From positions 64,001 to 128,000 of the IMG/VR virus record IMGVR_UViG_3300032234_000388: 64,000 nt of DNA, one strand, 5' to 3'. Made by a program: the position numbers and the translations under genes. Positions within the stretch are counted from its first letter, which is position 1; the number at the start of each line of letters is the position of its first letter. The DNA comes from a virus (lineage: Duplodnaviria > Caudoviricetes). Shown piece by piece: positions 1 through 64,000 of this stretch. Under the pieces are notes generated by a model. The model saw nothing but the letters and a program-made list of their open reading frames with translations, did not search any database and had not been told where the DNA came from.

Positions 1-511
1 TAGGTAAATCGCCGATTAATGAATCATCTAACCAACTAAATCTGTGCACCTGTGCACCTGTAGCGTTTTGTACAAACTCAGGAGTTACAACAGTGTTTGC
101 AGGATGACCGCAATTCCAAAGAATAACAGAGCTCCAGTTTTTACGAGGATAATTTTCATTCTTTGAACCAAGATATTTCTCAGTCATTTTAGTTTTATAA
201 TCATGCTTGACTACCATAACTGCTTTAGTTTCGTCACGTAGTGCCCATAGCTTTTCGATATCATCACGTAGCAACATATCGCCATCCATAAAAATTGCCC
301 AACCCTTATATTCCATTAGATGGGGTACAAGAAATCTACTATAAATGAAATGATTACTACCGTCAGTATGATGTTCTTTATAATCTTTCATTATGTTTAA
401 TGCCAACGGATTTAAACTGACCGGTTGACTTGAATGTCTAATAATACTGTTTGTACATACATGATATGCTATGGCTTCTCTTGGGTCAAAGCCTATAAAA
501 ATTGGAATCAT
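1..511 (-). CDS. Glycosyltransferase (GT-A fold, GT8-like), runs off the window edge
   Basis: Not in ORF track. ATG at 511 reads MIPIFIGFDPREAIAYHVCTNSIIRHSS...YSRFLVPHLMEYKGWAIFMDGDML...YPRKNWSSVILWNCGH, with a DxD motif (DGD); frame open to window start. Confidence 0.8.
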   Translation of the reverse strand, partial: MIPIFIGFDPREAIAYHVCTNSIIRHSSQPVSLNPLALNIMKDYKEHHTDGSNHFIYSRFLVPHLMEYKGWAIFMDGDMLLRDDIEKLWALRDETKAVMVVKHDYKTKMTEKYLGSKNENYPRKNWSSVILWNCGHPANTVVTPEFVQNATGAQVHRFSWLDDSLIGDLP

Positions 512-1269
512 CGTCTTTCAATGTCCTCTTCAATACACTGTTCTCCGTACTGTATCTCTACAATCTTTAAAGGATTATCATAAGGGTTTGTAAGTTGATG
601 CCATTCTTGTTTAACAACATGCAATTGATCATGTTTATCTAATTCTGCAGATGGTAGTTGGTAATCTAATGGAGTAGCTCGATTAACCACTGCCTGCCCG
701 TCGCTGACTATCCAGTATTCTGACCGCAACCTATGTTTTTGCATTGACAAACTTTGGCCAGGATTAACTGTAAGCTCTTTAACTTTCATTCCGGGAACTT
801 CGTGTAAAACTCGATAATATCCCCATGGTCGTTCAGTTTTAGGTGCTTTCCATTCTTGTAGTATCCACGAACTAGAATTAGCTTTATTGAATCCGCCAAC
901 ACCAAATACAAATTTTAGATTGTCGTCTACCAGATCCATTTCTGGAATATTGTCGTTAGTTCTATCACCACCATTGGCAAATATAATTTGATCAGCTGGA
1001 TAACGTTGTCTAATTATTTGAATAGCATGTTTGGCTGACCCATCGCTGTCGTTAAAGTCGATGACACTATCTACGCCAACAATATTACGTACAATTTCTG
1101 CACGTTCAGCAAAAGGCATAAACGGTGCACCCTTTTTACGAGTAAGCCATGCGTCGGAGTTGACTCCTACTATTAAAATATCGCCTAGCTGTTTTGCAGC
1201 TTTAAAATAGGCGATGTGCCCAGAATGGAGCGGATCGAATCCGCCAGTAATCAGTACAATACGTTTCAT
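508..1269 (-). CDS. Cytidylyltransferase-like (RfaE/TagD) domain fused to mannose-6-phosphate-isomerase-type cupin
   Basis: GGFDPLHSGH (HxGH nucleotidyltransferase motif); C-terminal RPWG...LSMQKHRLRSEYW...WHQL...IVEIQYG resembles the ManC C-terminal cupin. Confidence 0.85.
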   Translation of the reverse strand: MKRIVLITGGFDPLHSGHIAYFKAAKQLGDILIVGVNSDAWLTRKKGAPFMPFAERAEIVRNIVGVDSVIDFNDSDGSAKHAIQIIRQRYPADQIIFANGGDRTNDNIPEMDLVDDNLKFVFGVGGFNKANSSSWILQEWKAPKTERPWGYYRVLHEVPGMKVKELTVNPGQSLSMQKHRLRSEYWIVSDGQAVVNRATPLDYQLPSAELDKHDQLHVVKQEWHQLTNPYDNPLKIVEIQYGEQCIEEDIERR

Positions 1270-1277
1270 ACAGCTAT

Positions 1278-2006
1278 TTATCTGCGTATATTACTGTGCT
1301 GTTTGTTTAGAGTTTTTAAAAATTCTTGAACAGTTATTTTAGGAACGAATCCTAACGATTTTAAAATTGTTAAATCAGCCAATGTTTTTTTACGCTCAAA
1401 CTTCGTATTATTATTCAAAGGTAAATCTGGTTTAATATCTTTTATTGTTATTGACTGCCCAGATCCAATATCAACAGGGCCGGTAATAGTTGAATGTATT
1501 AGTAGGTTGATTGCTTCACATACGTCACTGATGTGTACAAAATCTCTTTCGTGATCGGTTACATAGGTTAATGTATTATTAATTAACTTATGAAAAAACA
1601 TTCCGTTTCTAGGAGTTGGGCCATATACTGTGTGAAGCCTCATAAAACATACATTACTGTGAGGTATTTTTTCAATAACGTGCTTGGTAGCAGCGTAAGG
1701 ATTTAAATGAGGTTCGTATTGCGAACTTGAACTGGCTACAAGGACTCTGTTATTTTTATAAAAATCTAATACCCGGGCCGTTCCTTCTACATTATTTTTC
1801 CAATACTTAGCAGGATCGTTTATGCTTTCTCGAACACCACCAATACCAGCTAAATGTATTACTATATCACATTTTGGAAAATCACAGTCAAGGATGTCTT
1901 GAGAAGATTTTAAATCAATTCCTATTACAGTATGATCTAATTCTTCTAAATATTTTTTAAGATTACTGCCAATAAATCCTTGATCACCTGTGATCAAAAT
2001 AATCAT
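1278..2006 (-). CDS. NAD-dependent epimerase/dehydratase (extended SDR)
   Basis: ITGDQGFIG (GxxGxxG), HLAG, ASSSS, YAATK (YxxxK), RDFVHISD. Confidence 0.9.
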   Translation of the reverse strand: MIILITGDQGFIGSNLKKYLEELDHTVIGIDLKSSQDILDCDFPKCDIVIHLAGIGGVRESINDPAKYWKNNVEGTARVLDFYKNNRVLVASSSSQYEPHLNPYAATKHVIEKIPHSNVCFMRLHTVYGPTPRNGMFFHKLINNTLTYVTDHERDFVHISDVCEAINLLIHSTITGPVDIGSGQSITIKDIKPDLPLNNNTKFERKKTLADLTILKSLGFVPKITVQEFLKTLNKQHSNIRR

Positions 2007-2458
2007 AATGTTGCGTCTTCTAATCCTGCAGTTCTAAGTTTGACAATATTTGATACTTGCCATTGCTTAATATCTAAGGCTTTGATAATGCCTAACCACT
2101 TGTTTCTTAACAGAGCAAAATCGTTGATGATCTTTTCAAAGTCTACAACATCAGCTTCGCCCTCTACAAACTTTTCACAGTCTCTAGAGGACAAGCTGCG
2201 TTGATAGTTTTCAAGATACTTGCGAAAATGCTGACTACGAAGTCTACGAAGTTCGATATTTAAGTATTCAAGGATACCTTCAATTTCTTGAAGTTGATTA
2301 AACCGTTCTTCAACAATGCCAGGCATGTTTGACGAGATTTTTTCAAGACTTCCTGACACTTTACAATCTATTTTAGCTGCTAACAACTCAGCTTCATAAT
2401 AAGCCACTGCATCAGGAATATTTGAAATATCTTTTGAAACTTTATCGTACCAGTTCAC
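2003..2458 (-). CDS. uvsY: UvsY-like recombination mediator
   Basis: 151 aa helical protein near uvsX; C-terminal IIKALDIKQWQVSNIVKLRTAGLED resembles T4-like UvsY. Confidence 0.8.
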   Translation of the reverse strand: MNWYDKVSKDISNIPDAVAYYEAELLAAKIDCKVSGSLEKISSNMPGIVEERFNQLQEIEGILEYLNIELRRLRSQHFRKYLENYQRSLSSRDCEKFVEGEADVVDFEKIINDFALLRNKWLGIIKALDIKQWQVSNIVKLRTAGLEDATL

Positions 2459-2701
2459 TTAGTCCTCGTAGTCGTCGTTGTAATCACTTTCATCATCTTC
2501 CTCAATTTCCTCACCATCAATAGCATACTCGATAGCTTGGTCTAGATAAGGATCTACTCCTTGCAGACTTTCTAGTACTGAATCCTTAACACCATAGTCT
2601 AGTAGTGTATTAACATAGTCTGCGGCAACATCTTTACGATGTTTTTCTGGAATGTGTTCAATGATTACAGTCCATAAGTCAGCAATTAAATCTTCTTTCA
2701 T
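2459..2701 (-). CDS. Small acidic hypothetical protein
   Basis: 80 aa ORF tightly packed between uvsX and uvsY; acidic C-terminus. Confidence 0.6.
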   Translation of the reverse strand: MKEDLIADLWTVIIEHIPEKHRKDVAADYVNTLLDYGVKDSVLESLQGVDPYLDQAIEYAIDGEEIEEDDESDYNDDYED

Positions 2702-3777
2702 TCTGCGCTCTCCGTTTCAGGTTCAACATTATTAGTTATCTCTGAATCAGTAGTTTCACCGTGTTTTGCAATATCTTGCATTACAAGATCGAGCCCGTCT
2801 TTTTCATTACGTTCCCATGCCTTACGGAACTGTTTGATGATTTCGCCGTCTTTGGTCACGTATACAAGGCTGTTACCTTCTTTCTTGAGCATGCCTTTAG
2901 CTTCAAACAGGTCGACTAATCCACTATATGGACTCATACCTGTTTCATAAGGAATCTCAACCTGTACACTTTCAAACGGTTTAGCATAACGTGTTTTCAT
3001 AATTTTACAAGCTGCACGAATACCTTGTACAGTTGAGGTCTTGTTGCCGTCTGCATCAAGTTTTAATTTCAATTTACGCATAGCAACTACAATAGAGCTA
3101 GCGTAGATGAAACCTTGACCGCCGCTGATCTTGTCATCAGGATCAAACATGTCTTGGCTTGCGTATGTATGATTAGTTGCTACTAATCCAATACCTAATG
3201 AACCAAACATATTCACACAATTTCGAACCAGTGCTGTTAATGCTTTGGGCTTACGGCCCATGTCGCCTTTCAAATCACCTGCCTGGAACTGATTAACGTC
3301 TGTAGGTGTTAACAACATACCTAACGAATCAATAACAAACAATACTTTAGGACGTTCGTCTTCGGGCATTGTCTTGTATTCTGCAACAAACTCTGTAATA
3401 GTCTTTGCTACGTCGTCAATCATAGCCATGTTAAGTTTTAACAACTTATCCGGACTTGTGTCGACATCAAGTGCGTGTAGCCATTTTTCGTCGAGTGCGT
3501 TTTCTGTATCAATTAAAATTGGAAAGATTCCTGCTCGTTGTGCGTTTGCTACTAGATTACCTGAACAGATAAACGATTTACCTGCACCAGATTCTCCTGC
3601 AAATACTGTCACTTTACCTAGCGGAATACCACGATTAAAATCGCCGCTAATCAAATAGTTTAGTGCATAATTGTTGGTGCTGACCCAATCAGTTGGGTCG
3701 TTGAATCCAATACTTAATCCATCGATGGACTTAGTAATAGACTTTCTAAATTTCGATATATCGAATGCTTTTGTCAT
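2698..3777 (-). CDS. uvsX: UvsX RecA-like recombinase
   Basis: Walker A GESGAGKS, IDTENA, Walker B FVIDSLG, NHTY, GGQGFIYASS. Confidence 0.95.
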   Translation of the reverse strand: MTKAFDISKFRKSITKSIDGLSIGFNDPTDWVSTNNYALNYLISGDFNRGIPLGKVTVFAGESGAGKSFICSGNLVANAQRAGIFPILIDTENALDEKWLHALDVDTSPDKLLKLNMAMIDDVAKTITEFVAEYKTMPEDERPKVLFVIDSLGMLLTPTDVNQFQAGDLKGDMGRKPKALTALVRNCVNMFGSLGIGLVATNHTYASQDMFDPDDKISGGQGFIYASSIVVAMRKLKLKLDADGNKTSTVQGIRAACKIMKTRYAKPFESVQVEIPYETGMSPYSGLVDLFEAKGMLKKEGNSLVYVTKDGEIIKQFRKAWERNEKDGLDLVMQDIAKHGETTDSEITNNVEPETESAE

Positions 3778-3792
3778 GTTGTTTGCCTTTTA

Positions 3793-4539
3793 TTAATTTT
3801 TAGTCCAAAAACGAAACGGACACTTCTTTCTAAATAATTTTGATCTATATAAATTTATCATAGATTGTGCAGCTCTGTAATTTTCTTCGAGACTGTTTTT
3901 TGGTACAAAGAACTTTAATCTCGAACATGCTTTTTCTAATGACTCTATAGTGTCGTCTTGTTCGACTCTAATCAAATTAATCTTCTTGTTTGACTTTAAT
4001 CTAACATAAAACAACGGGTCACCTCTTGCTATTGACATAACTTCTAAATCATTCACAACTTCAAACGCAGGAGACACTGGACGTATCCATTTTGAGATAT
4101 CAAACTCCCCCGGTATTAAGTTAGTGTTTCTAATAAAGTTTGTTTTTTCCATATTAGCAGGAAGCATTTCTAGCATGACAGAATTTTTGCTGTAAAAAAT
4201 ATATGAAAATTCTAAACTAAACATTGAGAACGCAGTATTCTGTGCTAGTCTTGGAAAAATATGATCATTGTAAAATTTATGATTAAAGTTATTAGTTATT
4301 AATATTTTTCTTCCATCACTGTCTTTTTCAATTTTTAATTCCAAGTCTACCGGACTTCTTATTACAAACGTGTTTGCATAGTATTGCTGAAAGGCTGGAC
4401 ATTTTAAATATTCAACATCAGTATTACGTTGCGAAACTAGATATTTTATAATCGGTTCTGGTTCAAAATACCCAACATTGTGCCAATCCCCATTGAGCAA
4501 AAATGGGCACCAGTAAATATTTTCTTGTTTATTCAGCAT
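3793..4539 (-). CDS. Hypothetical protein, same apparent family as 45023..45814
   Basis: KCPAF...FVIRSPVDL...IPGEFD...RGDPLFYV pattern parallels CPGL...FIIPAPADF...ATGILD...AGTPLCQL in 45023..45814. Confidence 0.6.
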   Translation of the reverse strand: MLNKQENIYWCPFLLNGDWHNVGYFEPEPIIKYLVSQRNTDVEYLKCPAFQQYYANTFVIRSPVDLELKIEKDSDGRKILITNNFNHKFYNDHIFPRLAQNTAFSMFSLEFSYIFYSKNSVMLEMLPANMEKTNFIRNTNLIPGEFDISKWIRPVSPAFEVVNDLEVMSIARGDPLFYVRLKSNKKINLIRVEQDDTIESLEKACSRLKFFVPKNSLEENYRAAQSMINLYRSKLFRKKCPFRFWTKN

Positions 4540-4541
4540 AG

Positions 4542-4569
4542 AAAAATGTGGGGGAATTATTCCCCCACA
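4542..4569 (-). terminator. Intrinsic terminator after gp32
   Basis: Stem TGTGGGGGAA/TTCCCCCACA with 3-nt loop, then a T-run on the minus strand. Confidence 0.75.
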
Positions 4570-4576
4570 ATCACTT

Positions 4577-5557
4577 TTACTTCTGACGATTGCGAATCAT
4601 TGCAAGAATGTCTTGCGCACGACTAGCACCTTCTGCTGATGCTGCTGGCTGAGCTGCCGGAGCACTAGTTGTTGGTGCTGGCTCATCATCGATTTGATCA
4701 TCGATAGGAGCTGCTGCCGGAGTACGAGCTGCTGCCGGCTTGTTAGGATCGCCAGTCACTTGTCCCATGCCTGCTGGTTTGAAGTATTGACCCCAACGAT
4801 CCATGTCATAGGCTTCGCCGTCGACTGATGCTTCGAACATTTCTTTCATTACCTTAAGCTCAACATCAGTTGGCTTCTTAGGAAGAAAATCGCTTAGATT
4901 ATGAAGACCGTGTGCTTCAATAGCTGCAGTTTCTTCTGCTGTCAATGAACGCTCACGACGGCTCCACTTTGAAGTAGAGTAGTCTGCGAAACCGCCTTTG
5001 CTGGTTTTAGCAATACGGAAGTCTAGACCTTTGAGAGCATCAGTTGGCAACTCATCTAACTCAGGATCCATCAATGCTGAACGGATGATCTGATAGATCT
5101 GAGGACCAATGATAAATCTGCGAATTGGGTTCTCTGGAACTTTGTCTTCCTTGATAGGATCTTCAACTACAAAGCCTTGGAAAATGTAAGAACGTTTCTT
5201 CCAATACTTACGACCCATTTCTTCTAGTGACTTGTCTTTGAACCAACCACGCACTTCTGAAAGAATTGGACATACTGAACCATCGTTGTACATTTCAACG
5301 CATGGAACTTGTACCTGTACTGGACGTGAATCTGTTTCACCTTTGATACCGGCGAACGGAAGTTTGATCATTGCACGTTCTACCCAGAAGAATGTGTTGT
5401 TTGGATTACCGTCTGGCAATAAGCGTACTACCGCCTCTTTGCCTTCTTGCATATTCCAGTGTGGGTAAATTGCGTTGTCGCCGCCGCCTGTTGATTGTCC
5501 TGTGGACTTTGATTGTGCTTCTTGAAGTTTTGCACGAATTTCTGCTAATGTTGCCAT
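4577..5557 (-). CDS. gp32: Single-stranded DNA-binding protein (T4 gp32-like)
   Basis: VRLLP...CPI...YWKKRSY...GLDFRIAKTSKGGFADYSTSKW; acidic Ala-rich tail; adjacent to uvsX; AGGAGG SD. Confidence 0.9.
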   Translation of the reverse strand: MATLAEIRAKLQEAQSKSTGQSTGGGDNAIYPHWNMQEGKEAVVRLLPDGNPNNTFFWVERAMIKLPFAGIKGETDSRPVQVQVPCVEMYNDGSVCPILSEVRGWFKDKSLEEMGRKYWKKRSYIFQGFVVEDPIKEDKVPENPIRRFIIGPQIYQIIRSALMDPELDELPTDALKGLDFRIAKTSKGGFADYSTSKWSRRERSLTAEETAAIEAHGLHNLSDFLPKKPTDVELKVMKEMFEASVDGEAYDMDRWGQYFKPAGMGQVTGDPNKPAAARTPAAAPIDDQIDDEPAPTTSAPAAQPAASAEGASRAQDILAMIRNRQK

Positions 5558-5614
5558 TGTATTTGCCTCCTAAGCCTAAAATGGTTTTTACTACATGCCT
5601 TTCGCATAACAACT

Positions 5615-5643
5615 ATTATGCGCTTTTTATTTAGCAAAGTCAA
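5615..5643 (-). promoter_or_regulatory. Sigma70-like promoter for gp32 with a late-type TAAATA box in its spacer
   Basis: TTGACT (5638-5643), 17 nt, CATAAT (5615-5620); TAAATA at 5628-5633. Confidence 0.65.
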
Positions 5644-5676
5644 AGATTTTGCAAAATATTTTGGTTCAATTTAACC

Positions 5677-5708
5677 AAAAAGAAAGGGCACCTAGTGCCC
5701 CCTTCTTT
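5677..5708 (-). terminator. Intrinsic terminator after 5727..7595
   Basis: GGGCAC/GTGCCC stem flanked by A/T tracts. Confidence 0.6.
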
Positions 5709-5726
5709 AGTACTGCCGACGAATTC

Positions 5727-7595
5727 TTACATGCCTGATAGTTCTTTAATACGAGCTAGTTCAGCTAATTCTGGATTTTGTTCTGTTGTTTGCTGTGGTG
5801 CCATGCGTTCTACAAATTTACGAGCAACGTGTTCTGCCTGTTCTCCAAACTTCTTGCCTACCATTGTGCAAACACCTTCTGGTCCCTTAGGGAATGTGCC
5901 TGAATCTTTGTCGTAAAATGAAGTGATAAATTCTGCTAATTCTTGAACATTCATTTTGCCTGACTCTTGTTCTTCGCTGCCTTCATCTGTTTCGCCGCGA
6001 TTCTTAGCCAGTGTATCTTTGTGGCTAAGTTTGCCTGCTGATTTTTCTTTTTCAAGATCTTTTAAAGTCAATGGCTCTTCACCTTTTTGCTTGCGTAGGT
6101 ATGCTGGAACATCGCTTTTCTTAACATCTTCCTGTTGTCCATACGCAACTGCATCGTTGTCTGCTGCTTGATCAGCATAGGCCATTGGATCTTCAATGTC
6201 ACCAAAATCAATTTGTTCTAGTGTTTCTGGAGCATTGGCATTTAACCAATCTTGTACAATCTGTCGAACATCTGCGTTTGCATCTTGTTTAGCTGTTTCT
6301 TTGATCTGATTGTATAGTGAGGGATCTTCGATAATGCCTTTTAGACTTTCAATAGCATTGGTTCCATCTACACCTGCTGGAAACACGTCTCCAACTAGCT
6401 CTTGTAGATTTTGAATTGCTGCCGCTTGTTCTTGTGGATCTTCGCTAACGATGGCTGAATCTTCACCTAAGCTCATAACCCAATTTTCAAACTTGGCAAA
6501 CGGGTCATTATCTTCTAAATCGATTTCAACATCTTCATTGGCTATTTCTTCTTGTGTGGTCATAGCGACTATGTCGTCGTAGCCTATTGTGTTTCCTTCT
6601 TTCATTAGTCTATATAAGACCGGAAATACACTTGCGATATCTTCTTTAAAGTTTTTAACTGTGAATTGATCTGTAAATTGTTCTACTACATCTTGTGGAA
6701 CTTCTAATGGCTGTTGCTCCTGAAATGATTCTTTATAAGCCTCATAATGACTTTGCTTTGACAGTGCTCTAACTTGCTCACGCAATCTGTTTAACTGCTC
6801 AGATGATCTTTCTACAACATTGTTGGTCTCAGAGTTCATTAGGTCATTGCGAACAACATAGTTGCCAAAGCTCTTGAGTTGTGCAATCTCTTCACTCATA
6901 CGGATGATGCTTTCGCCAATTGCATCGTAAGGTACACCACCGTTGGCTACATGGCGTTGCATTGCCCGAGCACCTGCTAGGTGAATGAACGGATATTTAA
7001 AACGCTCACCGTCTGCATTTTCAACAAATAGTCCAGCAATATTACGACTTCTAGCACCAGGTGCCATGTCGTCACTTAGTTGCTGACTGTGTTTGATAAT
7101 TAGGCGTGTGTTTTCCAGCTTTTGGTAGCTAACTGTTTTAGTACCGTACATTGTGCTTTCACTCATAATACTTTCTCCGACGGGGTTTTGTATAGTGTTT
7201 GGTTCTGTTTGTTTGGGTTGTGCATTTTGACTTAGGAATGCATAATCTCTTTTATCAAGATTATCTTTAGCAATATCTCTAGTGTCGAAGCTCAATAGTC
7301 TGCGTTTAGCAAACGTCCGTAATTCTTTTAAGAAACCGTACCAGTTGTCTTTCTGACCATCATCCATTGATTCTGTAATGCCATTGCTGAAATAAACTTT
7401 CATAGAATTGGGTTCTGCTAGACTAATGCTAACATGTCCAATTGGTTGTTCACCTTCCATATAGTCAAAATCGAAGAAGCGGGCTTCTTCAGGCATGATA
7501 GTAATAGCACCAGTTTCTGCGCCCAGTTTAAGGCCAGAAAATCTGCTGCGAATTTTATAGAATAAATCTTGTGCGATATTGTTTCTTGCGTCCAT
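5727..7595 (-). CDS. Large acidic hypothetical protein downstream of terminase (possibly head-associated)
   Basis: Likely start ATG 7595 (MDARNN), 5 nt after TAAATA; contains DVPAYLRKQ; ends ELARIKELSGM. Confidence 0.6.
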   Translation of the reverse strand: MDARNNIAQDLFYKIRSRFSGLKLGAETGAITIMPEEARFFDFDYMEGEQPIGHVSISLAEPNSMKVYFSNGITESMDDGQKDNWYGFLKELRTFAKRRLLSFDTRDIAKDNLDKRDYAFLSQNAQPKQTEPNTIQNPVGESIMSESTMYGTKTVSYQKLENTRLIIKHSQQLSDDMAPGARSRNIAGLFVENADGERFKYPFIHLAGARAMQRHVANGGVPYDAIGESIIRMSEEIAQLKSFGNYVVRNDLMNSETNNVVERSSEQLNRLREQVRALSKQSHYEAYKESFQEQQPLEVPQDVVEQFTDQFTVKNFKEDIASVFPVLYRLMKEGNTIGYDDIVAMTTQEEIANEDVEIDLEDNDPFAKFENWVMSLGEDSAIVSEDPQEQAAAIQNLQELVGDVFPAGVDGTNAIESLKGIIEDPSLYNQIKETAKQDANADVRQIVQDWLNANAPETLEQIDFGDIEDPMAYADQAADNDAVAYGQQEDVKKSDVPAYLRKQKGEEPLTLKDLEKEKSAGKLSHKDTLAKNRGETDEGSEEQESGKMNVQELAEFITSFYDKDSGTFPKGPEGVCTMVGKKFGEQAEHVARKFVERMAPQQTTEQNPELAELARIKELSGM

Positions 7596-7606
7596 AAGTG
7601 TATTTA

Positions 7607-9193
7607 TCAAAGGCCCATACTAACAAAGATAGGCATTGGCATCTGCTCTTCCGAGATTTTTTCAGTCATTTTGTCGTAAATGTGCGGATCCCAGTCTGCA
7701 AGCACATTGGCCATACGTATAATCAATAGGGTAGCACTGACTAAGTCATCGTGCTCACCGGTTTTTGCTCCAAATCCAACACCGTGTGCTACAAAGGTTT
7801 TTAACTCCGAAATCAACGGTTTAGATTTTAATATCATCTTGTTTGTTTCTAACATGTTTTTAAGTTGACTGCAACAGGTAATTTTTGAACGATGAGTAGT
7901 ATTAAATCCTTTACGGAATTTACGTACATGACCCTTACGCATAGGTTCACTTAGAAATAAGCCATGAAAGTTTTCTTCACCTAGATCGCTAATAACAATC
8001 AATGCTGCTTCACCTAGAGTATTGTTTTCTACCGAATAATAAATTTGTGGAGTCCCACCTTTTTCGACTCCCCTGTCGTTAATATACCTTAGTATTTCTC
8101 GCATGTGTTTGACTTGAGCCTGTATTGGTGTTAGATTGTGATGCCATTCTGCTACCTGTACCATAGAGGGCATTTCAAATACTTGTATGGCTCCATAGTC
8201 TCCGCCTGTGCCTAGACTAGGATCAAGAGCCACTAGATATGTTGCTTTGGGATCTATGTCTTTATACCAACGAGTTTGACCCATGGTCATTGTTGGATCA
8301 ACTCCTTTCATTTCTGCTAGACGTACAGCATTAACTAGAGTTTCATCAAAGATCAAGAATTCGCAATCAAATTCTCTACGGAAACGCTCTTCACCAATCT
8401 TGGCACGTTCTGTTTGTGCCCATGCTTCGTCACGATCTGGGTGTTCATTCCAATGTGCAAAAAAACTATGAAATCCGTTGGTGCCTAACTTTTGTTCATT
8501 ACCGTACTCGTCAAATCTTTTGTTAGCTTCAGTCCAGATTAACGCAAACTGATCTTCGTCCGAGTTTGGAGTTGATGTAATAATACACTTACCACCTGTT
8601 GACAATGTTGGTGATAACGCAGTCCAAAACTCTTTGGCTTTCTCTGGCGGTTGCACAAACGCAAACTCATCACAATAGATCAATGAAAGAGATTTACCGC
8701 GACCAGTATTTTCAGTTGTAGTAGTTGCCTGTATACGTGATCCGTTATCATACTCGATTGAATTTCTATTATAGGTATAAACGCCCGCTCGGATAAAGTC
8801 AGGCAAGTTCTCATATCCAAATCGATAACGATTCATGATGTCCTGCGCACCTTCATACTTGTGAGCAGCAATTAGTACCTGTGCCTCAGGAATAAACATT
8901 GTGTACCATAACAGATAGCCAGTAGCACAGGTAGTTTTACCCATTTGGCGAGGCAACATAGCAATACACTGTTTGTTAGAATGATAAGATTCAATTAGCC
9001 GTTCTTGAAATTCATACGGTTCGAATGGAATAGAACCGCGTGTTGGATGCTGAATCTTTAAAAAGTTTTTACAAAAATACAAAGGACCAGTAATTGGATC
9101 CATGCAGGCTTCGAGATGCTTGACTTCCTCTAGAGTATATTTCTGAGGAGCATGAGCTTTTTTAATTAAATTACCGTCGAGACTTTTTCCCAT
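7607..9193 (-). CDS. gp17: Terminase large subunit (T4 gp17-like)
   Basis: PRQMGKTT Walker A, IYCDEFAF Walker B, TSTPN coupling motif, nuclease LDPSLG...DY and HDDLV. Confidence 0.97.
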   Translation of the reverse strand: MGKSLDGNLIKKAHAPQKYTLEEVKHLEACMDPITGPLYFCKNFLKIQHPTRGSIPFEPYEFQERLIESYHSNKQCIAMLPRQMGKTTCATGYLLWYTMFIPEAQVLIAAHKYEGAQDIMNRYRFGYENLPDFIRAGVYTYNRNSIEYDNGSRIQATTTTENTGRGKSLSLIYCDEFAFVQPPEKAKEFWTALSPTLSTGGKCIITSTPNSDEDQFALIWTEANKRFDEYGNEQKLGTNGFHSFFAHWNEHPDRDEAWAQTERAKIGEERFRREFDCEFLIFDETLVNAVRLAEMKGVDPTMTMGQTRWYKDIDPKATYLVALDPSLGTGGDYGAIQVFEMPSMVQVAEWHHNLTPIQAQVKHMREILRYINDRGVEKGGTPQIYYSVENNTLGEAALIVISDLGEENFHGLFLSEPMRKGHVRKFRKGFNTTHRSKITCCSQLKNMLETNKMILKSKPLISELKTFVAHGVGFGAKTGEHDDLVSATLLIIRMANVLADWDPHIYDKMTEKISEEQMPMPIFVSMGL

Positions 9194-9206
9194 ACTTTAT
9201 TTACTG

Positions 9207-9234
9207 AAAAAAATAGGCTCCGAAGAGCCTATTT
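9207..9234 (-). terminator. Intrinsic terminator with C(UUCG)G tetraloop
   Basis: Minus strand AAATAGGCTC-TTCG-GAGCCTATTT followed by a T-run. Confidence 0.85.
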
Positions 9235-9250
9235 GGTTTTATTTATAAAA

Positions 9251-9700
9251 TTAATTAAATGACAAACCTGTTAGTGTACTGTTAGTCACTGTAACGTCAT
9301 TTTCAGCTGTTCCTAGCGCAATACGAATTTCATCTTCAATGTTTTCGTAGCTACCGTCAGCTGAGCTTGATGCTCCAAAACCGTCACCAGTATCTGTTTT
9401 ATTAAGATGTACTAGTGCAATAAATTGATTAGCACCACTTGCTGTAGGAATTCCAACATAATACACTTCGGCTAGATCTTGCAGAGCTGTAACTGCTTTG
9501 TACAAGTTGCTGTTAGCCACTGTTGGAGTGGTAGTAAAATTAATTGTTGCAGAGACAATTTTTAAGGCCTGTAATTGCGGTGTTCCAAATCTTGTGTAAG
9601 GTCCAACACCGGAGGCTCCATCGCCTAATAATCTTCTTGCGTTGGCATCAACATTACCTGATACGCCGCCACCAATTGCTACTCCGTATAAATCAGCCAT
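9251..9700 (-). CDS. Hypothetical protein, probably structural
   Basis: 149 aa, Gly/Ala/Thr-rich, AAGGAG SD, in head gene block. Confidence 0.5.
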   Translation of the reverse strand: MADLYGVAIGGGVSGNVDANARRLLGDGASGVGPYTRFGTPQLQALKIVSATINFTTTPTVANSNLYKAVTALQDLAEVYYVGIPTASGANQFIALVHLNKTDTGDGFGASSSADGSYENIEDEIRIALGTAENDVTVTNSTLTGLSFN

Positions 9701-10380
9701 TATTTTGCTCCTTTAGCTTCTGCTAATCTTTGTTGTAATTCTGCACGAATTTGACTACGTAAGTCTGTTGATTCTGCAGCCATTGCGTTATCACCGCCTG
9801 CTGCTGCTTTGTGCATTGATTTCTTTTTGTGTAGATCGTCGCCGTCACGAATTGCAGCATCCATATCCATAGTTTCTGGTTCGCTATCATCTAATGAATT
9901 ACCAAATGCTTCTTCTTTGTCTTTTTTCTTCTCCATGTCATGATCATCCATGTCATGGTCGCCGTCACCGTCTTGATCAAGACCCTTAATTTCCATGTCT
10001 TTCTCGCCGCCTGGCATATCATCGTTGTCTGCATCTAAATCAGGCAACATCTTTAACGGTGGTAGTTCTGGTTTGATGCTATCAATGCTTGGTCCTGGAC
10101 CAGTTAAACTAGGCATTGGAGGCATACCGCCTTGTGGCTGATTAATCATATCAGGATTAACCTTGGTCATCAACTTCATTAGGCTTTCGATGTTGTCCAT
10201 ACCTTGAGCATTTAGATTAACACTCATTGAAGGATGTGCTGGAGGTGGAGTTTGATCTGCCATTGGAGGAGTCATTCCCATCGGACCGCACTCGTCTACA
10301 TCTGCGGTTGGTGCTGCTATTGTTTCAGTTGTTGGTTGATCTAACTCAACCATCTTTGCTAGTAATTGTTGAAAATCCAT
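9700..10380 (-). CDS. Low-complexity Pro/Met/Asp-rich hypothetical protein (possible scaffold/internal head protein)
   Basis: 226 aa, acidic, appears disordered; head-region context. Confidence 0.45.
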   Translation of the reverse strand: MDFQQLLAKMVELDQPTTETIAAPTADVDECGPMGMTPPMADQTPPPAHPSMSVNLNAQGMDNIESLMKLMTKVNPDMINQPQGGMPPMPSLTGPGPSIDSIKPELPPLKMLPDLDADNDDMPGGEKDMEIKGLDQDGDGDHDMDDHDMEKKKDKEEAFGNSLDDSEPETMDMDAAIRDGDDLHKKKSMHKAAAGGDNAMAAESTDLRSQIRAELQQRLAEAKGAK

Positions 10381-10383
10381 TTA

Positions 10384-10950
10384 TTAACTCCCTAAGGCGC
10401 TCTTAACGCCAGTCTTATCTTGTTTGGCCTTAGGTAGTTTATATTCCCCTTGTCCGCTTTCTTTTTTTTGTTGTTTAGCAGTTTTGCTTAAATCTTTTAA
10501 GAAACCTTTGTTAAAATCATCACCAAAGTAATCTTTGTGTTTGATTTTTGTATTTGCTGCATCAAGATCGTTTTCGTCTAACAGTGCTTCGCCAGTTGGT
10601 TCAGCGGCAGCTAATATCTGCTCTTGTTCGCTAGGTTCATTTGCGCCGCGCACTCTAAAGCAAGCTTCGTCGATACCCATGTTTTTAACTTCTACTGTAA
10701 TTTCAGGACTAGTAACTGGATATTCGCAGATAACTTCAAACACTGTAACTTCCATGTTAGTCAGTTCTGGGAAATCTAGTGGGCTTTCTTGTATTGGTGT
10801 TGTGGTTAATTTTTTAACAGTCATTACACCGCAGCGGCCCAACCGTGCAGTTAGTCCTTCTTGAAATTTCTCAGGAAGTTCGCCAGCAACTTTTACCTTA
10901 AAGCTATAGACTTTTTTGCTTTCGGTAAGATATTCTTTAAAAGTTTTCAT
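10384..10950 (-). CDS. Putative internal head protein
   Basis: N-terminus MKTFKEYLTE resembles the T4 capsid-targeting sequence MKTYQEFIAE. Confidence 0.5.
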   Translation of the reverse strand: MKTFKEYLTESKKVYSFKVKVAGELPEKFQEGLTARLGRCGVMTVKKLTTTPIQESPLDFPELTNMEVTVFEVICEYPVTSPEITVEVKNMGIDEACFRVRGANEPSEQEQILAAAEPTGEALLDENDLDAANTKIKHKDYFGDDFNKGFLKDLSKTAKQQKKESGQGEYKLPKAKQDKTGVKSALGS

Positions 10951-10958
10951 AGTAATAT

Positions 10959-11441
10959 TTAGTCCTTTTGCCCTAATTTTTTAAGTAGCTCATTACGGTC
11001 AGTAATTACGTAACCCTGCCCATTGATAACATCGTTAGGGTCATCGTTAGAATCTTTGTCAATTTTTAACTTCTTAAGTTGTAAATCAACTGCTTTGAGT
11101 TTTTTGTCAATTTTGGCAGTTTTAGCTGCAATAGCATTGCCCATCATAGAGCTTGCTACTTCAAAAATACGTCCGCTGTAGCGAACTTCTACGTTCATAC
11201 CTAGATCCATTAGATCGTCATAGGCCTGTTCAGCTTTGGTAGCTAAGTGATCTAATTCTCGATCGTCTAATTCGTCCAATTCTTTAATCTGCGGCAGTCC
11301 GCGGGTAATTTCTTGAACTGCACGATATTGATCGTCGATACTGCGAACTTCCTGATGTACGGGTACTTTTACAGGTTCGGGAGCAGGTTCTACTGTTTCG
11401 GTAGTGTCTAAATTGAACAGTTCTTCTAGTTTTTTAGTCAT
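10959..11441 (-). CDS. gp16: Probable terminase small subunit (gp16-like)
   Basis: About 160 aa from ATG 11441 (MTKKLEELF); helical core GRIFEVASSMMG, coiled coil, C-terminal VITDRNELLKKL; near gp17. Confidence 0.55.
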   Translation of the reverse strand: MTKKLEELFNLDTTETVEPAPEPVKVPVHQEVRSIDDQYRAVQEITRGLPQIKELDELDDRELDHLATKAEQAYDDLMDLGMNVEVRYSGRIFEVASSMMGNAIAAKTAKIDKKLKAVDLQLKKLKIDKDSNDDPNDVINGQGYVITDRNELLKKLGQKD

Positions 11442-11448
11442 ACTGTAC

Positions 11449-11886
11449 TTATTTCCGTTTGCCACCTTGGTGGAAAATATCGCCTTCGTTTACTATGCGA
11501 AATTTAATACCCTGCTGCTTGCACCAGGCGCCCGCAGCTTCCCATTTAGCTAGATTTTTAACATACTGTTCTTGATTGTATCGGCTTTTGCCCACACTTT
11601 CTAATTTGGTTTGACTTAACGGTTTTACTTCTACAACTTCTGCATGCTTACTTTGATTCTTGTCTATGTATACTACAAAAAAGTCTGGTACATAGATTGT
11701 ACTCTTACCAGTTAAGGGATCACGATAGGGAATCTGTATACTTTCACTAGCCCAACTCTGTACTCCGGGATGTTCGTCTAACATACGCATGAAAACAAAT
11801 TCCCACGAACTTCGAGCCAGCGGCATTTTCTTTCCTACATACTTGGCAGGATTTTTCATTTCAAATTTACCCTGTGCAAATTTCAT
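11449..11886 (-). CDS. gp4: Head completion nuclease (T4 gp4-like, TnsA-type PD-(D/E)xK)
   Basis: NPAKYVG...RSSWE...WASE...IPY...YVPDF...EVKP...N.AKWEAA. Confidence 0.9.
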   Translation of the reverse strand: MKFAQGKFEMKNPAKYVGKKMPLARSSWEFVFMRMLDEHPGVQSWASESIQIPYRDPLTGKSTIYVPDFFVVYIDKNQSKHAEVVEVKPLSQTKLESVGKSRYNQEQYVKNLAKWEAAGAWCKQQGIKFRIVNEGDIFHQGGKRK

Positions 11887-11888
11887 AG

Positions 11889-12254
11889 TTAGGCCGCAAT
11901 GTTTCGTATTTGATTGGGTTTTACGTCTGTGGTTTTGTATCCTAGTATAGAAGTAGGAACACGATTGTTGTTAAGAATTTCACTTACCACTTGACTAAGT
12001 TGTGATCCAGTGAATGATTGTAGACTGTCTAGAATTTGACCGATTGGCGTGCCGTCTATTTTTGCTTGCCGTAGCAGAGTCATACTCACTGTAATAGCTG
12101 CGTCACCATCAAAACCTTTAGATTCAAAAAAGGCCTGTGTGTAATTAACATCGTTGGCATTGAACTCTAGTGCAGCTTCACCGTAGGATCCAAAATATAA
12201 TTTTGTACCGGCAGCACTGTCTTCAATCGGTTGGCTTGGTAAATTAGTTGCCAT
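11889..12254 (-). CDS. Hypothetical protein
   Basis: 121 aa ORF between tail and head genes. Confidence 0.55.
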   Translation of the reverse strand: MATNLPSQPIEDSAAGTKLYFGSYGEAALEFNANDVNYTQAFFESKGFDGDAAITVSMTLLRQAKIDGTPIGQILDSLQSFTGSQLSQVVSEILNNNRVPTSILGYKTTDVKPNQIRNIAA

Positions 12255-12255
12255 C

Positions 12256-13335
12256 TTAATCTCCGCCTAGTAAATTCCGTCGTACACCGGTAGTGGTTGG
12301 TTCGGTAGATGCACTTTTTGGAAACACGCTGCCTACAACTCCGCCTACGGTTGAAATTGCTGTGCCAATGTTTCGAGGATTGCTAAGAATATTAATAGCT
12401 TCTGATTTCAGCTGTGCTGACGACAGCTGTCTAACATTTTTATAGGTATTAATAGCACCAATGGCTGTGCCTAGGAATCCACCAACACTATCAAAAGCTA
12501 CTCCCGATCCAATACTTCCAAATATTTGTTCAATGCCGTCAAGTACACCGCCATCGCCTGTGAGTGTTGCTACTCCTCCGCCTGCTACGGAGATAGGACT
12601 TGGCACTGAATCGTAGTGCAGAGTGGCAAATCCTTTGGGATTATTATAACGAACCTGTCCTGCAGAATATTTTACTGCTTCGTATTCTAGACTCATGGTG
12701 TTGTCATTAAACTCTGAAGCAGCATAGTCCATGCTGCCGTGACTCCACGATTTGATTCTTGGATTGATCAGTGTGTATCCTAGGAATCGTCTACGACTCA
12801 TGGTATAGATACTCACACTTTTAAAGAAAGGCTCAGTGATGTCATTATCCATACCGTATCTAAAATTGTCTTTGACTGTTTTAGTTGGACGTAGATGATT
12901 GGCTTCATAAGCTGCCATTGGATTTTGTCTGTCGCCGATATAGTAGCCATAATAGATGGCCCACATAGCGTTGATTACTCCTGCAGCATCGTCGTGAAAG
13001 GTAAGATTCACTGGATCATAATTGATCTGTTTGTAAATTATTTTTTTTCTGTTGTATTGATTCTTAACCACAGAGTCAAACGAGTATTTAGGTAAGTCTG
13101 CAGCTTTGACTAATAGTCCTATTTCTTCTGCATGATTGTTTACAAAAGAAGGTGATCTAATAGCAAACTTGTTAAGCTCAAATCTCACATAATAGTTAAA
13201 TTTGGTGCGAGGCGCTAGCCTCATGCCGTTATCTATGAACAGTCGAGTAGCGTGTTGCCAATTGGCATGTTGCCCTTTGGGATTTAGTACTCCCTCTGCG
13301 ACACCGGTTAGAAACCTTGTAAAATATTTGGACAT
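12256..13335 (-). CDS. Tail-tube-like baseplate/tube initiator protein (gp54/gp48-like)
   Basis: LVKAADLPKYSF...NQYNRKK...YDPVNLTFHDD tube-fold signature; adjacent to tail tube gene. Confidence 0.6.
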   Translation of the reverse strand: MSKYFTRFLTGVAEGVLNPKGQHANWQHATRLFIDNGMRLAPRTKFNYYVRFELNKFAIRSPSFVNNHAEEIGLLVKAADLPKYSFDSVVKNQYNRKKIIYKQINYDPVNLTFHDDAAGVINAMWAIYYGYYIGDRQNPMAAYEANHLRPTKTVKDNFRYGMDNDITEPFFKSVSIYTMSRRRFLGYTLINPRIKSWSHGSMDYAASEFNDNTMSLEYEAVKYSAGQVRYNNPKGFATLHYDSVPSPISVAGGGVATLTGDGGVLDGIEQIFGSIGSGVAFDSVGGFLGTAIGAINTYKNVRQLSSAQLKSEAINILSNPRNIGTAISTVGGVVGSVFPKSASTEPTTTGVRRNLLGGD

Positions 13336-13352
13336 AATAATATTTATGTCAC

Positions 13353-13380
13353 AAAAAAAGCTCGAATAAATCGAGCTTTT
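13353..13380 (-). terminator. Intrinsic terminator after tail tube gene
   Basis: AAAAGCTCGA/TCGAGCTTTT stem with T-tract. Confidence 0.8.
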
Positions 13381-13397
13381 CTTGAGTACAAGTTTAA

Positions 13398-14048
13398 TTA
13401 CCCTTGTGTTGTTGAAGCACCAGTTACAGCTGACCCAAGTGTACGGCCTACTGCTGCACCAATACCACCAATTGGGCTAGTTGCTGCGGAACCTGCTGCA
13501 AACTGTACCAAGTTATCGTAGGCCATTGTTAGTGCAACGGTCATGTGTTCGTTGGTAGCGTAGTTGGCATCACCGTAGTCTACGTTTTGTAGGAAACAGC
13601 CATACAGTTCAAATGTTTCTAGTGTTTCTGGAACCAATGTACCGTTGCCACCGTCTAATACTTCAATACGCATAGTAAACTTATAGTCAATACCTGAACG
13701 AGCGGATGCCTGTTCCATAAAGTCATATTGCTTCTGGATCTGTTGACCAACTAGTTTCTGTACTTGACCGCTGGCATCATCACGTAGTGTTAACGTTACG
13801 TTTTCTAGTGTGTACTTACCAGCAAGTTTTACTTTAGAGTTATAAACATCCAGTGTCATTTCTTCAAATGAAACTTTTGGTCTAGTAACTTCTTGAACCT
13901 GTTTGGTAAGTTCAGTTGCTGCGGCAACTCCAAACCCTAACAATGTGACCCTAAAGCGATATTTTAACTTAGGCATCAGCAGCACTTGCGTGCTGCCTGC
14001 TGTGTTTTGAGTTGGAATTCCTAGGTTGTTAAGCGATGTAATTGCCAT
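13398..14048 (-). CDS. gp19: Tail tube protein (gp19-like)
   Basis: YRFRV...VTRPKVSFEE...LAGK...TLTLRDD...FELYGCF...YGDANY...LTMAYD; directly after sheath. Confidence 0.85.
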   Translation of the reverse strand: MAITSLNNLGIPTQNTAGSTQVLLMPKLKYRFRVTLLGFGVAAATELTKQVQEVTRPKVSFEEMTLDVYNSKVKLAGKYTLENVTLTLRDDASGQVQKLVGQQIQKQYDFMEQASARSGIDYKFTMRIEVLDGGNGTLVPETLETFELYGCFLQNVDYGDANYATNEHMTVALTMAYDNLVQFAAGSAATSPIGGIGAAVGRTLGSAVTGASTTQG

Positions 14049-14050
14049 TT

Positions 14051-17000
14051 TTAAATTTCTCCTGTGTTCTTGACACGCAATGGAATGTAAATGAACTCAA
14101 CTGCCTTAACAGGTTCAATCGCAATGTCAACATATAATTCGTTACGATCGATTCTTGCAGGAGTATTGTTGCTTTCATCACAAACAACCGCAAAGTCGTA
14201 TAGTGCTCGTAGACCTACTAATTCAAGCAATAGACTTTCAACTGCCTGTTTAATTTCGTCACGTGTGATCTTATCATTAGGTTCAAAGATGTATGGACGA
14301 GCAAGTTTGTTTAGCTGACTGCGTAGATATACTACCAAACGTGCTACGTTGATGCGATCTAATGCTGATGCATTTCTTGCACGAGTCTTTTGACCATAAG
14401 CAACTAAACCAACACCGTTAAAGAATGGAATTGGATTAACTTTTAGATCATAAAGTGTATCACGTTGACCTTCGTTTAATGCCACTGTTTGGAACTCACC
14501 GCTTAATGCATCAATATAACCAACTGCTGTTGCATTAGTAATACCACCACGACGTGTTCCTGCAGGAGCAAACCAAGGATAACTTACGTTGTCACTTAGT
14601 GTAATTGTTTTCAACATCATGTGTGATGCTGGAACAACTGCTGATGCACCGCTTAGGTCAGTTGTAAATCCGTTTGGATAGTAAACTGCTGCATATTCGT
14701 CAAATGTAACAATACCATCATCACTGTTGTCTGTGACTAGATTAGCGTTGGTACCCCATGTGGTTAAACTTGTAGCATCACTGGCCAAACGCAATGGTGT
14801 GTCACCAATAACAAACGCTGTAACACCGCGGTCGATGTTTAGATTAACTAGATTGCTTAGTAGCTCTGGGTATCCGGGAGCAGCAATCAAATTAAAGTTG
14901 CGACGCTCTTCATCACGGATTTCTGAACTTGTATCAACCACACTCTTCAATGCCTGCACAACAACCTTACGTTGTGCATGACGACCAAATGTTCCTGAAC
15001 CGTCTTCGTTATTGCCTGAAGCAGTTACCCAACGATCTGTCCAGTACGATGCCATTGATTGGCCTTGACCGCTAACAAATGCATTTCCTGCTAATGTACC
15101 TACGCTTGTTCTTGGATTCTGAACAGTAGTATCAATATATCCATTAGCATATTGTTTGACATTTCCGCCGCTTCGACGTAAATTCCATAACAACATACCC
15201 TTTGGATATAGTGCTGGATCTGGTGCATCTGGGTCTAAGAAGTTGTTAACTAACAAATCAGCAATAGTTGATTCTGTAGTTGAAGTGCCAGCAGTATTCC
15301 AGCGAGCATCTGCAAATAATACTCCATCTTCTGTGGTTTGATCTGACTTATCAACTAATTCCCAGCGTTGTTCTACATCGGCAATATCTGTTAAATTACT
15401 GTTGTATCTATAGATAGTTGGGAAATTTTCCATGTCAGCAGTGCTAATCCACAAATCGCCAGTTTGAGTTTTTACACCAACATCACCGCTTACATAAGGA
15501 TTTGAAGCTGCAACGATAGGAGCATAATTTGCTCTTGTTGTAGCAGCATCAAAGAATGGTGCCGTGGAATGTCTGTAGCCTACCCAAGTATTACCATTAT
15601 GAACCATGATATCTACTTCGGAGTAGTTTTGGTTAAACCATAACTGTCCATCAAGCGGTTCATTTAATGGTGCATCTGGTGATGCTGCAAATCTTGGATC
15701 TGTGGCTGCTAATGGTTTCCATCCGGACGCCAAATAAGCATAAGCTGCTGCAGCGGGTGCGGAGTAAAAGTTTTCAGTGCCTGTACGTGAATTTAAATTG
15801 TAGGCTGTAAAAATATCAGCAATTGCTGTACCTACAGTATTAGATAGTGTAAAATCTCCACCAAGTTTATGTGAAATAGTTAATCTGTTTGATTCAGACC
15901 CAGGAGTAACACTAACTGCGGTTACAGAAGCTACAATATTAGTAAATCCTGCTGCATTGATTCGTGCTGCAATTGTGTCGGCATCAGTAGCATTGCCTGC
16001 GGCTGTAAATGTAATAGATCTTGCAGTGTCTAATGCAAGCGCACCTTTCAGCGATTCTGCTAAAGTAAATGTTTTAGAACCAGGAGATATAGTACCACTC
16101 TTGATAAGATTAGAAGTAATGCTAGTAGCAGCACTAGCAGCAACATTTCTATACCATACACGGAAAGTAGCTGTTGTTGGCGAATCATCAAATCCAGAAG
16201 TTTCAGTAGCATTGCTCTGCACAAACACTGCATTTTCGCCGATGTTTGCTCCGCCGCCGCTGCGATCTAAATAAAATAATGCCGCTGAAGTTGTATTGTA
16301 AATAGGAGCATCGGACCTTACCCAAGATAATGTGGCTGAACTCCAACGTTTAGCACTCCAACGAGCTCCGTTATTTGGCTCAGTAGTCTTGATCCATACA
16401 GACCCTGTTGGTGCACCAGCAGTTCCAGAATTATCTGTAATTTTATATGTTGGTACACTTGTGTGTGGGCTTTGTTGCAGTCTTGGTGCTAGATATGTTC
16501 CTGCAAAAGATGTTGTACCGCTAACCCATGATCCAGTTCCGTTAGTTAGAGTTACGTTGCCTTGACCGGCTGTGCTATCTTGCGTATCAGAAGTGTAACC
16601 ATCTGAATAAATGTATAATATATTACCAACTGCTTGAGCGGTAATACCATCAATTGCAGTTTGACGAATACGAAGAGCAATGTCGGCTGCTGTTGCATTA
16701 CTAAATGCCGCGCCTAGTTGAACATTATTGATTTCTAATGTTCCAGATATAGTAGCTGAAATAGTGCGCGAAACTACTGCATGACTTGCTTTCCATTCTG
16801 GGGAACCAACTAATACCCACTGGCCTGCTGCAACTGCAGTTCCGCCGCCTGCAGCATTGCCGTTGCCTGCAGATTTATAATAGATTCTAGCATATTCTTC
16901 TTCTGCACCAAAAATGGTATCGCCTTCTACAGTTTGGAACACAACGGCATAGTCGCCGATCTGGCCTACAGATGCCTTTGGAGCATTGTTTTCGATCTTA

Positions 17001-17530
17001 GATGGAAAATCTGCGTCTGTTAATACTAAAGGTATCTTGTGAGTAAACTTTTGTCCGCCCACAGTATCGGCTGCTTGACCGTTCCATTCTTGGATACCCC
17101 AGAGAGTTGCTTGGGTGTCAATCCACCATTGGCCGTTTGTAGGATTAGCACCCGGAGCGTCTGCCTGTGCTTGTAGTTGATCTAGATCAATATCTGCACG
17201 TACAATAAATGCTGCGTTGCTGACTCCTAGCAGGCTGTATGCTGCTAACAGTCCGTATTCGTTTCTTTCTGATCCATGAATTGGTGTAGAACTTGCTGTC
17301 TGTTCAAAGAACGGTACACCAAATAAATCCACTAGATCTCGTTGGCTGGTTAATTTAAATGCCTTGCCAGCGTTGGCTTTAGTAGTTGCGGATGCTGTGC
17401 CTGTGCCAGCCCCGTTTGTTTTGTCTTGCGCAGTTGCTACAACGATAAGAGGAGTTGTACCAGGTTCAGCTGGTGTATAAAAACTCTCGTCGATTACCGT
17501 AACTTGTACGCCTGGTGATTGTAGTGCCAT
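14051..17530 (-). CDS. gp18: Contractile tail sheath protein (gp18-like), enlarged
   Basis: N-terminal SPGVQVTVIDES; C-terminal PWFAPAGTRRG, LYDLKVNPI, GQKT, DRINVARL, FEPND, VCDESNNT, IEPVKAVEFIYI. Confidence 0.95.
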   Translation of the reverse strand: MALQSPGVQVTVIDESFYTPAEPGTTPLIVVATAQDKTNGAGTGTASATTKANAGKAFKLTSQRDLVDLFGVPFFEQTASSTPIHGSERNEYGLLAAYSLLGVSNAAFIVRADIDLDQLQAQADAPGANPTNGQWWIDTQATLWGIQEWNGQAADTVGGQKFTHKIPLVLTDADFPSKIENNAPKASVGQIGDYAVVFQTVEGDTIFGAEEEYARIYYKSAGNGNAAGGGTAVAAGQWVLVGSPEWKASHAVVSRTISATISGTLEINNVQLGAAFSNATAADIALRIRQTAIDGITAQAVGNILYIYSDGYTSDTQDSTAGQGNVTLTNGTGSWVSGTTSFAGTYLAPRLQQSPHTSVPTYKITDNSGTAGAPTGSVWIKTTEPNNGARWSAKRWSSATLSWVRSDAPIYNTTSAALFYLDRSGGGANIGENAVFVQSNATETSGFDDSPTTATFRVWYRNVAASAATSITSNLIKSGTISPGSKTFTLAESLKGALALDTARSITFTAAGNATDADTIAARINAAGFTNIVASVTAVSVTPGSESNRLTISHKLGGDFTLSNTVGTAIADIFTAYNLNSRTGTENFYSAPAAAAYAYLASGWKPLAATDPRFAASPDAPLNEPLDGQLWFNQNYSEVDIMVHNGNTWVGYRHSTAPFFDAATTRANYAPIVAASNPYVSGDVGVKTQTGDLWISTADMENFPTIYRYNSNLTDIADVEQRWELVDKSDQTTEDGVLFADARWNTAGTSTTESTIADLLVNNFLDPDAPDPALYPKGMLLWNLRRSGGNVKQYANGYIDTTVQNPRTSVGTLAGNAFVSGQGQSMASYWTDRWVTASGNNEDGSGTFGRHAQRKVVVQALKSVVDTSSEIRDEERRNFNLIAAPGYPELLSNLVNLNIDRGVTAFVIGDTPLRLASDATSLTTWGTNANLVTDNSDDGIVTFDEYAAVYYPNGFTTDLSGASAVVPASHMMLKTITLSDNVSYPWFAPAGTRRGGITNATAVGYIDALSGEFQTVALNEGQRDTLYDLKVNPIPFFNGVGLVAYGQKTRARNASALDRINVARLVVYLRSQLNKLARPYIFEPNDKITRDEIKQAVESLLLELVGLRALYDFAVVCDESNNTPARIDRNELYVDIAIEPVKAVEFIYIPLRVKNTGEI

Positions 17531-17561
17531 CCCATTTTCTCCTGGTAATAGTTGCTCATAT

Positions 17562-17567
17562 TATTTA
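17562..17567 (-). promoter_or_regulatory. Late-promoter-like TAAATA box for sheath/tube operon
   Basis: TAAATA about 31 nt upstream of ATG 17530, with AGGAGA SD in between. Confidence 0.6.
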
Positions 17568-17634
17568 GCGGGTTAGACTAAAATTGGGCAGTTATAACAC
17601 TAGATAAAGGGGGCAAAAAGGTGTAAATATTAAT

Positions 17635-17970
17635 ATGAGACCGCTTTGCAAATGCGGACAGCGACCCTGTGCTGTCAACTATAAAAAGAATGATAAAATC
17701 TACTATCGTAGGCTTTGCGAGATATGCATGGCTAATGGTTTATATCACGGTATAGCTCGATGGCAGCGAGCTGGTTATCGCCTAAAATCGCAGTGTGAAA
17801 AATGCGGACATCGTAGCCCACATCTCGAAGTGTTTAGGGTATTCCATGTGGACGGCAATCTAGATAACTGCCGTCCTACTAATCTAAAAACAGTGTGTTG
17901 TAATTGTGCTCAGGTATTAGGCAAGGAGGGTATTGCTTGGCGCCAGGGTGATTTGATCGCTGATTACTAG
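17635..17970 (+). CDS. Zn-finger/HNH-like small protein
   Basis: CKC..RPC, CEIC, CEKC, HVDGNLDN...NLKTVCCNC; TAAATA 5 nt upstream of ATG. Confidence 0.7.
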   Translation: MRPLCKCGQRPCAVNYKKNDKIYYRRLCEICMANGLYHGIARWQRAGYRLKSQCEKCGHRSPHLEVFRVFHVDGNLDNCRPTNLKTVCCNCAQVLGKEGIAWRQGDLIADY

Positions 17971-18573
17971 AGTCTGCGCCTGTTGATATAGTGCATCTAT
18001 AGTGCTGTTGTTATCAATAACTGCATCAAACTTTGTGCCTACCCAAGCAGTTTCTGAAGCGTGAATTTTTAAACGCTTTAGATCGTTTAGAGCCACATTA
18101 CTACCGCGATTAGCATCTATTGCTGTTTGATACCACTCGGGTAATTCGCCACGCTGTACCCAAACTATTTGTCCGCCCGCATTTTTAATAGAGCTAATTT
18201 CATTAGGGAAACGGCAATCTGATATAACCACGTGATCTTTACTATTGCGGAGTTTATTTTCTAAGCTAGCAATCCAAATATCGTCGTGAAATGCCTTACG
18301 ACAGACTTCTGTGCCCCAATACTGTAAAACCCATCTAGGAGTTAATGTAGGCATATCGAGTCTAGCAGCCCACCACGGATCAACTTGCTCTCGCCACTCA
18401 CGGGCTTCTTTGGTACGACCTTCCAGCATAGTTCTGTCCCACCCAAACACGGCTGCAACTGCATCCTTTAAAGTTGATGCAAAACTTTCTCTACGAAATT
18501 CATGAAAATTTACTAGATAGTCAGCGATAGTATCTTTGCCGCTGCCAATAAATCCGCATACACCTATAATCAT
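17917..18573 (-). CDS. Deoxynucleoside monophosphate kinase (T4 gp1-like)
   Basis: GFIGSGKDT P-loop, FASTLKD, TPRWVLQYWGTE, ISDCRFPNE, HASE; start ATG 18573 with GGAGG SD. Confidence 0.92.
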   Translation of the reverse strand: MIIGVCGFIGSGKDTIADYLVNFHEFRRESFASTLKDAVAAVFGWDRTMLEGRTKEAREWREQVDPWWAARLDMPTLTPRWVLQYWGTEVCRKAFHDDIWIASLENKLRNSKDHVVISDCRFPNEISSIKNAGGQIVWVQRGELPEWYQTAIDANRGSNVALNDLKRLKIHASETAWVGTKFDAVIDNNSTIDALYQQAQTLVISDQITLAPSNTLLA

Positions 18574-18593
18574 AACATCCTCCAATTAAAGAT

Positions 18594-18622
18594 ATTATAC
18601 AATAGATTTTTTAGATTGTCAA
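18594..18622 (-). promoter_or_regulatory. Consensus sigma70 (early-type) promoter for dNMP kinase
   Basis: TTGACA (18617-18622), 17 nt, TATAAT (18594-18599). Confidence 0.85.
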
Positions 18623-18625
18623 ACT

Positions 18626-18961
18626 TTAATAATAAGGTTTTGGTGTTTTTGGCTTACCAGGATTGTTCAGCTTGTTGGCCAACACACTGGCAGTATTAAT
18701 CGACTTAGTACGATCCGTTCTCCGCGCGGCCTGTGTTTTAGTACGAGCGCGAGTAGTTTTCATTTTCTGTGATTTGGCTTGATTTACAGGTTGATGACAC
18801 TTTGAAGGATGACTTACTTGACGACTTTTTCTTGGTCCGCTAGTACAACGAAATTTTAATTTAGCAGTTCCGCTGCGAGCAGTTTTTTTACCAACACCCC
18901 ACACCATTTTGGCTTCGTAGTATTGTTCGTCGGACTCAAATATAAATTCTGATGCTCGCAT
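18626..18961 (-). CDS. Small very basic protein (possible DNA-binding internal protein)
   Basis: Likely start MRASEFIFE at 18961; K/R-rich. Confidence 0.55.
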   Translation of the reverse strand: MRASEFIFESDEQYYEAKMVWGVGKKTARSGTAKLKFRCTSGPRKSRQVSHPSKCHQPVNQAKSQKMKTTRARTKTQAARRTDRTKSINTASVLANKLNNPGKPKTPKPYY

Positions 18962-18965
18962 TTTA

Positions 18966-19724
18966 TTATCCAGTAATAAATGTATAACCAATACCGCCAG
19001 CAACTAAAGTGACCAACTCTTGCGTTAGTCTATCAATGTCTGCTTGTCCTTCTGACTTCATTGCAGATCCGTTGAGTGCTGTGCCGCCTTGTGGTCCTGC
19101 AATACTTGCAAACTTCTCACGTGCTTGACCTAACATAATTTTACAGTTGGCCAAAGTATAATCTTTGATCCACTGTCCAGCATATACGTCGTCTATGATA
19201 GCAAAGTCTGGCTTGACGTTATAAACCTGTAGCATTACAGACTCTTCGCCGCGTGGGCGTTGATGAATGATTAGTTTACGACTTTGTGGGTGCCAGGTAA
19301 AGTTAATAAAACTACCAAACATTTTGCCTACCTGTTCTTGGTACTGGGCAAACAGTTCATAAGTTAACAATCCGCCCATGTTAGTCGATGACAACAAATA
19401 GGTATTAGTATAGGCCAAATTAAACGGCTCAAATACTGTACCGCCAGTGCCATTACCTGTTCTAGATCCAACGCTTCTGCGAAAAATCTGTCGAACCTGC
19501 TGTATCTCTTTAGGAAGGATATATTCGTTTTGGCTTTCTGTAAGAGTTAAAAACGCATAACTTTCTTCTACAGAATTATCACTGCGCTGGCGAAAAACAC
19601 CCAACGCTCTGTTTAATGCTGTTTCGTAGTGTATAGGGTCTAATTCTACGTCAATCATGCCTTCGCCCAGCATGGCTTTACAGTAGTCAAAAACCTGTTG
19701 TTTTGCTTGATCAGATGTGCTCAT
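18966..19724 (-). CDS. gp13: Neck protein (gp13-like)
   Basis: LGEGMIDVEL...WIKDYTLANCKIMLGQAREKF...PQGGTALNG pattern of T4-like gp13. Confidence 0.85.
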   Translation of the reverse strand: MSTSDQAKQQVFDYCKAMLGEGMIDVELDPIHYETALNRALGVFRQRSDNSVEESYAFLTLTESQNEYILPKEIQQVRQIFRRSVGSRTGNGTGGTVFEPFNLAYTNTYLLSSTNMGGLLTYELFAQYQEQVGKMFGSFINFTWHPQSRKLIIHQRPRGEESVMLQVYNVKPDFAIIDDVYAGQWIKDYTLANCKIMLGQAREKFASIAGPQGGTALNGSAMKSEGQADIDRLTQELVTLVAGGIGYTFITG

Positions 19725-19729
19725 ATTGT

Positions 19730-19750
19730 TATTTATCGTAGCGGTAAATA
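19730..19750. promoter_or_regulatory. Back-to-back TAAATA boxes for divergent gp13 and gp14-gp15
   Basis: TATTTA 19730-19735 (box on minus strand) and TAAATA 19745-19750 (plus strand), 9 nt apart. Confidence 0.65.
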
Positions 19751-19751
19751 T

Positions 19752-21164
19752 ATGACTATGCCAAGACTCAGTTTATACCGGCCCAACAAGGGCAACGACT
19801 TCAAATTTATTGACAAAACCGCCTGGGAAATGTTCCAGGTTGGCGGCACTGATGTACTAGTACACAAATACATTGGGCCAGGAGCTTCTGTACAAGGTGC
19901 AACTCCTAGTACCCCAGAATATACGGGTGGCGATAATCCTTTTAATATTCAAGATCTATTGTTTTTAGAAAACAGAGATCGAAAATATGATCCCGATGTT
20001 TACGTATTACGAGGAGTGTATAATCTATCAGATATAGATTTTAATCTAAGTCAGTTTGGTTTGTTTTTACAAAATGACACAATCTTTATGACGTTTCACA
20101 TCACCGATACTGTGGAAAAATTAGGAAGAAAAATTATTGCAGGTGATGTTATTGAATTACCCCACTTAAAAGATGACTATGCACTCAATGATCTAAGCTA
20201 TGCACTAAAAAGATTTTATGTTATAGAAGAAGTTAGCAGAGCTGCAGAAGGATTTTCAGCAACTTGGTATCCACATCTATATCGTGCCAAGTGTAAGCCG
20301 CTGGTAAACAGTCAAGAATACAAACAGATTCTCGATGGCATTGCTAATACTGACGCAGACAAAGGCACATATAACCCTAACATTACTTACTACTCTGGAG
20401 ACATTGTCACAGGTCCAGACGGTAAGAAATATGAAGTTGCCCAAGAAGTCACAGGAATTGCGCCACCTAACAACACCTACTATCAGTTGGCAGACACTCT
20501 ACGAGACATTATGTCTACCTACAATCGAGAGATGCAGATTACTCAAGCGGTATTAAATCAAGCTGAGGCTGATGCTCCCAAGAGTGGATATGATACTAGT
20601 AAATTCTATACTCTTCAGCGAGACAGCGAAACAGGTCGAGCAGAGTTGATTACAGTAGACAATGATATTATAGCTGAATATAGTGTAGATCGACAAACAC
20701 AGGCCACCGACGTAGATGGAAATTTATTATTTGACGAAAACGGCGACGCAGTTTATGTTGGCATTACTGCTGCAACTATGTTGCAGACTGCCGACGGCAA
20801 AGGCTATGACGGATACCTCACCGAAGACGGCATACCGCCCAACGGTGCTCCATTCACTGCAGGCATTGCGTTTCCAATCAATCCAGTAGAGGGACAGTTT
20901 GCTCTGCGTAAAGATTATCTACCACATAGATTGTTTAGATTTAACGGTAGTCGTTGGGTCAAGTTTGAAGACAATGTGCGCATGACCATGAACAATCTAG
21001 GCAGTGAAAATGTTGGCGAAGGTGATCTGTTTGAGGGTAAAGAAATTCGACAGACACAAAAAACAACATTCATTAATAATACTACAACTAACGAAATTGA
21101 CGGTCACACTGTTAAAGAAAAACAAAGCCTATCTAAGGCACTTAGACCACAGGCGGACGAATAA
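19752..21164 (+). CDS. gp14: Neck protein (gp14-like) with insertions
   Basis: DLLFLENRDRKYD...LSQFGLFLQND...GDVIELPHL pattern; position before gp15; start ATG 19752 or 19758. Confidence 0.65.
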   Translation: MTMPRLSLYRPNKGNDFKFIDKTAWEMFQVGGTDVLVHKYIGPGASVQGATPSTPEYTGGDNPFNIQDLLFLENRDRKYDPDVYVLRGVYNLSDIDFNLSQFGLFLQNDTIFMTFHITDTVEKLGRKIIAGDVIELPHLKDDYALNDLSYALKRFYVIEEVSRAAEGFSATWYPHLYRAKCKPLVNSQEYKQILDGIANTDADKGTYNPNITYYSGDIVTGPDGKKYEVAQEVTGIAPPNNTYYQLADTLRDIMSTYNREMQITQAVLNQAEADAPKSGYDTSKFYTLQRDSETGRAELITVDNDIIAEYSVDRQTQATDVDGNLLFDENGDAVYVGITAATMLQTADGKGYDGYLTEDGIPPNGAPFTAGIAFPINPVEGQFALRKDYLPHRLFRFNGSRWVKFEDNVRMTMNNLGSENVGEGDLFEGKEIRQTQKTTFINNTTTNEIDGHTVKEKQSLSKALRPQADE

Positions 21165-22684
21165 TGGATTATTTTTATGACGGGCAGATAAGACGATACG
21201 TCACACAATTTATGCGTGTGTTCATAGGTTTTCAATACAAAGCCGGTGACGGTACCTTATCCACTGTGCCTGTGCTTTATGGAGACATGACTAGACAGGT
21301 AGCAGCTATCATTCAAGAAAACTCAGAAAACAAAATGCCTTCTGTTCCAAGAATTGCCTGCTATATTTCAGGTTTAGAAATGGCCACTGATCGATTAAGT
21401 GACCCAACCTTTGTCAGCAAGGTACACATTAGAGAACGTAGGTACACAGATGCAGGTGGCACTAGAGATTATCAAAATGTTCAAGGAGGCAACTACACAG
21501 TCGAACGGTTAATGCCCACTCCTTATAAGTTAACTATGAAGGCAGACTTATGGACTTCGAACACTGATCAAAAATTACAATTGTTTGAACAGATTGCTGT
21601 GCTGTTTACACCTAGTTTAGAACTTCAGACTACTGACAACTACATAGACTGGACCAGCTTGAGTACCATGTATCTAACTTCTACCAACTTTACTAGTAGA
21701 AGTATACCGGCTGGTGCAGAAAGTGAAATTGATATCTGTACTATGGAGTTTGAAATGCCAGTGTGGATTTCACCGCCAGCCAAAGTTAAAAAATTGGGTA
21801 TTGTACAGTCGGTAATTTCAAACGTGTTTACAGAAAGTGGAGACATTGTTGGCCTTGACGATCTTGTGTTTAATAGGGCCAATGGAAAATTTGGAACAAC
21901 CACAAATAATTACAGAGTGTTGCTGTTTAAATCTAACACAGGCAGTCTGTCAGATCATCAATATGATCTTACTCTAGTAAATCCTGTACATGCTATATTG
22001 GCAACAGGATTAGATCAAAAAGAATATTCCAATGGTGAGCCGGTTGAGTGGCAGGCTATACTAGAACTGCAAGGCGGCTACACACCTGGCAGCGAAATAT
22101 GGTTTAAAAAATCTGACGGTACAGAAATACTCGGAACATTTGTAGTTAATCCGTTAGATGGCACTGTGTTAACTGTGACTCTGGATGCCGATACCTATCC
22201 AGGCAACACCGATATTACAGGTTTGACAGAAACTAGAGGCACTGTAGATGCTATTATTGATCCTTACAAATATAATCCTTTAGAAGTGTATGGCAATCAT
22301 GCCGCTATTCCTGTGGGGCTTAGATTTTTAATGTTAGATGCAGTCAACAACAGCGAAAATCGAGGCGGCTTTATAGAGTATCCTAGCAATCCTGCAGATA
22401 GTACTAGTGTTCCTTATAGGGGCCCACAGGCGTGGCGTGAACCTAGCAACAACGACAGCTCTTGGGAAAATCAAGATGGCACTGACCCTGTGATTGCAGC
22501 TAATTCTATCATAGAGTGGAACGGTAGTCAATGGAGTACCATTTGGGATCCTGCAGAAGCCGATACTAACATAGTAATCCAAAATATTCGTACAGGTATC
22601 AAATACAAGTGGGATGGCGAACAGTGGCTCAAAGCCTTTGAAGGCGAGTACGGCCCAGGAGATTGGAACTTTAAACTCGTCTAA
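21164..22684 (+). CDS. gp15: Tail sheath stabilizer/terminator (gp15-like) with C-terminal extension
   Basis: YFYDGQIRRY...VPVLYG...PRI...MPTPYKL...QLFEQIAVLFTP. Confidence 0.85.
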   Translation: MDYFYDGQIRRYVTQFMRVFIGFQYKAGDGTLSTVPVLYGDMTRQVAAIIQENSENKMPSVPRIACYISGLEMATDRLSDPTFVSKVHIRERRYTDAGGTRDYQNVQGGNYTVERLMPTPYKLTMKADLWTSNTDQKLQLFEQIAVLFTPSLELQTTDNYIDWTSLSTMYLTSTNFTSRSIPAGAESEIDICTMEFEMPVWISPPAKVKKLGIVQSVISNVFTESGDIVGLDDLVFNRANGKFGTTTNNYRVLLFKSNTGSLSDHQYDLTLVNPVHAILATGLDQKEYSNGEPVEWQAILELQGGYTPGSEIWFKKSDGTEILGTFVVNPLDGTVLTVTLDADTYPGNTDITGLTETRGTVDAIIDPYKYNPLEVYGNHAAIPVGLRFLMLDAVNNSENRGGFIEYPSNPADSTSVPYRGPQAWREPSNNDSSWENQDGTDPVIAANSIIEWNGSQWSTIWDPAEADTNIVIQNIRTGIKYKWDGEQWLKAFEGEYGPGDWNFKLV

Positions 22685-22697
22685 GCTAAGTACGAGC

Positions 22698-23078
22698 ATG
22701 CAACAGCGTGCCGGATTATTATTCTTAGCCAAAACCACAGGCAGAGTTTTATTAATTTTAGAAGATTCAAAGTGGACTGTGCCTACATTCGCTAGGCAAG
22801 GTACCCTATTTGAAGACGCAACGTTATTGATGAATCAATATTGTCAGGGTAGAATAATACCGATTGAACTATATCTAAGTCAAGATCGAGGTTTTGAATA
22901 CGGCACATACGTATGTTTAGTTGACCAAGAGTTTTTAACCCTAGCTAAAGAAACAATATCTTGGAGCCATCTTGACCATTTGCCAAAACAATTGCATAAC
23001 GGGCTTAAGGTCACATTAAATAACATACTAATTCGAACTAAAATAGAAACAATATTGGAGTTAAACAATGCTAAATGA
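22698..23078 (+). CDS. Nudix-like protein with degenerate Nudix box
   Basis: Start MQQRAGLLFLAKTTGRVLL after TAAGTA box; W...LP..LH C-terminal pattern; no GX5EX7REXXEE. Confidence 0.45.
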   Translation: MQQRAGLLFLAKTTGRVLLILEDSKWTVPTFARQGTLFEDATLLMNQYCQGRIIPIELYLSQDRGFEYGTYVCLVDQEFLTLAKETISWSHLDHLPKQLHNGLKVTLNNILIRTKIETILELNNAK

Positions 23079-23340
23079 AATACACAAATCAGATAGATTT
23101 AAACAAGACTATGAGCGATATTCATCTGCAATATCTCAATTACCCGACAGTGATTTTAAAGATCAAATGAATAACACTCTAACAAAGTTAATAAATGAAA
23201 TTAAAAAATTAGACAGTCTTCATTTAGAAATGGTATACACTAGACAGTTGCCGTCTATGGGAACCGACATCAAATCAACTATTACCGAGTTGAGACGTGA
23301 TCTAGAGACCAATCTCAAACGGTATCTTACTCCCAATTAA
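23068..23340 (+). CDS. Small helical hypothetical protein
   Basis: 90 aa, GGAG SD. Confidence 0.55.
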   Translation: MLNEIHKSDRFKQDYERYSSAISQLPDSDFKDQMNNTLTKLINEIKKLDSLHLEMVYTRQLPSMGTDIKSTITELRRDLETNLKRYLTPN

Positions 23341-26300
23341 GCCTGCGCTTCGCCCCATCTTAAAATAACGCTGGTATTTGTAGGACTTCCACTAACCTTA
23401 TACACGTTAATGGCCAGTACGTCTGGCCCGTTTGGAAATGCTCCTCTACCACCAATTGCTGTAGCTGTTAATTCTTTCAATGATTCTAAACTTAACTCTC
23501 CCGATTCTCCCGGGTTGGCAATAAACGAAAATACTTGTTCACCAGGTAATGCATATAAGGCACCAAACTGCCAAGTAATTGTCGAAGAAGCATTAATAGT
23601 TGTATTTGCTGATTGAGAGAATGTCACACGATAAATTGTGGTTGCTCCGTAGGTTCTAGTTTCTACAGTGTTTACCGCAGTTCCAGCTGGAAAGCTAGTT
23701 ACTGAGGTAGCAATTCGAGTACCGACCACAGCTCCAGAAGATAACCAACTAGCTGAAGTAAAGAATAAGAAGTTTCTGTTTACATATGAAGCTGCTGTAC
23801 CGGCTGCGGTTACTGTGACTGTTATATTATTTCCAGATCCTGTGGCTGATGATGCATTAGCAGGAGCACTCATTATAACTCGAGTATAGTTTGTTCCGCC
23901 GATATTAACAAAGCTCGGAATAATACTAGTAATAGTCTGTCCAGCATTTATAAATGTTGTAAGAGTATAAGTTAGTCCAGTAGGAGTTCCAGCAGTAGTA
24001 GTGACTCCGCCGCCGCCTTCTGTAGTACTCAAAGTAAATGTTGTGCTTCCGTTAGTTGCTACAATAAAATATTGTGTACCAGAAGAATATCCACTTATGC
24101 TACCAGTACCACCAAAGGTTCCAGTAATTGTGACACGTTGACCAACTGACAGGGTAGTTGATGTACAACTAAATTGTCCGGCCGTTCCAGTTATTGCTAC
24201 CGAGGCCAATGTGACACTATTTCCTGGAGCAATACTCAATACATCACTAACAACTATTCCCGATCCTGCAATGGATGAGTCAGTTACAAGAAAATCTGAT
24301 CTTGAAGTAGAAAATGCTCTACCATATGTAGCTGTGACAGCACTGGTGCTGGTGACTGAAATGTTATTTCCTGCGCCGGCTGTGCTAGTAGTAGAACCGT
24401 TGGCACTCATGATTACTCTAGCATATGCTGTTCCTGCCACAGTAACAAAATTTGGAGTAACACTAGAAATTGTTTGGCCGCCAGTTAAAAACGTTATCGC
24501 AGTTAATACGTCGGTTGCAGCAATTGTTGATCCTGCAAATTGTGTCTGAGTAATTAAGAAATCATTCCTACTGGCGCTAATTGCTGTGTTGTAAGTTTGC
24601 GATGCGCGAATAGTTATAGTCACTGCAACGTTTTGTGCACCATTACTAGCTGCCAAGTTGCTATTCGCGCTGGCATTTCCACTCATAATTATTCTAGCAT
24701 AACTTACGCCAGCAATAGTAATAAAGTTTGGAGTAACACTAGAAATTGTTTGGCCGCCAACTAAGAATGTAGTTGCTGATAAGCCATCAGTATTTCCAAT
24801 GGTCGATGTCAATGCTGCAAATGAACTTTGAGTAATTAAAAAATCATTCCTAGATGCTGATAATGCTCTTCCGTATGTTCCGTTGACCTGCAGTGTGACG
24901 TTCTGGCCAGCGCCAGGAGCACTGCTAATTGATGGTAAATTGTTCAGTACAATTCTAGTAAAGGTACCTCCTAGATATCCTCTAGTGATAGATTGTATAG
25001 TGCTATTAACTCCTGTTCCAGTAATTGTATCATTAACTGCCAGCGGGGTAGCTAAACTATCAAATTGCGTATTTGATATCAACACATCACTTCTAGTGGT
25101 ATCAACAGCTCTAACATAACTGTTATTACCGTAAGGCTGACCGTTGGCCTGTCCTAGTGCTGTAATAGTTTGACCAAAACTTGCAGCAGTCACCGGAGTG
25201 GTTGTTGTGTTAAATGAAATTGCTGTTAATGCATTAGTGACTGGAGTAAAACTTGGTGCTGTAAGAGTAGTTGTAAATGCCCCTTGAACTGTAGCTGTAG
25301 TTTGTCTAACATCTCCACTCCATGTCACAGAACCACCAGCTGCAATCTGTGCAAAGCTAGGCTGTCCACCTGCTGCTTGAGAACTTAAACCAGTCCAAGT
25401 AATGTTAGCAGGATTAATAGGATAATTAATTGGATTTAATACCCCTTCAACAACAATTGCACCGCCGCCAGCTACTGTATCCGAGCTAATTGCAATGCTT
25501 GATAATAACAATTGCGCACGATTTAATAATTCTCGATCGCCTAAGTCGCCAATCACTGCGTTTGACACCGACGGTGCTAATCGAATTAAAAATGCAGTAT
25601 TTTTTTCTAAGGTAGCCGATATCGCTGTAGCTGCGTAGTTGAAAATGTATCCTCGATCGCTGTCAAACTGACCGTCAATCATAAATGCTGAACCCCAGTG
25701 ACTGATGATCGGAGTAATAGTATTAGAAATTAAAACTACGCCTGTTCTTTCAGTGTGTAAGGTTGCAACACCTGCGCTAAATGTTCTTGTAGAACCGGAA
25801 ACAAATTGTGTTAAATTTGCTGCTCGAGTACAACCAGTAAGGGCAGAACCGTTATTTCCTGTGAAAGAAATTAATTCGTTATCTATATATACTGTTCCTG
25901 AATTTGGAAACCAGTACAAATCCTCAGCACTCATAGGTATTGTTGTTTGATTACTAGTCATTGCAGCATTTAATCTGCCTCTGGCTCCTTCGTTGATCAC
26001 TTCATAACGAACTGGCTGATTACCAGTTCTCATATATGCTTCTGAATTTACGTTCGAATTACGGAATCGATGTACAAAAAGATAATTTCCATCTGATCCT
26101 CGAAGCATAAAATCAATAAATCCTGCACCGTACCAAGTATGTTGAATACCAATCATTTGCATCTTAGTCACATCAAGATTATAACCGCTTGGACCTGCGC
26201 CATTACAGGTATCTAAATTCCAATCTTCTTGTGGAACAATTAGATCTTGTACTTTGGTAATTTTAACACTTGATACATTAGTCACTCCTCGATAATCAGG

Positions 26301-29300
26301 AGACACTGTCATTAAAGTATCATTAGTTAGTTGAGTAACTACGTGTGTCATTCCCCTAATTACAATTCGATCACCTGTTGCCAACTGTTGTGTAAATCTA
26401 GTATTAGCTCCGGTTACTATATTTGAATTAACGTTAATACTAATAGTTCCTGCTATTTGGAATGTACTTGATCTACGAACAACAGCCATACGTTGGCCAT
26501 CGTATTGCCAGAACATACCGTTTTGATCGTCAAATATACCAGAACGAACTGTTGATCCGTGCCAGTTTTTTATAGACATTTGACATGGACTACCAAGAAC
26601 CGGGCTAGTTGATCCTAATCTTTGTGTTGCTATAAATGACAATTGTCTTTCGTTGCCTATACTTGACACAGTATATGTGCCGTTATATCCAGAGGTAGCA
26701 ACTCCGCTGATTACTATAACTCCTCCTACTTGACATCCGTGATCGGTGTCATCACAAATTATAGTAATAGTGCTGCCAACTGCAGTTCCGTTTGATATAA
26801 TAGTGCGAATATCATAGCTTGGTGCAAATAAAGCACCGGTATTATACATAACACCCTTACCTGATTGATAACGAATATACTTTTTACTCATACGAATTGC
26901 GGTAGCACCGTGTGCTGGACCAGCAGTGCCTAGTTGTACTCCGCCGTCGAACGGTCTATGTATAAAAAATGAGTCTGGTCGGCCAAATAAATTGCCTACT
27001 AATGTATTATCAACAAGGCCAGCACCTCGAGCTGTATATCTTAAAGTTGTTGGGGTTGGAACTTGTTCTACAAAAAATGGACCGGCTGCTAGTTGGGCAT
27101 TAGTACCAGAGCTTGTAATTGATGTCGTGATAGTGTTTCCAGGAATAAATCCATGAGCAGATGCAAAGGTAACTTCGATGGTAGCAATAGCAGAAAAATT
27201 GATTCCAGTGTTGTCGCTGAGTATTTGTGCAGTAGTAGGTTCGCTAATAGTAATAGCACTGATAAAGTTTCTTGAGGGTGCAGTAACTGCAGTTCCAGAA
27301 ATCGATACCGTTTGAATTACTCCACCTGCAGTAATTGTTGCTACTTGAATAGTTGCTTGTGTAAATAATGACTGAACTTCAAACGTTCCGCCAGCAGCGC
27401 CATCTTGTACAACAGTTACAACATCAGTTGCAGCATAACCAGAACCTGAATTTACAATAGTCACTGAAGCTATGCCACCGCTGCCGTCGTCTACAATGTC
27501 AACAATACAGCCAGTGCCGCCTCCTGAACTTGTTGTGACTAATCCAGCTGCTGTAGAATAGCCTGTCCCTGCTACAATGTTAGTTGAGGCAGCAATTCTT
27601 CCAGCTGCTCCAATAGTAATTGTTTCCCCAATTGCATATCCCTGTCCAGGTGAATTTATTGCAACGGTATCTATAATGCCGCTGGTTTGTGTAATATCAA
27701 CTGTAAGGCCAGTGCCGCTGCCTGAGCTGGTGGTGATCACTGCAGACGAATTACTATATCCTGTGCCGCCGGCTAATGATGCAGCATTTAATGTTGCTAC
27801 ACTATCAACAGGTGTGGCCGAAGTAACTGTAATTGTTGCGTTGTTTGCAGGGGCGGCTCCGCCTAACGCAGTTCCAGCAATTAATATAGTATCATTAGCT
27901 ACATATCCAGACCCTGGAGTAGATGTAGTAACAGCATATGTTGGTGTTCGAGATACACTAAACACTGCTCCAACACCGTTACCTGATGTTGATCCTGATA
28001 ATCCTGCAAATGTTTGCGTTGTTCCTCGTATATTAGTTGTAATGCCGCCGCTAAGTGTAACAACATTACCTGTAACGTCAGTAACTCGAACCGCTACACC
28101 GTCACCTCGATCAAATATCAATCCCGGTCCAATACCTGTTGTGCTAGTAACTGTAAGAGTATTGTCACCGGTGGTGGCATTTGACAATAATGTAGTAGAA
28201 GCTGCAGTGCCGCCTGCGCCTGTTACCGCTGTAATTTGAGACCCGCCAACCACTCCTGTGCCGGTTAACGGTGCTCCTATCGGAGGTGGTGCTGAACTAA
28301 ATCCTATTGAAGTACTACCAATAGGAGTGATTAAACTTGTAGTAATAGTTCCAGAACTACCGTTTGATAAAACATTAAATGATGGTAGTCCGACTGCAGA
28401 GCCGGTATAATAACCGCCCTTTCTTAATTGTGTATATGTACTAGCTAGAATTTCTCCGTCTGTTGTACCCACTTTTGCTTTGGCAAAAAATGTAAATGTT
28501 GATGTTGTTGGCACAGTAGATACTAAGAAACTGCCTTCACCACGACTAAATCCTTGTACAGAATTACTCAATGCTTTAATTGTAATAGGATCTCCAGGAA
28601 GTAATCCGTGATTTCCAATAGTTGTTACTGTTATCTGACTAGCTCCAATGCCGGTAGGTGCGCTGGCATTTGTAACTACGTTAACAACAGGAATTTCTGT
28701 TCCCGGAATTTCGTAGATTGAAGGATAATTGCGCATCAATCCAATTGCTTGCCACTTGGTCGGTTGTAGTCCATACTCAAAGTCAGCGTCAAGCATACTT
28801 TGCGGAATGCCAACCCGTTGACGTTCCATAGCATCAGTAGCTATGGAATTCATTCTAACAATTTGTTCTTTACCTTCAACAAAAATTTGTATGTTGTCGG
28901 TGACCATCATGTTACTTGTGTCAATGTCAAAAGTAACTGTGGTGATTTTATCTACACCGTACAGTGCTCCTGGAAAACTTGTATCAAGAGTTTCAGTATA
29001 TGTAATTTCAGCAGCTAGTCTATCATCGGCAAAATTATACATGATGATATTTCTTGAGGCATTTGTGATCAATAACAAATCTTTGATCTTAAAATACCCT
29101 GGCATTTTAATATAGCCGCGATTTGAAATTTTTGTTGGTACGGCAGCCAGTCCGTTTTCGATTACCTCGAGGATAATATTACTAAGTTCTTTAACTCTTG
29201 TAGCGGCAAATACTTCAACGTTGGCTTCAAAATCGATTACTTGACTAACAAGTATTTGTCTATTAGAAAAAACAGTATTTGTTAAAATAAAGTTTTCTAT

Positions 29301-30179
29301 TAAATCTCGAATGAAGGTATGAGCAACTATTTCTGGTTGGCGATCACCGTCAACCTGTGCTACCCCATTTTCCCAATATTTTTCAGCATTAAAAATTGTT
29401 TGACGATTACCACCGCGTTTAAAATCGCTGATATAACCTTCTAATATATAACTTATATCACGTCTACATTTTTCTACATTATAAGTGTAGTTCACATAAG
29501 GAGAAATATTATTAGCTGAATTAAATTGTATAAAGGCTATTGCCTCTTCTTGAATAAATCGTTTATTAGCTTCAATCAGTGTTACTGCATTCAATAGCAG
29601 CGTATTATTTTGACTGCTAGGGGCAACCGGGTCGGGCAATGCGCTCAGGCCAGTGTCAATGGTATCGATTAAAAAGTCAGCTAATGTTGTAATTTCAGCA
29701 ATACTTTGTAGACCGCCTGCTGTTGGCAGTATAACTTGAGATACATCTTCAAGATTTAATGGGGTGGCAAGAGTGTTAGTTAAAATATTTGTTATAATTA
29801 ACGATTTTAAATAGGTATGGGTGTCAACTTCAACATCAGTAGACACCACTTGAACAACTCCGTCAATATAATAATTTGAGGCAACCGCATACGTTAATGA
29901 ATTTCCTCCATAGGTCAAATCATAAATGAATGCGTCTAACACATATCCGGTATCTCTTCTACATTTTGTTTCTCTAGTGGGTCCATATACATAATTAAAA
30001 TAAGGACTTAGTGCGTTGTCGGCATTGAGAGCAATTTGATTTTTTATATACTGACTCATTTCTTCTATTATAAAATTTTTATTTGCTGTCAGTAATGCAA
30101 CTGCATCGGTGTATTGTCCGAATGCTGGAGGCACTACTCCTGGAAAAAATTTATAATTTTGAATTTGCTTCTTTGCCAT
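23337..30179 (-). CDS. Giant virion structural/fibre protein (2280 aa) with two N-terminal phycobiliprotein-like helical repeats
   Basis: Thr/Gly/Ser-rich beta repeats (GxGYxxxDxITI); KCRRD motifs at Cys73 and Cys238; C-terminal repeats of about 92 aa. Confidence 0.75.
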   Translation of the reverse strand: MAKKQIQNYKFFPGVVPPAFGQYTDAVALLTANKNFIIEEMSQYIKNQIALNADNALSPYFNYVYGPTRETKCRRDTGYVLDAFIYDLTYGGNSLTYAVASNYYIDGVVQVVSTDVEVDTHTYLKSLIITNILTNTLATPLNLEDVSQVILPTAGGLQSIAEITTLADFLIDTIDTGLSALPDPVAPSSQNNTLLLNAVTLIEANKRFIQEEAIAFIQFNSANNISPYVNYTYNVEKCRRDISYILEGYISDFKRGGNRQTIFNAEKYWENGVAQVDGDRQPEIVAHTFIRDLIENFILTNTVFSNRQILVSQVIDFEANVEVFAATRVKELSNIILEVIENGLAAVPTKISNRGYIKMPGYFKIKDLLLITNASRNIIMYNFADDRLAAEITYTETLDTSFPGALYGVDKITTVTFDIDTSNMMVTDNIQIFVEGKEQIVRMNSIATDAMERQRVGIPQSMLDADFEYGLQPTKWQAIGLMRNYPSIYEIPGTEIPVVNVVTNASAPTGIGASQITVTTIGNHGLLPGDPITIKALSNSVQGFSRGEGSFLVSTVPTTSTFTFFAKAKVGTTDGEILASTYTQLRKGGYYTGSAVGLPSFNVLSNGSSGTITTSLITPIGSTSIGFSSAPPPIGAPLTGTGVVGGSQITAVTGAGGTAASTTLLSNATTGDNTLTVTSTTGIGPGLIFDRGDGVAVRVTDVTGNVVTLSGGITTNIRGTTQTFAGLSGSTSGNGVGAVFSVSRTPTYAVTTSTPGSGYVANDTILIAGTALGGAAPANNATITVTSATPVDSVATLNAASLAGGTGYSNSSAVITTSSGSGTGLTVDITQTSGIIDTVAINSPGQGYAIGETITIGAAGRIAASTNIVAGTGYSTAAGLVTTSSGGGTGCIVDIVDDGSGGIASVTIVNSGSGYAATDVVTVVQDGAAGGTFEVQSLFTQATIQVATITAGGVIQTVSISGTAVTAPSRNFISAITISEPTTAQILSDNTGINFSAIATIEVTFASAHGFIPGNTITTSITSSGTNAQLAAGPFFVEQVPTPTTLRYTARGAGLVDNTLVGNLFGRPDSFFIHRPFDGGVQLGTAGPAHGATAIRMSKKYIRYQSGKGVMYNTGALFAPSYDIRTIISNGTAVGSTITIICDDTDHGCQVGGVIVISGVATSGYNGTYTVSSIGNERQLSFIATQRLGSTSPVLGSPCQMSIKNWHGSTVRSGIFDDQNGMFWQYDGQRMAVVRRSSTFQIAGTISINVNSNIVTGANTRFTQQLATGDRIVIRGMTHVVTQLTNDTLMTVSPDYRGVTNVSSVKITKVQDLIVPQEDWNLDTCNGAGPSGYNLDVTKMQMIGIQHTWYGAGFIDFMLRGSDGNYLFVHRFRNSNVNSEAYMRTGNQPVRYEVINEGARGRLNAAMTSNQTTIPMSAEDLYWFPNSGTVYIDNELISFTGNNGSALTGCTRAANLTQFVSGSTRTFSAGVATLHTERTGVVLISNTITPIISHWGSAFMIDGQFDSDRGYIFNYAATAISATLEKNTAFLIRLAPSVSNAVIGDLGDRELLNRAQLLLSSIAISSDTVAGGGAIVVEGVLNPINYPINPANITWTGLSSQAAGGQPSFAQIAAGGSVTWSGDVRQTTATVQGAFTTTLTAPSFTPVTNALTAISFNTTTTPVTAASFGQTITALGQANGQPYGNNSYVRAVDTTRSDVLISNTQFDSLATPLAVNDTITGTGVNSTIQSITRGYLGGTFTRIVLNNLPSISSAPGAGQNVTLQVNGTYGRALSASRNDFLITQSSFAALTSTIGNTDGLSATTFLVGGQTISSVTPNFITIAGVSYARIIMSGNASANSNLAASNGAQNVAVTITIRASQTYNTAISASRNDFLITQTQFAGSTIAATDVLTAITFLTGGQTISSVTPNFVTVAGTAYARVIMSANGSTTSTAGAGNNISVTSTSAVTATYGRAFSTSRSDFLVTDSSIAGSGIVVSDVLSIAPGNSVTLASVAITGTAGQFSCTSTTLSVGQRVTITGTFGGTGSISGYSSGTQYFIVATNGSTTFTLSTTEGGGGVTTTAGTPTGLTYTLTTFINAGQTITSIIPSFVNIGGTNYTRVIMSAPANASSATGSGNNITVTVTAAGTAASYVNRNFLFFTSASWLSSGAVVGTRIATSVTSFPAGTAVNTVETRTYGATTIYRVTFSQSANTTINASSTITWQFGALYALPGEQVFSFIANPGESGELSLESLKELTATAIGGRGAFPNGPDVLAINVYKVSGSPTNTSVILRWGEAQA
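23830..25120 (-). repeat. Intragenic tandem domain repeats of about 92 aa
   Basis: (S/T)R(N/S)D(F/V)L(I/V)...TI(S/Q/T)S(V/I)...(Y/F)xR(I/V)(I/V) about 4 times; 33-nt exact repeat at 24451-24483 and 24727-24759 (276 nt apart). Confidence 0.8.
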
Positions 30180-30194
30180 TTAGTTTTCCTTGTT

Positions 30195-30926
30195 TTAACT
30201 CATCGCAACGCCAAAGGCGATTGCTCTTGAATCAACATATTTTTTATTTGATGCGTGATTACTATTAGTAGGAGTTGTTTCGATTACTACATTTGAGTTA
30301 GCTATAACATCCCCAGCCACTGTTAAATTATTTAAAGTTCCGACTGTATTTAAATTAGATGTCACAACTGACGAATTTATTGTTGTTCCAGAAAGTGTGT
30401 TTGCCGCAGCAGTAACAGTAATGTTTGAACTACCATTAAAATTTACTCCATTAATTGTTCTAGAATTTTCAAGAGTAGTTGCGGTTGAAGAATTACCATT
30501 AACATTTCCGGTTAGATTTCCAGTCACATTACCAACAACATTACCTGTATGAACACCTGCCGAATTACCAGTCAAGTCGCCAGTCACATTACCAACAACA
30601 TTACCTGTATGAACACCTGCTGAGTTGCCAGTTAAATTGCCAGTCACATTACCAACAACATTACCTGTATGTATACCTATAAATTGTGATGCAGTAAGTG
30701 TGCCAGATCCTAGATTAAAGCTAACGTTAATTGCTCCAGACTTAATGTTTGATAGGTCGTCTCTGAGCAAGGTAATACCGCCTACTGTACCGTTGTACAG
30801 TCTTAGGGTTCCTTTTTCTTGATCAAAAAATACTTCACCGCGAGATCCCAGCTTTCTATCTAAAAAAGCATCTTCTTTTGGAATTATTCGAATGCTATCA
30901 AATACTGGATTACGGACGCCTGACAT
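30195..30926 (-). CDS. Short tail fibre-like protein with GNV/GNL repeats
   Basis: FFDQEKGTLRLYNG N-terminal fibre motif, (HTGNVVGNVTGxLTGNSAGV)n, RTINGVNFNGS, ASNKKYVD. Confidence 0.7.
   Translation of the reverse strand: MSGVRNPVFDSIRIIPKEDAFLDRKLGSRGEVFFDQEKGTLRLYNGTVGGITLLRDDLSNIKSGAINVSFNLGSGTLTASQFIGIHTGNVVGNVTGNLTGNSAGVHTGNVVGNVTGDLTGNSAGVHTGNVVGNVTGNLTGNVNGNSSTATTLENSRTINGVNFNGSSNITVTAAANTLSGTTINSSVVTSNLNTVGTLNNLTVAGDVIANSNVVIETTPTNSNHASNKKYVDSRAIAFGVAMS
30520..30671. repeat. 60-nt period coding tandem repeat (about 2.5-3 units)
   Basis: CCAGTCACATTACCAACAACATTACCTGTATG recurs at 30520, 30580 and 30640. Confidence 0.9.
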
Positions 30927-30999
30927 TAATTTTTACACTCCACTTATTACAAGTATTTATCAACAACTATAATTAAATTTTATCAGCATTATAATAGCA

Positions 31000-31007
31000 T
31001 ATAAATA
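31000..31007 (+). promoter_or_regulatory. T4-type late promoter TATAAATA for plus-strand oxygenase/halogenase operon
   Basis: Exact TATAAATA, 4 nt before ATG 31012, no SD. Confidence 0.7.
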
Positions 31008-31011
31008 TGTC

Positions 31012-31590
31012 ATGCGAATAGAAAAAGACATCGGAATTTGGGAAAATGTACTCACCTCTGAGGAATGTCAGTCCCTAATAAGTCATTACGAAACACTTAC
31101 AAAGTTAAATCTTACATATTCAAGATTGGAACTTAATGATTCAATATCACATCATAAGGCCGATAGTGCTGCTTTTTTATTAGACTCACAGAGTTTAAAA
31201 ATGACTCCTGACCAATCTATTTTAGGAAATTTTTTAAGAAAATTTTGGGAGTGTTACGGGCAGTACACACAAAAATACAGCGTATTAAACGATGCAGCAA
31301 AACATCGAATACGATCAATGAAACTACAAAAAACATTGCCGGGCGAAGGATATCATATTTGGCATTTTGAATCAGACTCGCCAGAACGAGCAGATCGAAT
31401 CTGCGCATGGGGAATCTATCTTAATAGTATAGAATCTGGCGGAGAGACAGAGTTTTTGTATCAAGGAATTAGGGTGCCTGCAGTGGAAGGAACTTTAGCG
31501 TTATGGCCTGCAGGATTTACGCATACTCACAGAGGGAATCCTCCCCTGTCCGGTGAAAAGTATCTACTTACAGGTTGGGTTGAATTTTAA
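31012..31590 (+). CDS. 2OG-Fe(II) oxygenase (prolyl-hydroxylase-like)
   Basis: WHFE (HxE)...YLN...GGETEF...FTHTHRG...KYLLTGW. Confidence 0.9.
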   Translation: MRIEKDIGIWENVLTSEECQSLISHYETLTKLNLTYSRLELNDSISHHKADSAAFLLDSQSLKMTPDQSILGNFLRKFWECYGQYTQKYSVLNDAAKHRIRSMKLQKTLPGEGYHIWHFESDSPERADRICAWGIYLNSIESGGETEFLYQGIRVPAVEGTLALWPAGFTHTHRGNPPLSGEKYLLTGWVEF

Positions 31591-32207
31591 TGGAACGTCT
31601 TGAATTATTTCCCACTAGTTTTTTTACGTTTAACAATCCAAACATCGATAATGTCGAATTAATAAAAAATCTTCAAAAATATACCGATAAAATGAAACGC
31701 GGTAATATTTTAAGTTCGTTGCATCTGTTACATGATAAGCCAGAACTTTCAGAATTGTTTAATTGGATTAACTCGTGTCTAGAAGAAGTCCGTGTAGTAG
31801 AAAAATATGACTGCGAAAACTTTAAAATTACCAATAGTTGGTTTAATATTGCACTAGCCAATTCTAATATGGCTATTAATTATCATCGACATTCAATGAG
31901 CTTTTTCAGTGGCGTTTATTATCTTACTGAAGGGGCTCCTACTTTTTTTGAAGATCCTGTTCTGCATAGGACACAAGCTCAGATCGAAGTGTTAAGATTT
32001 GAATATGCGCCTACTGAAAAAATTTTTCCCGAACCAGGAAAGTTAGTTATTTTTCCTAGCTGGATGTTTCACTACGCTGCTCCTCATGTAGACAACTTTG
32101 ATCGATATATTATTAGTTTTAATTCCCTACCTTCTGGGTCTATAAACTATAATATAGCAACTGATTCTGTATCAGATATTTCAATAAATTCTAGAGAAAA
32201 AATATAA
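31590..32207 (+). CDS. Putative 2OG-Fe(II) oxygenase (TIGR02466-like, HxH)
   Basis: SWFN...HRHSMSFFSGVYY...LVIFPSWMFH...RYIISFN. Confidence 0.85.
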   Translation: MERLELFPTSFFTFNNPNIDNVELIKNLQKYTDKMKRGNILSSLHLLHDKPELSELFNWINSCLEEVRVVEKYDCENFKITNSWFNIALANSNMAINYHRHSMSFFSGVYYLTEGAPTFFEDPVLHRTQAQIEVLRFEYAPTEKIFPEPGKLVIFPSWMFHYAAPHVDNFDRYIISFNSLPSGSINYNIATDSVSDISINSREKI

Positions 32208-33703
32208 TGGTAAACTCAATATGTATAGTTGGGGGAGGCAACTCAGGATTAATGACTGCCCTTTGGTTAAAAAAACTATTTCCCTACATGTCTGTCTCAC
32301 TGATAAAATCTAAAAACATCGGAACTATCGGAGTTGGTGAAGGAAGCACAGAACACTGGACTGTGTTTTCACAAACTGTAGGAATTAATATTTCTGAGCT
32401 GATAAACGAATGCGGAGCCACTATCAAGGTTGGAATTAAATTTGAAAACTGGCACGGAGATAATACAAGTTATTTTCACAGTGTTCCTGAATTTCTAGCA
32501 ACCATGGACCCGATGACTGGCGCCGCTACTAGTATGATGAGGCTAATAGGAGACAATATTAGTAGTGAAAAATTAGTCTGGGAGTTGCCTATGCAAGGAT
32601 ACGTAAAACATCCTCTCAGTAATTATTATCAGTTTCACTTTGATAGTGAAAAATTAAATGCGTTCTTAGAAAAAAAATGTATAGCAGACGGTGTATCAGT
32701 AATAGATACTGAAATTACAGATGTAAAATTAGATCAAAACGGATTTATTGATTCTATTATTGATAATCAAACTCGATCTTATTCAGCAGATCTCTTTATC
32801 GACAGCAGCGGATTTAAAAGAGTGCTGTCATCTAAGCTAGGTGCTGAATGGGTTGATTGGTCTAAGTATCTACCTATGAACAGTGCTATTGCGTTCCAGA
32901 CTCCATACGAAGAACAACTTCCACCATATACTCTTGCACGAGCAATGAATAGCGGCTGGAACTGGAGAAGCCCGGTACAAGAACGATTTGGTAATGGGTA
33001 TGTTTTTAGCGATCACTTTATTAACGAAACTCAAGCATTAGACGAAATACAAAAATATTTTAAAGAGCCAATTAATATTGGTCGAAAAATAAACTTTGTA
33101 TCTGGAAAAGTCAATAAGGCATGGATCAAGAATTGTATATCAATTGGTCTTAGTAGTAATTTTGTTGAGCCGTTAGAAGCCAGCAGCATTGCTACTACAG
33201 TAAAGCAACTACAGATGTTATTGGGTACAATATGGAATTGGTCTAAGAGCGATACCGGTACTGTTAAAAGATACAATATGTTATTTGATGACATGATGAC
33301 AAACGTTTTAGATTTTATACAATTGCATTATTTTACACAACGCAACGACACTGAGTTTTGGCGGTGGTGTAAAAATGAAATTACTATGACTGACTTTAAT
33401 AAAGAAAACTTAGAAGTATTTAAAACTAACTTTGTTAATCAAATGCTTTTACCAGAAGATGGCATTACAGGTAATTTTAGAATCTATGATTGCTTAAATT
33501 GGATACAAGTCATGCATGGATTAAGAATGTTTGATACTGCTAAAATTAAAGAAATTTATGACAAACATTTTAGTCATCTTAGACAAATAGACGAACAATA
33601 TGCGTCTCAGGCAGATCAAGAGTTGACAGATCAATGGGTAACTTGTAGAGACGCAATTAACTTTGTTAAGAGCTTCAATACTCGGGTAGAATATAAATTA
33701 TGA
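32207..33703 (+). CDS. Flavin-dependent tryptophan halogenase family protein 1
   Basis: GGGNSG, GVGEGS, ATIKVGI (catalytic Lys position), FIDSSGF, WNWRSP, FVEPLEASS. Confidence 0.92.
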   Translation: MVNSICIVGGGNSGLMTALWLKKLFPYMSVSLIKSKNIGTIGVGEGSTEHWTVFSQTVGINISELINECGATIKVGIKFENWHGDNTSYFHSVPEFLATMDPMTGAATSMMRLIGDNISSEKLVWELPMQGYVKHPLSNYYQFHFDSEKLNAFLEKKCIADGVSVIDTEITDVKLDQNGFIDSIIDNQTRSYSADLFIDSSGFKRVLSSKLGAEWVDWSKYLPMNSAIAFQTPYEEQLPPYTLARAMNSGWNWRSPVQERFGNGYVFSDHFINETQALDEIQKYFKEPINIGRKINFVSGKVNKAWIKNCISIGLSSNFVEPLEASSIATTVKQLQMLLGTIWNWSKSDTGTVKRYNMLFDDMMTNVLDFIQLHYFTQRNDTEFWRWCKNEITMTDFNKENLEVFKTNFVNQMLLPEDGITGNFRIYDCLNWIQVMHGLRMFDTAKIKEIYDKHFSHLRQIDEQYASQADQELTDQWVTCRDAINFVKSFNTRVEYKL

Positions 33704-35205
33704 TAACCTCAATATGTATAGTTGGCGGTGGCACTAGCGGGTGTGTTGCTGCTCTAATGATTAAAGAAGCCTATCCTAATATGAATATAACTCTAATAGA
33801 GTCTAGTCAAATTGGTATTATTGGGGTAGGCGAAGGCAGCACAGAGCATTGGAAAAAATTTATAGAACATGTTGGAATTACTGTTCCAGAATTAGTTAGA
33901 GAAGCTGGTGCAACATTTAAAGTAGGAATTAAATTTACCAATTGGCACGGCGACGGCACACACTATTTTCACAGTCTTAGTGAGCAGTACGGAAGTCACT
34001 CTGTAAAATCAGGATTGCCAACTACATGGATGCGAATGATTGCAGAAAATTGGGACCCGTTAAACACTGCATGGGGTCTATCAATAAACAGCCGTCATGT
34101 GGAGCCTTTACATAACATATTAGCTCAATATCACTTTGACACATTTAAACTTAATGAATTTTTACATAAGAAATGTCGTGAAAGAAATATATCTATAATC
34201 GATACTGAGATAGTAGATGTTAAATTAGACGATCAAGGCAATGTTTTAGATTTGATTGATGTAGAATTAAAATCCCATAAACATGATTTTTATATTGACT
34301 GTAGCGGATTTAAAAGAATAATTGGAAGTAAGCTAGGCGCAGAGTGGATTGATTGTCAACATCATTTGCCTATGAATTCTGCATTGGCATTTCCAACTGA
34401 ATACACTGAAGAAATTCCGTCCTATACAGAAGCCACCGCATTAAGTAGCGGGTGGGCGTGGCGTATTCCTACTCAAGAACGCTATGGCAACGGGTATGTA
34501 TTTTGCGACAACTTTATTGACGAAACCAAAGCCTACGACGAAGTACAAAAACATTATAAAGAAGTTTTAAAGATTGAAAAGCCAATAGAGATTGGAAGAA
34601 AAATTAAATTTGGTGCCGGGTATGTTAAAGAATTTTGGTTGAAAAACTGTGTAATGGTTGGCCTAAGCGGAATATTTGTTGAGCCGCTGGAGGCTAGTAG
34701 TATAGGAACTACTATTCAACAGTGTTTTAGATTGCTGCCAAGTTTGGCATTTTATAATAAAAACGAAACTATTACTTCATCAAAGTATAATCGAGATATG
34801 AAAATAGTCAGCGAAAATATTGTAGATTTTATACAACTTCATTATATAACACAACGTCAAGACAGTAAATTCTGGCAGTGGTGTAAAAATGAACTAACTT
34901 TAACAGACTTTAACAATCAGTATCTTGATACATTTAAAGAAAGTTTTCCAAATATTCATTATTTTAATCACCCGTTGCAATTATTTTCTTATTTAAACTT
35001 TACCCAAGTTATGCACGGCCTCCGTCTTTTTAATATTGAAAAAATTAAAAAAATATACGATACACATTTTAGTCACTATACTGACGCTTCAGATAGACTT
35101 ATAAAAGAAAACAACGAATACTGCACTCAACTGCAGACCTATAGTCACAGAGAAGCGTTGAATATGCTAAAGGAACGCGGCCTTGAAGTCAAATACCATT
35201 TCTAA
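33700..35205 (+). CDS. Flavin-dependent tryptophan halogenase family protein 2
   Basis: GGGTSG, ATFKVGI, YIDCSGF, WAWRIP, FVEPLEASS. Confidence 0.92.
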   Translation: MITSICIVGGGTSGCVAALMIKEAYPNMNITLIESSQIGIIGVGEGSTEHWKKFIEHVGITVPELVREAGATFKVGIKFTNWHGDGTHYFHSLSEQYGSHSVKSGLPTTWMRMIAENWDPLNTAWGLSINSRHVEPLHNILAQYHFDTFKLNEFLHKKCRERNISIIDTEIVDVKLDDQGNVLDLIDVELKSHKHDFYIDCSGFKRIIGSKLGAEWIDCQHHLPMNSALAFPTEYTEEIPSYTEATALSSGWAWRIPTQERYGNGYVFCDNFIDETKAYDEVQKHYKEVLKIEKPIEIGRKIKFGAGYVKEFWLKNCVMVGLSGIFVEPLEASSIGTTIQQCFRLLPSLAFYNKNETITSSKYNRDMKIVSENIVDFIQLHYITQRQDSKFWQWCKNELTLTDFNNQYLDTFKESFPNIHYFNHPLQLFSYLNFTQVMHGLRLFNIEKIKKIYDTHFSHYTDASDRLIKENNEYCTQLQTYSHREALNMLKERGLEVKYHF

Positions 35206-36694
35206 AATAGTTATAATCGGAGGAGGAAGTGCAGGTTGGATGACTGCAGCCACTCTAATTTCTTCTTTCCCTGACAAAAATATAACGCTTATTGAAGCTC
35301 CTAATATTCCAATTATAGGAGTTGGCGAAAGTACTACAAATTATATGAGAGAGTGGACCAGCTCTATAGGCCTAAAAGACGAAGACTGGATGCCAGAATG
35401 CGATGCAACGTATAAATTTGGTCTAAAGTTTGTAGACTTTGCAGAAGATGAATTTTATTACCCATTTGGTCAACGGGCCGAATCTACGTGTAATCTAGCA
35501 CACTGGTTTACATATGCCGAGGCAAATAAAATTTCAAACGGCGATTTTGGAAAAGTCTTTTACGATCAACTTCCGGCTATGGAACAGAATCGAATTCCCA
35601 ACAACTTTATTGAGAACGAATCAGGATACCATTTCGATGCTGTTAAGTTTGCAACTTTTCTTAAAGAAAAGTTTGCCAAGCCCAAAGGTGTTATTCATAA
35701 ACAACAAAAAGTCATAGATGTTGTACAGGATGACACTGGAATAAAATCAATAAAATTAGATAGTGGAGAAACTGTAGATGCAGATATCTATTTTGACTGC
35801 ACTGGGTTTTTGGGATTGCTAATCGATAAAACTCTTAAAACTCCGTGGATTAGTTTTCAAGACAAACTTTGTAATAATCGAACTTGGGCTGCAAGAATAC
35901 CATATTCAAACAAAGAAGAACAATTAAAGCCCTACACTACATGCACTGCACTAAGTAGCGGTTGGGTGTGGAATGTTCCGTTATGGAACAGAATCGGAAC
36001 AGGTTATAACTATTGCGATAAATTTATATCTCCAAAGGATGCATTATTAGAATTTAAAACTCACCTAGGAACAATTAGTGAAAATATAGAATTTAGAGAT
36101 ATTAGTTGGCCTACTGGTGTTAGAGAAAAAGTATGGAATAAAAATGTTGTTGCTATTGGCCTAAGTGGTGGGTTTATTGAACCGCTAGAATCTGGCGGAC
36201 TGTATAGTGTACACGAATTTTTAAATGCTTTTTTAGATGTAACAGAAGGGCATAATCGTTGGGACGGTGTTGCCAGAGATAGCTTTAATTGGAAGTGTCG
36301 AGATATTTTTACAAAATTTGCAGACTTTGTAGAATTACATTATACAATGTCTAGAAGAGATGATTCCAACTATTGGAAATGGTACACAAGTAAAGAAAAC
36401 GTTATTGATAATAATTCTATATTAAAACAATTGTTTGATTATCAACATCATAGTCCGTATAGTGTATCAGAATTAAACAACATGTGGTTTGGGTTATCGA
36501 TGTTAGTTGGCGGTTATAAGTATTCTCTTAGAAATCAAAGAAAATTAAAATACTTCACTGAAAAATTTTCAGAATTTAAATTAGCTGATGACATAATAGC
36601 TCGGATACAAACTAGATTAAAAAATTCAGATTTACCCCAAACGCACTATTTGAAAAATATTGATTTTTATGAACATACCTTATACAAAAAATAA
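35183..36694 (+). CDS. Flavin-dependent tryptophan halogenase family protein 3
   Basis: TTG start; GGGSAG, GVGEST, ATYKFGL, WVWNVP, FIEPLESGG. Confidence 0.92.
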   Translation: MKSNTISKIVIIGGGSAGWMTAATLISSFPDKNITLIEAPNIPIIGVGESTTNYMREWTSSIGLKDEDWMPECDATYKFGLKFVDFAEDEFYYPFGQRAESTCNLAHWFTYAEANKISNGDFGKVFYDQLPAMEQNRIPNNFIENESGYHFDAVKFATFLKEKFAKPKGVIHKQQKVIDVVQDDTGIKSIKLDSGETVDADIYFDCTGFLGLLIDKTLKTPWISFQDKLCNNRTWAARIPYSNKEEQLKPYTTCTALSSGWVWNVPLWNRIGTGYNYCDKFISPKDALLEFKTHLGTISENIEFRDISWPTGVREKVWNKNVVAIGLSGGFIEPLESGGLYSVHEFLNAFLDVTEGHNRWDGVARDSFNWKCRDIFTKFADFVELHYTMSRRDDSNYWKWYTSKENVIDNNSILKQLFDYQHHSPYSVSELNNMWFGLSMLVGGYKYSLRNQRKLKYFTEKFSEFKLADDIIARIQTRLKNSDLPQTHYLKNIDFYEHTLYKK

Positions 36695-38216
36695 ATTGGT
36701 TATTGTTGGAGGGGGTAGTGCAGGATGGATGACTGCCTTATATCTAAAGAAACTGCACCCAACATGCGAAATATCAGTCGTAGAAGACCCTGATCGTCCA
36801 CCAATTATTGCTGGCGAAAGTGGTACAATAACCTTTGTTTCTTTTCTTAAAAGTTTGGGAATAGGAATCGACGACTTTGTTCGGCATACCAATGCTACTC
36901 CAAAATTAGGAGGTCGATTTAAAAATTGGAACGGAGTTGGACACGAATTTATTCACGCACTTCAAACAGATATTACTCCATGGCTTGATGAAGTTGACAA
37001 TGACCTAACATCTTTTAGTCAAACAATCGCTGGATTGAATAGAGAACACACGTCTGACAATTATGTTTCAACAATAATAGCCAACGACATACCGTTATCA
37101 AAAGCATTTTATGCTTATCAATTTATTGATCAAAATAAAGTTCCGTTTGGAGGAGACGCTGATTCGTTATCTATTGCTCCAATGTGGCACTTTGAAAGCA
37201 GGGCTGCTGCTGCGTATTTAAAAAATATAGGAATATCTAGAAATATAAAACTAATAGAAGGCAAATACAAATTTTCTAATCAATCGACCTCAGGCGATAT
37301 TTTATCTGTAGTATTAGAAGATGACACAATTGTTGCAGGCGACTGGTTTTTTGACTGCTCTGGATTTGCACGATTATTGCTAGGCGGTGTTTTAAACGAA
37401 CCGTTAATTGACTACTCCAATTTTTTTCCTGCTAGGGCTGTGGTTGCCTGGTGGGACAAAGCTGAACCTTCAGTAACTTCAAATGCTAATGCTATGGAAT
37501 ATGGGTGGTCTTGGAATATAAATCTTAGACATCGATCTGGCAACGGATACATTTACGATCCCGACCACATCAACTTGGACCAAGCTGTGTTAGAAGCAGA
37601 AAAATTTTATGGATATAAAATTGATCCTATTGCTAATTTTAGTTTTACACCGGGTATTATGAAAAATACTTGGAAAAACAATGTTATTGCTGTCGGGTTG
37701 AGCGGTGGTTTTTTAGAACCATTAGAGGCCAATGGGGTGCAAGTTATCATTGATACACTATGGGCAATAGAAGATTTATGGAAGCCAACCATTCAATCTA
37801 ATTTTAAACAACGTCAGGATCTTTTTAATCTACGAGTATTTGCAAATACCGAGGATATACGAGATTTTATATCATTGCATTATAGAGGAAAGCGCAGAGA
37901 TACAGAGTTTTGGAAAAGTCATGCTTATGATAAATTTAGAATACCAACATCACTCAATGACAAACTAGACCAATGGGGCAAGTACTATGCTGGAGAAGCA
38001 TGGGCATTTCCAAGATCAAACGGGTATTCACCAACTGCATGGTTAATGGTTTTGCAAGCACTTGATATATTTGATACTGCTCCGTTAAAGGCTCGCAAAT
38101 CTCAATTGCTAGCTATCGGAAAAACAGCACTAAATAACAACTATAACAGATACAGAGATTATGCTAACTCTTGTTTAACCATAGAAGACTGGTTAAAAAA
38201 CAGCATAAATACATAA
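36669..38216 (+). CDS. Flavin-dependent tryptophan halogenase family protein 4
   Basis: GGGSAG, ATPKLGG, FFDCSGF, WSWNIN, FLEPLEANG; likely ATG 36669. Confidence 0.9.
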   Translation: MNIPYTKNKLVIVGGGSAGWMTALYLKKLHPTCEISVVEDPDRPPIIAGESGTITFVSFLKSLGIGIDDFVRHTNATPKLGGRFKNWNGVGHEFIHALQTDITPWLDEVDNDLTSFSQTIAGLNREHTSDNYVSTIIANDIPLSKAFYAYQFIDQNKVPFGGDADSLSIAPMWHFESRAAAAYLKNIGISRNIKLIEGKYKFSNQSTSGDILSVVLEDDTIVAGDWFFDCSGFARLLLGGVLNEPLIDYSNFFPARAVVAWWDKAEPSVTSNANAMEYGWSWNINLRHRSGNGYIYDPDHINLDQAVLEAEKFYGYKIDPIANFSFTPGIMKNTWKNNVIAVGLSGGFLEPLEANGVQVIIDTLWAIEDLWKPTIQSNFKQRQDLFNLRVFANTEDIRDFISLHYRGKRRDTEFWKSHAYDKFRIPTSLNDKLDQWGKYYAGEAWAFPRSNGYSPTAWLMVLQALDIFDTAPLKARKSQLLAIGKTALNNNYNRYRDYANSCLTIEDWLKNSINT

Positions 38217-38231
38217 TAAAGGAGTTTTATA

Positions 38232-38402
38232 ATGGCAACTTGGAAAATGATTTTACGCAAAGCTGAACCACCCGGAACTTTAGCTGTTGAGGCTGATTTT
38301 TGCGAAGCAGAAAAAAAGGAAGAAGCGGCTAAAATTTTTGAAGAAAGACACGGTGTTGGACGAGTAGTAGCAGGTCCAATGTTAGTTGAGCAACCTAATT
38401 AA
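38232..38402 (+). CDS. 56-aa small protein missed by ORF track
   Basis: MATWKMILRKAEPPGTLAVEADFCEAEKKEEAAKIFEERHGVGRVVAGPMLVEQPN; AAAGGAG SD and TAAATA box at 38206-38211. Confidence 0.75.
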   Translation: MATWKMILRKAEPPGTLAVEADFCEAEKKEEAAKIFEERHGVGRVVAGPMLVEQPN

Positions 38403-39037
38403 TTTTGATTGGAATTTTTTATTAACGATTCCATAGCAGCAATACGTTTTATTTCGCCCTGAACTTCAGGCCTAGCCCAGTCAAAACCTAGGCCTAGTTT
38501 TGGCTTAGAATCCCACTTTAACCAAGCATCAGGTCCGTTAGCATCCACATACTGTAAAAATGCTTGTATTTGTTTAGTTCCTTGAAACGGATCTCTCCAA
38601 TGCATATTCTTTCTGCCACTGTATATTACTAGATCTCCAACATTTAAAAAAATCTCGTGTATCTGTTTATCAGTACCTTGAATTTTTAAAGGCCAATTTG
38701 TATCGTCGTGTGTTATGCACACCGAAATTGTAATTTCACTACTGGGCCTGTCAACGTGTTTTTGTAATTCTGATCCGGTATAGTAAATTCGAGCAAACGA
38801 ATAAGACGGCCACAATTTCATTCCAACTGCTTCTTCAACTAATGGCAATAGTTTAACGCTTAGGGCTTCGAACATCAGAGGCGCATAGCGGGCAAAACTG
38901 TTTTTGCAAAAATCCGATAGGTCCGATTCTGGATATAGTGTTTTGCAAACATCTTCCATCATGTTAAATTCTAATGCTAGAAACTCACAAAGTTCTTGAG
39001 AAACTGCATTTCTAATAATTTTAAAATCTTCGTTCAT
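38399..39037 (-). CDS. 2OG-Fe(II) oxygenase
   Basis: SFARIY...LQKHVDRPSSEIT (HxD)...GDLVIYSG...HWR. Confidence 0.85.
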   Translation of the reverse strand: MNEDFKIIRNAVSQELCEFLALEFNMMEDVCKTLYPESDLSDFCKNSFARYAPLMFEALSVKLLPLVEEAVGMKLWPSYSFARIYYTGSELQKHVDRPSSEITISVCITHDDTNWPLKIQGTDKQIHEIFLNVGDLVIYSGRKNMHWRDPFQGTKQIQAFLQYVDANGPDAWLKWDSKPKLGLGFDWARPEVQGEIKRIAAMESLIKNSNQN

Positions 39038-39600
39038 AATAAGGGCATCAGTGATAAGTTAGCGAATGGGCGTTCTGTATATTCTAAAATTAATTTGTGT
39101 TCTGGAAGACAATGCACATCAAACCCAATTGTAGTTCTATATCCCTCAAACGGTTCTAAAACTTCAACTTTGTGTCGTCTATTTCCAGGACCAAAATAAA
39201 TTTGACCTGTTTTATTTTCTATACTGTAGTTGTCAAACACAGTGTTTGTCTTTTTTGAATCAATACAAATATACCCGTGATAGTCATATGTATGCGTATG
39301 CCAATCTAGCACGCTATCTGCAGTATGATAATTTAACCATGCTTCAAACCATAGAGGTCGAGTGTCACCAAGTTGATTTCTAATTACATTTCTCATTTCT
39401 TTATAAATTTCATAAAATGAAGAGCATGGCGCAGTTAGTGCAAAAATATTGTAGCGATCATACGACCAGGTTGAGTCGGCATTAGGAATTGATGCAAACA
39501 TTCGATTAAAAAGTCGATGTGCTTCGTTAATGTCCTCAAAAATTGTGTTTTGATTGTTAACAATATAATCCGATTGATGTAAAATATAATCCTTGGTCAT
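39034..39600 (-). CDS. Putative 2OG-Fe(II) oxygenase (HxH)
   Basis: AWLN...WHTH...HGY...RHKV...RTTIGFD. Confidence 0.7.
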   Translation of the reverse strand: MTKDYILHQSDYIVNNQNTIFEDINEAHRLFNRMFASIPNADSTWSYDRYNIFALTAPCSSFYEIYKEMRNVIRNQLGDTRPLWFEAWLNYHTADSVLDWHTHTYDYHGYICIDSKKTNTVFDNYSIENKTGQIYFGPGNRRHKVEVLEPFEGYRTTIGFDVHCLPEHKLILEYTERPFANLSLMPLL

Positions 39601-40205
39601 AATATAATTTTTTCTAAATTCATATTAATAACGCATCTATATTTAGAGTCTCGAGCAAAACTTGATGAGTGGTAATATTTGCCTGGGAATATTAAAACTT
39701 TTCCTTTTTTTGGTGTGATTCTTTTTTTGATCGTGAATTTGTTTTCTTTGATTCTTAAAACATCATCTTGTCCAGCATCATATGTATCGTTAGTTTCATT
39801 AAAAATCACAGTGTCACCGTCGCTGTCGTTTACATAGTAAATTGCGTTCCAGTGCGGAAAAAAACTATCAATATGAGGCATATGATGTTCTAGTGTAGAA
39901 CTTTTATTAGGCATGGTTAAATTTGCTCTCATTCGTATTAGCCTATTAAAAGATACTCCGGTTTGACTAGTTAAAGTAAGCACCAAAGGATACACTAACT
40001 GAAAAAAGGGACTTTGTGCTTCGCCATGTTCATAAAAGAAATGATTAAAACCTGATAAATTATTTTCTTGTCCAACAAAACATTGATCACCCGATACCAT
40101 ATTAGGATTAAAAAGCCAAGGAAATTCAAAGCTGGTCATTAAATTTAACAAGTGATCTTGATAATCTTTAGGGATTACATTTTCAATCTCAATAATATCA
40201 TCCAT
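39597..40205 (-). CDS. 2OG-Fe(II) oxygenase
   Basis: PHID...YYVNDSDGDT...PKKGKVLIF...YHSS...RCVINMN. Confidence 0.85.
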   Translation of the reverse strand: MDDIIEIENVIPKDYQDHLLNLMTSFEFPWLFNPNMVSGDQCFVGQENNLSGFNHFFYEHGEAQSPFFQLVYPLVLTLTSQTGVSFNRLIRMRANLTMPNKSSTLEHHMPHIDSFFPHWNAIYYVNDSDGDTVIFNETNDTYDAGQDDVLRIKENKFTIKKRITPKKGKVLIFPGKYYHSSSFARDSKYRCVINMNLEKIIL

Positions 40206-40825
40206 TATACTGCTCTTCCAAAAAAGTTTAAAGTAAGTCTTGAATTATGTTTGGCATTTCCAAAAAATTTATCAGCACTGTGCCAAACTAGCGGACTGTA
40301 CAAAACACAACGATTAAAAACATTATGAACAGTCATATTTTTTTTAAAAAAAGAACGCTGTTCTTCTTTGTGTTTAGCAAAGTTAACACGATGTTCTGGC
40401 AAACTGGTAAATTCTTGAAATTTATAATCTTGGTAAGAGTTATTTGTTCCTGTTGTATTTGTATACAAAATAGTTCCAGAGTTTGGCGCAGGATTTGTAT
40501 TAAGATATATTAGTCCTGCTACATTGTATTCAGGATCGTCATGATGAATCCAGCCGTCTCCATATGATTCGTCTGCTATTCTAAAACTTGTTTCTAATCT
40601 TTGAAAATGTGTGAACCCTTGCAGGTGTTGAATTAATTTTGAAGCCAATGCATGAAATAGATTTAAATTTATTTCGTTTAACGGACTTGAATACTGTCCA
40701 GGAAACATTGGTGTATCGTCGCTATGAAAATCTTGCTTTAATGCAAAATGTCTCCATAATTCGGGTGCTTCTAAAAAATTATCAATAATTTTTGTAGGAA
40801 TATTATTTGATAGTTGCTTTTTCAT
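40205..40825 (-). CDS. Putative 2OG-Fe(II) oxygenase (DUF6445-like)
   Basis: IIDNFL...WIHHDD...AGLIYL...SGT...NVFNRCVLY...WHSA...RLTLNFF. Confidence 0.8.
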   Translation of the reverse strand: MKKQLSNNIPTKIIDNFLEAPELWRHFALKQDFHSDDTPMFPGQYSSPLNEINLNLFHALASKLIQHLQGFTHFQRLETSFRIADESYGDGWIHHDDPEYNVAGLIYLNTNPAPNSGTILYTNTTGTNNSYQDYKFQEFTSLPEHRVNFAKHKEEQRSFFKKNMTVHNVFNRCVLYSPLVWHSADKFFGNAKHNSRLTLNFFGRAV

Positions 40826-41529
40826 ATTGCTCTTGCAAAAAATACTTGTGTTAATCGAGTATCATTTTTTTCTTTTCCAAAAAATGTATTAGCACTATGC
40901 CATGTTCTCGGATCAAAAATAATACAACGATTAAACACACTTTCAATAGTTGTAGTAGGAGTAAAGTGTGCTCGCTGATCTTTTCTATATTTTGTGTGTT
41001 TTTCTCTTTCTTCGTCAGATGCAACTAAAACATCATTCATAAATATTTCGCTGTATACTTCTCCATTAAAATCAGTTTGATTAGAATATAGAGTTGTACC
41101 TGCACCGACTGGTGCGTCAGGATTTAGATATATTAATCCAGCAACTGTAAAATGCGGATCGTCGTCGTGTACCCATCCTTCGCCGTAGGTTTCGTCTATT
41201 AACTGAAATGTTGTTTGTAGTTCTAAAAATTCACTGTATCCATAATCGTTTAAAACATGCATTAATTTTGATGATAGCAATCTAAATAACTCGCTGTCAA
41301 GGTTTTGTAAAAAATCACTACGAACTCCCGGCCAACTTCCTCGATTACCTTTATAAAATTCTAAATCTAATGCAAAGTCTCTCCATAGTTCTGGATTTTC
41401 ATAAAAGTTATCAATTACAATAGTTGGCAAGTACGGATATAAGAATGCATCTTTTAAATTTTTACTCGCAATAAGATCACGACTTCGTTCGTCCATCTTA
41501 AGTAGTGAGTTAATATAGTCTTTATTCAT
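40822..41529 (-). CDS. Putative 2OG-Fe(II) oxygenase (DUF6445-like), paralog of 40205..40825
   Basis: VIDNFY...WPGVRS...WVHDDD...AGLIYL...FNRCIIF...WHSA...RLTQVFF. Confidence 0.8.
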   Translation of the reverse strand: MNKDYINSLLKMDERSRDLIASKNLKDAFLYPYLPTIVIDNFYENPELWRDFALDLEFYKGNRGSWPGVRSDFLQNLDSELFRLLSSKLMHVLNDYGYSEFLELQTTFQLIDETYGEGWVHDDDPHFTVAGLIYLNPDAPVGAGTTLYSNQTDFNGEVYSEIFMNDVLVASDEEREKHTKYRKDQRAHFTPTTTIESVFNRCIIFDPRTWHSANTFFGKEKNDTRLTQVFFARAI

Positions 41530-42103
41530 TTGGTGTTGCTGTAAAATTTATTGTTATAGCGATTCGTTTAGTACACATTTTAGGACACGTACTAGCATGA
41601 TAGTGTTGTCCGTTAAACAACAACACTTTGCCTTTGTCGGGCCTACTTTTATGCATTGGTCGATATTGTTGTGATTTTTCAGTTTCATGAAATATTACAG
41701 TATCGCCGTCTGCATCATTCACATAATATATAGCAGTATAGTGATTGTCCTCGAAGTCCTTGTGAGGCTCGTTGTATTTGTAAGGCATGCTAGGCAATAC
41801 ATATTTGGTGTTTAGTAGGAATCCTGCTCTTACTCTAATTAAACTAGTCATCTTGAGATTTGATTTTTTTAAAATTTCGTCAATTAACGGAGTAAAGAAT
41901 TCTAAATAGGGATTTGAATCATTGTTAGGATGATATATTAAATTGGCAAAACTAGGAGTCGAGTTCTGTGTATCATTGATATAAACGTTGGTAGCATCGT
42001 CTAAAAAATGCCAAGGAAATTTAATATCGGTTAAAAAATTATAAATTTGATTTTGATAATCTTTATCTATAGCATTTAGGATTTCGATTGGTTTAAATGT
42101 CAT
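41522..42103 (-). CDS. 2OG-Fe(II) oxygenase, paralog of 39597..40205
   Basis: Likely start MTFKP at 42103; PHKD...YYVNDADGDT...YHAS...RIAITINF. Confidence 0.85.
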   Translation of the reverse strand: MTFKPIEILNAIDKDYQNQIYNFLTDIKFPWHFLDDATNVYINDTQNSTPSFANLIYHPNNDSNPYLEFFTPLIDEILKKSNLKMTSLIRVRAGFLLNTKYVLPSMPYKYNEPHKDFEDNHYTAIYYVNDADGDTVIFHETEKSQQYRPMHKSRPDKGKVLLFNGQHYHASTCPKMCTKRIAITINFTATPNE

Positions 42104-42812
42104 GATTAATCCTATAAAAATTTCTATCGATGTCGTAGTTTGGTGGATCAGTTGCAAATTTATTCCAGCACGGTATGCTCATTGATAGTCGTTTTTCGTC
42201 TGGGTATGCTACGTGATACATTCTAGATGGGAAATATAAAGCATCGCCTGGCTCAAGCACAACGTCGATTGCCACTGATAAATCCTTTTCGTCAATGCGT
42301 CCATTCATTGTACCAGTTTTATAAAGATAGGAAATTCTATTATTAAATATTTTCCATCTTGTTTTTCCTTCAATTTGAATAACAAAGTTTGCTGGGTAGT
42401 CATCGTGTATAGAAAAAGATTTAGAACCCTTTAATCCGCCGTAGACATGTATAGCTGCATTTACGTTAAACATGCTTTCGAATATTCTTAAAAGCTCTGT
42501 GGTTTTTCTATTATGAAATCCGTAATTCATTATTATAATACTATGACCCTGATGCAATTTTTCAAACATAAATTCTTTGTCTTGAACAAGATTTTCCCAC
42601 ATCCATGCTTTTCGAGATTCTGGAATGTAAGTTTTATTATTGTATTGATCAATCATTTCAAATTTATAAAAATGAGGATTGTTCATACACGCTTCCACAT
42701 CCTGCCAGGTCAGTAGATCCTGAGGATCCTTTAATAATCCTTTGAAAAAATGTGGCTTATCGTCTATTAATAAATTAGTTTCGTTTAGTATGCGTTGGCC
42801 GATATCTATCAT
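42093..42812 (-). CDS. JmjC/cupin_4-type oxygenase (YcfD/ROX-like)
   Basis: SFSIHDDY..NFVIQIEGKTRWKIF...LEPGDALYFPSRMYHVA...RLSMSI. Confidence 0.85.
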   Translation of the reverse strand: MIDIGQRILNETNLLIDDKPHFFKGLLKDPQDLLTWQDVEACMNNPHFYKFEMIDQYNNKTYIPESRKAWMWENLVQDKEFMFEKLHQGHSIIIMNYGFHNRKTTELLRIFESMFNVNAAIHVYGGLKGSKSFSIHDDYPANFVIQIEGKTRWKIFNNRISYLYKTGTMNGRIDEKDLSVAIDVVLEPGDALYFPSRMYHVAYPDEKRLSMSIPCWNKFATDPPNYDIDRNFYRINHDI

Positions 42813-43407
42813 CGTCTGTCCTAATAATTTTTACGTTAAATGAAATGCTAATTCTATCTTCGTCAAGTTCGTTTCTTTCTACGCCATGAGGCAACCAGCC
42901 AGGAAACATAATTAATTTTTGACTTTCTGGCACAAACGACATCGCTGATGCACTCAATGAAGTGAATTGACCAATAGTTGCTTGTGATGCTACGATAAAA
43001 TCTTGCCCGTAGCTTTTATAAAAATTAATATTTCCGTGACCGTGTCGTGCTTTTAAATAAAAAACACCAGAAATAAAACTGTTATCGTGAGTATGTACTG
43101 CATTAGTATGATTTTTGTGATTTATATTAAACCAAAAATTTTCAATATCCACAAAACACAAATCTTCTCGATAACCAAAATCTCGAACACACTGTTCTGC
43201 TTGTTCTAAAATTCGGTCTTCAAGTTGTTTCATTTCTGGATAGGTACCTGCACGAAAGTCTCGGCTTTGCCATCCGCCTTGATTGCTTAATTTTCTTCCA
43301 ACTGGGTCCTGTTCTCTTAATCGATAGCATAGTGCTACCATATCTTCAGTTTTTATTTCGGTGTGTTCCCACCATACCGGTGTAGGAAAATATAAATCTA
43401 TATTCAT
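42775..43407 (-). CDS. Putative 2OG-Fe(II) oxygenase (TIGR02466-like, HxH)
   Basis: FPTP...SNQGGWQS...WFNIN...HTHDNSFISGVFY...FPGWLPHGV...RISISFN. Confidence 0.88.
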   Translation of the reverse strand: MNIDLYFPTPVWWEHTEIKTEDMVALCYRLREQDPVGRKLSNQGGWQSRDFRAGTYPEMKQLEDRILEQAEQCVRDFGYREDLCFVDIENFWFNINHKNHTNAVHTHDNSFISGVFYLKARHGHGNINFYKSYGQDFIVASQATIGQFTSLSASAMSFVPESQKLIMFPGWLPHGVERNELDEDRISISFNVKIIRTDDDRYRPTHTKRN

Positions 43408-44210
43408 AAAAATAGATCCTTGAGCATCAGTGGGTTATTTTTTGGAGATAGGTGTGAAAATGCAAAAGCATGACTCCACCTAAAATCTACAGATGGAGAA
43501 ATATACGCACTATGGCACACATTTGATTTATACATAGTTATAGTTCCTTCAGTTGTGGGAGCATCTCCAACATGTTCAAATCCCCATCTTGTTAATTCTG
43601 CTTCTGTCATATTAAACCATTGAGATGATCTTGTAGGATTTTCAGCTATTGATTTCCATTCGTGATACATTTTATGATTTTCATCTACCTGAAAATCATA
43701 TATTTCATCTTTCATTACTCCGTTATATCTATATAGCTTAGTTGAGCTATCGGCGGTATCATGATTGGTAAACCACAAATTTGCAACCATTCCGTATGAA
43801 TAGTCAATATGTGGTATGCGCCAGCAAGAGATAGGCCTAGATCGATTTTTAAAATAAACGTTTCCCCATTCGTGTATTTCAGGATCCACAATTGGAAGAT
43901 TGACCTGTGTAAGATAAAATTCTTTTATTAAAAAACAAATATCTTTATAAATCCATTCTGGCAAATGTATTGTATCAAATGGATTAGGGTCAAAGTTTTC
44001 TAGATTGTTATTATCTTTTTGTATAGGAAAAGTAGAAACTAAGTTTCTAAAAAGATCAAATCCGTTATCATAAAATGGATTTTCAGCAATCCAGTACCCT
44101 ATGTCTTGATCAAGTTTAACGTATTCGAGTTTCCAATCCTCTAATTTTTTAATTTTTATAATTTTTTTAAAATTATTAGCGTCGGGGTAGCAGGTTTTAA
44201 AATCTATCAT
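43404..44210 (-). CDS. Putative 2OG-Fe(II) oxygenase
   Basis: PHIDY...VANLWF...CHSAY...RWSH. Confidence 0.65.
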   Translation of the reverse strand: MIDFKTCYPDANNFKKIIKIKKLEDWKLEYVKLDQDIGYWIAENPFYDNGFDLFRNLVSTFPIQKDNNNLENFDPNPFDTIHLPEWIYKDICFLIKEFYLTQVNLPIVDPEIHEWGNVYFKNRSRPISCWRIPHIDYSYGMVANLWFTNHDTADSSTKLYRYNGVMKDEIYDFQVDENHKMYHEWKSIAENPTRSSQWFNMTEAELTRWGFEHVGDAPTTEGTITMYKSNVCHSAYISPSVDFRWSHAFAFSHLSPKNNPLMLKDLFL

Positions 44211-44791
44211 TTTATATTAAATGTCATTACTATTCTTTCTTGATCGGTATGATTAATTTGAGTTCTGTGTCGAAGCCAACCTGGAAAAATTATTACATCA
44301 TTGGTATTACATTGTACTTCTTTGTAAAATGATAATTCTGGAATTACTGGAAAATTATGTTTGTGATATTCGAGAGGATCTTTAAACTCAATGTTTCCAG
44401 AATTAGGAGGACACTTAATATAACAACTTACTACAAACGTTGAATGACTATGTGAGTGTTCTAATGTTTCTCCAGATTCTAGATGACGATTAACCCACGA
44501 TTGATGTACTGTTGAATGATTATGAACAAAATCGTATTCTTTTCGAATACCGTTAATTTTTTCTCCTAACCAAAACTGAAAATCAGACAGCTCAACCCAT
44601 GTGTGTGGTTGAAATTTATCATCTAGTGATACTGTGGATATTGCATTTCCCTTCTCTAATAAAGAATTAGTTTTTACTAAATTTAAAATATTATTAATTT
44701 TTGGATATAATATATCCAAATCAAAATCGTAATTAAATTTCCATACTAGAGGAGGAAATAAAAATACCCCGCCATTACTCAGCTGTAACAC
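44207..44791 (-). CDS. Putative 2OG-Fe(II) oxygenase (TIGR02466-like, HxH)
   Basis: SWVN...EHSH...SCY...IEFKDP...FPGWLRHRT...RIVMTFN. Confidence 0.85.
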   Translation of the reverse strand: MLQLSNGGVFLFPPLVWKFNYDFDLDILYPKINNILNLVKTNSLLEKGNAISTVSLDDKFQPHTWVELSDFQFWLGEKINGIRKEYDFVHNHSTVHQSWVNRHLESGETLEHSHSHSTFVVSCYIKCPPNSGNIEFKDPLEYHKHNFPVIPELSFYKEVQCNTNDVIIFPGWLRHRTQINHTDQERIVMTFNIK

Positions 44792-45026
44792 CTATGTCGT
44801 CCTTAAATGTTTCTAAGGCTAGCGTTAATCCCATAATTGCCCCTTCCATTTTAACTACATCTTTGGCTAGTTCTTGTCTTTTGCTAAAGTCGATTGAAGT
44901 GATTCCGTATGGATTAAGTTTTACATTTGCAAATTCTTCTTCGAGTAGTTTAAGTTCGTTATTTGTTTTATCAAGTTCTTGTTGTACCTGTAGTATATTT
45001 TTTTGTAATTTTTCTGCGTAGTTCAT
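44775..45026 (-). CDS. Small coiled-coil hypothetical protein
   Basis: 83 aa heptad pattern; AGGAGAG SD. Confidence 0.6.
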   Translation of the reverse strand: MNYAEKLQKNILQVQQELDKTNNELKLLEEEFANVKLNPYGITSIDFSKRQELAKDVVKMEGAIMGLTLALETFKDDIGVTAE

Positions 45027-45814
45027 AATGCTCTCCTTTTAAACTTTTTTAAAATTTTACTAACTCTGTGCAATCTAGAAGACAGTGTGTCTTTTTCTAA
45101 AATTACACAATTGGCAGCATAATTATATGCTCGTTCTCGTTGCATATCTAATTCGTCAGCATTTTCGATTGTTATGTCGTACTCTGCAAGATTTAAATAT
45201 TTCCTAGGAATAGGAATAAGTTGGCACAGCGGTGTTCCTGCCTTTATCAATGTTGTACTGTTAAGATTTTTCCAAAACATTGGTACATTTAATGTGTGAG
45301 AAAAAATTGGATCTAGTATACCCGTAGCTGCAACAAATCGGTGCTCGTCGTTGTAGGCTACAGGCAATTGAAGAAACACTATATCGTTTGATGCATCGAC
45401 TCTCCACGGAGTTTCTACTTTAATTGTAGTGGCTAAAGTTGTAGTATTATCAATCAAAGGCAACGTCTGCTGAGAGGGGTGCGTAGCAATATAACTTTCA
45501 GTACCTGCTATTCCTTTATCAAAGACAATTGGTTCACGCCAGTTCATCGATATATTATCGCCATTAGTAGTTATTTCAAAATCTGCTGGTGCCGGAATAA
45601 TGAACCCTGTTGATACTAATTTTTTTAAACCAGGACAATTTGAAGTTGCTAACATATGATCCGGATATAGTTCTCTGTTTAAAAATTTTCTATCTAACAT
45701 TGAAGATTTTGTAATTGGAAAAAGATCTATAACACCCGGATATACTGAATAAAATCTAATATAAGATTTCTTTTTAGTTGTCCAACCAAACAGTTTTTTA
45801 CACAGCGTGGTCAT
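45023..45814 (-). CDS. Hypothetical protein within oxygenase island (family shared with 3793..4539)
   Basis: CPG...GFIIPAPADF...PW...GILD...GTPLCQLIP; likely start MTTLCKK. Confidence 0.6.
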   Translation of the reverse strand: MTTLCKKLFGWTTKKKSYIRFYSVYPGVIDLFPITKSSMLDRKFLNRELYPDHMLATSNCPGLKKLVSTGFIIPAPADFEITTNGDNISMNWREPIVFDKGIAGTESYIATHPSQQTLPLIDNTTTLATTIKVETPWRVDASNDIVFLQLPVAYNDEHRFVAATGILDPIFSHTLNVPMFWKNLNSTTLIKAGTPLCQLIPIPRKYLNLAEYDITIENADELDMQRERAYNYAANCVILEKDTLSSRLHRVSKILKKFKRRAL

Positions 45815-47408
45815 CTTTTCCGCCATAAATGTTATCTTTTAAGAACTGATAATGGCTTGGCAATTGTTTTACATGATCAATAACAAAATTTTTATATTCT
45901 TCGTAGGCACGCTTAGTAAATCCCGTTTGTTGATCGTGTAATACATCTGGAATATTTCTAGAATATAAGAGTTCTTTAGTAGATATTGCTCGAACACCAA
46001 GGCCTGCCAAAATAAACATTTGACCGATGCCCTCATGCCAATAGCTTTGATTTAATAAAATATTGCCAACAGTATTAGGATATTGAGCTTGAACCATCAT
46101 ATGCGGGCCCATCATGTCGGGACTGTACTCGTTATATTGTGTACACCATCTCCAATATGGAGTGTCTGTTCTTCCCGAAAACGCATAGTGCATACTAACA
46201 AAATCTCTAAATCTGTCAACTTCTGTAGCTACTGCAAGATTAAATCCATCTTGTTCAATTCTAGTTACATACCCTTTTCTTCGATTAAGAGTTTCTACTA
46301 ATTTAATTATATTTTCGTGAGTTGTTAACAGGCCTGTTGATTCTAAAGGCTCAACAAACCCGTAGCTTAGACCAACACCTACTACGTTTTGATGCCACGC
46401 CCTACGACGTTTTCCGTGTTTAATTATAATATTAAACATTTCTGCATTTTCTGCAAGCTCCGGACTGTGCTTTTCAGCAATGTGTCTTCTAAATTCTCTT
46501 TTAGCATCTTCGTCTGTTACAAATCTACTAGAATACACATAGCCTGTACCAATCCTATTCCACAACGGAATATTCCATACCCAGCCGTTATCTAATGCAT
46601 GACAATCAGTTACGTTATGCATTTCTCGTTCTCTGTCAATATACGGCAATCGACATGCCCATGCTCTATCATTGGCTAAAACTTTACTAAACGGTTGAAA
46701 CTCTTGTCCCATCCATTGTTCTAATAGTTGTGATCTAAAACCAGTACAGTCGATCCAAAGGTCAGATTTTAAAACCTGTGTATCTTCTAACATCACGTGA
46801 GAAAGATTGCCAAGATCGTCTTTTTTATAAGAATGCACTTCGCCAATAATGTGTTTAACACCATTAGGCAATGCAATTTTTTCTTTTAAATATTGTCCAA
46901 ATAACTGCGCATCCATATGATATGCGGTGTCCCAGTCGAAGGAAAAGTTTCTTAATATACCGTTTTCATTTTTGCTCTGTTTATTGTACTTGGCCAGCAT
47001 TGTATTGCCTGTACAATAAAATTCAGCAAATGTTTCTGAGGTATATTCTTCTGGATATTCTGCAGCAAGTCGAGACCATGCTTGCTCGCCTGCCGGTTTA
47101 TCGGTTAGATCCAATCCTCCACTAAACGGATATTCAAAATGTGTTCCGTCTTTGGCTTTAAAATTTGTAAATCTGATAGAATTTTTATAGGTTGCATTAC
47201 ATGCGGCCATCCAATCTTCATCTTTTAAATCTAATAATTTTAAAAATTTGTTAATGTGACCTAGAGTGCTTTCTCCGACTCCGACAGTGCCAATTTTTTT
47301 AGATTCAACTAATGTTATTTCTAAATGAGGACATAGTTTGGCTAGTGCGGCTGCAGTCATCCATCCTGATGATCCACCACCCACTATAGTTACTGTTTTG
47401 TAATGCAT
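45798..47408 (-). CDS. Flavin-dependent tryptophan halogenase family protein 5
   Basis: GGGSSG, GVGEST, ATYKNSI, WIDCTGF, WVWNIP, canonical FVEPLESTG. Confidence 0.93.
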   Translation of the reverse strand: MHYKTVTIVGGGSSGWMTAAALAKLCPHLEITLVESKKIGTVGVGESTLGHINKFLKLLDLKDEDWMAACNATYKNSIRFTNFKAKDGTHFEYPFSGGLDLTDKPAGEQAWSRLAAEYPEEYTSETFAEFYCTGNTMLAKYNKQSKNENGILRNFSFDWDTAYHMDAQLFGQYLKEKIALPNGVKHIIGEVHSYKKDDLGNLSHVMLEDTQVLKSDLWIDCTGFRSQLLEQWMGQEFQPFSKVLANDRAWACRLPYIDREREMHNVTDCHALDNGWVWNIPLWNRIGTGYVYSSRFVTDEDAKREFRRHIAEKHSPELAENAEMFNIIIKHGKRRRAWHQNVVGVGLSYGFVEPLESTGLLTTHENIIKLVETLNRRKGYVTRIEQDGFNLAVATEVDRFRDFVSMHYAFSGRTDTPYWRWCTQYNEYSPDMMGPHMMVQAQYPNTVGNILLNQSYWHEGIGQMFILAGLGVRAISTKELLYSRNIPDVLHDQQTGFTKRAYEEYKNFVIDHVKQLPSHYQFLKDNIYGGKDDHAV

Positions 47409-47450
47409 GAAAAGTTCCTTATTATATAGTAATAAAATAAAACTACCAGA

Positions 47451-47456
47451 TATTTA
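47451..47456 (-). promoter_or_regulatory. TAAATA late-type box heading the minus-strand halogenase/oxygenase operon
   Basis: TAAATA 42 nt upstream of ATG 47408, AAGGAA SD; lies just downstream of a terminator. Confidence 0.55.
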
Positions 47457-47476
47457 GCTACTGTTTTTAGAGAGGT

Positions 47477-47508
47477 AAAAAAAAGGTGCCTATAATAAAG
47501 CACCTTTT
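47477..47508 (-). terminator. Intrinsic terminator ending the fibre operon
   Basis: AAAAGGTGC/GCACCTTTT stem; 8-T run on minus strand. Confidence 0.75.
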
Positions 47509-47528
47509 AAGTAGGTTTATTAGGTTAA

Positions 47529-48026
47529 TTAACTAATGCCATAACCTTTCCATCCTGGATATCTTTTCCAGGCAGGCATTTCTAAAGTTGCAGGTTGATT
47601 TCTCTTGTCCTTGCTAGGTTCTTCAGTCAATGACCTTGCTAACATTTCTTCCATTGTAACAGGAGCTTCAGGCGGAGGTGGTTTTGGTATTACTGATTTT
47701 ACTGTTTGGATATGATTATACCAATCTCCGTCTGCTGAAATACTTCCGCTAGTTGCTAACTCATGATACAACATATCTAATTGAGCGCCAACGTCGCCAT
47801 AGGCGACCTTACGTGCTACTGCTAGATCAGTAAAAGGAGCATCTCGTTCTATCCAAATCATTTTACCTTGGCTAGGACTCCATTCTAATGTCCAATCTAA
47901 CGTGATTTCGTCAGGAGCATCTACCCAAACTACTGTAGCGTCTGGGCCTTCATAAATTTCATAATCTAATCCGGGCTCAACTATTTGTTGTACCCAACCT
48001 TGATATACTACTAGTGCTTTTTTCAT
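47529..48026 (-). CDS. Possible tail fibre assembly/chaperone-like protein
   Basis: RKVAY...QLDMLYH...W...I..VK..IPKP motif of the kind seen downstream of fibre genes. Confidence 0.45.
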   Translation of the reverse strand: MKKALVVYQGWVQQIVEPGLDYEIYEGPDATVVWVDAPDEITLDWTLEWSPSQGKMIWIERDAPFTDLAVARKVAYGDVGAQLDMLYHELATSGSISADGDWYNHIQTVKSVIPKPPPPEAPVTMEEMLARSLTEEPSKDKRNQPATLEMPAWKRYPGWKGYGIS

Positions 48027-48043
48027 AATGTTTTATTCCTAAT

Positions 48044-48898
48044 TTATCTATATTCTTCTACAACAATAATTCCGGGACGACCATCTGAACCTCGATGTCC
48101 ATGATAGTGACCTCCAGTGCCTCCAGATCCTGGAGCAGAATGTCCTTGATGATTGTGTGCAAAATTGCCACCTTGTGGATGACCTGATGGAGCGCCGCCG
48201 CCCCAATAACTTGACCCGCCTGGTCCAAAATTATCATGATGAGAACCACCACCGCCTTGGTGCATATTTAGATCTCCACCACTTCCGACACCACTAACAC
48301 CGCCACTATGCTGATTTTGTCTATTAGCTCCGTGGCCTGCACTGGCAGAACAGAATCCACCAAACGAGGTTGTGCCTGCATTGCCGCCAGCACCCGCATA
48401 CCAAGTACCTCCGCCTCCGCCGTCAATAGTAACACCTACTGAACTAGTACCTGTTACATCTATAATTCGTTCTGCATATCCACCGGCAGCACCTGACTCG
48501 CCGTGACCACTTGCGCCACCGCCTGAGCCCTGAACTTTTACTCGAATAAATCTAACTCCTGCTGGACGATTCCATGTGCCGCTACTGGTAAACACTTGCA
48601 TGCCGCTAAAACCAGTGACTGCATACTCAAACGCATTTCCAGAGGAATTAACTCGAAGCACAGTGTTTGCTGAGCCTACAGAAGATAATCCAGTACCGCC
48701 TTTGGCAATAGGCATTACTCCAGTGACTGTAGATTGTGAAAAATCTACAGAGTTGTTTGCAAGTTTTGCAGAAGTAATTGCTCCGCTTGCTAAGTCGCTA
48801 GTAGGAATTGATCTATTAGCAATATCAGCATCCGGTATGCTAACGTCAATAATAGCTTGTCCGGTTAAATTTCGTAATGTTTGATAATCAAATGGCAT
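48044..48898 (-). CDS. Gly/His-rich fibre-tip/adhesin-like protein, paralog C
   Basis: ITSAKLA-type N-terminal repeats; FTSSGTWNRPAGV..I.V.VQGSGGG glycine-rich domain. Confidence 0.7.
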   Translation of the reverse strand: MPFDYQTLRNLTGQAIIDVSIPDADIANRSIPTSDLASGAITSAKLANNSVDFSQSTVTGVMPIAKGGTGLSSVGSANTVLRVNSSGNAFEYAVTGFSGMQVFTSSGTWNRPAGVRFIRVKVQGSGGGASGHGESGAAGGYAERIIDVTGTSSVGVTIDGGGGGTWYAGAGGNAGTTSFGGFCSASAGHGANRQNQHSGGVSGVGSGGDLNMHQGGGGSHHDNFGPGGSSYWGGGAPSGHPQGGNFAHNHQGHSAPGSGGTGGHYHGHRGSDGRPGIIVVEEYR

Positions 48899-48910
48899 AT
48901 TTTTCCTAGA

Positions 48911-49768
48911 TTAAAAGAATTCTGTAATAACAATTAAGCCGGGTCTACCGTCTGAGCCTCTATGACCGCTAAAATATCCTGCAGATCCACCTGTGCCGGG
49001 CGCAGAGTGCCCTTGATGATTGTGTGTAAAATTTCCACCTTGTGGGTGTCCGCTTGGGGCTGGCCCGCCCCAAAAACTCTTTCCGCCCATGCCGCTTGAA
49101 CGCTGTTCGTGTCCGCCACCGGCGCCACCGTATAAATTTAAGTCTCCGCCGGATCCAATTCCTGGTAATCCGCCGTTATGATTATTATGTCTATTAGCTC
49201 CATGACCTGCAGTTGCTGAAACAAATCCGCCAAATGATGTTGTGCCAGCATTGCCTCCAGCATTGTTGTACCAAGTACCACCACCACCACCGTCAATAGT
49301 AACACCCACAGTAGTGATTGATGTTGCATCAATTAGTCTTTCGGCATATCCGCCGGCAGCACCTGACTCACCGTGGCCACTTGCTCCGCCGCCTGAGCCT
49401 TGAACTTGTACCCAAATAAATCTAACTCCGGATGTTTTAGTATATGTTCCAGAACCAGTAAACACTACCATTCTAAAAATTCCTGTAGGTGCAAATTCTA
49501 ATGCAGTATTTGCAGAATTTGCTGCTAGTACTCGAAATGCTGATCCTACAGCACTTGCTCCAGTACCTCCTCTAGAAAACGGTGTTGCTCCGGTGACTGT
49601 GACCGAGGCAACATCAATAGCTCCTGCACCTATTTCTGATGCTGTAATTGTAGTATTGGCTATTTTTGTGTCTGTTACTGCGCTATTATTTAAATCGGCA
49701 CCAGTAAGCGTGCCTGGAAGAATTGCAGCGTCTGTTATATTTTTTAATGTTTGATAATTAAATGGCAT
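48911..49768 (-). CDS. Gly/His-rich fibre-tip/adhesin-like protein, paralog B
   Basis: Collinear with paralogs A and C; HNHQGHSAPG, GHRGSDGRPG. Confidence 0.7.
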   Translation of the reverse strand: MPFNYQTLKNITDAAILPGTLTGADLNNSAVTDTKIANTTITASEIGAGAIDVASVTVTGATPFSRGGTGASAVGSAFRVLAANSANTALEFAPTGIFRMVVFTGSGTYTKTSGVRFIWVQVQGSGGGASGHGESGAAGGYAERLIDATSITTVGVTIDGGGGGTWYNNAGGNAGTTSFGGFVSATAGHGANRHNNHNGGLPGIGSGGDLNLYGGAGGGHEQRSSGMGGKSFWGGPAPSGHPQGGNFTHNHQGHSAPGTGGSAGYFSGHRGSDGRPGLIVITEFF

Positions 49769-49776
49769 AGTTATTC

Positions 49777-50628
49777 TTAGAAATAGTTAGTTACAACAAC
49801 AATGCCCGGACGACCGTCAGATCCGCGGTGCCCGTGAAAGTGTGCTCCAGCTCCGCCCGTCCCTGGCGAGGTATGACTTTGATGATTGTGTGCAAAATTG
49901 CCGCCCTGAGGATGGCTGCTAGGTGCGCCTCCGCCAAAGAATGTATCTGCACAACTTTGTGCGCTTCGGGCATGGTGACTAAATCCGCTACCTTGGTGCA
50001 TGTTTAAATTTCCGCCGCTGCCAACGCCACTAACTCCGCCCGAGTGTTGATTTTGTCTATTGGCTCCGTGGCCGCCGCTAGCTGATAAGAAAGAACCAAA
50101 ACTACAACCACCAGCATTGCCGCCCGCATTAGCATAAAATGTTCCACCACCGCCACCGTCAATGGTTATACCTACCGAGCTAATTCCAGTTACGTCAAGA
50201 TACCGTTCGCAGTATCCGCCAGCAGCTCCACCTTCTCCGTGGCCGCTGCCGCCTCCTCCTGATCCCTGTAATTGAACTTTAATGTATCTAACTCCTGCTG
50301 GTCGATTCCATGTTGACGACCCAGTAAATACTTGAATACTAGCAATCCCGTGATTACTAGCAACAGGGTTAGTTCCGTCACTGTAAAACGCTCTAAATGC
50401 TCCAGGTAATGATGTGGTTCCTAGTCCGCCTTTGTTTACAGGCAAAGTTCCAGTAACAACTGTTGTAGTAGTATTAACTGCGCTGGTAGCTAATTTTGAA
50501 GAATCAATAGCACCAAGGGCTATTTTTCCTGCAGTAATTGACGTATTAGCTAAATCTGCGGTGTCAATAGAACCATCAATAAACGATGCTCCTGTTAAAT
50601 TCCGTAGACTCTGATAATTAAACGGCAT
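49777..50628 (-). CDS. Gly/His-rich fibre-tip/adhesin-like protein, paralog A
   Basis: Collinear with paralogs B and C; MPFNYQ start; HNHQSH, HFHGHRG. Confidence 0.7.
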   Translation of the reverse strand: MPFNYQSLRNLTGASFIDGSIDTADLANTSITAGKIALGAIDSSKLATSAVNTTTTVVTGTLPVNKGGLGTTSLPGAFRAFYSDGTNPVASNHGIASIQVFTGSSTWNRPAGVRYIKVQLQGSGGGGSGHGEGGAAGGYCERYLDVTGISSVGITIDGGGGGTFYANAGGNAGGCSFGSFLSASGGHGANRQNQHSGGVSGVGSGGNLNMHQGSGFSHHARSAQSCADTFFGGGAPSSHPQGGNFAHNHQSHTSPGTGGAGAHFHGHRGSDGRPGIVVVTNYF

Positions 50629-50637
50629 TTTTAATCC

Positions 50638-51096
50638 TTAAATTGATTCAAGTAACCATCCCCTGGGTACATCGTAATACACTAGTCTTATAGATGCACC
50701 GTTGGTAGTAATATCCATATCATCTGCAATACGCATGATATTTTGACCATTTCTTGCTAGAACGCATCTGTTAGTTGCAAAAGATCCAGCAAGATCAGTA
50801 ACTTTAATAAAATCTCCAATAACTGGTGCTGCCGGTAATGTAAGTGTAACTACACCACCAGATGTATTTACCCAGTACGTTCTATTGGAAACAGCTATCG
50901 TATTTGTACTGATTAAAATGCGTTCATAGTCTCCCACTACATGCCATGCGCTGCCGTTATAAATTTCTAATTGATTAGTTGTTCTATTAAAAAATGTTAC
51001 ACCAGCATTAGCAGCAGGTGGCCGCTCCGTAGTAGTACCCATGACCATAATAGGTGCGTTTGTATTAACAATCCCGCTCGAAAGGATTCTTCCCAT
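50638..51096 (-). CDS. Tail fibre-associated structural protein
   Basis: TTERP...FFNRTTNQLEIYNGSAW; NTSGGVVTLTLPAAPVIGDFI...RNG. Confidence 0.6.
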   Translation of the reverse strand: MGRILSSGIVNTNAPIMVMGTTTERPPAANAGVTFFNRTTNQLEIYNGSAWHVVGDYERILISTNTIAVSNRTYWVNTSGGVVTLTLPAAPVIGDFIKVTDLAGSFATNRCVLARNGQNIMRIADDMDITTNGASIRLVYYDVPRGWLLESI

Positions 51097-51107
51097 AATA
51101 TTATTCC

Positions 51108-51428
51108 TTAGGTTGTTGAAGTCTCAATGCCCATAACTACCACAGACACGTTAGCGGCACTAGTTCGAACTACAATAAGTCTACCTGCATCTAAAACTAG
51201 ACCTGTTCTCTCTAACACACCACCTGCTGGAATCGTTGAATCAAATTCAATAAATTCACTATTTACGGGGGTTGCAGCACCAGCTATTGCTACTCTAACT
51301 GTAACTGCTGTTGCATTTCTATTACAAATACTAACAGTAGCTACAGTGAATGTATCAGCTGGGCATGTGTAAACTGTAGTATTTGTGGTTGCAGACATGT
51401 CTGCATTTCCTAATCTTCCTGTTGGCAT
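51108..51428 (-). CDS. Small structural protein
   Basis: TVYTCPA...SICNR...beta-rich, 106 aa, GGAG SD. Confidence 0.55.
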   Translation of the reverse strand: MPTGRLGNADMSATTNTTVYTCPADTFTVATVSICNRNATAVTVRVAIAGAATPVNSEFIEFDSTIPAGGVLERTGLVLDAGRLIVVRTSAANVSVVVMGIETSTT

Positions 51429-51450
51429 AATTTATTCTCCATGTTTATAT

Positions 51451-54400
51451 TTATGTAAGCATCATTGACATTGCTAAAGGTATTCCGGTAACGCCAGCTC
51501 TAAATTCAAATGTAGCCTTCATTTGTATTGCTGAAGCTGTGACGGTAGTAATTTGATTACCTGCAATGTATATACTACCAGCTGTTACGCTATTTACGTT
51601 TAAGGATGCGCCACCGCCACCAATTTGTGATGCAATATATGCTTTAATTGCTCGCTGTGTTGGAACTACATTATCACTATTTGAAGTAAAGAACGGATCA
51701 GTTGAGAATTCAGTAATCGACGCTGAACCGCCACCTAACGTAATATTTCCTAAAGTAAGTTCTTGTAGACCAGCAATATTAAACGCATCAGCATTTAATG
51801 TTGCAACACCTGTGGACTGCTCAATTGTAAACAAGTCGCCAACTCTAAAATTACCGTCTTGGTCAGTCGACGTAAAGAACACACGACCACCATTATTGTC
51901 TACTGTTTCGTTGGCTTGAACAGGCAACTGTGTTGGTAAGTTTGGATAATTAGTTTCATCAAAATTACCTGTACCGATATCTAAGAAATCGTGACCTGTT
52001 AAACGAACCTGACTATATCGTATTCTAGTAGTAGCTCCATCTAAGTGATTTGGTGGGCTAAATCTCTTCATATCTGGAGCAATCTGGAAGAATGCTCTAT
52101 AGTCGCCGGGTATTGTTCCTAATTGTGTTAATACCTGAACTAGTTTAAATGTTTGATCCGGTAAATGAGCAAACACTACGTTTGATCCAGCAACTGGGAA
52201 TTTAGTTAATCGTTTAACTGATATAAACTGTCCGTCTTGGAAGAAATCTCCGTAGCCGTCACCTGTTAATATTTCTGCTTCAGCAGCAACATATCCTGTT
52301 CCTCTATTAACAAATGAAGGATTAGCAATTGCACCATTGCCTGTTCTGACTAAAAACGGTGCTTCAAAAATATTGTTAGGATCAGTGATTGTCATTGTTG
52401 GTGCTGAAGTGTATCCAGAACCCGGTTCTAACATTCTAATAGCAAATATTTTTTCTTGTGCTACATATGCTCTTGCACGGGCTGTAGCTCCAACTAGTAT
52501 TTGACTTGCTACTGTCGAAGCTGTGCCACGCTGTATTGCTACCCATCTGCCTGATTGGTTAGGATTACCAAATATACATGCGCTAAATCCATTGGCTGCT
52601 GTACTGGTTGTTCTTGAAGTCCATACAATACCGTCTTCAGAACTAGCTGCTTGTGTGCTTTGACTTACTGCTAAGAACACTCCTTGACCGTATCTAACAT
52701 CAGTATACTGTGCCGAAGGTATAACACTAGCTGTCCAAATTTGACCTGTTAAGCTGTATGCAGCAGTTGTTCCGCTTGAATTAGAAACTGCAACGAATCT
52801 ATTATTACCCCAAGACACAGAAGTCCAGTTAGAAGATGCTGGCAATACTTTTTCAGTCCATGTTGCGCCGTTGTCAGTTGACACCGCAGCAACAGCTCCG
52901 CCGGATGCTACGGCTATCCAATTACCGCCGCCGTATGCAATTCCAGACCAAGTAGTGCTTTGAGGCAAGTTGCCACCAGTCAACCATGTTTGTCCGCCGT
53001 TTGAGCTATATGCTGTGGAGTTTGATCCGCTACGTACAGCGACCCATAGGCCGTTGCCGTAAGCAATTGCACTCCAAGTGCCTGTTGTCGGCAACGCTGC
53101 GCCCGAAGTCCAAGTTATTCCGCCATCAGTAGAATATGCGTTAGCAGTGCCGCCTGAACTAATAGCGACCATACTGTGAGCCATTGGAATAGCAGTTCCC
53201 GAACCAGCACCGACTGCTGTTGCTATAAAGATTCTACCTACTACGTCCGCTGAAGAACCAATTGCGGTAAATGCTGTGGTACCAACTGTGACTATTTTAT
53301 AGGCAGTGCCAACTACAAATGATCCTGCGTTAACTATTGTTCTATCTTCTCCGGATGCAATTGCTGTCCAGCTAGCAGTACTTGGCAAAGCATTAAGTCT
53401 TTCAGTCCAAGTAATTCCATCAACACTGGTGTTAATTGTTCTCGATCCAGAAGAAATTGCAACATAGTTGCCACCTTGTGCAGTTCCAACAAATTCATAA
53501 GTTAAAATTGCCCCGGTAATTTCATTAACAGCAGTAATTGTTATTGTAATGCTGTTTGTTGGATTTGTTCCAGTAAGTGTTGTTCCTGCAATAGTAATAG
53601 TATCTAATCTAGCATACCCGGTTCCTGCAGTTTTTAATGCAACTGTACTGTATTTGGTTCCTCTTCTAACTACATCAAACGTAGCATTGATTCCAGTGCC
53701 GCTAGTAGTTCCAGATACTCCTAAATATGTTCTATATAAAGGTGCATACCCAACATCTGTATAAGTTTGACTGGTAGCTAGTGTTCTTGCAGTTGAACTA
53801 TAAGTTGGAGCTGTAAATGTAATTCTAGGCTCGATAGTATATGTAGTTGATGCATCAGGTGCTACTATTGTTGTACCTGCAATAATATGATCAAATCCAG
53901 GAGCACCAGTACTTTCTCTAGTAACAGTTGCTACTTTAGTTCCTGCATTGTATGTTGCAATATTAGCAAACTGACCAACGCCTGCGCCACCAGTTAAGTA
54001 AATTCTCATACCTACGTATGCAGATGAAATTTCTTGATCGGTAGCAGCAATTGTGATCTGAGTAGTTGTTCCGCCTTGAGCTGTGTTAGCATTTGATACA
54101 TAACCAAATCCGCCAAAGTTTCCGTCGGATTCTGGAGCAGTAGTACTATCATCAACGCTATCTAATAACCTAACTTCAAAAACTGCACCGTCACGGAATT
54201 CATCTTGCTCTACGCGAGCGTTAGCGCCAGCGCCAGCAATAGTCCATGTAACATCAGTATAGTCAGATCCTGCATTTTCAAATTCAAACTGTAATACATC
54301 GTCAGCAGCATCAGTGAATACTGACCCCACAGTTGATACAAAGTTTCTATTATCAACAACTCCTGTGCCGATAACTTCTGTAGCATCAAAACCTTCAGCT

Positions 54401-57400
54401 ACGGAACCAAAATCTCCGTATGAGTTATTACCGTTGGTAGCACGGATACGTCCGCCGTTTTCAGCAAGATAACCAATATGTGCATAATATGAGAACACTG
54501 AAACTAATTCAGCACGCCCGTTATTGGTAATCCAAGCACCAATACCATCACTAATAACCTGTGTAAAGTCGTTGGAAACTATAGAATCATTACCGCCGTT
54601 GTGCAATGCGCCGTCAATCTTTTGACCAATTGCTGCATGACCGAAGGTAGTTACGTTTTGCACATATGGGGATCTGCTGATAATCCATGTACGGAAATCA
54701 TTTGGTCCCCAACCTGGATCTAACGAAACATACGCACCAGCAGAAACTCTTGATGTTCCGTATTCGTTAGGCGCTAAAAGATCTCCGCTTAGGTCGGCTA
54801 AAGTTTGATTTCTAATTCCAGTACCATTTCTAACATAGTACATGTCCTCTTCAAGACTGCCCATAACTGCATTAGCATAGTATCTTGCAGCCATTCTTGA
54901 TTTGTAATTTCCAGGATACATTAAATCAAATTTCAATGCGTCAATATATGCATGTACGTCTCTTTCGCAAGACGTTGTGCTATAACTCAATGCCACAGTC
55001 ATAGATCCTGTACCGTCGTCCATAATATCAAATGCAGTATTGCTATTTCTTGTGGTAGAAATTGTAAATGTTGTTGAACTTACTACATTCTGAACATAGT
55101 ATGTTGTACCTGCAACTATTCCGCCAAACGTTGTGCCTGTAAATCTTATAGCAGCATTACGTTGCATCCAAGCAGTGCTTGTACAAGTAAAGATATCAGT
55201 TGATGCGGTTGCTGCTGTTACAGTAGTTCTATTGGTAGCACCAATGTAAGCAGTAATTTCAGATACAATATAATCTCTGTTTCTTTCTAATTGTAATCTT
55301 GCATGATCGGCTGCACGAATTGAAGTTTGGCAGACAGATCCCTCATTGGTAGCACTGTAAACGATGTCATCTAATGCGTCCATTAACACACTAATACGTG
55401 CTTGTGCCGTAGCGTTTCCGCCAACGTTTGCCTGTGCCGCTGTTTTAACAAAAGCAAATGCTGCTCTTGTGGCTGCTTTTTGTCCAAGGTCAAACACATC
55501 ACTAGCTGAAGAACGTAGATAAGCATATGCAGCGTTGGTTGTTTGAACATTTGAATTAAACATAAAGTCAAACATAACTGCTTCAAGAATTAATCTTACA
55601 TCGCGCTCACATTTAGTTGAATTATAAACCAATGTTGGATAATTTGTAGAAATAAATGCTGTTGTGTTTGTTACAATAGTTTCTTGTGCAGCATCTAATG
55701 TCTGAGCTGCGGTAATTAATGCTGTTGTTGTGTTTACTCCGTTAGTTGCAACTGGGTAATCGATTACTTCGATATCGATGTCTAATCCAGTACCGTTAAC
55801 AAATGTAGCAAGAGTCGATCCACCGTAAGTGGCCGACAACTGGAATGTACTTCCAGTTAGAGTTCCAACTACCCAATATTTTACTCCAGCAGTCAACCCA
55901 TTGGCAGTTATTTTTGGAACAACTGCATCTCCTATTACTAGACCATGTGATGCTGATGTAAATGTATTGTTTGTAGCAATTTGTGTTACGTTGATCTGCG
56001 GAGTTAATCCTGTAGTCGAATCTCCTGAAATGATATTTGTAACAATATCAATTCCGTTGCCTACAAATGTGCTAGCTAGATTGCCATTAATTAGATACAC
56101 CGATGTCCATTGTGTAGCTGTGTTTCCTGTAGATCGTGTTACTGTTGTATTAGATACGATTTGTTGTAGTACAGTTTTTAATCTACCGTAAGCAGACACT
56201 GTTGCAGCAATTTCAGTTGAATCAATCATTAAGTTTGATCCAGGACCATCATAGTATGCCAAGCCGGCATTTAAAATTTGAGAACGACCACCATAGGTAA
56301 GGTCGTATATCATTGCGTCAACAATGTATCCAATGTCACGTTTACATTTTGTTTTAGAATATTTTACATTCGGAAAATTTTCTGCAATATAAGCAATTAA
56401 TTCAGATTTAACAAATTCTTTGTTTTCTCTTATTAGTGTTCTAGCATCGCCGTATCCTTGCAGGAATCCAACGTTATACCCAACTGGGTCGGCGCTTGAG
56501 AAAAATAATGCGGAACCAGTACTAAAATCAATACGATGTTCCATTACTCGAACCAGTTGTCGAACGGTGCTTACTTCTACAGAACTAGCATACGGCCAAG
56601 CTGCACTTTGAATTGCAGTATTGCCTGAACTTTCTGTAACATTAGTTCCAACAATAATTTGCCCGACTACTGTTTCTAATCTGCTTAGAGCATCTACAGA
56701 ATATTTTACGTCGTCGCGACTGGTTATGATTCCTGCAGGTCCTGCATTAGTTGAACGAACTTCGTCGCCAAGAATAACTGTTTCTGCTGGAACAATAATA
56801 GGTAAAATTTCACGATATCTTCCAGATTTTACATTAATTGTACTGTTAGGCACTGAACGTTCTGGTATACTGCTGCTGCTTAATGTTGATAGTGCATCAA
56901 CAACAATGTTTATTAAACTTACTGCAGTTTCTGTTGTTCCAGTTTCTGCAGCTTTAGCAACGTCTGAAACAAAATGTTGAGCAACAATAGCTGTTGAATC
57001 ATTTAAAACTGATTGATAGGCAACTGCTGGTGCAGTATTTGCCAACACTGCAGTCACAAGCTCAGTCATATATTGATATGCTGCTACACCTTCTTCTTTT
57101 TCTGAAGCTAAGGTTGCATAAGGTACATCTTCTTCTGCTGCTGAGAACGGACCTTCATCCAATACACCTAATAGACTTTGTGCGGCAGCACGAATTTTTA
57201 AATTTCCACCGTGACCAATATCCCAAATAAGTCTATCTACAATATAGCCAACGTCTCTTTCGCACTTGTATTCGTCGTAGTCAAATACAAAATCAATAGT
57301 TAAGCCAGTTCCGTCAACCAATGTTCCGACGGCTGGACCGTTTAATGTTAACGATACTCTAAATGCAGTTGAAGTTAACCCTGCAGAAATAACATAATAA

Positions 57401-59322
57401 TCGCGTTCGCTAATTATACCATTTAATGTAGTCTTGGCTCTAAGTGTGCGACCTGCAATTAATCCGTGATCAGTAGCGGTGTTTAATGTATTACTAGAAG
57501 TTATAGAAGTTGCTATAACTTTACTAAATGGAGATAGATTATTATCAATCTGATATCGAATCCAAGCACTAACTTCTCGTTGTATAAATGCTCGATTTAA
57601 CTCTAGAAGATGTTGTGCGTTTGGATTTCTAGCGCCATTCTCAACTTGTTCACAAGCATATCGAATAGTCTTCCAAGGTTTGTCTAGTGTTCCGCCGTGG
57701 GCTGGGTATGGTGCATCGGTACCGTTTGGAGCAACATAGTACACATGATCTATCTTACCCAATGTTCTCCATTCTGGATCTGTTCCGTTTGAAACTAAAA
57801 CCTGACCTTCTACTCCTACGGGCAATCTTGTTGGGCCTGCGCCACCAAAATAAACCAAGTCGCCTCGAACGCTAAGAATATCAACTTCGCTTCCTAATGA
57901 CAATGAATTCCAATACACTCCGGTAGAGTCTCTGTCCGGTCTGCTATTTGCCTGTCCGCCACCAGTAGCTCCAACTGTTGAACCGTCGTCTGCTTCTGAT
58001 CTATGAGCTAATACACAAATATATGCATTTGAACCAAATCTAACAGCGTCGCCTAACAAATACTCAAAGTCGTCTGCCCACTCCCCTCTCCACTTAATAC
58101 CAGAATTTAGTGTAATCCAATATGCAGCATTTGGAGGTTCTGCTGATACAACTGCGGTCATTGTGCCAGAGGCATTAGCAGTGATATTAAATGTTACACC
58201 GCCTGGTGTGGTACTAACTGTTATATTTCCAGCAGAAACTGTTTTAACATAGTATCTAGCTCCTGTGAACACATTGCCAAATGTAGTACCTGTGAATCTC
58301 ACAGTCATTCCTACTACGATACCAGTTGTGCTGGCAATGGTAAATTGATCGTTTGCTGCTGTTACAGCGGTAACTGTATAGGTGTTTGATGGAGAATCAG
58401 TAGTTGCTAGATATGTGTATCCTCCATAACTAACTACTTCGCCAATCTTGTATGATGTATTATTTGCCCAGTCGGACTGAAATTTTATTCCTTCAGAAAA
58501 TAAATCCCAGTCTGCTGTAATTGTTAATGGATTTGAGCCTGTGCTGATTGTTTTAGCCACATATTGATTTCCGCCATAGCGAACAATATCGCCAGGTTGA
58601 TATGTAGTGCCGATGTTCCAATTATCTTCAAACTCAACACCTTCAACAAATTGACTCCAGAATCCAGAATTAACATCAGTGCTAAAAGTAAGAGCCGCAG
58701 CATGTGCAGTGGTACAAATCCAAAGGCCTGCGCCTTGCTTAACAACGTCATTTAGTTTATAACGTGTAGAAGTAGCCCATGCTCCTTTGTACTGCAATCC
58801 TGGATTAAAATCGTCCCAAGACGATTGATTTCCTTCTAGTCCAACCGAGGCAGTTGATGCAGAAGTGTGTGCAGTATTACAAACATATGTATAACCGCCG
58901 TATCTTACTAAATCGTTTACTTTGTATCGAGTGGCTGTTGACCATGCACCTTTCCAATCAAGACCTTCAGCAAATAATGTCCATTTACTTTGATCATTTT
59001 CTAGTCCAAGGGCAACACTAGCGGCAGAAGTATGGCTATCAGAGCAGATGTATAGTAGTCCGCCGTACTTAACTAAATCGTTAAGTTTGTAAAAGGTAGA
59101 AGTGTTCCAGTCGCCTTTCCATTCTTGACCGTCACTCATCTGATTCCATTTGGAAGGACTGTATTCTAGATCTACATTAAAATCCGCATCTGATGTGTGC
59201 CCAACTGTACAAATATAACTACGACCACCGTATCTAATTACGTCGTCAACGTAGTAAACTGTACCATTTGTCCAGTCGCCTTTCCATACGAATTTTATTC
59301 TACCAAGTTTAAACTCTGCCAT
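51451..59322 (-). CDS. Giant multidomain fibre/adhesin protein (about 2620 aa)
   Basis: Start MAEFKLGRIK at 59322 (GGAG SD); N-terminal WxxxTxYxxxDxVxYGG repeats (CBM5/12-like); YVAPNG...KPWKTI beta-helix entry; four CxRD helical repeats; S.DG.TWT Asp-box propeller repeats. Confidence 0.8.
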   Translation of the reverse strand: MAEFKLGRIKFVWKGDWTNGTVYYVDDVIRYGGRSYICTVGHTSDADFNVDLEYSPSKWNQMSDGQEWKGDWNTSTFYKLNDLVKYGGLLYICSDSHTSAASVALGLENDQSKWTLFAEGLDWKGAWSTATRYKVNDLVRYGGYTYVCNTAHTSASTASVGLEGNQSSWDDFNPGLQYKGAWATSTRYKLNDVVKQGAGLWICTTAHAAALTFSTDVNSGFWSQFVEGVEFEDNWNIGTTYQPGDIVRYGGNQYVAKTISTGSNPLTITADWDLFSEGIKFQSDWANNTSYKIGEVVSYGGYTYLATTDSPSNTYTVTAVTAANDQFTIASTTGIVVGMTVRFTGTTFGNVFTGARYYVKTVSAGNITVSTTPGGVTFNITANASGTMTAVVSAEPPNAAYWITLNSGIKWRGEWADDFEYLLGDAVRFGSNAYICVLAHRSEADDGSTVGATGGGQANSRPDRDSTGVYWNSLSLGSEVDILSVRGDLVYFGGAGPTRLPVGVEGQVLVSNGTDPEWRTLGKIDHVYYVAPNGTDAPYPAHGGTLDKPWKTIRYACEQVENGARNPNAQHLLELNRAFIQREVSAWIRYQIDNNLSPFSKVIATSITSSNTLNTATDHGLIAGRTLRAKTTLNGIISERDYYVISAGLTSTAFRVSLTLNGPAVGTLVDGTGLTIDFVFDYDEYKCERDVGYIVDRLIWDIGHGGNLKIRAAAQSLLGVLDEGPFSAAEEDVPYATLASEKEEGVAAYQYMTELVTAVLANTAPAVAYQSVLNDSTAIVAQHFVSDVAKAAETGTTETAVSLINIVVDALSTLSSSSIPERSVPNSTINVKSGRYREILPIIVPAETVILGDEVRSTNAGPAGIITSRDDVKYSVDALSRLETVVGQIIVGTNVTESSGNTAIQSAAWPYASSVEVSTVRQLVRVMEHRIDFSTGSALFFSSADPVGYNVGFLQGYGDARTLIRENKEFVKSELIAYIAENFPNVKYSKTKCKRDIGYIVDAMIYDLTYGGRSQILNAGLAYYDGPGSNLMIDSTEIAATVSAYGRLKTVLQQIVSNTTVTRSTGNTATQWTSVYLINGNLASTFVGNGIDIVTNIISGDSTTGLTPQINVTQIATNNTFTSASHGLVIGDAVVPKITANGLTAGVKYWVVGTLTGSTFQLSATYGGSTLATFVNGTGLDIDIEVIDYPVATNGVNTTTALITAAQTLDAAQETIVTNTTAFISTNYPTLVYNSTKCERDVRLILEAVMFDFMFNSNVQTTNAAYAYLRSSASDVFDLGQKAATRAAFAFVKTAAQANVGGNATAQARISVLMDALDDIVYSATNEGSVCQTSIRAADHARLQLERNRDYIVSEITAYIGATNRTTVTAATASTDIFTCTSTAWMQRNAAIRFTGTTFGGIVAGTTYYVQNVVSSTTFTISTTRNSNTAFDIMDDGTGSMTVALSYSTTSCERDVHAYIDALKFDLMYPGNYKSRMAARYYANAVMGSLEEDMYYVRNGTGIRNQTLADLSGDLLAPNEYGTSRVSAGAYVSLDPGWGPNDFRTWIISRSPYVQNVTTFGHAAIGQKIDGALHNGGNDSIVSNDFTQVISDGIGAWITNNGRAELVSVFSYYAHIGYLAENGGRIRATNGNNSYGDFGSVAEGFDATEVIGTGVVDNRNFVSTVGSVFTDAADDVLQFEFENAGSDYTDVTWTIAGAGANARVEQDEFRDGAVFEVRLLDSVDDSTTAPESDGNFGGFGYVSNANTAQGGTTTQITIAATDQEISSAYVGMRIYLTGGAGVGQFANIATYNAGTKVATVTRESTGAPGFDHIIAGTTIVAPDASTTYTIEPRITFTAPTYSSTARTLATSQTYTDVGYAPLYRTYLGVSGTTSGTGINATFDVVRRGTKYSTVALKTAGTGYARLDTITIAGTTLTGTNPTNSITITITAVNEITGAILTYEFVGTAQGGNYVAISSGSRTINTSVDGITWTERLNALPSTASWTAIASGEDRTIVNAGSFVVGTAYKIVTVGTTAFTAIGSSADVVGRIFIATAVGAGSGTAIPMAHSMVAISSGGTANAYSTDGGITWTSGAALPTTGTWSAIAYGNGLWVAVRSGSNSTAYSSNGGQTWLTGGNLPQSTTWSGIAYGGGNWIAVASGGAVAAVSTDNGATWTEKVLPASSNWTSVSWGNNRFVAVSNSSGTTAAYSLTGQIWTASVIPSAQYTDVRYGQGVFLAVSQSTQAASSEDGIVWTSRTTSTAANGFSACIFGNPNQSGRWVAIQRGTASTVASQILVGATARARAYVAQEKIFAIRMLEPGSGYTSAPTMTITDPNNIFEAPFLVRTGNGAIANPSFVNRGTGYVAAEAEILTGDGYGDFFQDGQFISVKRLTKFPVAGSNVVFAHLPDQTFKLVQVLTQLGTIPGDYRAFFQIAPDMKRFSPPNHLDGATTRIRYSQVRLTGHDFLDIGTGNFDETNYPNLPTQLPVQANETVDNNGGRVFFTSTDQDGNFRVGDLFTIEQSTGVATLNADAFNIAGLQELTLGNITLGGGSASITEFSTDPFFTSNSDNVVPTQRAIKAYIASQIGGGGASLNVNSVTAGSIYIAGNQITTVTASAIQMKATFEFRAGVTGIPLAMSMMLT
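54479..54660. repeat. Near-identical tract, copy 1 (copy 2 at 62381-62562)
   Basis: 101 nt identical (54479-54579 = 62381-62481) plus 46 nt identical (54593-54638). Confidence 0.9.
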
Positions 59323-59367
59323 TTTCCACTCCAAAATTTATATAGCACGTATATTTATGCATTATTG

Positions 59368-62300
59368 TTACCTGTCCTTAAACGATTTTATAAACATGAT
59401 TTGTGCCAGCCAGCTGCCTCTCATGCCTGCGGGTCTACCGTATGTTCCTATTCCTGCAAAATTAGCCACTATCGGTATTAGTACAGATAACGACGCTGTA
59501 TTGCCTATAAGGTTAGGACCCACTCTTACAGTACCAGCAATAAAACTAGCGGTAAGCAAATCTGCTCCACCTACGTTTAGTCTGTTTTGCAAATAAGCCT
59601 TAATGGCTCGCTGCGTCGGAACTACGTTATTAGAATCTGCAACAAATAATGCATCTGTTGAAAACTCTCGAACAACTGCTCCTGATCCGCCAAGACGAAC
59701 ACCGCCTAGTGCTAACTCTGTAAGACCTTCAAGATTAAAAAAGTCTGCGCTAATAGTTACAACGCCAGTTGATTGTTCAACTGCAAACAATTCGCCTGCT
59801 CTAAAATTACCGTCTTGGTCTGTTGAGGTATAGAATACTCTACCGCCGTTAAATTCTACTACTTCATTTTCTGGCGCTTTAAAAAACGGTAATCCAGATG
59901 TGTATAATTCAGGATAGTTTGTATCTACAAAGTTTCCAGCACCGATGTCTAAGAAGTCATGTCCAGTTATACGTACTTGACTGTATCTTTCTCTAATTTC
60001 TACAGATGATCCGTGTTCTAGATCATAATCGTAGTCTAATCGAGGACTGACTCTAAATGTTGCAGTGTATGTTCCGTCTTGTTCTTGTGTTTCTACTTCA
60101 ACTGTAGTCACTGTAAAGAAATTTTCTTCACCCCTAAATCTAAATTGTGTTCCAGGGCCAGGTAATACTGTTACCCCTTGAATAGTTACAAAATTTCCGT
60201 TAGGAATAATGTCAGCATATCCGTCGCCTCTAATTACAACTGAGGTATTACTAGTTTTATAAGAAACTCCGCGATTTATCCAACTTGGTTGAGCTAACAC
60301 CTTGTCGCCCATACGCAAATTAATATAAACATCTGTAGTATTGTTAGGATCAATAATTGTATACGATGGTGCTAAATCGTATCCGCTTCCTGGTTCCCAT
60401 ATCCTTACGGATCTAACTCTACCAGATTCGACAATTACACGTCCTAGTGCTCTAGCACCGGTTAAAACTTTACATCCCTGTGATGAAAAATCTTCAGATA
60501 ACAATACCCACATAGGTCTGTTATTAGAAATTGTGCTATCATCGAGAGTAACATCTGGATTACCAAATGCTAGTGATGCCCAATTAGCTGCTTGAGATAA
60601 TAGTCTTGGTGTCCAGTGAATGCCGTCATATGAGGTAGCTGCAAATTGTGTAGGACTTGTTGTTGGATCTTCTCCGATGTCTCGGCCTCCGGTATTTCCT
60701 ATTGCAAAAAATACTCCTTGACCGTAACGTATTCTTCTCCAAAAATGTGCTGTTGATCCGTCCTGTGATGGCATTGTTGCTGGAAGCCACGTAACCCCGT
60801 CAAAACTATAACCAATTTGGCCGGTACTGCTTATCGCTACAAATCTTTGATTTCCATAGGCTACCGATTGCCAATCTAATGCAGAGGAATCCTCCGAAAC
60901 GTCCATTAATGTTGGCGCCCAAGTTAATGCGCCGTTAGCAAATGTTCCAGTGGCTGCGGTATTTCCGCTGTTTGCAATGGCAACAAATTTGCCTTTACCG
61001 TAAGTAATGTCAACCCATTCGTTACGTGTACTGTCACCAAAAGCAGGTAAGGTTGTGTTAATCCACGATGTACCGTTTAAACTATATGCTCCAATATTTG
61101 TATCGTCGGCAATAGCAACAAATATTCCGCTACCGTAGGCAATTCCAGCCCAATTTCGTGTAGCTGGCATACTTCGGGCAGTCCAGTTTATTCCATTTGT
61201 ACTGCTAGCTGCTTGATCGCTGTTATATCTAATTGCAACTATGGTGTTTTCACCGGCCGCACTATTGTACCAGTCTCCAGAACTAGGCAATGTAAATGAA
61301 GTCCAAGTGGTTCCATCATAGGAATATCTTCCAACATTACTGTCTGCCGGCATCGCTATGAATTTTCCACTAACTCCAACACCCTCGTATTCAAAGGTTA
61401 AAATAGAGTTTGTACTGTCATCAGATGTAGATTTTACAGTAATTGTGATGTTGTTTTCTGGTGAGGTTCCGCCTAATAATGAGCCAGGTATAATTAATGT
61501 TTGTTCATCGGCATATCCTGCACCGCCCGAAACTAGTGATACTGTATAGTTTCTTCCTATTTTAGAAATATTAAAAAATGCTTGAGAAGGTATTACATTA
61601 ATTGTTGTGCCAGATCCAAGGTCTGCGGGCACAGCCGTAAAGGTTTCTTGAGTTTCGCCATATATGATACTTGCATATGTTTGTGTTGTAATTAAGTTTG
61701 AACTTGACACAACGTATGGGGGTTCGTCAACAATTAGTCTTGGTTCAAATCTATACACTGCCGAAGTATTCAATGCTCCTAAAATTGGAGTACCCTGTAC
61801 CACATGATCCCATCCCGGCTCTCCAGTGGTTTCTTTAAGAATATTAACAACTTTAGTTAATTCGTTAAATCCACCTACATAACCGTACTGTCCTGTACCG
61901 TCTCCGCTGGTTATTATAACTCTTAATCCCAACAACTCTTCTTCGGTGTTTTCATTACTAGTTGCAAGAGTTATGGTTGTTGATGTTCCAGACTGAGCAT
62001 TATTACCAATAAGTGAATAGCCACCGCCGCCAGGAGTTCTTCCAATGTTTTCTGGGCTATTTCTTACTTGAAATTCAAATATTGCATTATCTCTAAATTC
62101 TTCTTGTATTACGCTAGCATTAACTCCAGATCCAATTACTGTATAATCTGCAGTAGTATACTGTTCTCCAGCATTTCCAAATTCAAATAATAAAATTTCG
62201 TCGTTGGCTTCGCCTGCTAGTGCTGATACCACTGTTGCTGGAGTTAATCGATTATTAATTACCCCAAAAGTTGGTGACTCTGTGGGGTCGTTACCGTCGG

Positions 62301-64000
62301 CTAGTGTTCCATAATTTCCGTAAGAACTATTACCGTTGGTAGCACGAATTTTTCCACCGTTGTTTGCAAACATTCCGATGTGTGCATAATATGAGAACAC
62401 TGAAACTAATTCAGCACGCCCGTTATTGGTAATCCAAGCACCAATACCATCACTAATAACCTGTGTAAAGTCGTTGGAAACAATAGATTTATTTCCGCCG
62501 TTGTGCAATGCGCCGTCAATCTTTTGACCAATTGCTGCATAACCAAAGGTAGTTACGTTTTGTACGTAGCAGCTTCTTGTAGTGATCCATACTTCTTCGT
62601 GAGATGGTCCCCATCCTGGATCTAACGAAACAAATGCGCCACCGGTTGGTATTTGATACTGTAGAGGCGGTGCCGGATTTGGCAATGTGCCAATTAATCC
62701 AGAAAGTGTCATGTTTCTAATGCCGGTAGCATCTCTAACATAGAACATATCTTCGCCTGCAGAGCCTAATATTAAATTTCTATAATATCTTGCAGCTCTT
62801 AGAGATTTATAATTTCCATCGTATTGTAGATCGTATATCCAAGCATCGATGTATCTAGAGATATCTTTTTGATATCTGTCTAAATCAAATTCGTAAAATG
62901 AGAATTCATCTTGCATGTAAGCTATTGCTTCAGCAATAAAAAACTCTCTATTAAAGTCTAGATAAATTGCAGCATCTAAGAATCCTTGCTCAGTATGTAG
63001 ATTATTACTACCAGTTAATGATGGTTCAGTGATATCTGCATCGTTTATATGATAATTAATATAGTTGATAATTTGTGAAATCAATACTTTAATTGTGTCA
63101 ACTGCTTCTATCGATGCAGACACCGGTCTTAACAATTCTTCACCAATAATTGGGTTTCCAAATTCATCAGTAGTATTTGGTGAAAATTGTGGAGGCACAA
63201 ATGGTACTCGAATATTGTTGACCGGAGTTTCATTATTTCCAGGCGAAGCTGGGGGAGAAACCATAGTAGGTTCTCCTGGAGCGAGCATCTCAGTAATCAA
63301 TACAGATTCAACCATTGATGATATTCTATTTAAAACTGCAATGATATAAGTGCTATCAGAATTTAATGATTCATTTGCAGGATTAGGTTTAACTGTTACT
63401 GATCTTAATTCTTCTCCTCTTACTGCTGTACCTGCTGGAACAACGATTGGTAATATTTCTGTGTAATTACCTGTAGATACTTTAATTGTGTGAAGATATG
63501 TGCTTGTGGGTCTATAGTTTTCTATATATTCGCAGGCAAATCTAATAGTTCTAAAGGGTTTGAATACTGAAAATCCTCGTTGAGGATCAGTAATATCGTC
63601 AGCTGCAACGCTGTCATCTGAGCTAACATAGATTATTTTTTCTATTTCACCCCATTGATTATAAACTAAACTATCCTCAGCATTAGGCATTAACAGTTCG
63701 CCATCAAGTTGAGAGATTCTTACTGGAGTTGTTCCAATAGTACTTGTATCGCCTGCTGCTGTTCTTGAAAAATCAAAAGTTAATAAATCTCCTCTTGTGT
63801 CCATAGCAACATTAGGACCGGCCATTAATATTAAGTCCCAATAATAAAATCCGGAACCGTTGTCGCCTGGATAATTTTCACCACTCGATACGTGAGAAAA
63901 ATTACAACTATACAGACTACCCGCAAAATTTATATAATCGCCAATGAAATACTGAGTATTTGTAATCCAGTTTGCTCTAAAATTAGATCCAACAATTAAA
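59368..64000 (-). CDS. Giant fibre/adhesin paralog of 51451..59322, 5' end outside window
   Basis: Frame stays open upstream of the ORF-track Met to the window end (..FRANWITNTQYFIGDYINFAGSLYSC..); shares QNVTTFG..IGQKIDG, RYSQVR.TGHDFLDIG and VVPTQRAIKAY with the neighbour. Confidence 0.85.
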   Translation of the reverse strand, partial: LIVGSNFRANWITNTQYFIGDYINFAGSLYSCNFSHVSSGENYPGDNGSGFYYWDLILMAGPNVAMDTRGDLLTFDFSRTAAGDTSTIGTTPVRISQLDGELLMPNAEDSLVYNQWGEIEKIIYVSSDDSVAADDITDPQRGFSVFKPFRTIRFACEYIENYRPTSTYLHTIKVSTGNYTEILPIVVPAGTAVRGEELRSVTVKPNPANESLNSDSTYIIAVLNRISSMVESVLITEMLAPGEPTMVSPPASPGNNETPVNNIRVPFVPPQFSPNTTDEFGNPIIGEELLRPVSASIEAVDTIKVLISQIINYINYHINDADITEPSLTGSNNLHTEQGFLDAAIYLDFNREFFIAEAIAYMQDEFSFYEFDLDRYQKDISRYIDAWIYDLQYDGNYKSLRAARYYRNLILGSAGEDMFYVRDATGIRNMTLSGLIGTLPNPAPPLQYQIPTGGAFVSLDPGWGPSHEEVWITTRSCYVQNVTTFGYAAIGQKIDGALHNGGNKSIVSNDFTQVISDGIGAWITNNGRAELVSVFSYYAHIGMFANNGGKIRATNGNSSYGNYGTLADGNDPTESPTFGVINNRLTPATVVSALAGEANDEILLFEFGNAGEQYTTADYTVIGSGVNASVIQEEFRDNAIFEFQVRNSPENIGRTPGGGGYSLIGNNAQSGTSTTITLATSNENTEEELLGLRVIITSGDGTGQYGYVGGFNELTKVVNILKETTGEPGWDHVVQGTPILGALNTSAVYRFEPRLIVDEPPYVVSSSNLITTQTYASIIYGETQETFTAVPADLGSGTTINVIPSQAFFNISKIGRNYTVSLVSGGAGYADEQTLIIPGSLLGGTSPENNITITVKSTSDDSTNSILTFEYEGVGVSGKFIAMPADSNVGRYSYDGTTWTSFTLPSSGDWYNSAAGENTIVAIRYNSDQAASSTNGINWTARSMPATRNWAGIAYGSGIFVAIADDTNIGAYSLNGTSWINTTLPAFGDSTRNEWVDITYGKGKFVAIANSGNTAATGTFANGALTWAPTLMDVSEDSSALDWQSVAYGNQRFVAISSTGQIGYSFDGVTWLPATMPSQDGSTAHFWRRIRYGQGVFFAIGNTGGRDIGEDPTTSPTQFAATSYDGIHWTPRLLSQAANWASLAFGNPDVTLDDSTISNNRPMWVLLSEDFSSQGCKVLTGARALGRVIVESGRVRSVRIWEPGSGYDLAPSYTIIDPNNTTDVYINLRMGDKVLAQPSWINRGVSYKTSNTSVVIRGDGYADIIPNGNFVTIQGVTVLPGPGTQFRFRGEENFFTVTTVEVETQEQDGTYTATFRVSPRLDYDYDLEHGSSVEIRERYSQVRITGHDFLDIGAGNFVDTNYPELYTSGLPFFKAPENEVVEFNGGRVFYTSTDQDGNFRAGELFAVEQSTGVVTISADFFNLEGLTELALGGVRLGGSGAVVREFSTDALFVADSNNVVPTQRAIKAYLQNRLNVGGADLLTASFIAGTVRVGPNLIGNTASLSVLIPIVANFAGIGTYGRPAGMRGSWLAQIMFIKSFKDR
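62381..62562. repeat. Near-identical tract, copy 2
   Basis: See 54479-54660. Confidence 0.9.

Follow-up and report, generated by a model that had tools for sequence, protein, structure and literature searches.

Based on its gene content and order, the island at positions 31012-47408 of the window (the whole stretch of 64,000 nucleotides that was analysed) is a larger version of the halogenase/dioxygenase cluster that T4-like cyanomyoviruses carry, of the Syn9 gp40-gp54 type, and the kind of system is not new. It is tied to the fibre-tip module physically and, probably, in transcription. The island comes from an uncultured marine T4-like cyanophage (the whole record is 198.7 kb). The sequence-only reading of this DNA had treated it as unusual; it is instead a known and widespread cyanomyovirus module.

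The island consists of two convergent operons with 20 ORFs that are packed tightly or overlap: a plus operon (31012-38402, 7 ORFs) and a minus operon (47408-38399, 13 ORFs). Of the encoded proteins, five are flavin-dependent halogenases, 12 are of the cupin/DSBH oxygenase type and three are neither. GC is 0.30-0.385 in the island genes, except the 56-aa ORF (0.41), and 0.37-0.48 in the flanking genes, which are of fibre type on both sides (0.37 in a 243-aa fibre-like gene on the left and 0.39-0.48 in the others). The convergent layout and the AT-rich composition between fibre genes had been read from the sequence before and are borne out, as is the lack of a scaffold synthase, carrier protein or flavin reductase: Pfam-type searches of the whole 198.7-kb record gave zero matches to AMP-binding, PP-binding and Flavin_Reduct. 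The earlier count of three unknowns also stands, but the fold of one of them (267 aa) is that of a dUTPase, and the other two, ORFs of 83 and 56 aa, are real, conserved genes. The features are as follows.

31000-31007, plus: TATAAATA box, 4 nt ahead of the first plus-operon ATG
31012-31590, plus: 192-aa prolyl-4-hydroxylase-like 2OG oxygenase (PF13640, 33.5 bits against a 27-bit cut-off)
31590-32207, plus: 205-aa cupin oxygenase, HxH...H (PF13759)
32207-33703, plus: 498-aa flavin-dependent halogenase (PF04820, motifs; 49% identity to the adjoining 501-aa gene)
33700-35205, plus: 501-aa flavin-dependent halogenase (PF04820, motifs; P-SSM2/S-H38 PrnA type, <40% identity)
35183-36694, plus: 503-aa flavin-dependent halogenase (PF04820; closest to Syn9 gp41, 45%)
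36660-38216, plus: 518-aa flavin-dependent halogenase (PF04820; most divergent, WSWNIN replacing WxWxIP)
38232-38402, plus: 56-aa conserved small protein, last in the halogenase operon (87% identity to the ORF of relative L007)
38399-39037, minus: 212-aa HxD...H oxygenase, Syn9 gp54 type (motif and Syn9 match)
39034-39600, minus: 188-aa cupin, Syn9 gp47 type (H101, H103, H143 and R155 invariant)
39597-40205, minus: 202-aa HxD...H 2OG oxygenase, Syn9 gp53 type (motif and Syn9 match)
40205-40825, minus: 206-aa oxygenase-fold protein, Syn9 gp52 type (DUF6445)
40822-41529, minus: 235-aa DUF6445 paralogue, Syn9 gp52 type (43% identity to the adjoining 206-aa protein)
41522-42157, minus: 211-aa 2OG oxygenase, S-CREM1 ORF77 type (PF13640)
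42093-42812, minus: 239-aa JmjC protein, MINA/NO66 clade, Syn9 gp49 type (PF08007; PMC2938197)
42775-43407, minus: 210-aa cupin oxygenase, HxH...H, Syn9 gp48 type (PF13759)
43404-44210, minus: 268-aa HxD...H oxygenase-fold protein, Syn9 gp46 type (phrog_1644; no Pfam match)
44207-44791, minus: 194-aa cupin oxygenase, Syn9 gp45 type (PF13759)
44775-45026, minus: 83-aa gp44-like protein with a near-invariant KLNPYGITSIDF..RQ motif
45023-45826, minus: 267-aa gp43-like dUTPase-fold protein, DUF6065-like (Foldseek, VIA-align; PMC2938197)
45798-47408, minus: 536-aa flavin-dependent halogenase, VirX1 orthologue, Syn9 gp42 type (PF04820; PDB 6qgm, E 8.6e-201)
47457-47451, minus: CTAAATA box of late type, 43 nt ahead of the 536-aa halogenase start, position conserved in relatives
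47481-47508, minus: terminator-like hairpin with T-run, after the gp40-like gene
47529-48026, minus: 165-aa gp40-like protein, its gene invariably flanked by the tip genes and the halogenase gene
48044-50628, minus: three Gly/His-rich fibre-tip paralogues of 283-285 aa (PF21722, phrog_863), candidate substrates

The five tryptophan-halogenase-family proteins noticed earlier all match PF04820 (Trp_halogenase; E 4e-85 to 4e-111, 287-373 bits, scored over the full domain with a curated cut-off of 21 bits) and are the only PF04820 proteins in the 198.7-kb record. Judged by their motifs they are apparently intact: GGGxxG, the catalytic Lys, WxW and F-x-EPLE are kept in all five, as are G10-G12, G15 and K75 (positions as in the 536-aa protein), the last being the equivalent of PrnA K79. 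The WxWxIP motif ends in I/V-P in three of the proteins; the remaining two read WNWRSP and WSWNIN. A full-length alignment of the 536-aa protein with VirX1 from Syn10 gives 56% identity, and the catalytic Lys and Glu motifs are retained. The other four halogenases are only 27-38% identical to VirX1, which has been reported to be a trimer whose active site is large and open (PMC8407142).

The twelve oxygenases proposed earlier hold by fold and motif, but only six score above a Pfam 2OG/JmjC cut-off; two further proteins match DUF6445. Eight carry the metal-site motif HxD/E...H. The four PF13759-type proteins have HxH...H in place of the 2OG facial triad, and their chemistry is therefore uncertain. 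All twelve are mutually distant, with at most 32% pairwise identity among the ten of the minus operon, one duplicate pair excepted. Two resemble protein hydroxylases. The 192-aa protein is closest to bacterial collagen-type P4H (B. anthracis P4H, E 9e-6), and the JmjC core of the 239-aa protein (matched residues 105-213) is closest to the histidyl hydroxylase NO66 (E 2.6e-9). Like NO66, MINA53 and YcfD, the latter protein has the JmjC core and the HxD...H triad; unlike them (the matched proteins are 370-490 aa) it is core only and, lacking the dimerisation and winged-helix domains, is not counted as a ribosomal oxygenase. The PHROG label "ferrochelatase" on the 212-aa oxygenase is probably wrong.

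The Syn9 cluster, including its dUTPase-fold protein, was first described in 2010 (Iyer, Abhiman, de Souza and Aravind 2010, PMC2938197), and we independently re-found this fold in the gp43-type protein with Foldseek and VIA-align. Based on a tblastn map and annotation, the minus operon is colinear gene for gene with Syn9/Syn10 gp40-gp54 and S-CREM1 ORF68-80 (30-69% amino acid identity). As in those phages, it is located after Gly-rich fibre-tip genes and encodes a gp40-like protein, a VirX1-type halogenase, the dUTPase-fold gp43, gp44 and then distinct dioxygenases including the MINA/NO66-clade JmjC protein. Besides this colinearity, the island shares with the Syn9 type a tandem of distant dioxygenases with an NO66-clade JmjC member, and a halogenase together with a dUTPase fold bearing a conserved Cys (Cys64, invariant in 38 sequences). 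It differs in a second convergent operon with four halogenases, two oxygenases and the 56-aa ORF, in a duplicated gp52-type gene and a moved gp47-type gene, and in having its box after the gp40-like gene, not before it. In bacteria, too, some operons combine 2OG dioxygenases with Gly-rich proteins of the tail-collar or collagen-like kind, their proposed substrates (PMC2938197). Oxygenase genes lie beside Gly-rich or phage-fibre-like genes there as in the island; those operons encode sulfotransferases and lack flavin halogenases, and their substrates, too, are a proposal only.

The fibre-tip linkage recurs in relatives. Across 80 IMG/VR loci (33 clusters at 90%) and six isolate genera, the order is constant: Gly/His-rich tip genes, gp40-like gene, halogenase, oxygenases. 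The gp40-like gene lies upstream in 72 of 72 IMG/VR loci and at least two tip genes are present in 60 of 61; a gp43-like gene comes after the halogenase in each of the 80 loci and in five of the six isolate genera (none was found in S-WAM1). Since the 80 loci are the closest relatives (44-77% identity), this shared order may reflect inheritance and not selection. The isolates S-RIM44, Sf-FP1, P-TIM40 and S-WAM1 have the same order, and in S-RIM44 and Sf-FP1 the cluster is co-oriented and flanked by fibre genes and neck/terminase genes. A gp40-like gene, possibly encoding a fibre chaperone, occurs in 20 isolate records and adjoins a VirX1-type halogenase in 7/7 records compared and in all IMG/VR loci. 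The fibre side is constant and the downstream neighbours vary by lineage (early-type small ORFs, neck genes or a second operon, the last being common among IMG/VR relatives).

Of 73 related IMG/VR loci, 71 have a late-type TAAATA box just before the first halogenase or the gp40-like gene, as do five of six isolates. This conservation, the order from tip genes to oxygenases and the commonness of the second operon are new here. In the window, 16 of 51 TAAATA copies fall in the 60-nt stretches upstream of same-strand starts, which cover 2.6% of the sequence (p=1.5e-13). In cyanomyoviruses, NATAAATA is accepted as the late promoter (PMC2984593). From the conserved box and the TAAATA enrichment, we infer that the minus operon is transcribed late, jointly with the fibre genes. 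The sequence-only reading had placed late-type boxes at the head of both operons and suggested late expression. Both positions are correct, but the plus-operon box is doubtful as a promoter, because only 4 nt separate it from the ATG and four relatives (L092-L095) lack it before the same operon; late timing of that operon is also doubtful.

It is tentatively suggested that the halogenases and oxygenases modify phage proteins, those of the fibres in particular. The minus operon would be transcribed late along with the fibre genes, and the island's enzymes, using FADH2, 2-oxoglutarate and O2 supplied by the host and halide from seawater, would act on phage-encoded proteins by hydroxylating and halogenating their side chains. 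The likeliest targets would be the Gly/His-rich trimeric tip adhesins, with small cluster-encoded proteins less likely. Every distinct enzyme could act on its own residue type or site, and the second, convergent operon could provide extra halogenation specificities. The fuller version, in which a late-expressed tailoring battery acts on receptor-binding tip adhesins and a halogenase copy number of 1-5 tunes adhesin chemistry and host range, is more doubtful. Fibre modification had been proposed before; the fibre linkage, the minus-operon box and the two protein-hydroxylase-like oxygenases speak for it, as do the large, open active site reported for VirX1 and the lack of a scaffold synthase, carrier protein or reductase in the genome. 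The timing of the plus operon does not, nor does a comparison of the JmjC gene with the His-rich motif: no co-variation was seen, and the tip motif GHPQGG.F.HNHQ.H is retained in loci without a JmjC gene.

The main rival, which we consider rather unlikely, is that free amino acids or host-made peptides or metabolites are successively hydroxylated and halogenated to an organohalogen (for example antibiotic- or siderophore-like) that leaves the cell during infection or on lysis. The published interpretation of the Syn9 cluster is of this kind; it argues by analogy with cephamycin-type multi-dioxygenase pathways and with bacterial neighbourhoods in which gp52/gp54-type dioxygenases occur together with Trp halogenases, TonB receptors and NRPS (PMC2938197). 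VirX1 halogenates many small aromatics in vitro (PMC8407142), and the mutual distance of the twelve oxygenases would suit a multi-step pathway. However, neither a synthetase nor a carrier, transporter or reductase is encoded in the 198.7-kb record, and the late-type promoter and invariant link on the fibre side argue against this reading. Moreover, we know of no marine picocyanobacterial hosts that provide such scaffolds. A RiPP-like system, with a small island protein as ribosomal precursor, seems improbable. The gp44-like protein is a candidate for its motif, which is rich in hydroxylatable residues and shows 95% or higher conservation across 52 unique sequences, but it was not found in S-RIM44, Sf-FP1, P-TIM40 and S-WAM1, which retain the enzymes. 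The same four do not conserve a second candidate, the Trp-rich C-terminal gp40-like tail PAW(K/R)RYPGW, which is invariant within its own subfamily. The third candidate, the conserved 56-aa ORF that closes the halogenase operon, is present in 43 IMG/VR loci, with no match among phage isolates, but its Trp is often Tyr in relatives, and Pfam searches of the island proteins detected no RRE, protease or exporter domains.

It is also improbable that the enzymes hydroxylate host proteins (ribosomal, translation factors or envelope), or drain 2-oxoglutarate and so steer NtcA-dependent nitrogen-stress signalling, as in the 2OG modulation that Sullivan et al. 2010 proposed for cyanophage 2OG oxygenases. 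The JmjC protein does belong to the ribosomal-oxygenase clade, but it is core only; draining 2OG needs neither twelve different, individually conserved enzymes nor five halogenases, and a late-type promoter fits host takeover poorly. Least probable is nucleotide or DNA modification or repair, in which the dUTPase-fold protein would bind a pyrimidine nucleotide for modification by the adjacent halogenase or by the oxygenases, or the oxygenases would repair alkylated DNA (Weigele et al. are cited as having suggested DNA repair). The fold of the gp43-like protein is clear (Foldseek probability 1.0 and VIA Z 7.4-9.9 among the top 11 matches), and its ORF, which follows the VirX1-type halogenase, overlaps it in 14 isolate records. 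It retains the motif-3-like GILDPxY and the motif-4-like AGTPLCQ, in an alignment to dUTPases that is weak and not significant (E 0.92). The motif-5 arm was not found, the C-terminus being helical and without a Gly-rich arm; with the five-motif set incomplete, the protein is not classed as a trimeric dUTPase enzyme despite the common fold. The 212-aa protein has a weak AlkB-family match (19 bits), but in the domain search of the island proteins none of the oxygenases passed an AlkB or TET/JBP threshold. S-WAM1 keeps the halogenase without a gp43-like gene, and precursor modification fits late timing poorly.

VirX1 is in use as a biocatalyst, and viral halogenase and oxygenase genes are very common in marine metagenomes; to our knowledge, the natural role of viral flavin halogenases and of the 2OG-type oxygenase arrays of ocean cyanophages is not known. 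The constant site after the fibre-tip genes leads to a testable, unproven guess at the substrate of viral halogenases such as VirX1: the search is narrowed to the tip adhesins (gp38/gp39), since the enzymes follow these genes with a late-type box in 33 metagenomic clusters and in isolates from six genera or more. Against this guess, related halogenases are placed elsewhere in other phages: S-B64 and S-H35 have them beside recombination genes, and S-RIM44 has one at ~172 kb. If the adhesins are modified, this would be the first case of halogenation in a virion protein, would show what VirX1-type viral halogenases naturally act on and would give phages a new route to diversify receptor binding; if they are not, the metabolite hypothesis gains weight.

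In IMG/VR the virus record is 198,723 bp long, of which the window spans positions 64001-128000; Kyanoviridae cyanomyoviruses are its nearest isolates, and T4-like tail sheath, baseplate and fibre genes are encoded in the window. The sequence-only reading described two convergent operons at 31012-47408, and the ORF layout bears this out, with both operons tightly packed:

From 31012 (+), in gene order: P4H-like 2OG oxygenase; PF13759 cupin; four PF04820 halogenases (498, 501, 503 and 518 aa); 56-aa ORF
From 47408 (-), in gene order: 536-aa halogenase; 267-aa protein; 83-aa protein; ten cupin/DSBH proteins (about 190-270 aa)

Genes of this island have a GC content of 0.30-0.385 versus 0.37-0.48 in the neighbouring flank genes, and fibre-type genes border it on the left and right, as expected from its earlier description as an AT-rich island between fibre genes. 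The five halogenases reported there are five PF04820 proteins, and we identified no further halogenases in the 198,723-bp record. Flavin reductase, carrier protein and adenylation domain are likewise missing from the full record, which extends the earlier remark that no such enzyme or synthase is visible. The original observation is thereby confirmed.

No phage isolate matched the island by megablast. By tblastn, the minus operon is colinear with Syn9 gp40-gp54 and with S-CREM1 ORF68-80. In 2010 Iyer et al. described the Syn9 neighbourhood as a tandem array of ten dioxygenases from at least five families, one of them the MINA/NO66 homologue gp49, together with two tryptophan halogenases (PMC2938197). 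The window's island belongs to this cluster type, which has been known since then, and is an enlarged version of it.

GGGxxG, the catalytic Lys, WxW and F-x-EPLE are conserved in each of the five halogenases. Their mutual identity of 27-49% marks them as old paralogues rather than recent copies. The 536-aa protein aligns over its full length with VirX1, the flavin-dependent halogenase of cyanophage Syn10 (PDB 6qgm; E 8.6e-201), shares 56% identity with the Syn9/Syn10 gene, and is a full-length VirX1 orthologue.

The twelve oxygenase-type proteins share at most 32% identity with one another, except for a DUF6445 pair at 43%. An HxD/E...H triad is present in eight of them, and HxH...H replaces the 2-His-1-carboxylate triad in these PF13759-type proteins:

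31590-32207 (+), HxH...H protein
39034-39600 (-), HxH...H protein of 188 aa, without a Pfam match and grouped as PF13759-type
42775-43407 (-), HxH...H protein
44207-44791 (-), HxH...H protein

The cofactor chemistry of these putative 2OG oxygenases may be unlike that of classical 2OG enzymes. In the 188-aa family H101, H103, H143 and R155 are invariant (44 sequences). We rejected a radical-halogenase (HxA) reading of this protein, given that H92 is unconserved and the invariant motif is H101-x-H103...H143. The nearest relative of the JmjC protein is the histidyl hydroxylase NO66, with only the JmjC core represented, and that of the 192-aa protein is a Bacillus anthracis prolyl 4-hydroxylase. 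PHROG gives the family of 38399-39037 (-) the label 'ferrochelatase' (phrog_2954), and a 'hypothetical with ferrochelatase domain' appears in Sullivan 2010. This label is probably wrong, as the sequence carries an HxD...H oxygenase motif and matches the AlkB family weakly. High numbers of 2OG oxygenases are reported from other cyanophages, ten in S-CREM1 and 24 in S-SCSM1 (PMC9964418), and 14 of 16 cyanomyoviruses have such enzymes (PMC3037559).

The AlphaFold model of the 267-aa gp43-like protein (pLDDT 88) resembles trimeric dUTPases (Foldseek prob 1.0, E 7e-5), and its top eleven VIA-align matches are all dUTPases (Z 7.4-9.9). A viral dUTPase also ranks first in a profile search, without significance (E 0.92), with motif-3-like and motif-4-like segments aligned. 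The motif-5 arm is absent, so the protein has a dUTPase fold but is not a dUTPase. All 14 isolate records with its gene have it downstream of the VirX1-type halogenase. A scan of bacterial-assembly contigs recovered only three gp43-like loci (L009, L010, L011), apparently all phage DNA inside those assemblies. One of them, L010, is a 188,235-bp contig of the Flavobacteriia assembly Nonlabens xiamenensis (NZ_RMVE01000006.1), whose gp43-like gene has 35% identity; as the contig is of the size of P-TIM40 (188,632 bp), it probably represents cyanophage DNA that was binned with a bacterial genome.

The cluster is linked to fibre genes on one side. Six isolates (Syn9, S-CREM1, S-RIM44, Sf-FP1, P-TIM40 and S-WAM1) share the order large fibre gene, two to three Gly-rich tip paralogues (PF21722, phrog_863), a gp40-like gene of about 160 aa, halogenase(s), gp43-like gene (missing only from S-WAM1) and oxygenases. 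Downstream neighbours vary, from small early-type ORFs in Syn9 to neck and terminase genes in S-RIM44 and Sf-FP1. The gp40-like gene is present in 20 isolate records and adjoins the VirX1-type halogenase in every one whose annotation or coordinates were compared. An IMG/VR scan with a gp43-like profile gave 380 relatives, and we annotated the top 80 loci, which form 33 clusters at 90% identity, with custom HMMs. Among these 80, the gp40-like gene lies ahead of the first halogenase in all 72 loci that extend 700 nt or more upstream, and 60 of the 61 that extend 3.4 kb or more have at least two tip genes. Of the 59 loci reaching 9 kb or more downstream, 51 have a convergent halogenase operon, which makes the two-operon layout a common one among uncultured relatives, and 43 have a homologue of the 56-aa ORF. 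Part of this constancy is simple descent, since the set of 80 comprises the closest relatives (44-77% identity). Low-complexity filtering strongly impaired tblastn with tip-protein queries. In one metagenomic relative (L008:5204-6018) four short ORFs stand in for the first of three tip paralogues, a gene that may be decayed or mis-assembled.

The accepted cyanomyovirus late promoter is NATAAATA (PMC2984593). Of the 51 TAAATA copies in the window, 16 fall in the 60 nt preceding a same-strand start, a territory making up 2.6% of the sequence (p=1.5e-13); permuted-hexamer controls reach 4-16% there at most. The sequence-only reading had late boxes heading both operons. This stands for the minus operon, where CTAAATA lies 43 nt ahead of the halogenase ATG, directly past a terminator-like hairpin, and a box precedes the first halogenase or gp40-like gene in 71 of 73 IMG/VR loci (among the best 80 of 380) and in five of six isolates. 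It is doubtful for the plus operon, whose TATAAATA ends 4 nt before the ATG and is missing in four relatives, so late expression can be proposed for the minus operon only, where on promoter sequence it is a reasonable inference. Detection of the ofd1-like 2OG oxygenase ORF269 in the CsCl-purified virion proteome of the T4-like cyanophage S-SCSM2R (PMC12801897) would fit late and abundant expression of enzymes of this kind.

At six genes (window 1281, 10962, 13347, 17623, 19736 and 31001) an NTAAATA box ends only 5-6 nt before the ATG, which suggests either late mRNAs without a leader or a start-context motif of a different kind from the -18 to -47 boxes. In three of four relatives (L092, L093, L095) the place of the window's TATAAATA, about 25-35 nt ahead of the homologous plus operon, is taken by a GATATATAGT-like element. 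The element ATATATAGT, seen ahead of that operon in relatives, shows no enrichment in the window.

The earlier interpretation, late modification of fibre proteins or of a virion-bound ligand, is only partly supported. Of the readings considered we tentatively favour, at less than even odds, that the enzymes modify a fibre or other phage protein. The constant fibre-side linkage and late box argue for such a target, as do the protein-hydroxylase affinities of two enzymes and the reported trimeric state and open active site of VirX1 (PMC8407142). Iyer et al. instead proposed halogenated secondary metabolite synthesis for the Syn9 cluster, and in bacterial contexts relatives are paired with TonB receptors and NRPS (PMC2938197). 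Metabolite tailoring by the island enzymes seems to us somewhat less likely. The record encodes no scaffold-making enzyme, which favours a phage-protein target. Also counting against a phage-protein target, other phages have halogenases at other genome positions, and the JmjC gene does not co-vary with the NHQxH tip motif (56 loci have both, 3 only the motif and 2 only the JmjC gene). Our literature search found no report linking phage halogenases to fibre proteins. Other readings rank lower still. The value of the island is that it sharpens one testable hypothesis on the natural role of viral halogenases.

The small proteins of the cluster are candidate alternative substrates. In the 83-aa gp44-like protein (44775-45026, -) two helices flank a near-invariant central motif, KLNPYGITSIDF..RQ (at least 95% conserved; 52 unique homologues), but the gene for this protein is absent from four genera that retain the enzymes. 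The tip protein has no match among PDB sequences. An AF2 model of the gp40-like protein (47529-48026, -; pLDDT 74) gave no convincing fold match, the best being a cyanophage Pam3 fibre chain (Z 3.8), and Atlas leads to tail-assembly chaperones score just 0.85. Its C-terminal 15 residues end PAW(K/R)RYPGW(K)GY, with W153, R155, G158 and W159 invariant in 32 relatives at 56-87% identity. This Trp-rich, exposed tail is encoded immediately ahead of a Trp-type halogenase.

Follow-up and report, generated by a model that had tools for sequence, protein, structure and literature searches.

C-x-R-D sites in a giant tail-fibre-type protein of an uncultured jumbo phage mark globin-fold domains remotely homologous to phycobiliproteins

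Phycobiliproteins (PF00502) have a globin-like helical core, and the residues Cys84-x-Arg86-Asp87 in helix E form their bilin-attachment triad. ApcE has a loop insertion between helices B and E. The CXRD motif is recognised as a bilin motif both in phycobiliproteins and in the bilin biosynthesis-associated globins (BBAGs) of non-photosynthetic bacteria and cyanobacteria (Rockwell, Martin and Lagarias 2023, PMC10151467). BBAGs occur in bilin-making organisms without phycobilisomes and attach bilins to themselves without a lyase (PMC10151467). T-type lyases serve Cys153, not Cys84 (PMC10452541). Bilin genes are also encoded by phages as hemO-pcyX, pebS or pcyA cassettes, and their purpose in phages of phycobilisome-less hosts is an acknowledged open question; the sinks proposed for phage bilins are support of host photosynthesis, phytochromes and BBAGs, and a virion-borne acceptor is not among them (PMC11480375; PMC2984593). 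According to PMC6628666, adsorption takes place in the light only for P-HM1, P-HM2 and S-PM2, and in the dark for P-SSM2 and P-SSP7.

The window analysed here is a stretch of 64,000 nucleotides (positions 64,001 to 128,000 of IMG/VR record IMGVR_UViG_3300032234_000388) from an uncultured phage of ~360 kb. The list of open reading frames and their translations place a giant fibre gene, F2627, at 51451..59334 on the minus strand, encoding 2627 aa from TTG or 2623 aa from the ATG at 59322; the protein P0098 on a 362-kb contig is identical to it. F2627 consists, in this order, of seven CBM_5_12 repeats (Pfam, E 1.3e-33), four phycobiliprotein-like units, a beta-helix, Asp-box-like repeats and a conserved fibre C-terminus. 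It matched PHROG tail-fibre families with E-values down to 2e-166 (phrog_9851), and a tail sheath gene is present in the same window. Homology to annotated families and location in a structural module identify F2627 as a putative fibre of T4 type or attached to the baseplate, and its presence in the virion is predicted. The paralog F1543 (59368-63999, minus strand) is open at its 5' end and is 41% identical to F2627 over 1221 aa, from a degenerate copy of the unit to the C-terminus. Two further domains of the same family, with Cys73 and Cys238 and both with profile-wide matches, are located at the N-terminus (29226..30113, minus strand) of F2280, a putative virion protein of 2280 aa (23337-30179).

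C-x-R-D occurs in F2627 at Cys691 (codon 57262-57264), Cys997 (56344-56346), Cys1242 (55609-55611) and Cys1456 (54967-54969), all on the minus strand. Composition alone gives an expectation of 0.028 C.RD motifs, and at least four were obtained in 0 of 20000 shuffles. The four sites mark domains of 115-155 aa with a globin fold, remotely homologous to phycobiliproteins. A sequence-only reading had quoted five motif strings from these genes; all were found where it had placed them on the minus strand, its numbers being the low coordinate of each codon, and it had correctly noted that KCKRDIGY is one residue off KCARDIGY, the phycocyanin alpha string.

Copy 2 (56005..56472, minus strand; residues 955-1110, Cys997 in KCKRDIGY) is a complete six-helix globin-fold domain, and copy 3 (55315..55752, minus strand; residues 1195-1340, Cys1242 in KCERDVRL) is a nearly full-length profile match. 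Copy 1 (56977..57621, minus strand; residues ~572-786, Cys691) begins with the first helix pair, followed by a 78-aa beta-barrel insert, the KCERD helix and the remaining globin core. This insert is missing in the orthologs L106-L108, in which the helix and the CxRD part are contiguous. Copy 4 (54865..55332, minus strand; residues ~1335-1490, Cys1456 in SCERD) is a half-domain of two helices, a beta-barrel insert of ~80 aa, the CxRD helix and one further helix, after which the beta-helix begins. The AlphaFold2 model of copy 4 with its orthologs (pLDDT 74) contained helices at 4-17, 19-33, 119-138 and 143-154 and strands at 35-115, which amounts to the first four helices only, and it gave an indecisive structural match to ApcE/allophycocyanin (Z ~8). 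A helix of the type A..L..N..FI..E had been read as preceding each motif; this stands except at Cys691 and Cys1456, where the helix lies ~85-115 residues upstream with the beta-barrel between. In F1543, Y-Q-K-D replaces C-x-R-D (RYQKD, Tyr376 codon 62872-62874) within residues 335-406 (62782..62997, minus strand). The one Cys-less copy claimed for the paralog is thereby located, with the correction that it is a half-domain covering profile positions 4-75. By position it is the ortholog of copy 4, and it belongs to the class in which Cys and Arg were lost together.

An HMM of 142 positions, built exclusively on the copies of L003 and L004, two other phages, detected all seven copies in the window: copies 1 to 4 of F2627 with 49.6, 118.7, 73.4 and 34.3 bits, the F1543 copy with 36.5 bits and the F2280 copies with 60.7 and 79.2 bits. 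Copies 2 and 3 matched over nearly the whole length (4-123 in copy 3), copy 1 over 38-128 and copy 4 over 37-78. Copy 4 and the F1543 copy pass directly into the beta-helix of the fibre and are truncated half-domains under weaker constraint, probably acting as structural caps. The earlier count of six copies retaining Cys in two Cys-poor proteins is numerically correct (F2627 has 13 Cys in 2627 residues), with the qualification that copy 4 is a half-domain under weaker constraint and has C-x-N-D instead of C-x-R-D in distant orthologs.

The AlphaFold2 model of copy 2 (pLDDT 90.3, pTM 0.87) was closest to phycoerythrin 5aqd_M (Z 15.1, rmsd 2.5 over 142 residues; VIA), followed by allophycocyanin 8or7_A (Z 14.5; VIA) and the ApcE bilin domain (Z 13.4; VIA). 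The best structure matches were all phycobiliproteins (Z 15.1, 14.5, 13.4, 13.4 and 12.5, with 117-142 residues aligned), and in Foldseek the best ~50 were nearly all phycobiliproteins, with TM of 0.62-0.70. Heme globin sensors ranked lower (Z 9-12, at most 12.1). A heme globin reading was rejected on these lower Z values and on the lack of a conserved His for heme: in the 146-column profile, His is not a leading residue at any of the well-conserved positions. The model aligned to phycobiliprotein chains from residues ~29-31 to ~164 only, and the tandem period of 115-155 aa includes no extra N-terminal hairpin, so the N-terminal X-Y helices are absent. Without them the phage domain has no alpha/beta heterodimer interface, unlike phycobiliproteins. 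A search of the ESM Atlas gave no usable match, and a related-loci search started from an alignment found no conserved stretch. The training of AlphaFold may bias its models towards phycobiliprotein folds.

By sequence the nearest phycobiliprotein was C-phycocyanin alpha. Searching 177,635 PDB sequences with a profile of 44 copies gave 30 matches (best E 0.002). Phycocyanin alpha accounted for 27 of these, with the Cys of the domain on Cys84. A profile-profile comparison by hhalign, which covered CpcA sequences only, gave a probability of 90.6% (E 1.3e-6) for 600 copies against 120 CpcA. PF00502 was matched by 8 of the 44 single copies, and no other Pfam family was matched more than once. Single window copies scored 12-15 bits against PF00502 (copy 3, E 0.04 over profile positions 25-141) and F2627 scored 13.4 bits, with a gathering cut-off of 22.2; multi-copy homologs scored 44-47 bits, reached only by adding weak repeats. 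Because the sequence match is limited to phycocyanin alpha and to ~55-60 columns, much of it is owed to the motif itself.

In both HMMER and hhalign alignments, Cys, Arg and Asp of the domain are in register with Cys84, Arg86 and Asp87. The likeness includes helix B, loop and helix E, which are in register, the pattern K-C-x-R-D-[IV]-G-Y ... Y-x-L-x-x-G-G, and tolerance of an insertion between helices B and E as in ApcE. The domain differs from phycobiliproteins in its own invariant Asp59 and Tyr75, which have no counterpart there, in its arrangement as 4-37 tandem copies inside putative virion fibre proteins of 1.5-6.4 kaa, and in its occurrence in phages, including a jumbo lineage without psbA. 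Thus the earlier description of the units as phycobiliprotein-like held in the profile and the structure checks.

The relatives contribute 1726 copies, in which conservation reaches 97% for Cys, 98% for Arg and 99% for Asp. Orthologs with identities as low as ~33% retain all four C-x-R-D sites of F2627; that of copy 1 was retained in 8 of 8 orthologs checked, and orthologs of copy 3 retain it as well. In 51 Cys-less copies, Arg fell from 99.9% to 29% and Asp from 100% to 65%, accompanied by Tyr40 (90% to 51%) and Thr90 (82% to 38%), while the scaffold residues Asp59 (96%), Asp54 and Asn65 were retained; many of these copies are orthologous to each other, so the coupling overstates the number of independent events. 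The joint loss of Cys with Arg and Asp on a kept scaffold fits one shared candidate ligand site. Selection for ligand attachment, suggested earlier from the retained Cys alone, is supported by this conservation and coupled loss, attachment itself being a prediction.

Repeats of the domain occur in giant proteins of tail-fibre type, both in T4-like cyanophages and in an uncultured lineage of ~350-kb jumbo phages; relatives in IMG/VR number at least 594. In cyanomyoviruses the domain is carried by S-PM2p088, by the 'putative short tail fibre' of S-RSM4 and by the 6000-7300-aa ORFs of Syn9 and P-SSM4, all of them in the module of structural genes; in S-PM2, virion structural proteins are encoded on both sides of the homolog. 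Their records annotate these proteins only as fibre or hypothetical, and no mention of a phycobiliprotein-like domain in the phage proteins was found in annotations or in a literature search of incomplete coverage, which leaves novelty unproven. tblastn with one copy gave matches only in cyanophage records, among 50,697. A cyanophage-specific domain was nevertheless rejected: the sheath protein of the present phage is nearest those of the jumbo phages Phosso, PA5oct and Atu_ph07, and its lineage is without psbA, which was not found in six jumbo relatives. On this evidence the phage is not a typical cyanophage.

G002 (98% complete) and G001 (79%), the most complete of the relatives, have an overlapping hemO-FDBR pair and no psbA. 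Their bilin reductase (FDBR; L104:6108-6800 in the lineage) overlaps the heme oxygenase gene and is 51% identical to the FDBR of the Pelagibacter phage Mosig cassette. Domain and reductase share a genome in both relatives, tens to hundreds of kb apart; in G002 the cassette is at 38 kb and the domains are at 105 kb and 230-251 kb. In the record of the present phage (56% complete), hemO, FDBR, CpeT and psbA were not found; judged by synteny with G001, its cassette would be located ~42 kb ahead of the point where this record starts. No T-type or S-type lyase was found in the jumbo lineage, and the S-type lyase (PF09367) was not found in 8 records. CpeT was present in 12 of 14 domain-bearing cyanomyoviruses and in 0 of 3 without the domain (one-sided Fisher p 0.015, phylogeny not corrected). 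As a dedicated lyase for the domain it was rejected, being absent from all six jumbo relatives and because T-type lyases act on Cys153. Mosig, which has the nearest hemO-FDBR cassette, and P-SSM2, which has an FDBR, are without the domain, so bilin genes need not have this acceptor. A functional link of the fibre genes to the halogenase/oxygenase island that they bracket had been floated earlier; nothing was found connecting the island to the domains, and the hemO and bilin reductase cassette of the near-complete relatives is the better-founded link.

BBAGs resemble this system in having CXRD on a phycobiliprotein-related globin, a likeness drawn from the published motif description and not from BBAG sequences, and the jumbo lineage likewise combines hemO-FDBR with a lack of T- and S-type lyases. 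They differ in being small, stand-alone proteins encoded beside the reductase gene, whereas the phage domain is a fibre repeat far from the cassette. We lean, if slightly, towards the view that each whole-profile domain (copies 1-3) covalently binds a linear tetrapyrrole at its Cys while the fibre is produced in the infected cell. The bilin would be supplied by the phage's own hemO and ferredoxin-dependent bilin reductase cassette, as present in the near-complete relatives; cyanophages would draw it from their host or from phage-encoded pebS or pcyA. Since the jumbo lineage is without T- or S-type lyase, the domain would attach its bilin autocatalytically, in the manner of BBAG globins and ApcE.

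It is a real possibility, short of likely, that a globin derived from phycobiliproteins or BBAGs serves as a rigid helical spacer in the fibre and binds no ligand, Cys, Arg and Asp being kept for fold stability or for packing between domains or trimer chains. Copy numbers of 4, 6, 8 and 10 among orthologs, with a maximum of 37, agree with such use as a building block, as do half-domains and Cys-less copies tolerated in otherwise intact fibres, and the family-specific Asp59 and Tyr75 suggest that constraints other than those on phycobiliproteins are at work. The lack of a lyase in the jumbo lineage also suits a spacer, and coloured or fluorescent virions have not, to our knowledge, been reported for cyanophages. 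However, a spacer does not predict that precisely the three bilin-contact residues should be the most conserved, nor that the constraint on Arg and Asp should be lost only with Cys while the scaffold stays. It would also be unusual for a spacer in Cys-poor extracellular proteins to keep one conserved, unpaired Cys in every domain, and a spacer does not account for hemO-FDBR in a lineage without psbA.

The coupled conservation shows a functional site, whatever its ligand. The pocket might hold a host surface molecule, a metal, an inter-chain disulfide or thioether, or a non-covalent tetrapyrrole, so that the domain would be a receptor-binding or cross-linking module and not a biliprotein. CBM_5_12 repeats, beta-helix and Asp-box-like repeats are in keeping with proteins of fibre or receptor-binding type, and heme globin sensors (Z 9-12) are among the fold neighbours. 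We consider such a ligand improbable, as the 146-position profile has no conserved His for heme ligation, the alignment of the site to the bilin triad stays in register through helix B, loop and helix E, and the bilin pathway is present in the lineage. An unrelated helical domain with a chance or convergent K-C-x-R-D-x-G-Y-like helix, its fold an artefact of motif-driven modelling, could explain the marginal sequence E-values (0.002-0.16) and the restriction of the matches to phycocyanin alpha. This is very improbable: the model matches 117-142 aligned residues, far beyond the motif, its matches include phycoerythrin, allophycocyanin and ApcE, which the sequence profile did not reach, the profile-profile probability is high, and helix order, loop position and insert site between helices B and E all agree.

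Returning to covalent bilin binding, a pigmented fibre could act as a light sensor that gates adsorption, a role we regard as doubtful. Domain matches numbered 6 each in P-HM1 and P-HM2 and 10 in S-PM2, the phages adsorbing in light only, and 0 in P-SSM2 and P-SSP7, a correlation with n=5 phages. S-RSM4 had 13, Syn1 had 8 and most other cyanomyoviruses had 3. The domain is present in 14 of 17 cyanomyoviruses (P-SSM2, S-SM2 and S-SSM7 are without it), so its presence alone cannot explain the light dependence of only some. Still more doubtful is the wider proposal that phage particles carry fibre-bound covalent bilins as adsorption-gating photoreceptors, by which the phage genes hemO, pcyX, pebS, pcyA and perhaps cpeT, unexplained for long, would be virion-maturation genes, instead of or beside helping host photosynthesis.

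If the domains bind bilin, they would form the first pigment-bearing virion structure known to us. They would offer a molecular candidate for the light-only adsorption of some cyanophages (S-PM2, P-HM2), independent of host photosynthesis, and a candidate reason why phages of phycobilisome-less hosts make bilins, a question raised in PMC2984593 and PMC11480375. Were the fibres also photoreceptors, light sensing would reach a psbA-less lineage of jumbo phages that is abundant and may infect hosts other than cyanobacteria. Both questions are testable in cultured phages, with the domain in S-PM2, P-HM1/2 and S-RSM4 and none in P-SSM2, S-SM2 and S-SSM7. Should the domains bind no bilin, they would still clearly illustrate the recruitment of an antenna-protein fold into phage fibres as a modular building block.

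The last 12.5 kb of the window is occupied by two minus-strand genes, the giant fibre gene F2627 (51451-59334, 2627 aa) and its paralog F1543 (59368-63999, 5' end open). The four C-x-R-D strings that the sequence-only reading had quoted from F2627 were confirmed, with minus-strand Cys codons at 57262-57264 (copy 1), 56344-56346 (copy 2), 55609-55611 (copy 3) and 54967-54969 (copy 4), as was the degenerate Cys-less copy of the paralog (RYQKD, Tyr codon at 62872-62874, minus strand). Two further copies were located in the 2280-aa virion protein F2280 (23337-30179). F2627 contains 13 Cys in 2627 residues; 0.028 C.RD strings are expected from its composition, and four or more were reached in 0 of 20000 shuffles. 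An HMM built from copies of two other phages alone detected 7/7 window copies at 34-119 bits. These results indicate that the repeats are real and far beyond chance.

Other repeats were found in and beside these genes. The N-terminal part of F2627 (57895-59307, residues ~10-480) comprises seven CBM_5_12 carbohydrate-binding repeats (W.G.W......Y...D.V.Y.G..Y.C; E 1.3e-33), and one such repeat lies at the start of F1543 (63870-63999). A run of S/T-x-D-G-x-x-W-T units at 52450-53450 (F2627 residues ~1960-2290), with a matching part in F1543 and a weak BNR/Asp-box match, may form a beta-propeller that both proteins share in the distal fibre. Three tandem paralogs of ~284 aa with a Gly_rich_2 domain (PF21722) were found at 48044-50628, between the fibre gene and a gene for a tryptophan halogenase (45798-47408, E 4e-111). 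A functional link between the fibres and the halogenase/oxygenase island, raised as speculative in the sequence-only reading, found no support.

All copies align as a single domain, in which an A..L..N..FI..E..A(Y/F)I-type helix is followed by a loop ending in Y-N/D, by K-C-x-R-D-V-G-Y-I-x-D-A-x-x-Y-D-L-x-Y-G-G-N and by more helices. In the sequence-only reading each of the four F2627 strings was preceded by such a helix; four C-x-R-D copies are present, but copies 1 and 4 carry inserts, and copy 4, which is more weakly constrained, is a half-domain. Nearly the whole profile is covered by copies 2 and 3. In copy 1 a 78-aa insert separates the first helix pair from the CxRD helix; the two parts are contiguous in the closest relatives, where the insert is absent, and the profile match past the insert extends to position 128. 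The similar insert of copy 4 was modelled as a six-stranded beta-barrel (copy 4 model pLDDT 74) and is followed by two helices and then a beta-helix, the profile match being limited to positions 37-78. From profile coverage and this truncation, three F2627 copies have the helices that a pocket would need. Distant orthologs have C-x-N-D in copy 4, and the Y-Q-K-D copy of F1543 occupies the same position, from which the two proteins are 41% identical to the C-terminus (1221 aa). With these corrections on inserts and half-domains, the observation is confirmed.

The barrel of ~78 aa (T..HGL..G..V.....G...G..YYV.....TF.LS) occurs four times in F2627, inserted between helices B and E in copy 1 (57280-57516, residues ~607-685) and copy 4 (54985-55230, residues ~1369-1450), and in similar form at residues ~320-400 and ~1110-1185. 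The copy 4 barrel resembles EF-Tu domain 2 and phage head/tail barrels, among them the phage FCWL1 head-to-tail protein and the phi92 endosialidase barrel (Z 7.5-8.8).

In a relative-rich search, 769 giant proteins of 1.5-4.5 kaa were found, many with a precomputed match to the phycobiliprotein family PF00502. HMMER, run in full against 1.84 billion cluster representatives, gave 1612 proteins at E ≤ 1e-3 (697 at ≤ 1e-30) with up to 37 copies each, in a tandem period of 115-155 aa; the metagenomic proteins P0250 and P0252 (5984 and 6382 aa) have 35-37. As copy number climbs through 4, 6, 8 and 10 among F2627 orthologs and reaches 35-37 elsewhere, the unit is duplicated as a module. The literature searched, which was incomplete, contained no description of this phage domain.

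The phycobiliprotein-like reading was borne out by both profile and structure. PF00502 was the sole Pfam family matched repeatedly, any other being matched at most once; it was matched by 3/7 window copies (E 0.027-0.16) and 8/44 copies overall (best E 2.5e-4). A profile of the 44 copies had 30 matches at E < 10 among all PDB sequences, 27 of them phycocyanin alpha (best E 0.002), and the phage Cys aligned on the bilin-attachment residue Cys84. In hhalign, 600 phage copies matched 120 CpcA sequences with probability 90.6% and E 1.3e-6 over 55 columns, corresponding to helix B, the loop and helix E. Copy 2, modelled by AlphaFold2 from a 44-row alignment without templates, formed a complete six-helix domain (pLDDT 90.3, pTM 0.87), for which the ~50 top Foldseek matches in PDB were nearly all phycobiliproteins (TM 0.62-0.70). 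VIA, run exhaustively on 48,161 chains, placed phycoerythrin at the top (Z 15.1, 142 aligned residues), then allophycocyanin-type chains (14.5, 13.4), the ApcE bilin domain (13.4) and phycoerythrin alpha (12.5), with heme globin sensors beneath. The model aligned only from chain residue ~30 on; unlike phycobiliproteins, the phage domain is a globin core without the X-Y helices. We regard remote homology as established with high confidence, though single-copy sequence scores are marginal and AlphaFold was trained on phycobiliproteins.

Selection on a common Cys-Arg-Asp site, as had been suggested, is supported by conservation and by coupled loss. Over 1726 distinct copies Cys is conserved at 97%, Arg at 98% and Asp at 99%, and C-x-R-D is retained at 4/4 F2627 sites in orthologs to ~33% identity, though flanking residues vary. 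Among 1649 Cys-bearing copies, 2 lack Arg and 0 lack Asp. In these and in 51 Cys-less copies, respectively, Arg47 is present in 99.9% and 29%, Asp48 in 100% and 65%, Tyr40 in 90% and 51%, Thr90 in 82% and 38% and Lys44 in 57% and 24%, whereas the scaffold residues Asp59 (99.8% and 96%), Asp54 (82% and 88%) and Asn65 (82% and 78%) are kept. The Y-Q-K-D copy of F1543 agrees with this pattern. Because several Cys-less copies are mutually orthologous, there were fewer independent events than the nominal p of 6e-60 implies. Judged from sequence, coupled loss is the most telling evidence for a putative ligand site, with a candidate functional set (Tyr40, Lys44, Cys45, Arg47, Asp48, Thr90) separable from the fold set. 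The domain profile has no conserved His, which argues against heme as the ligand. In phycobiliproteins, and also in bilin biosynthesis-associated globins, which bind bilins lyase-free, CXRD is the recognised motif for bilin attachment (PMC10151467). Bilin attachment at the phage Cys is the best-supported mechanism, and we predict it with a slight leaning in its favour; a light-sensing role of the fibre domains, one step further, seems rather unlikely.

Adsorption of cultured phages bears on that role. Domain matches were counted in 17 cyanomyoviruses and two other phages: 13 in S-RSM4, 10 in S-PM2, 8 in Syn1, 6 each in P-HM1 and P-HM2, 4 in S-ShM2, 3 each in S-SM1, P-RSM4, Syn33, Syn19, S-SSM5, P-SSM7, P-SSM4 and Syn9, and 0 in P-SSM2 (NC_006883), S-SM2 (NC_015279), S-SSM7 (NC_015287), the podovirus P-SSP7 and Mosig. 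In the dark P-HM1 and P-HM2 do not adsorb, and P-SSM2 does, if less well; S-PM2 adsorption needs light and not photosynthesis, and that of P-SSP7 is light-independent (PMC6628666). Presence or absence of the domain agrees with this behaviour in 5/5 phages, a small sample. The domain is in 14/17 cyanomyoviruses, so presence alone is insufficient for light dependence, and the three domain-less myoviruses may be one clade. CpeT was found in 12/14 domain-bearing and 0/3 domain-less myoviruses (p 0.015, phylogeny ignored). T-type lyases act at Cys153 (PMC10452541), and the co-occurrence is only a lead. P-SSM2, S-SM2 and S-SSM7, with neither domain nor CpeT, are natural negative controls for pigment and light experiments.

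A tblastn search with one copy matched 226 of 50,697 phage records, all Synechococcus or Prochlorococcus phages and one marine single-cell virus. The phage of this window differs from standard cyanomyoviruses. Its record is 198.7 kb (56% complete), and a fibre identical to F2627 was found on a 362-kb contig. The sheath (14051-17530) is nearest those of the jumbo phages Phosso (Sinorhizobium), PA5oct (Pseudomonas) and Atu_ph07 (Agrobacterium) at 40-46% identity, and has relatives of 59-78% identity on at least 594 IMG/VR contigs. The phage thus comes from a lineage of T4-like jumbo phages of ~350 kb that is abundant and uncultured. Six larger relatives (G001-G006) have 5-9 domain matches each; psbA is absent from 6/6, including G002 (353 kb, 98% complete), and neither CpeT nor CpeS was found among them.

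Both of the most complete relatives, G001 and G002, have an overlapping gene pair for heme oxygenase (hemO) and a ferredoxin-dependent bilin reductase (FDBR). The reductase is 51% identical to that of the hemO-pcyX-type cassette of Pelagibacter phage Mosig, versus only 22-30% to cyanophage pcyA. In G002 (L104, G002:C1:32000-45000, 2557-11037) genes for DnaK, Hsp20 and ClpS come before the pair. After it, beyond an unassigned 474-aa ORF, lie genes for CsgF, CsgG and a curlin-repeat protein, which make up a set for curli secretion, here carried by a phage. The window's own record, 56% complete, has no hemO, FDBR, CpeT or psbA; if gene order follows that of G001, the cassette would be expected ~42 kb ahead of its start. 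Mosig with a cassette and P-SSM2 with an FDBR are counter-examples, the domain being absent from both. Published work leaves open what such phage bilin cassettes are for (PMC11480375; PMC2984593). The lack of psbA in six relatives implies that the host may not be a cyanobacterium. Together, the hemO-FDBR pair, the domain and the absent psbA point to a lineage without this photosystem gene that is predicted to make bilins and builds its fibres from domains keeping a bilin site.
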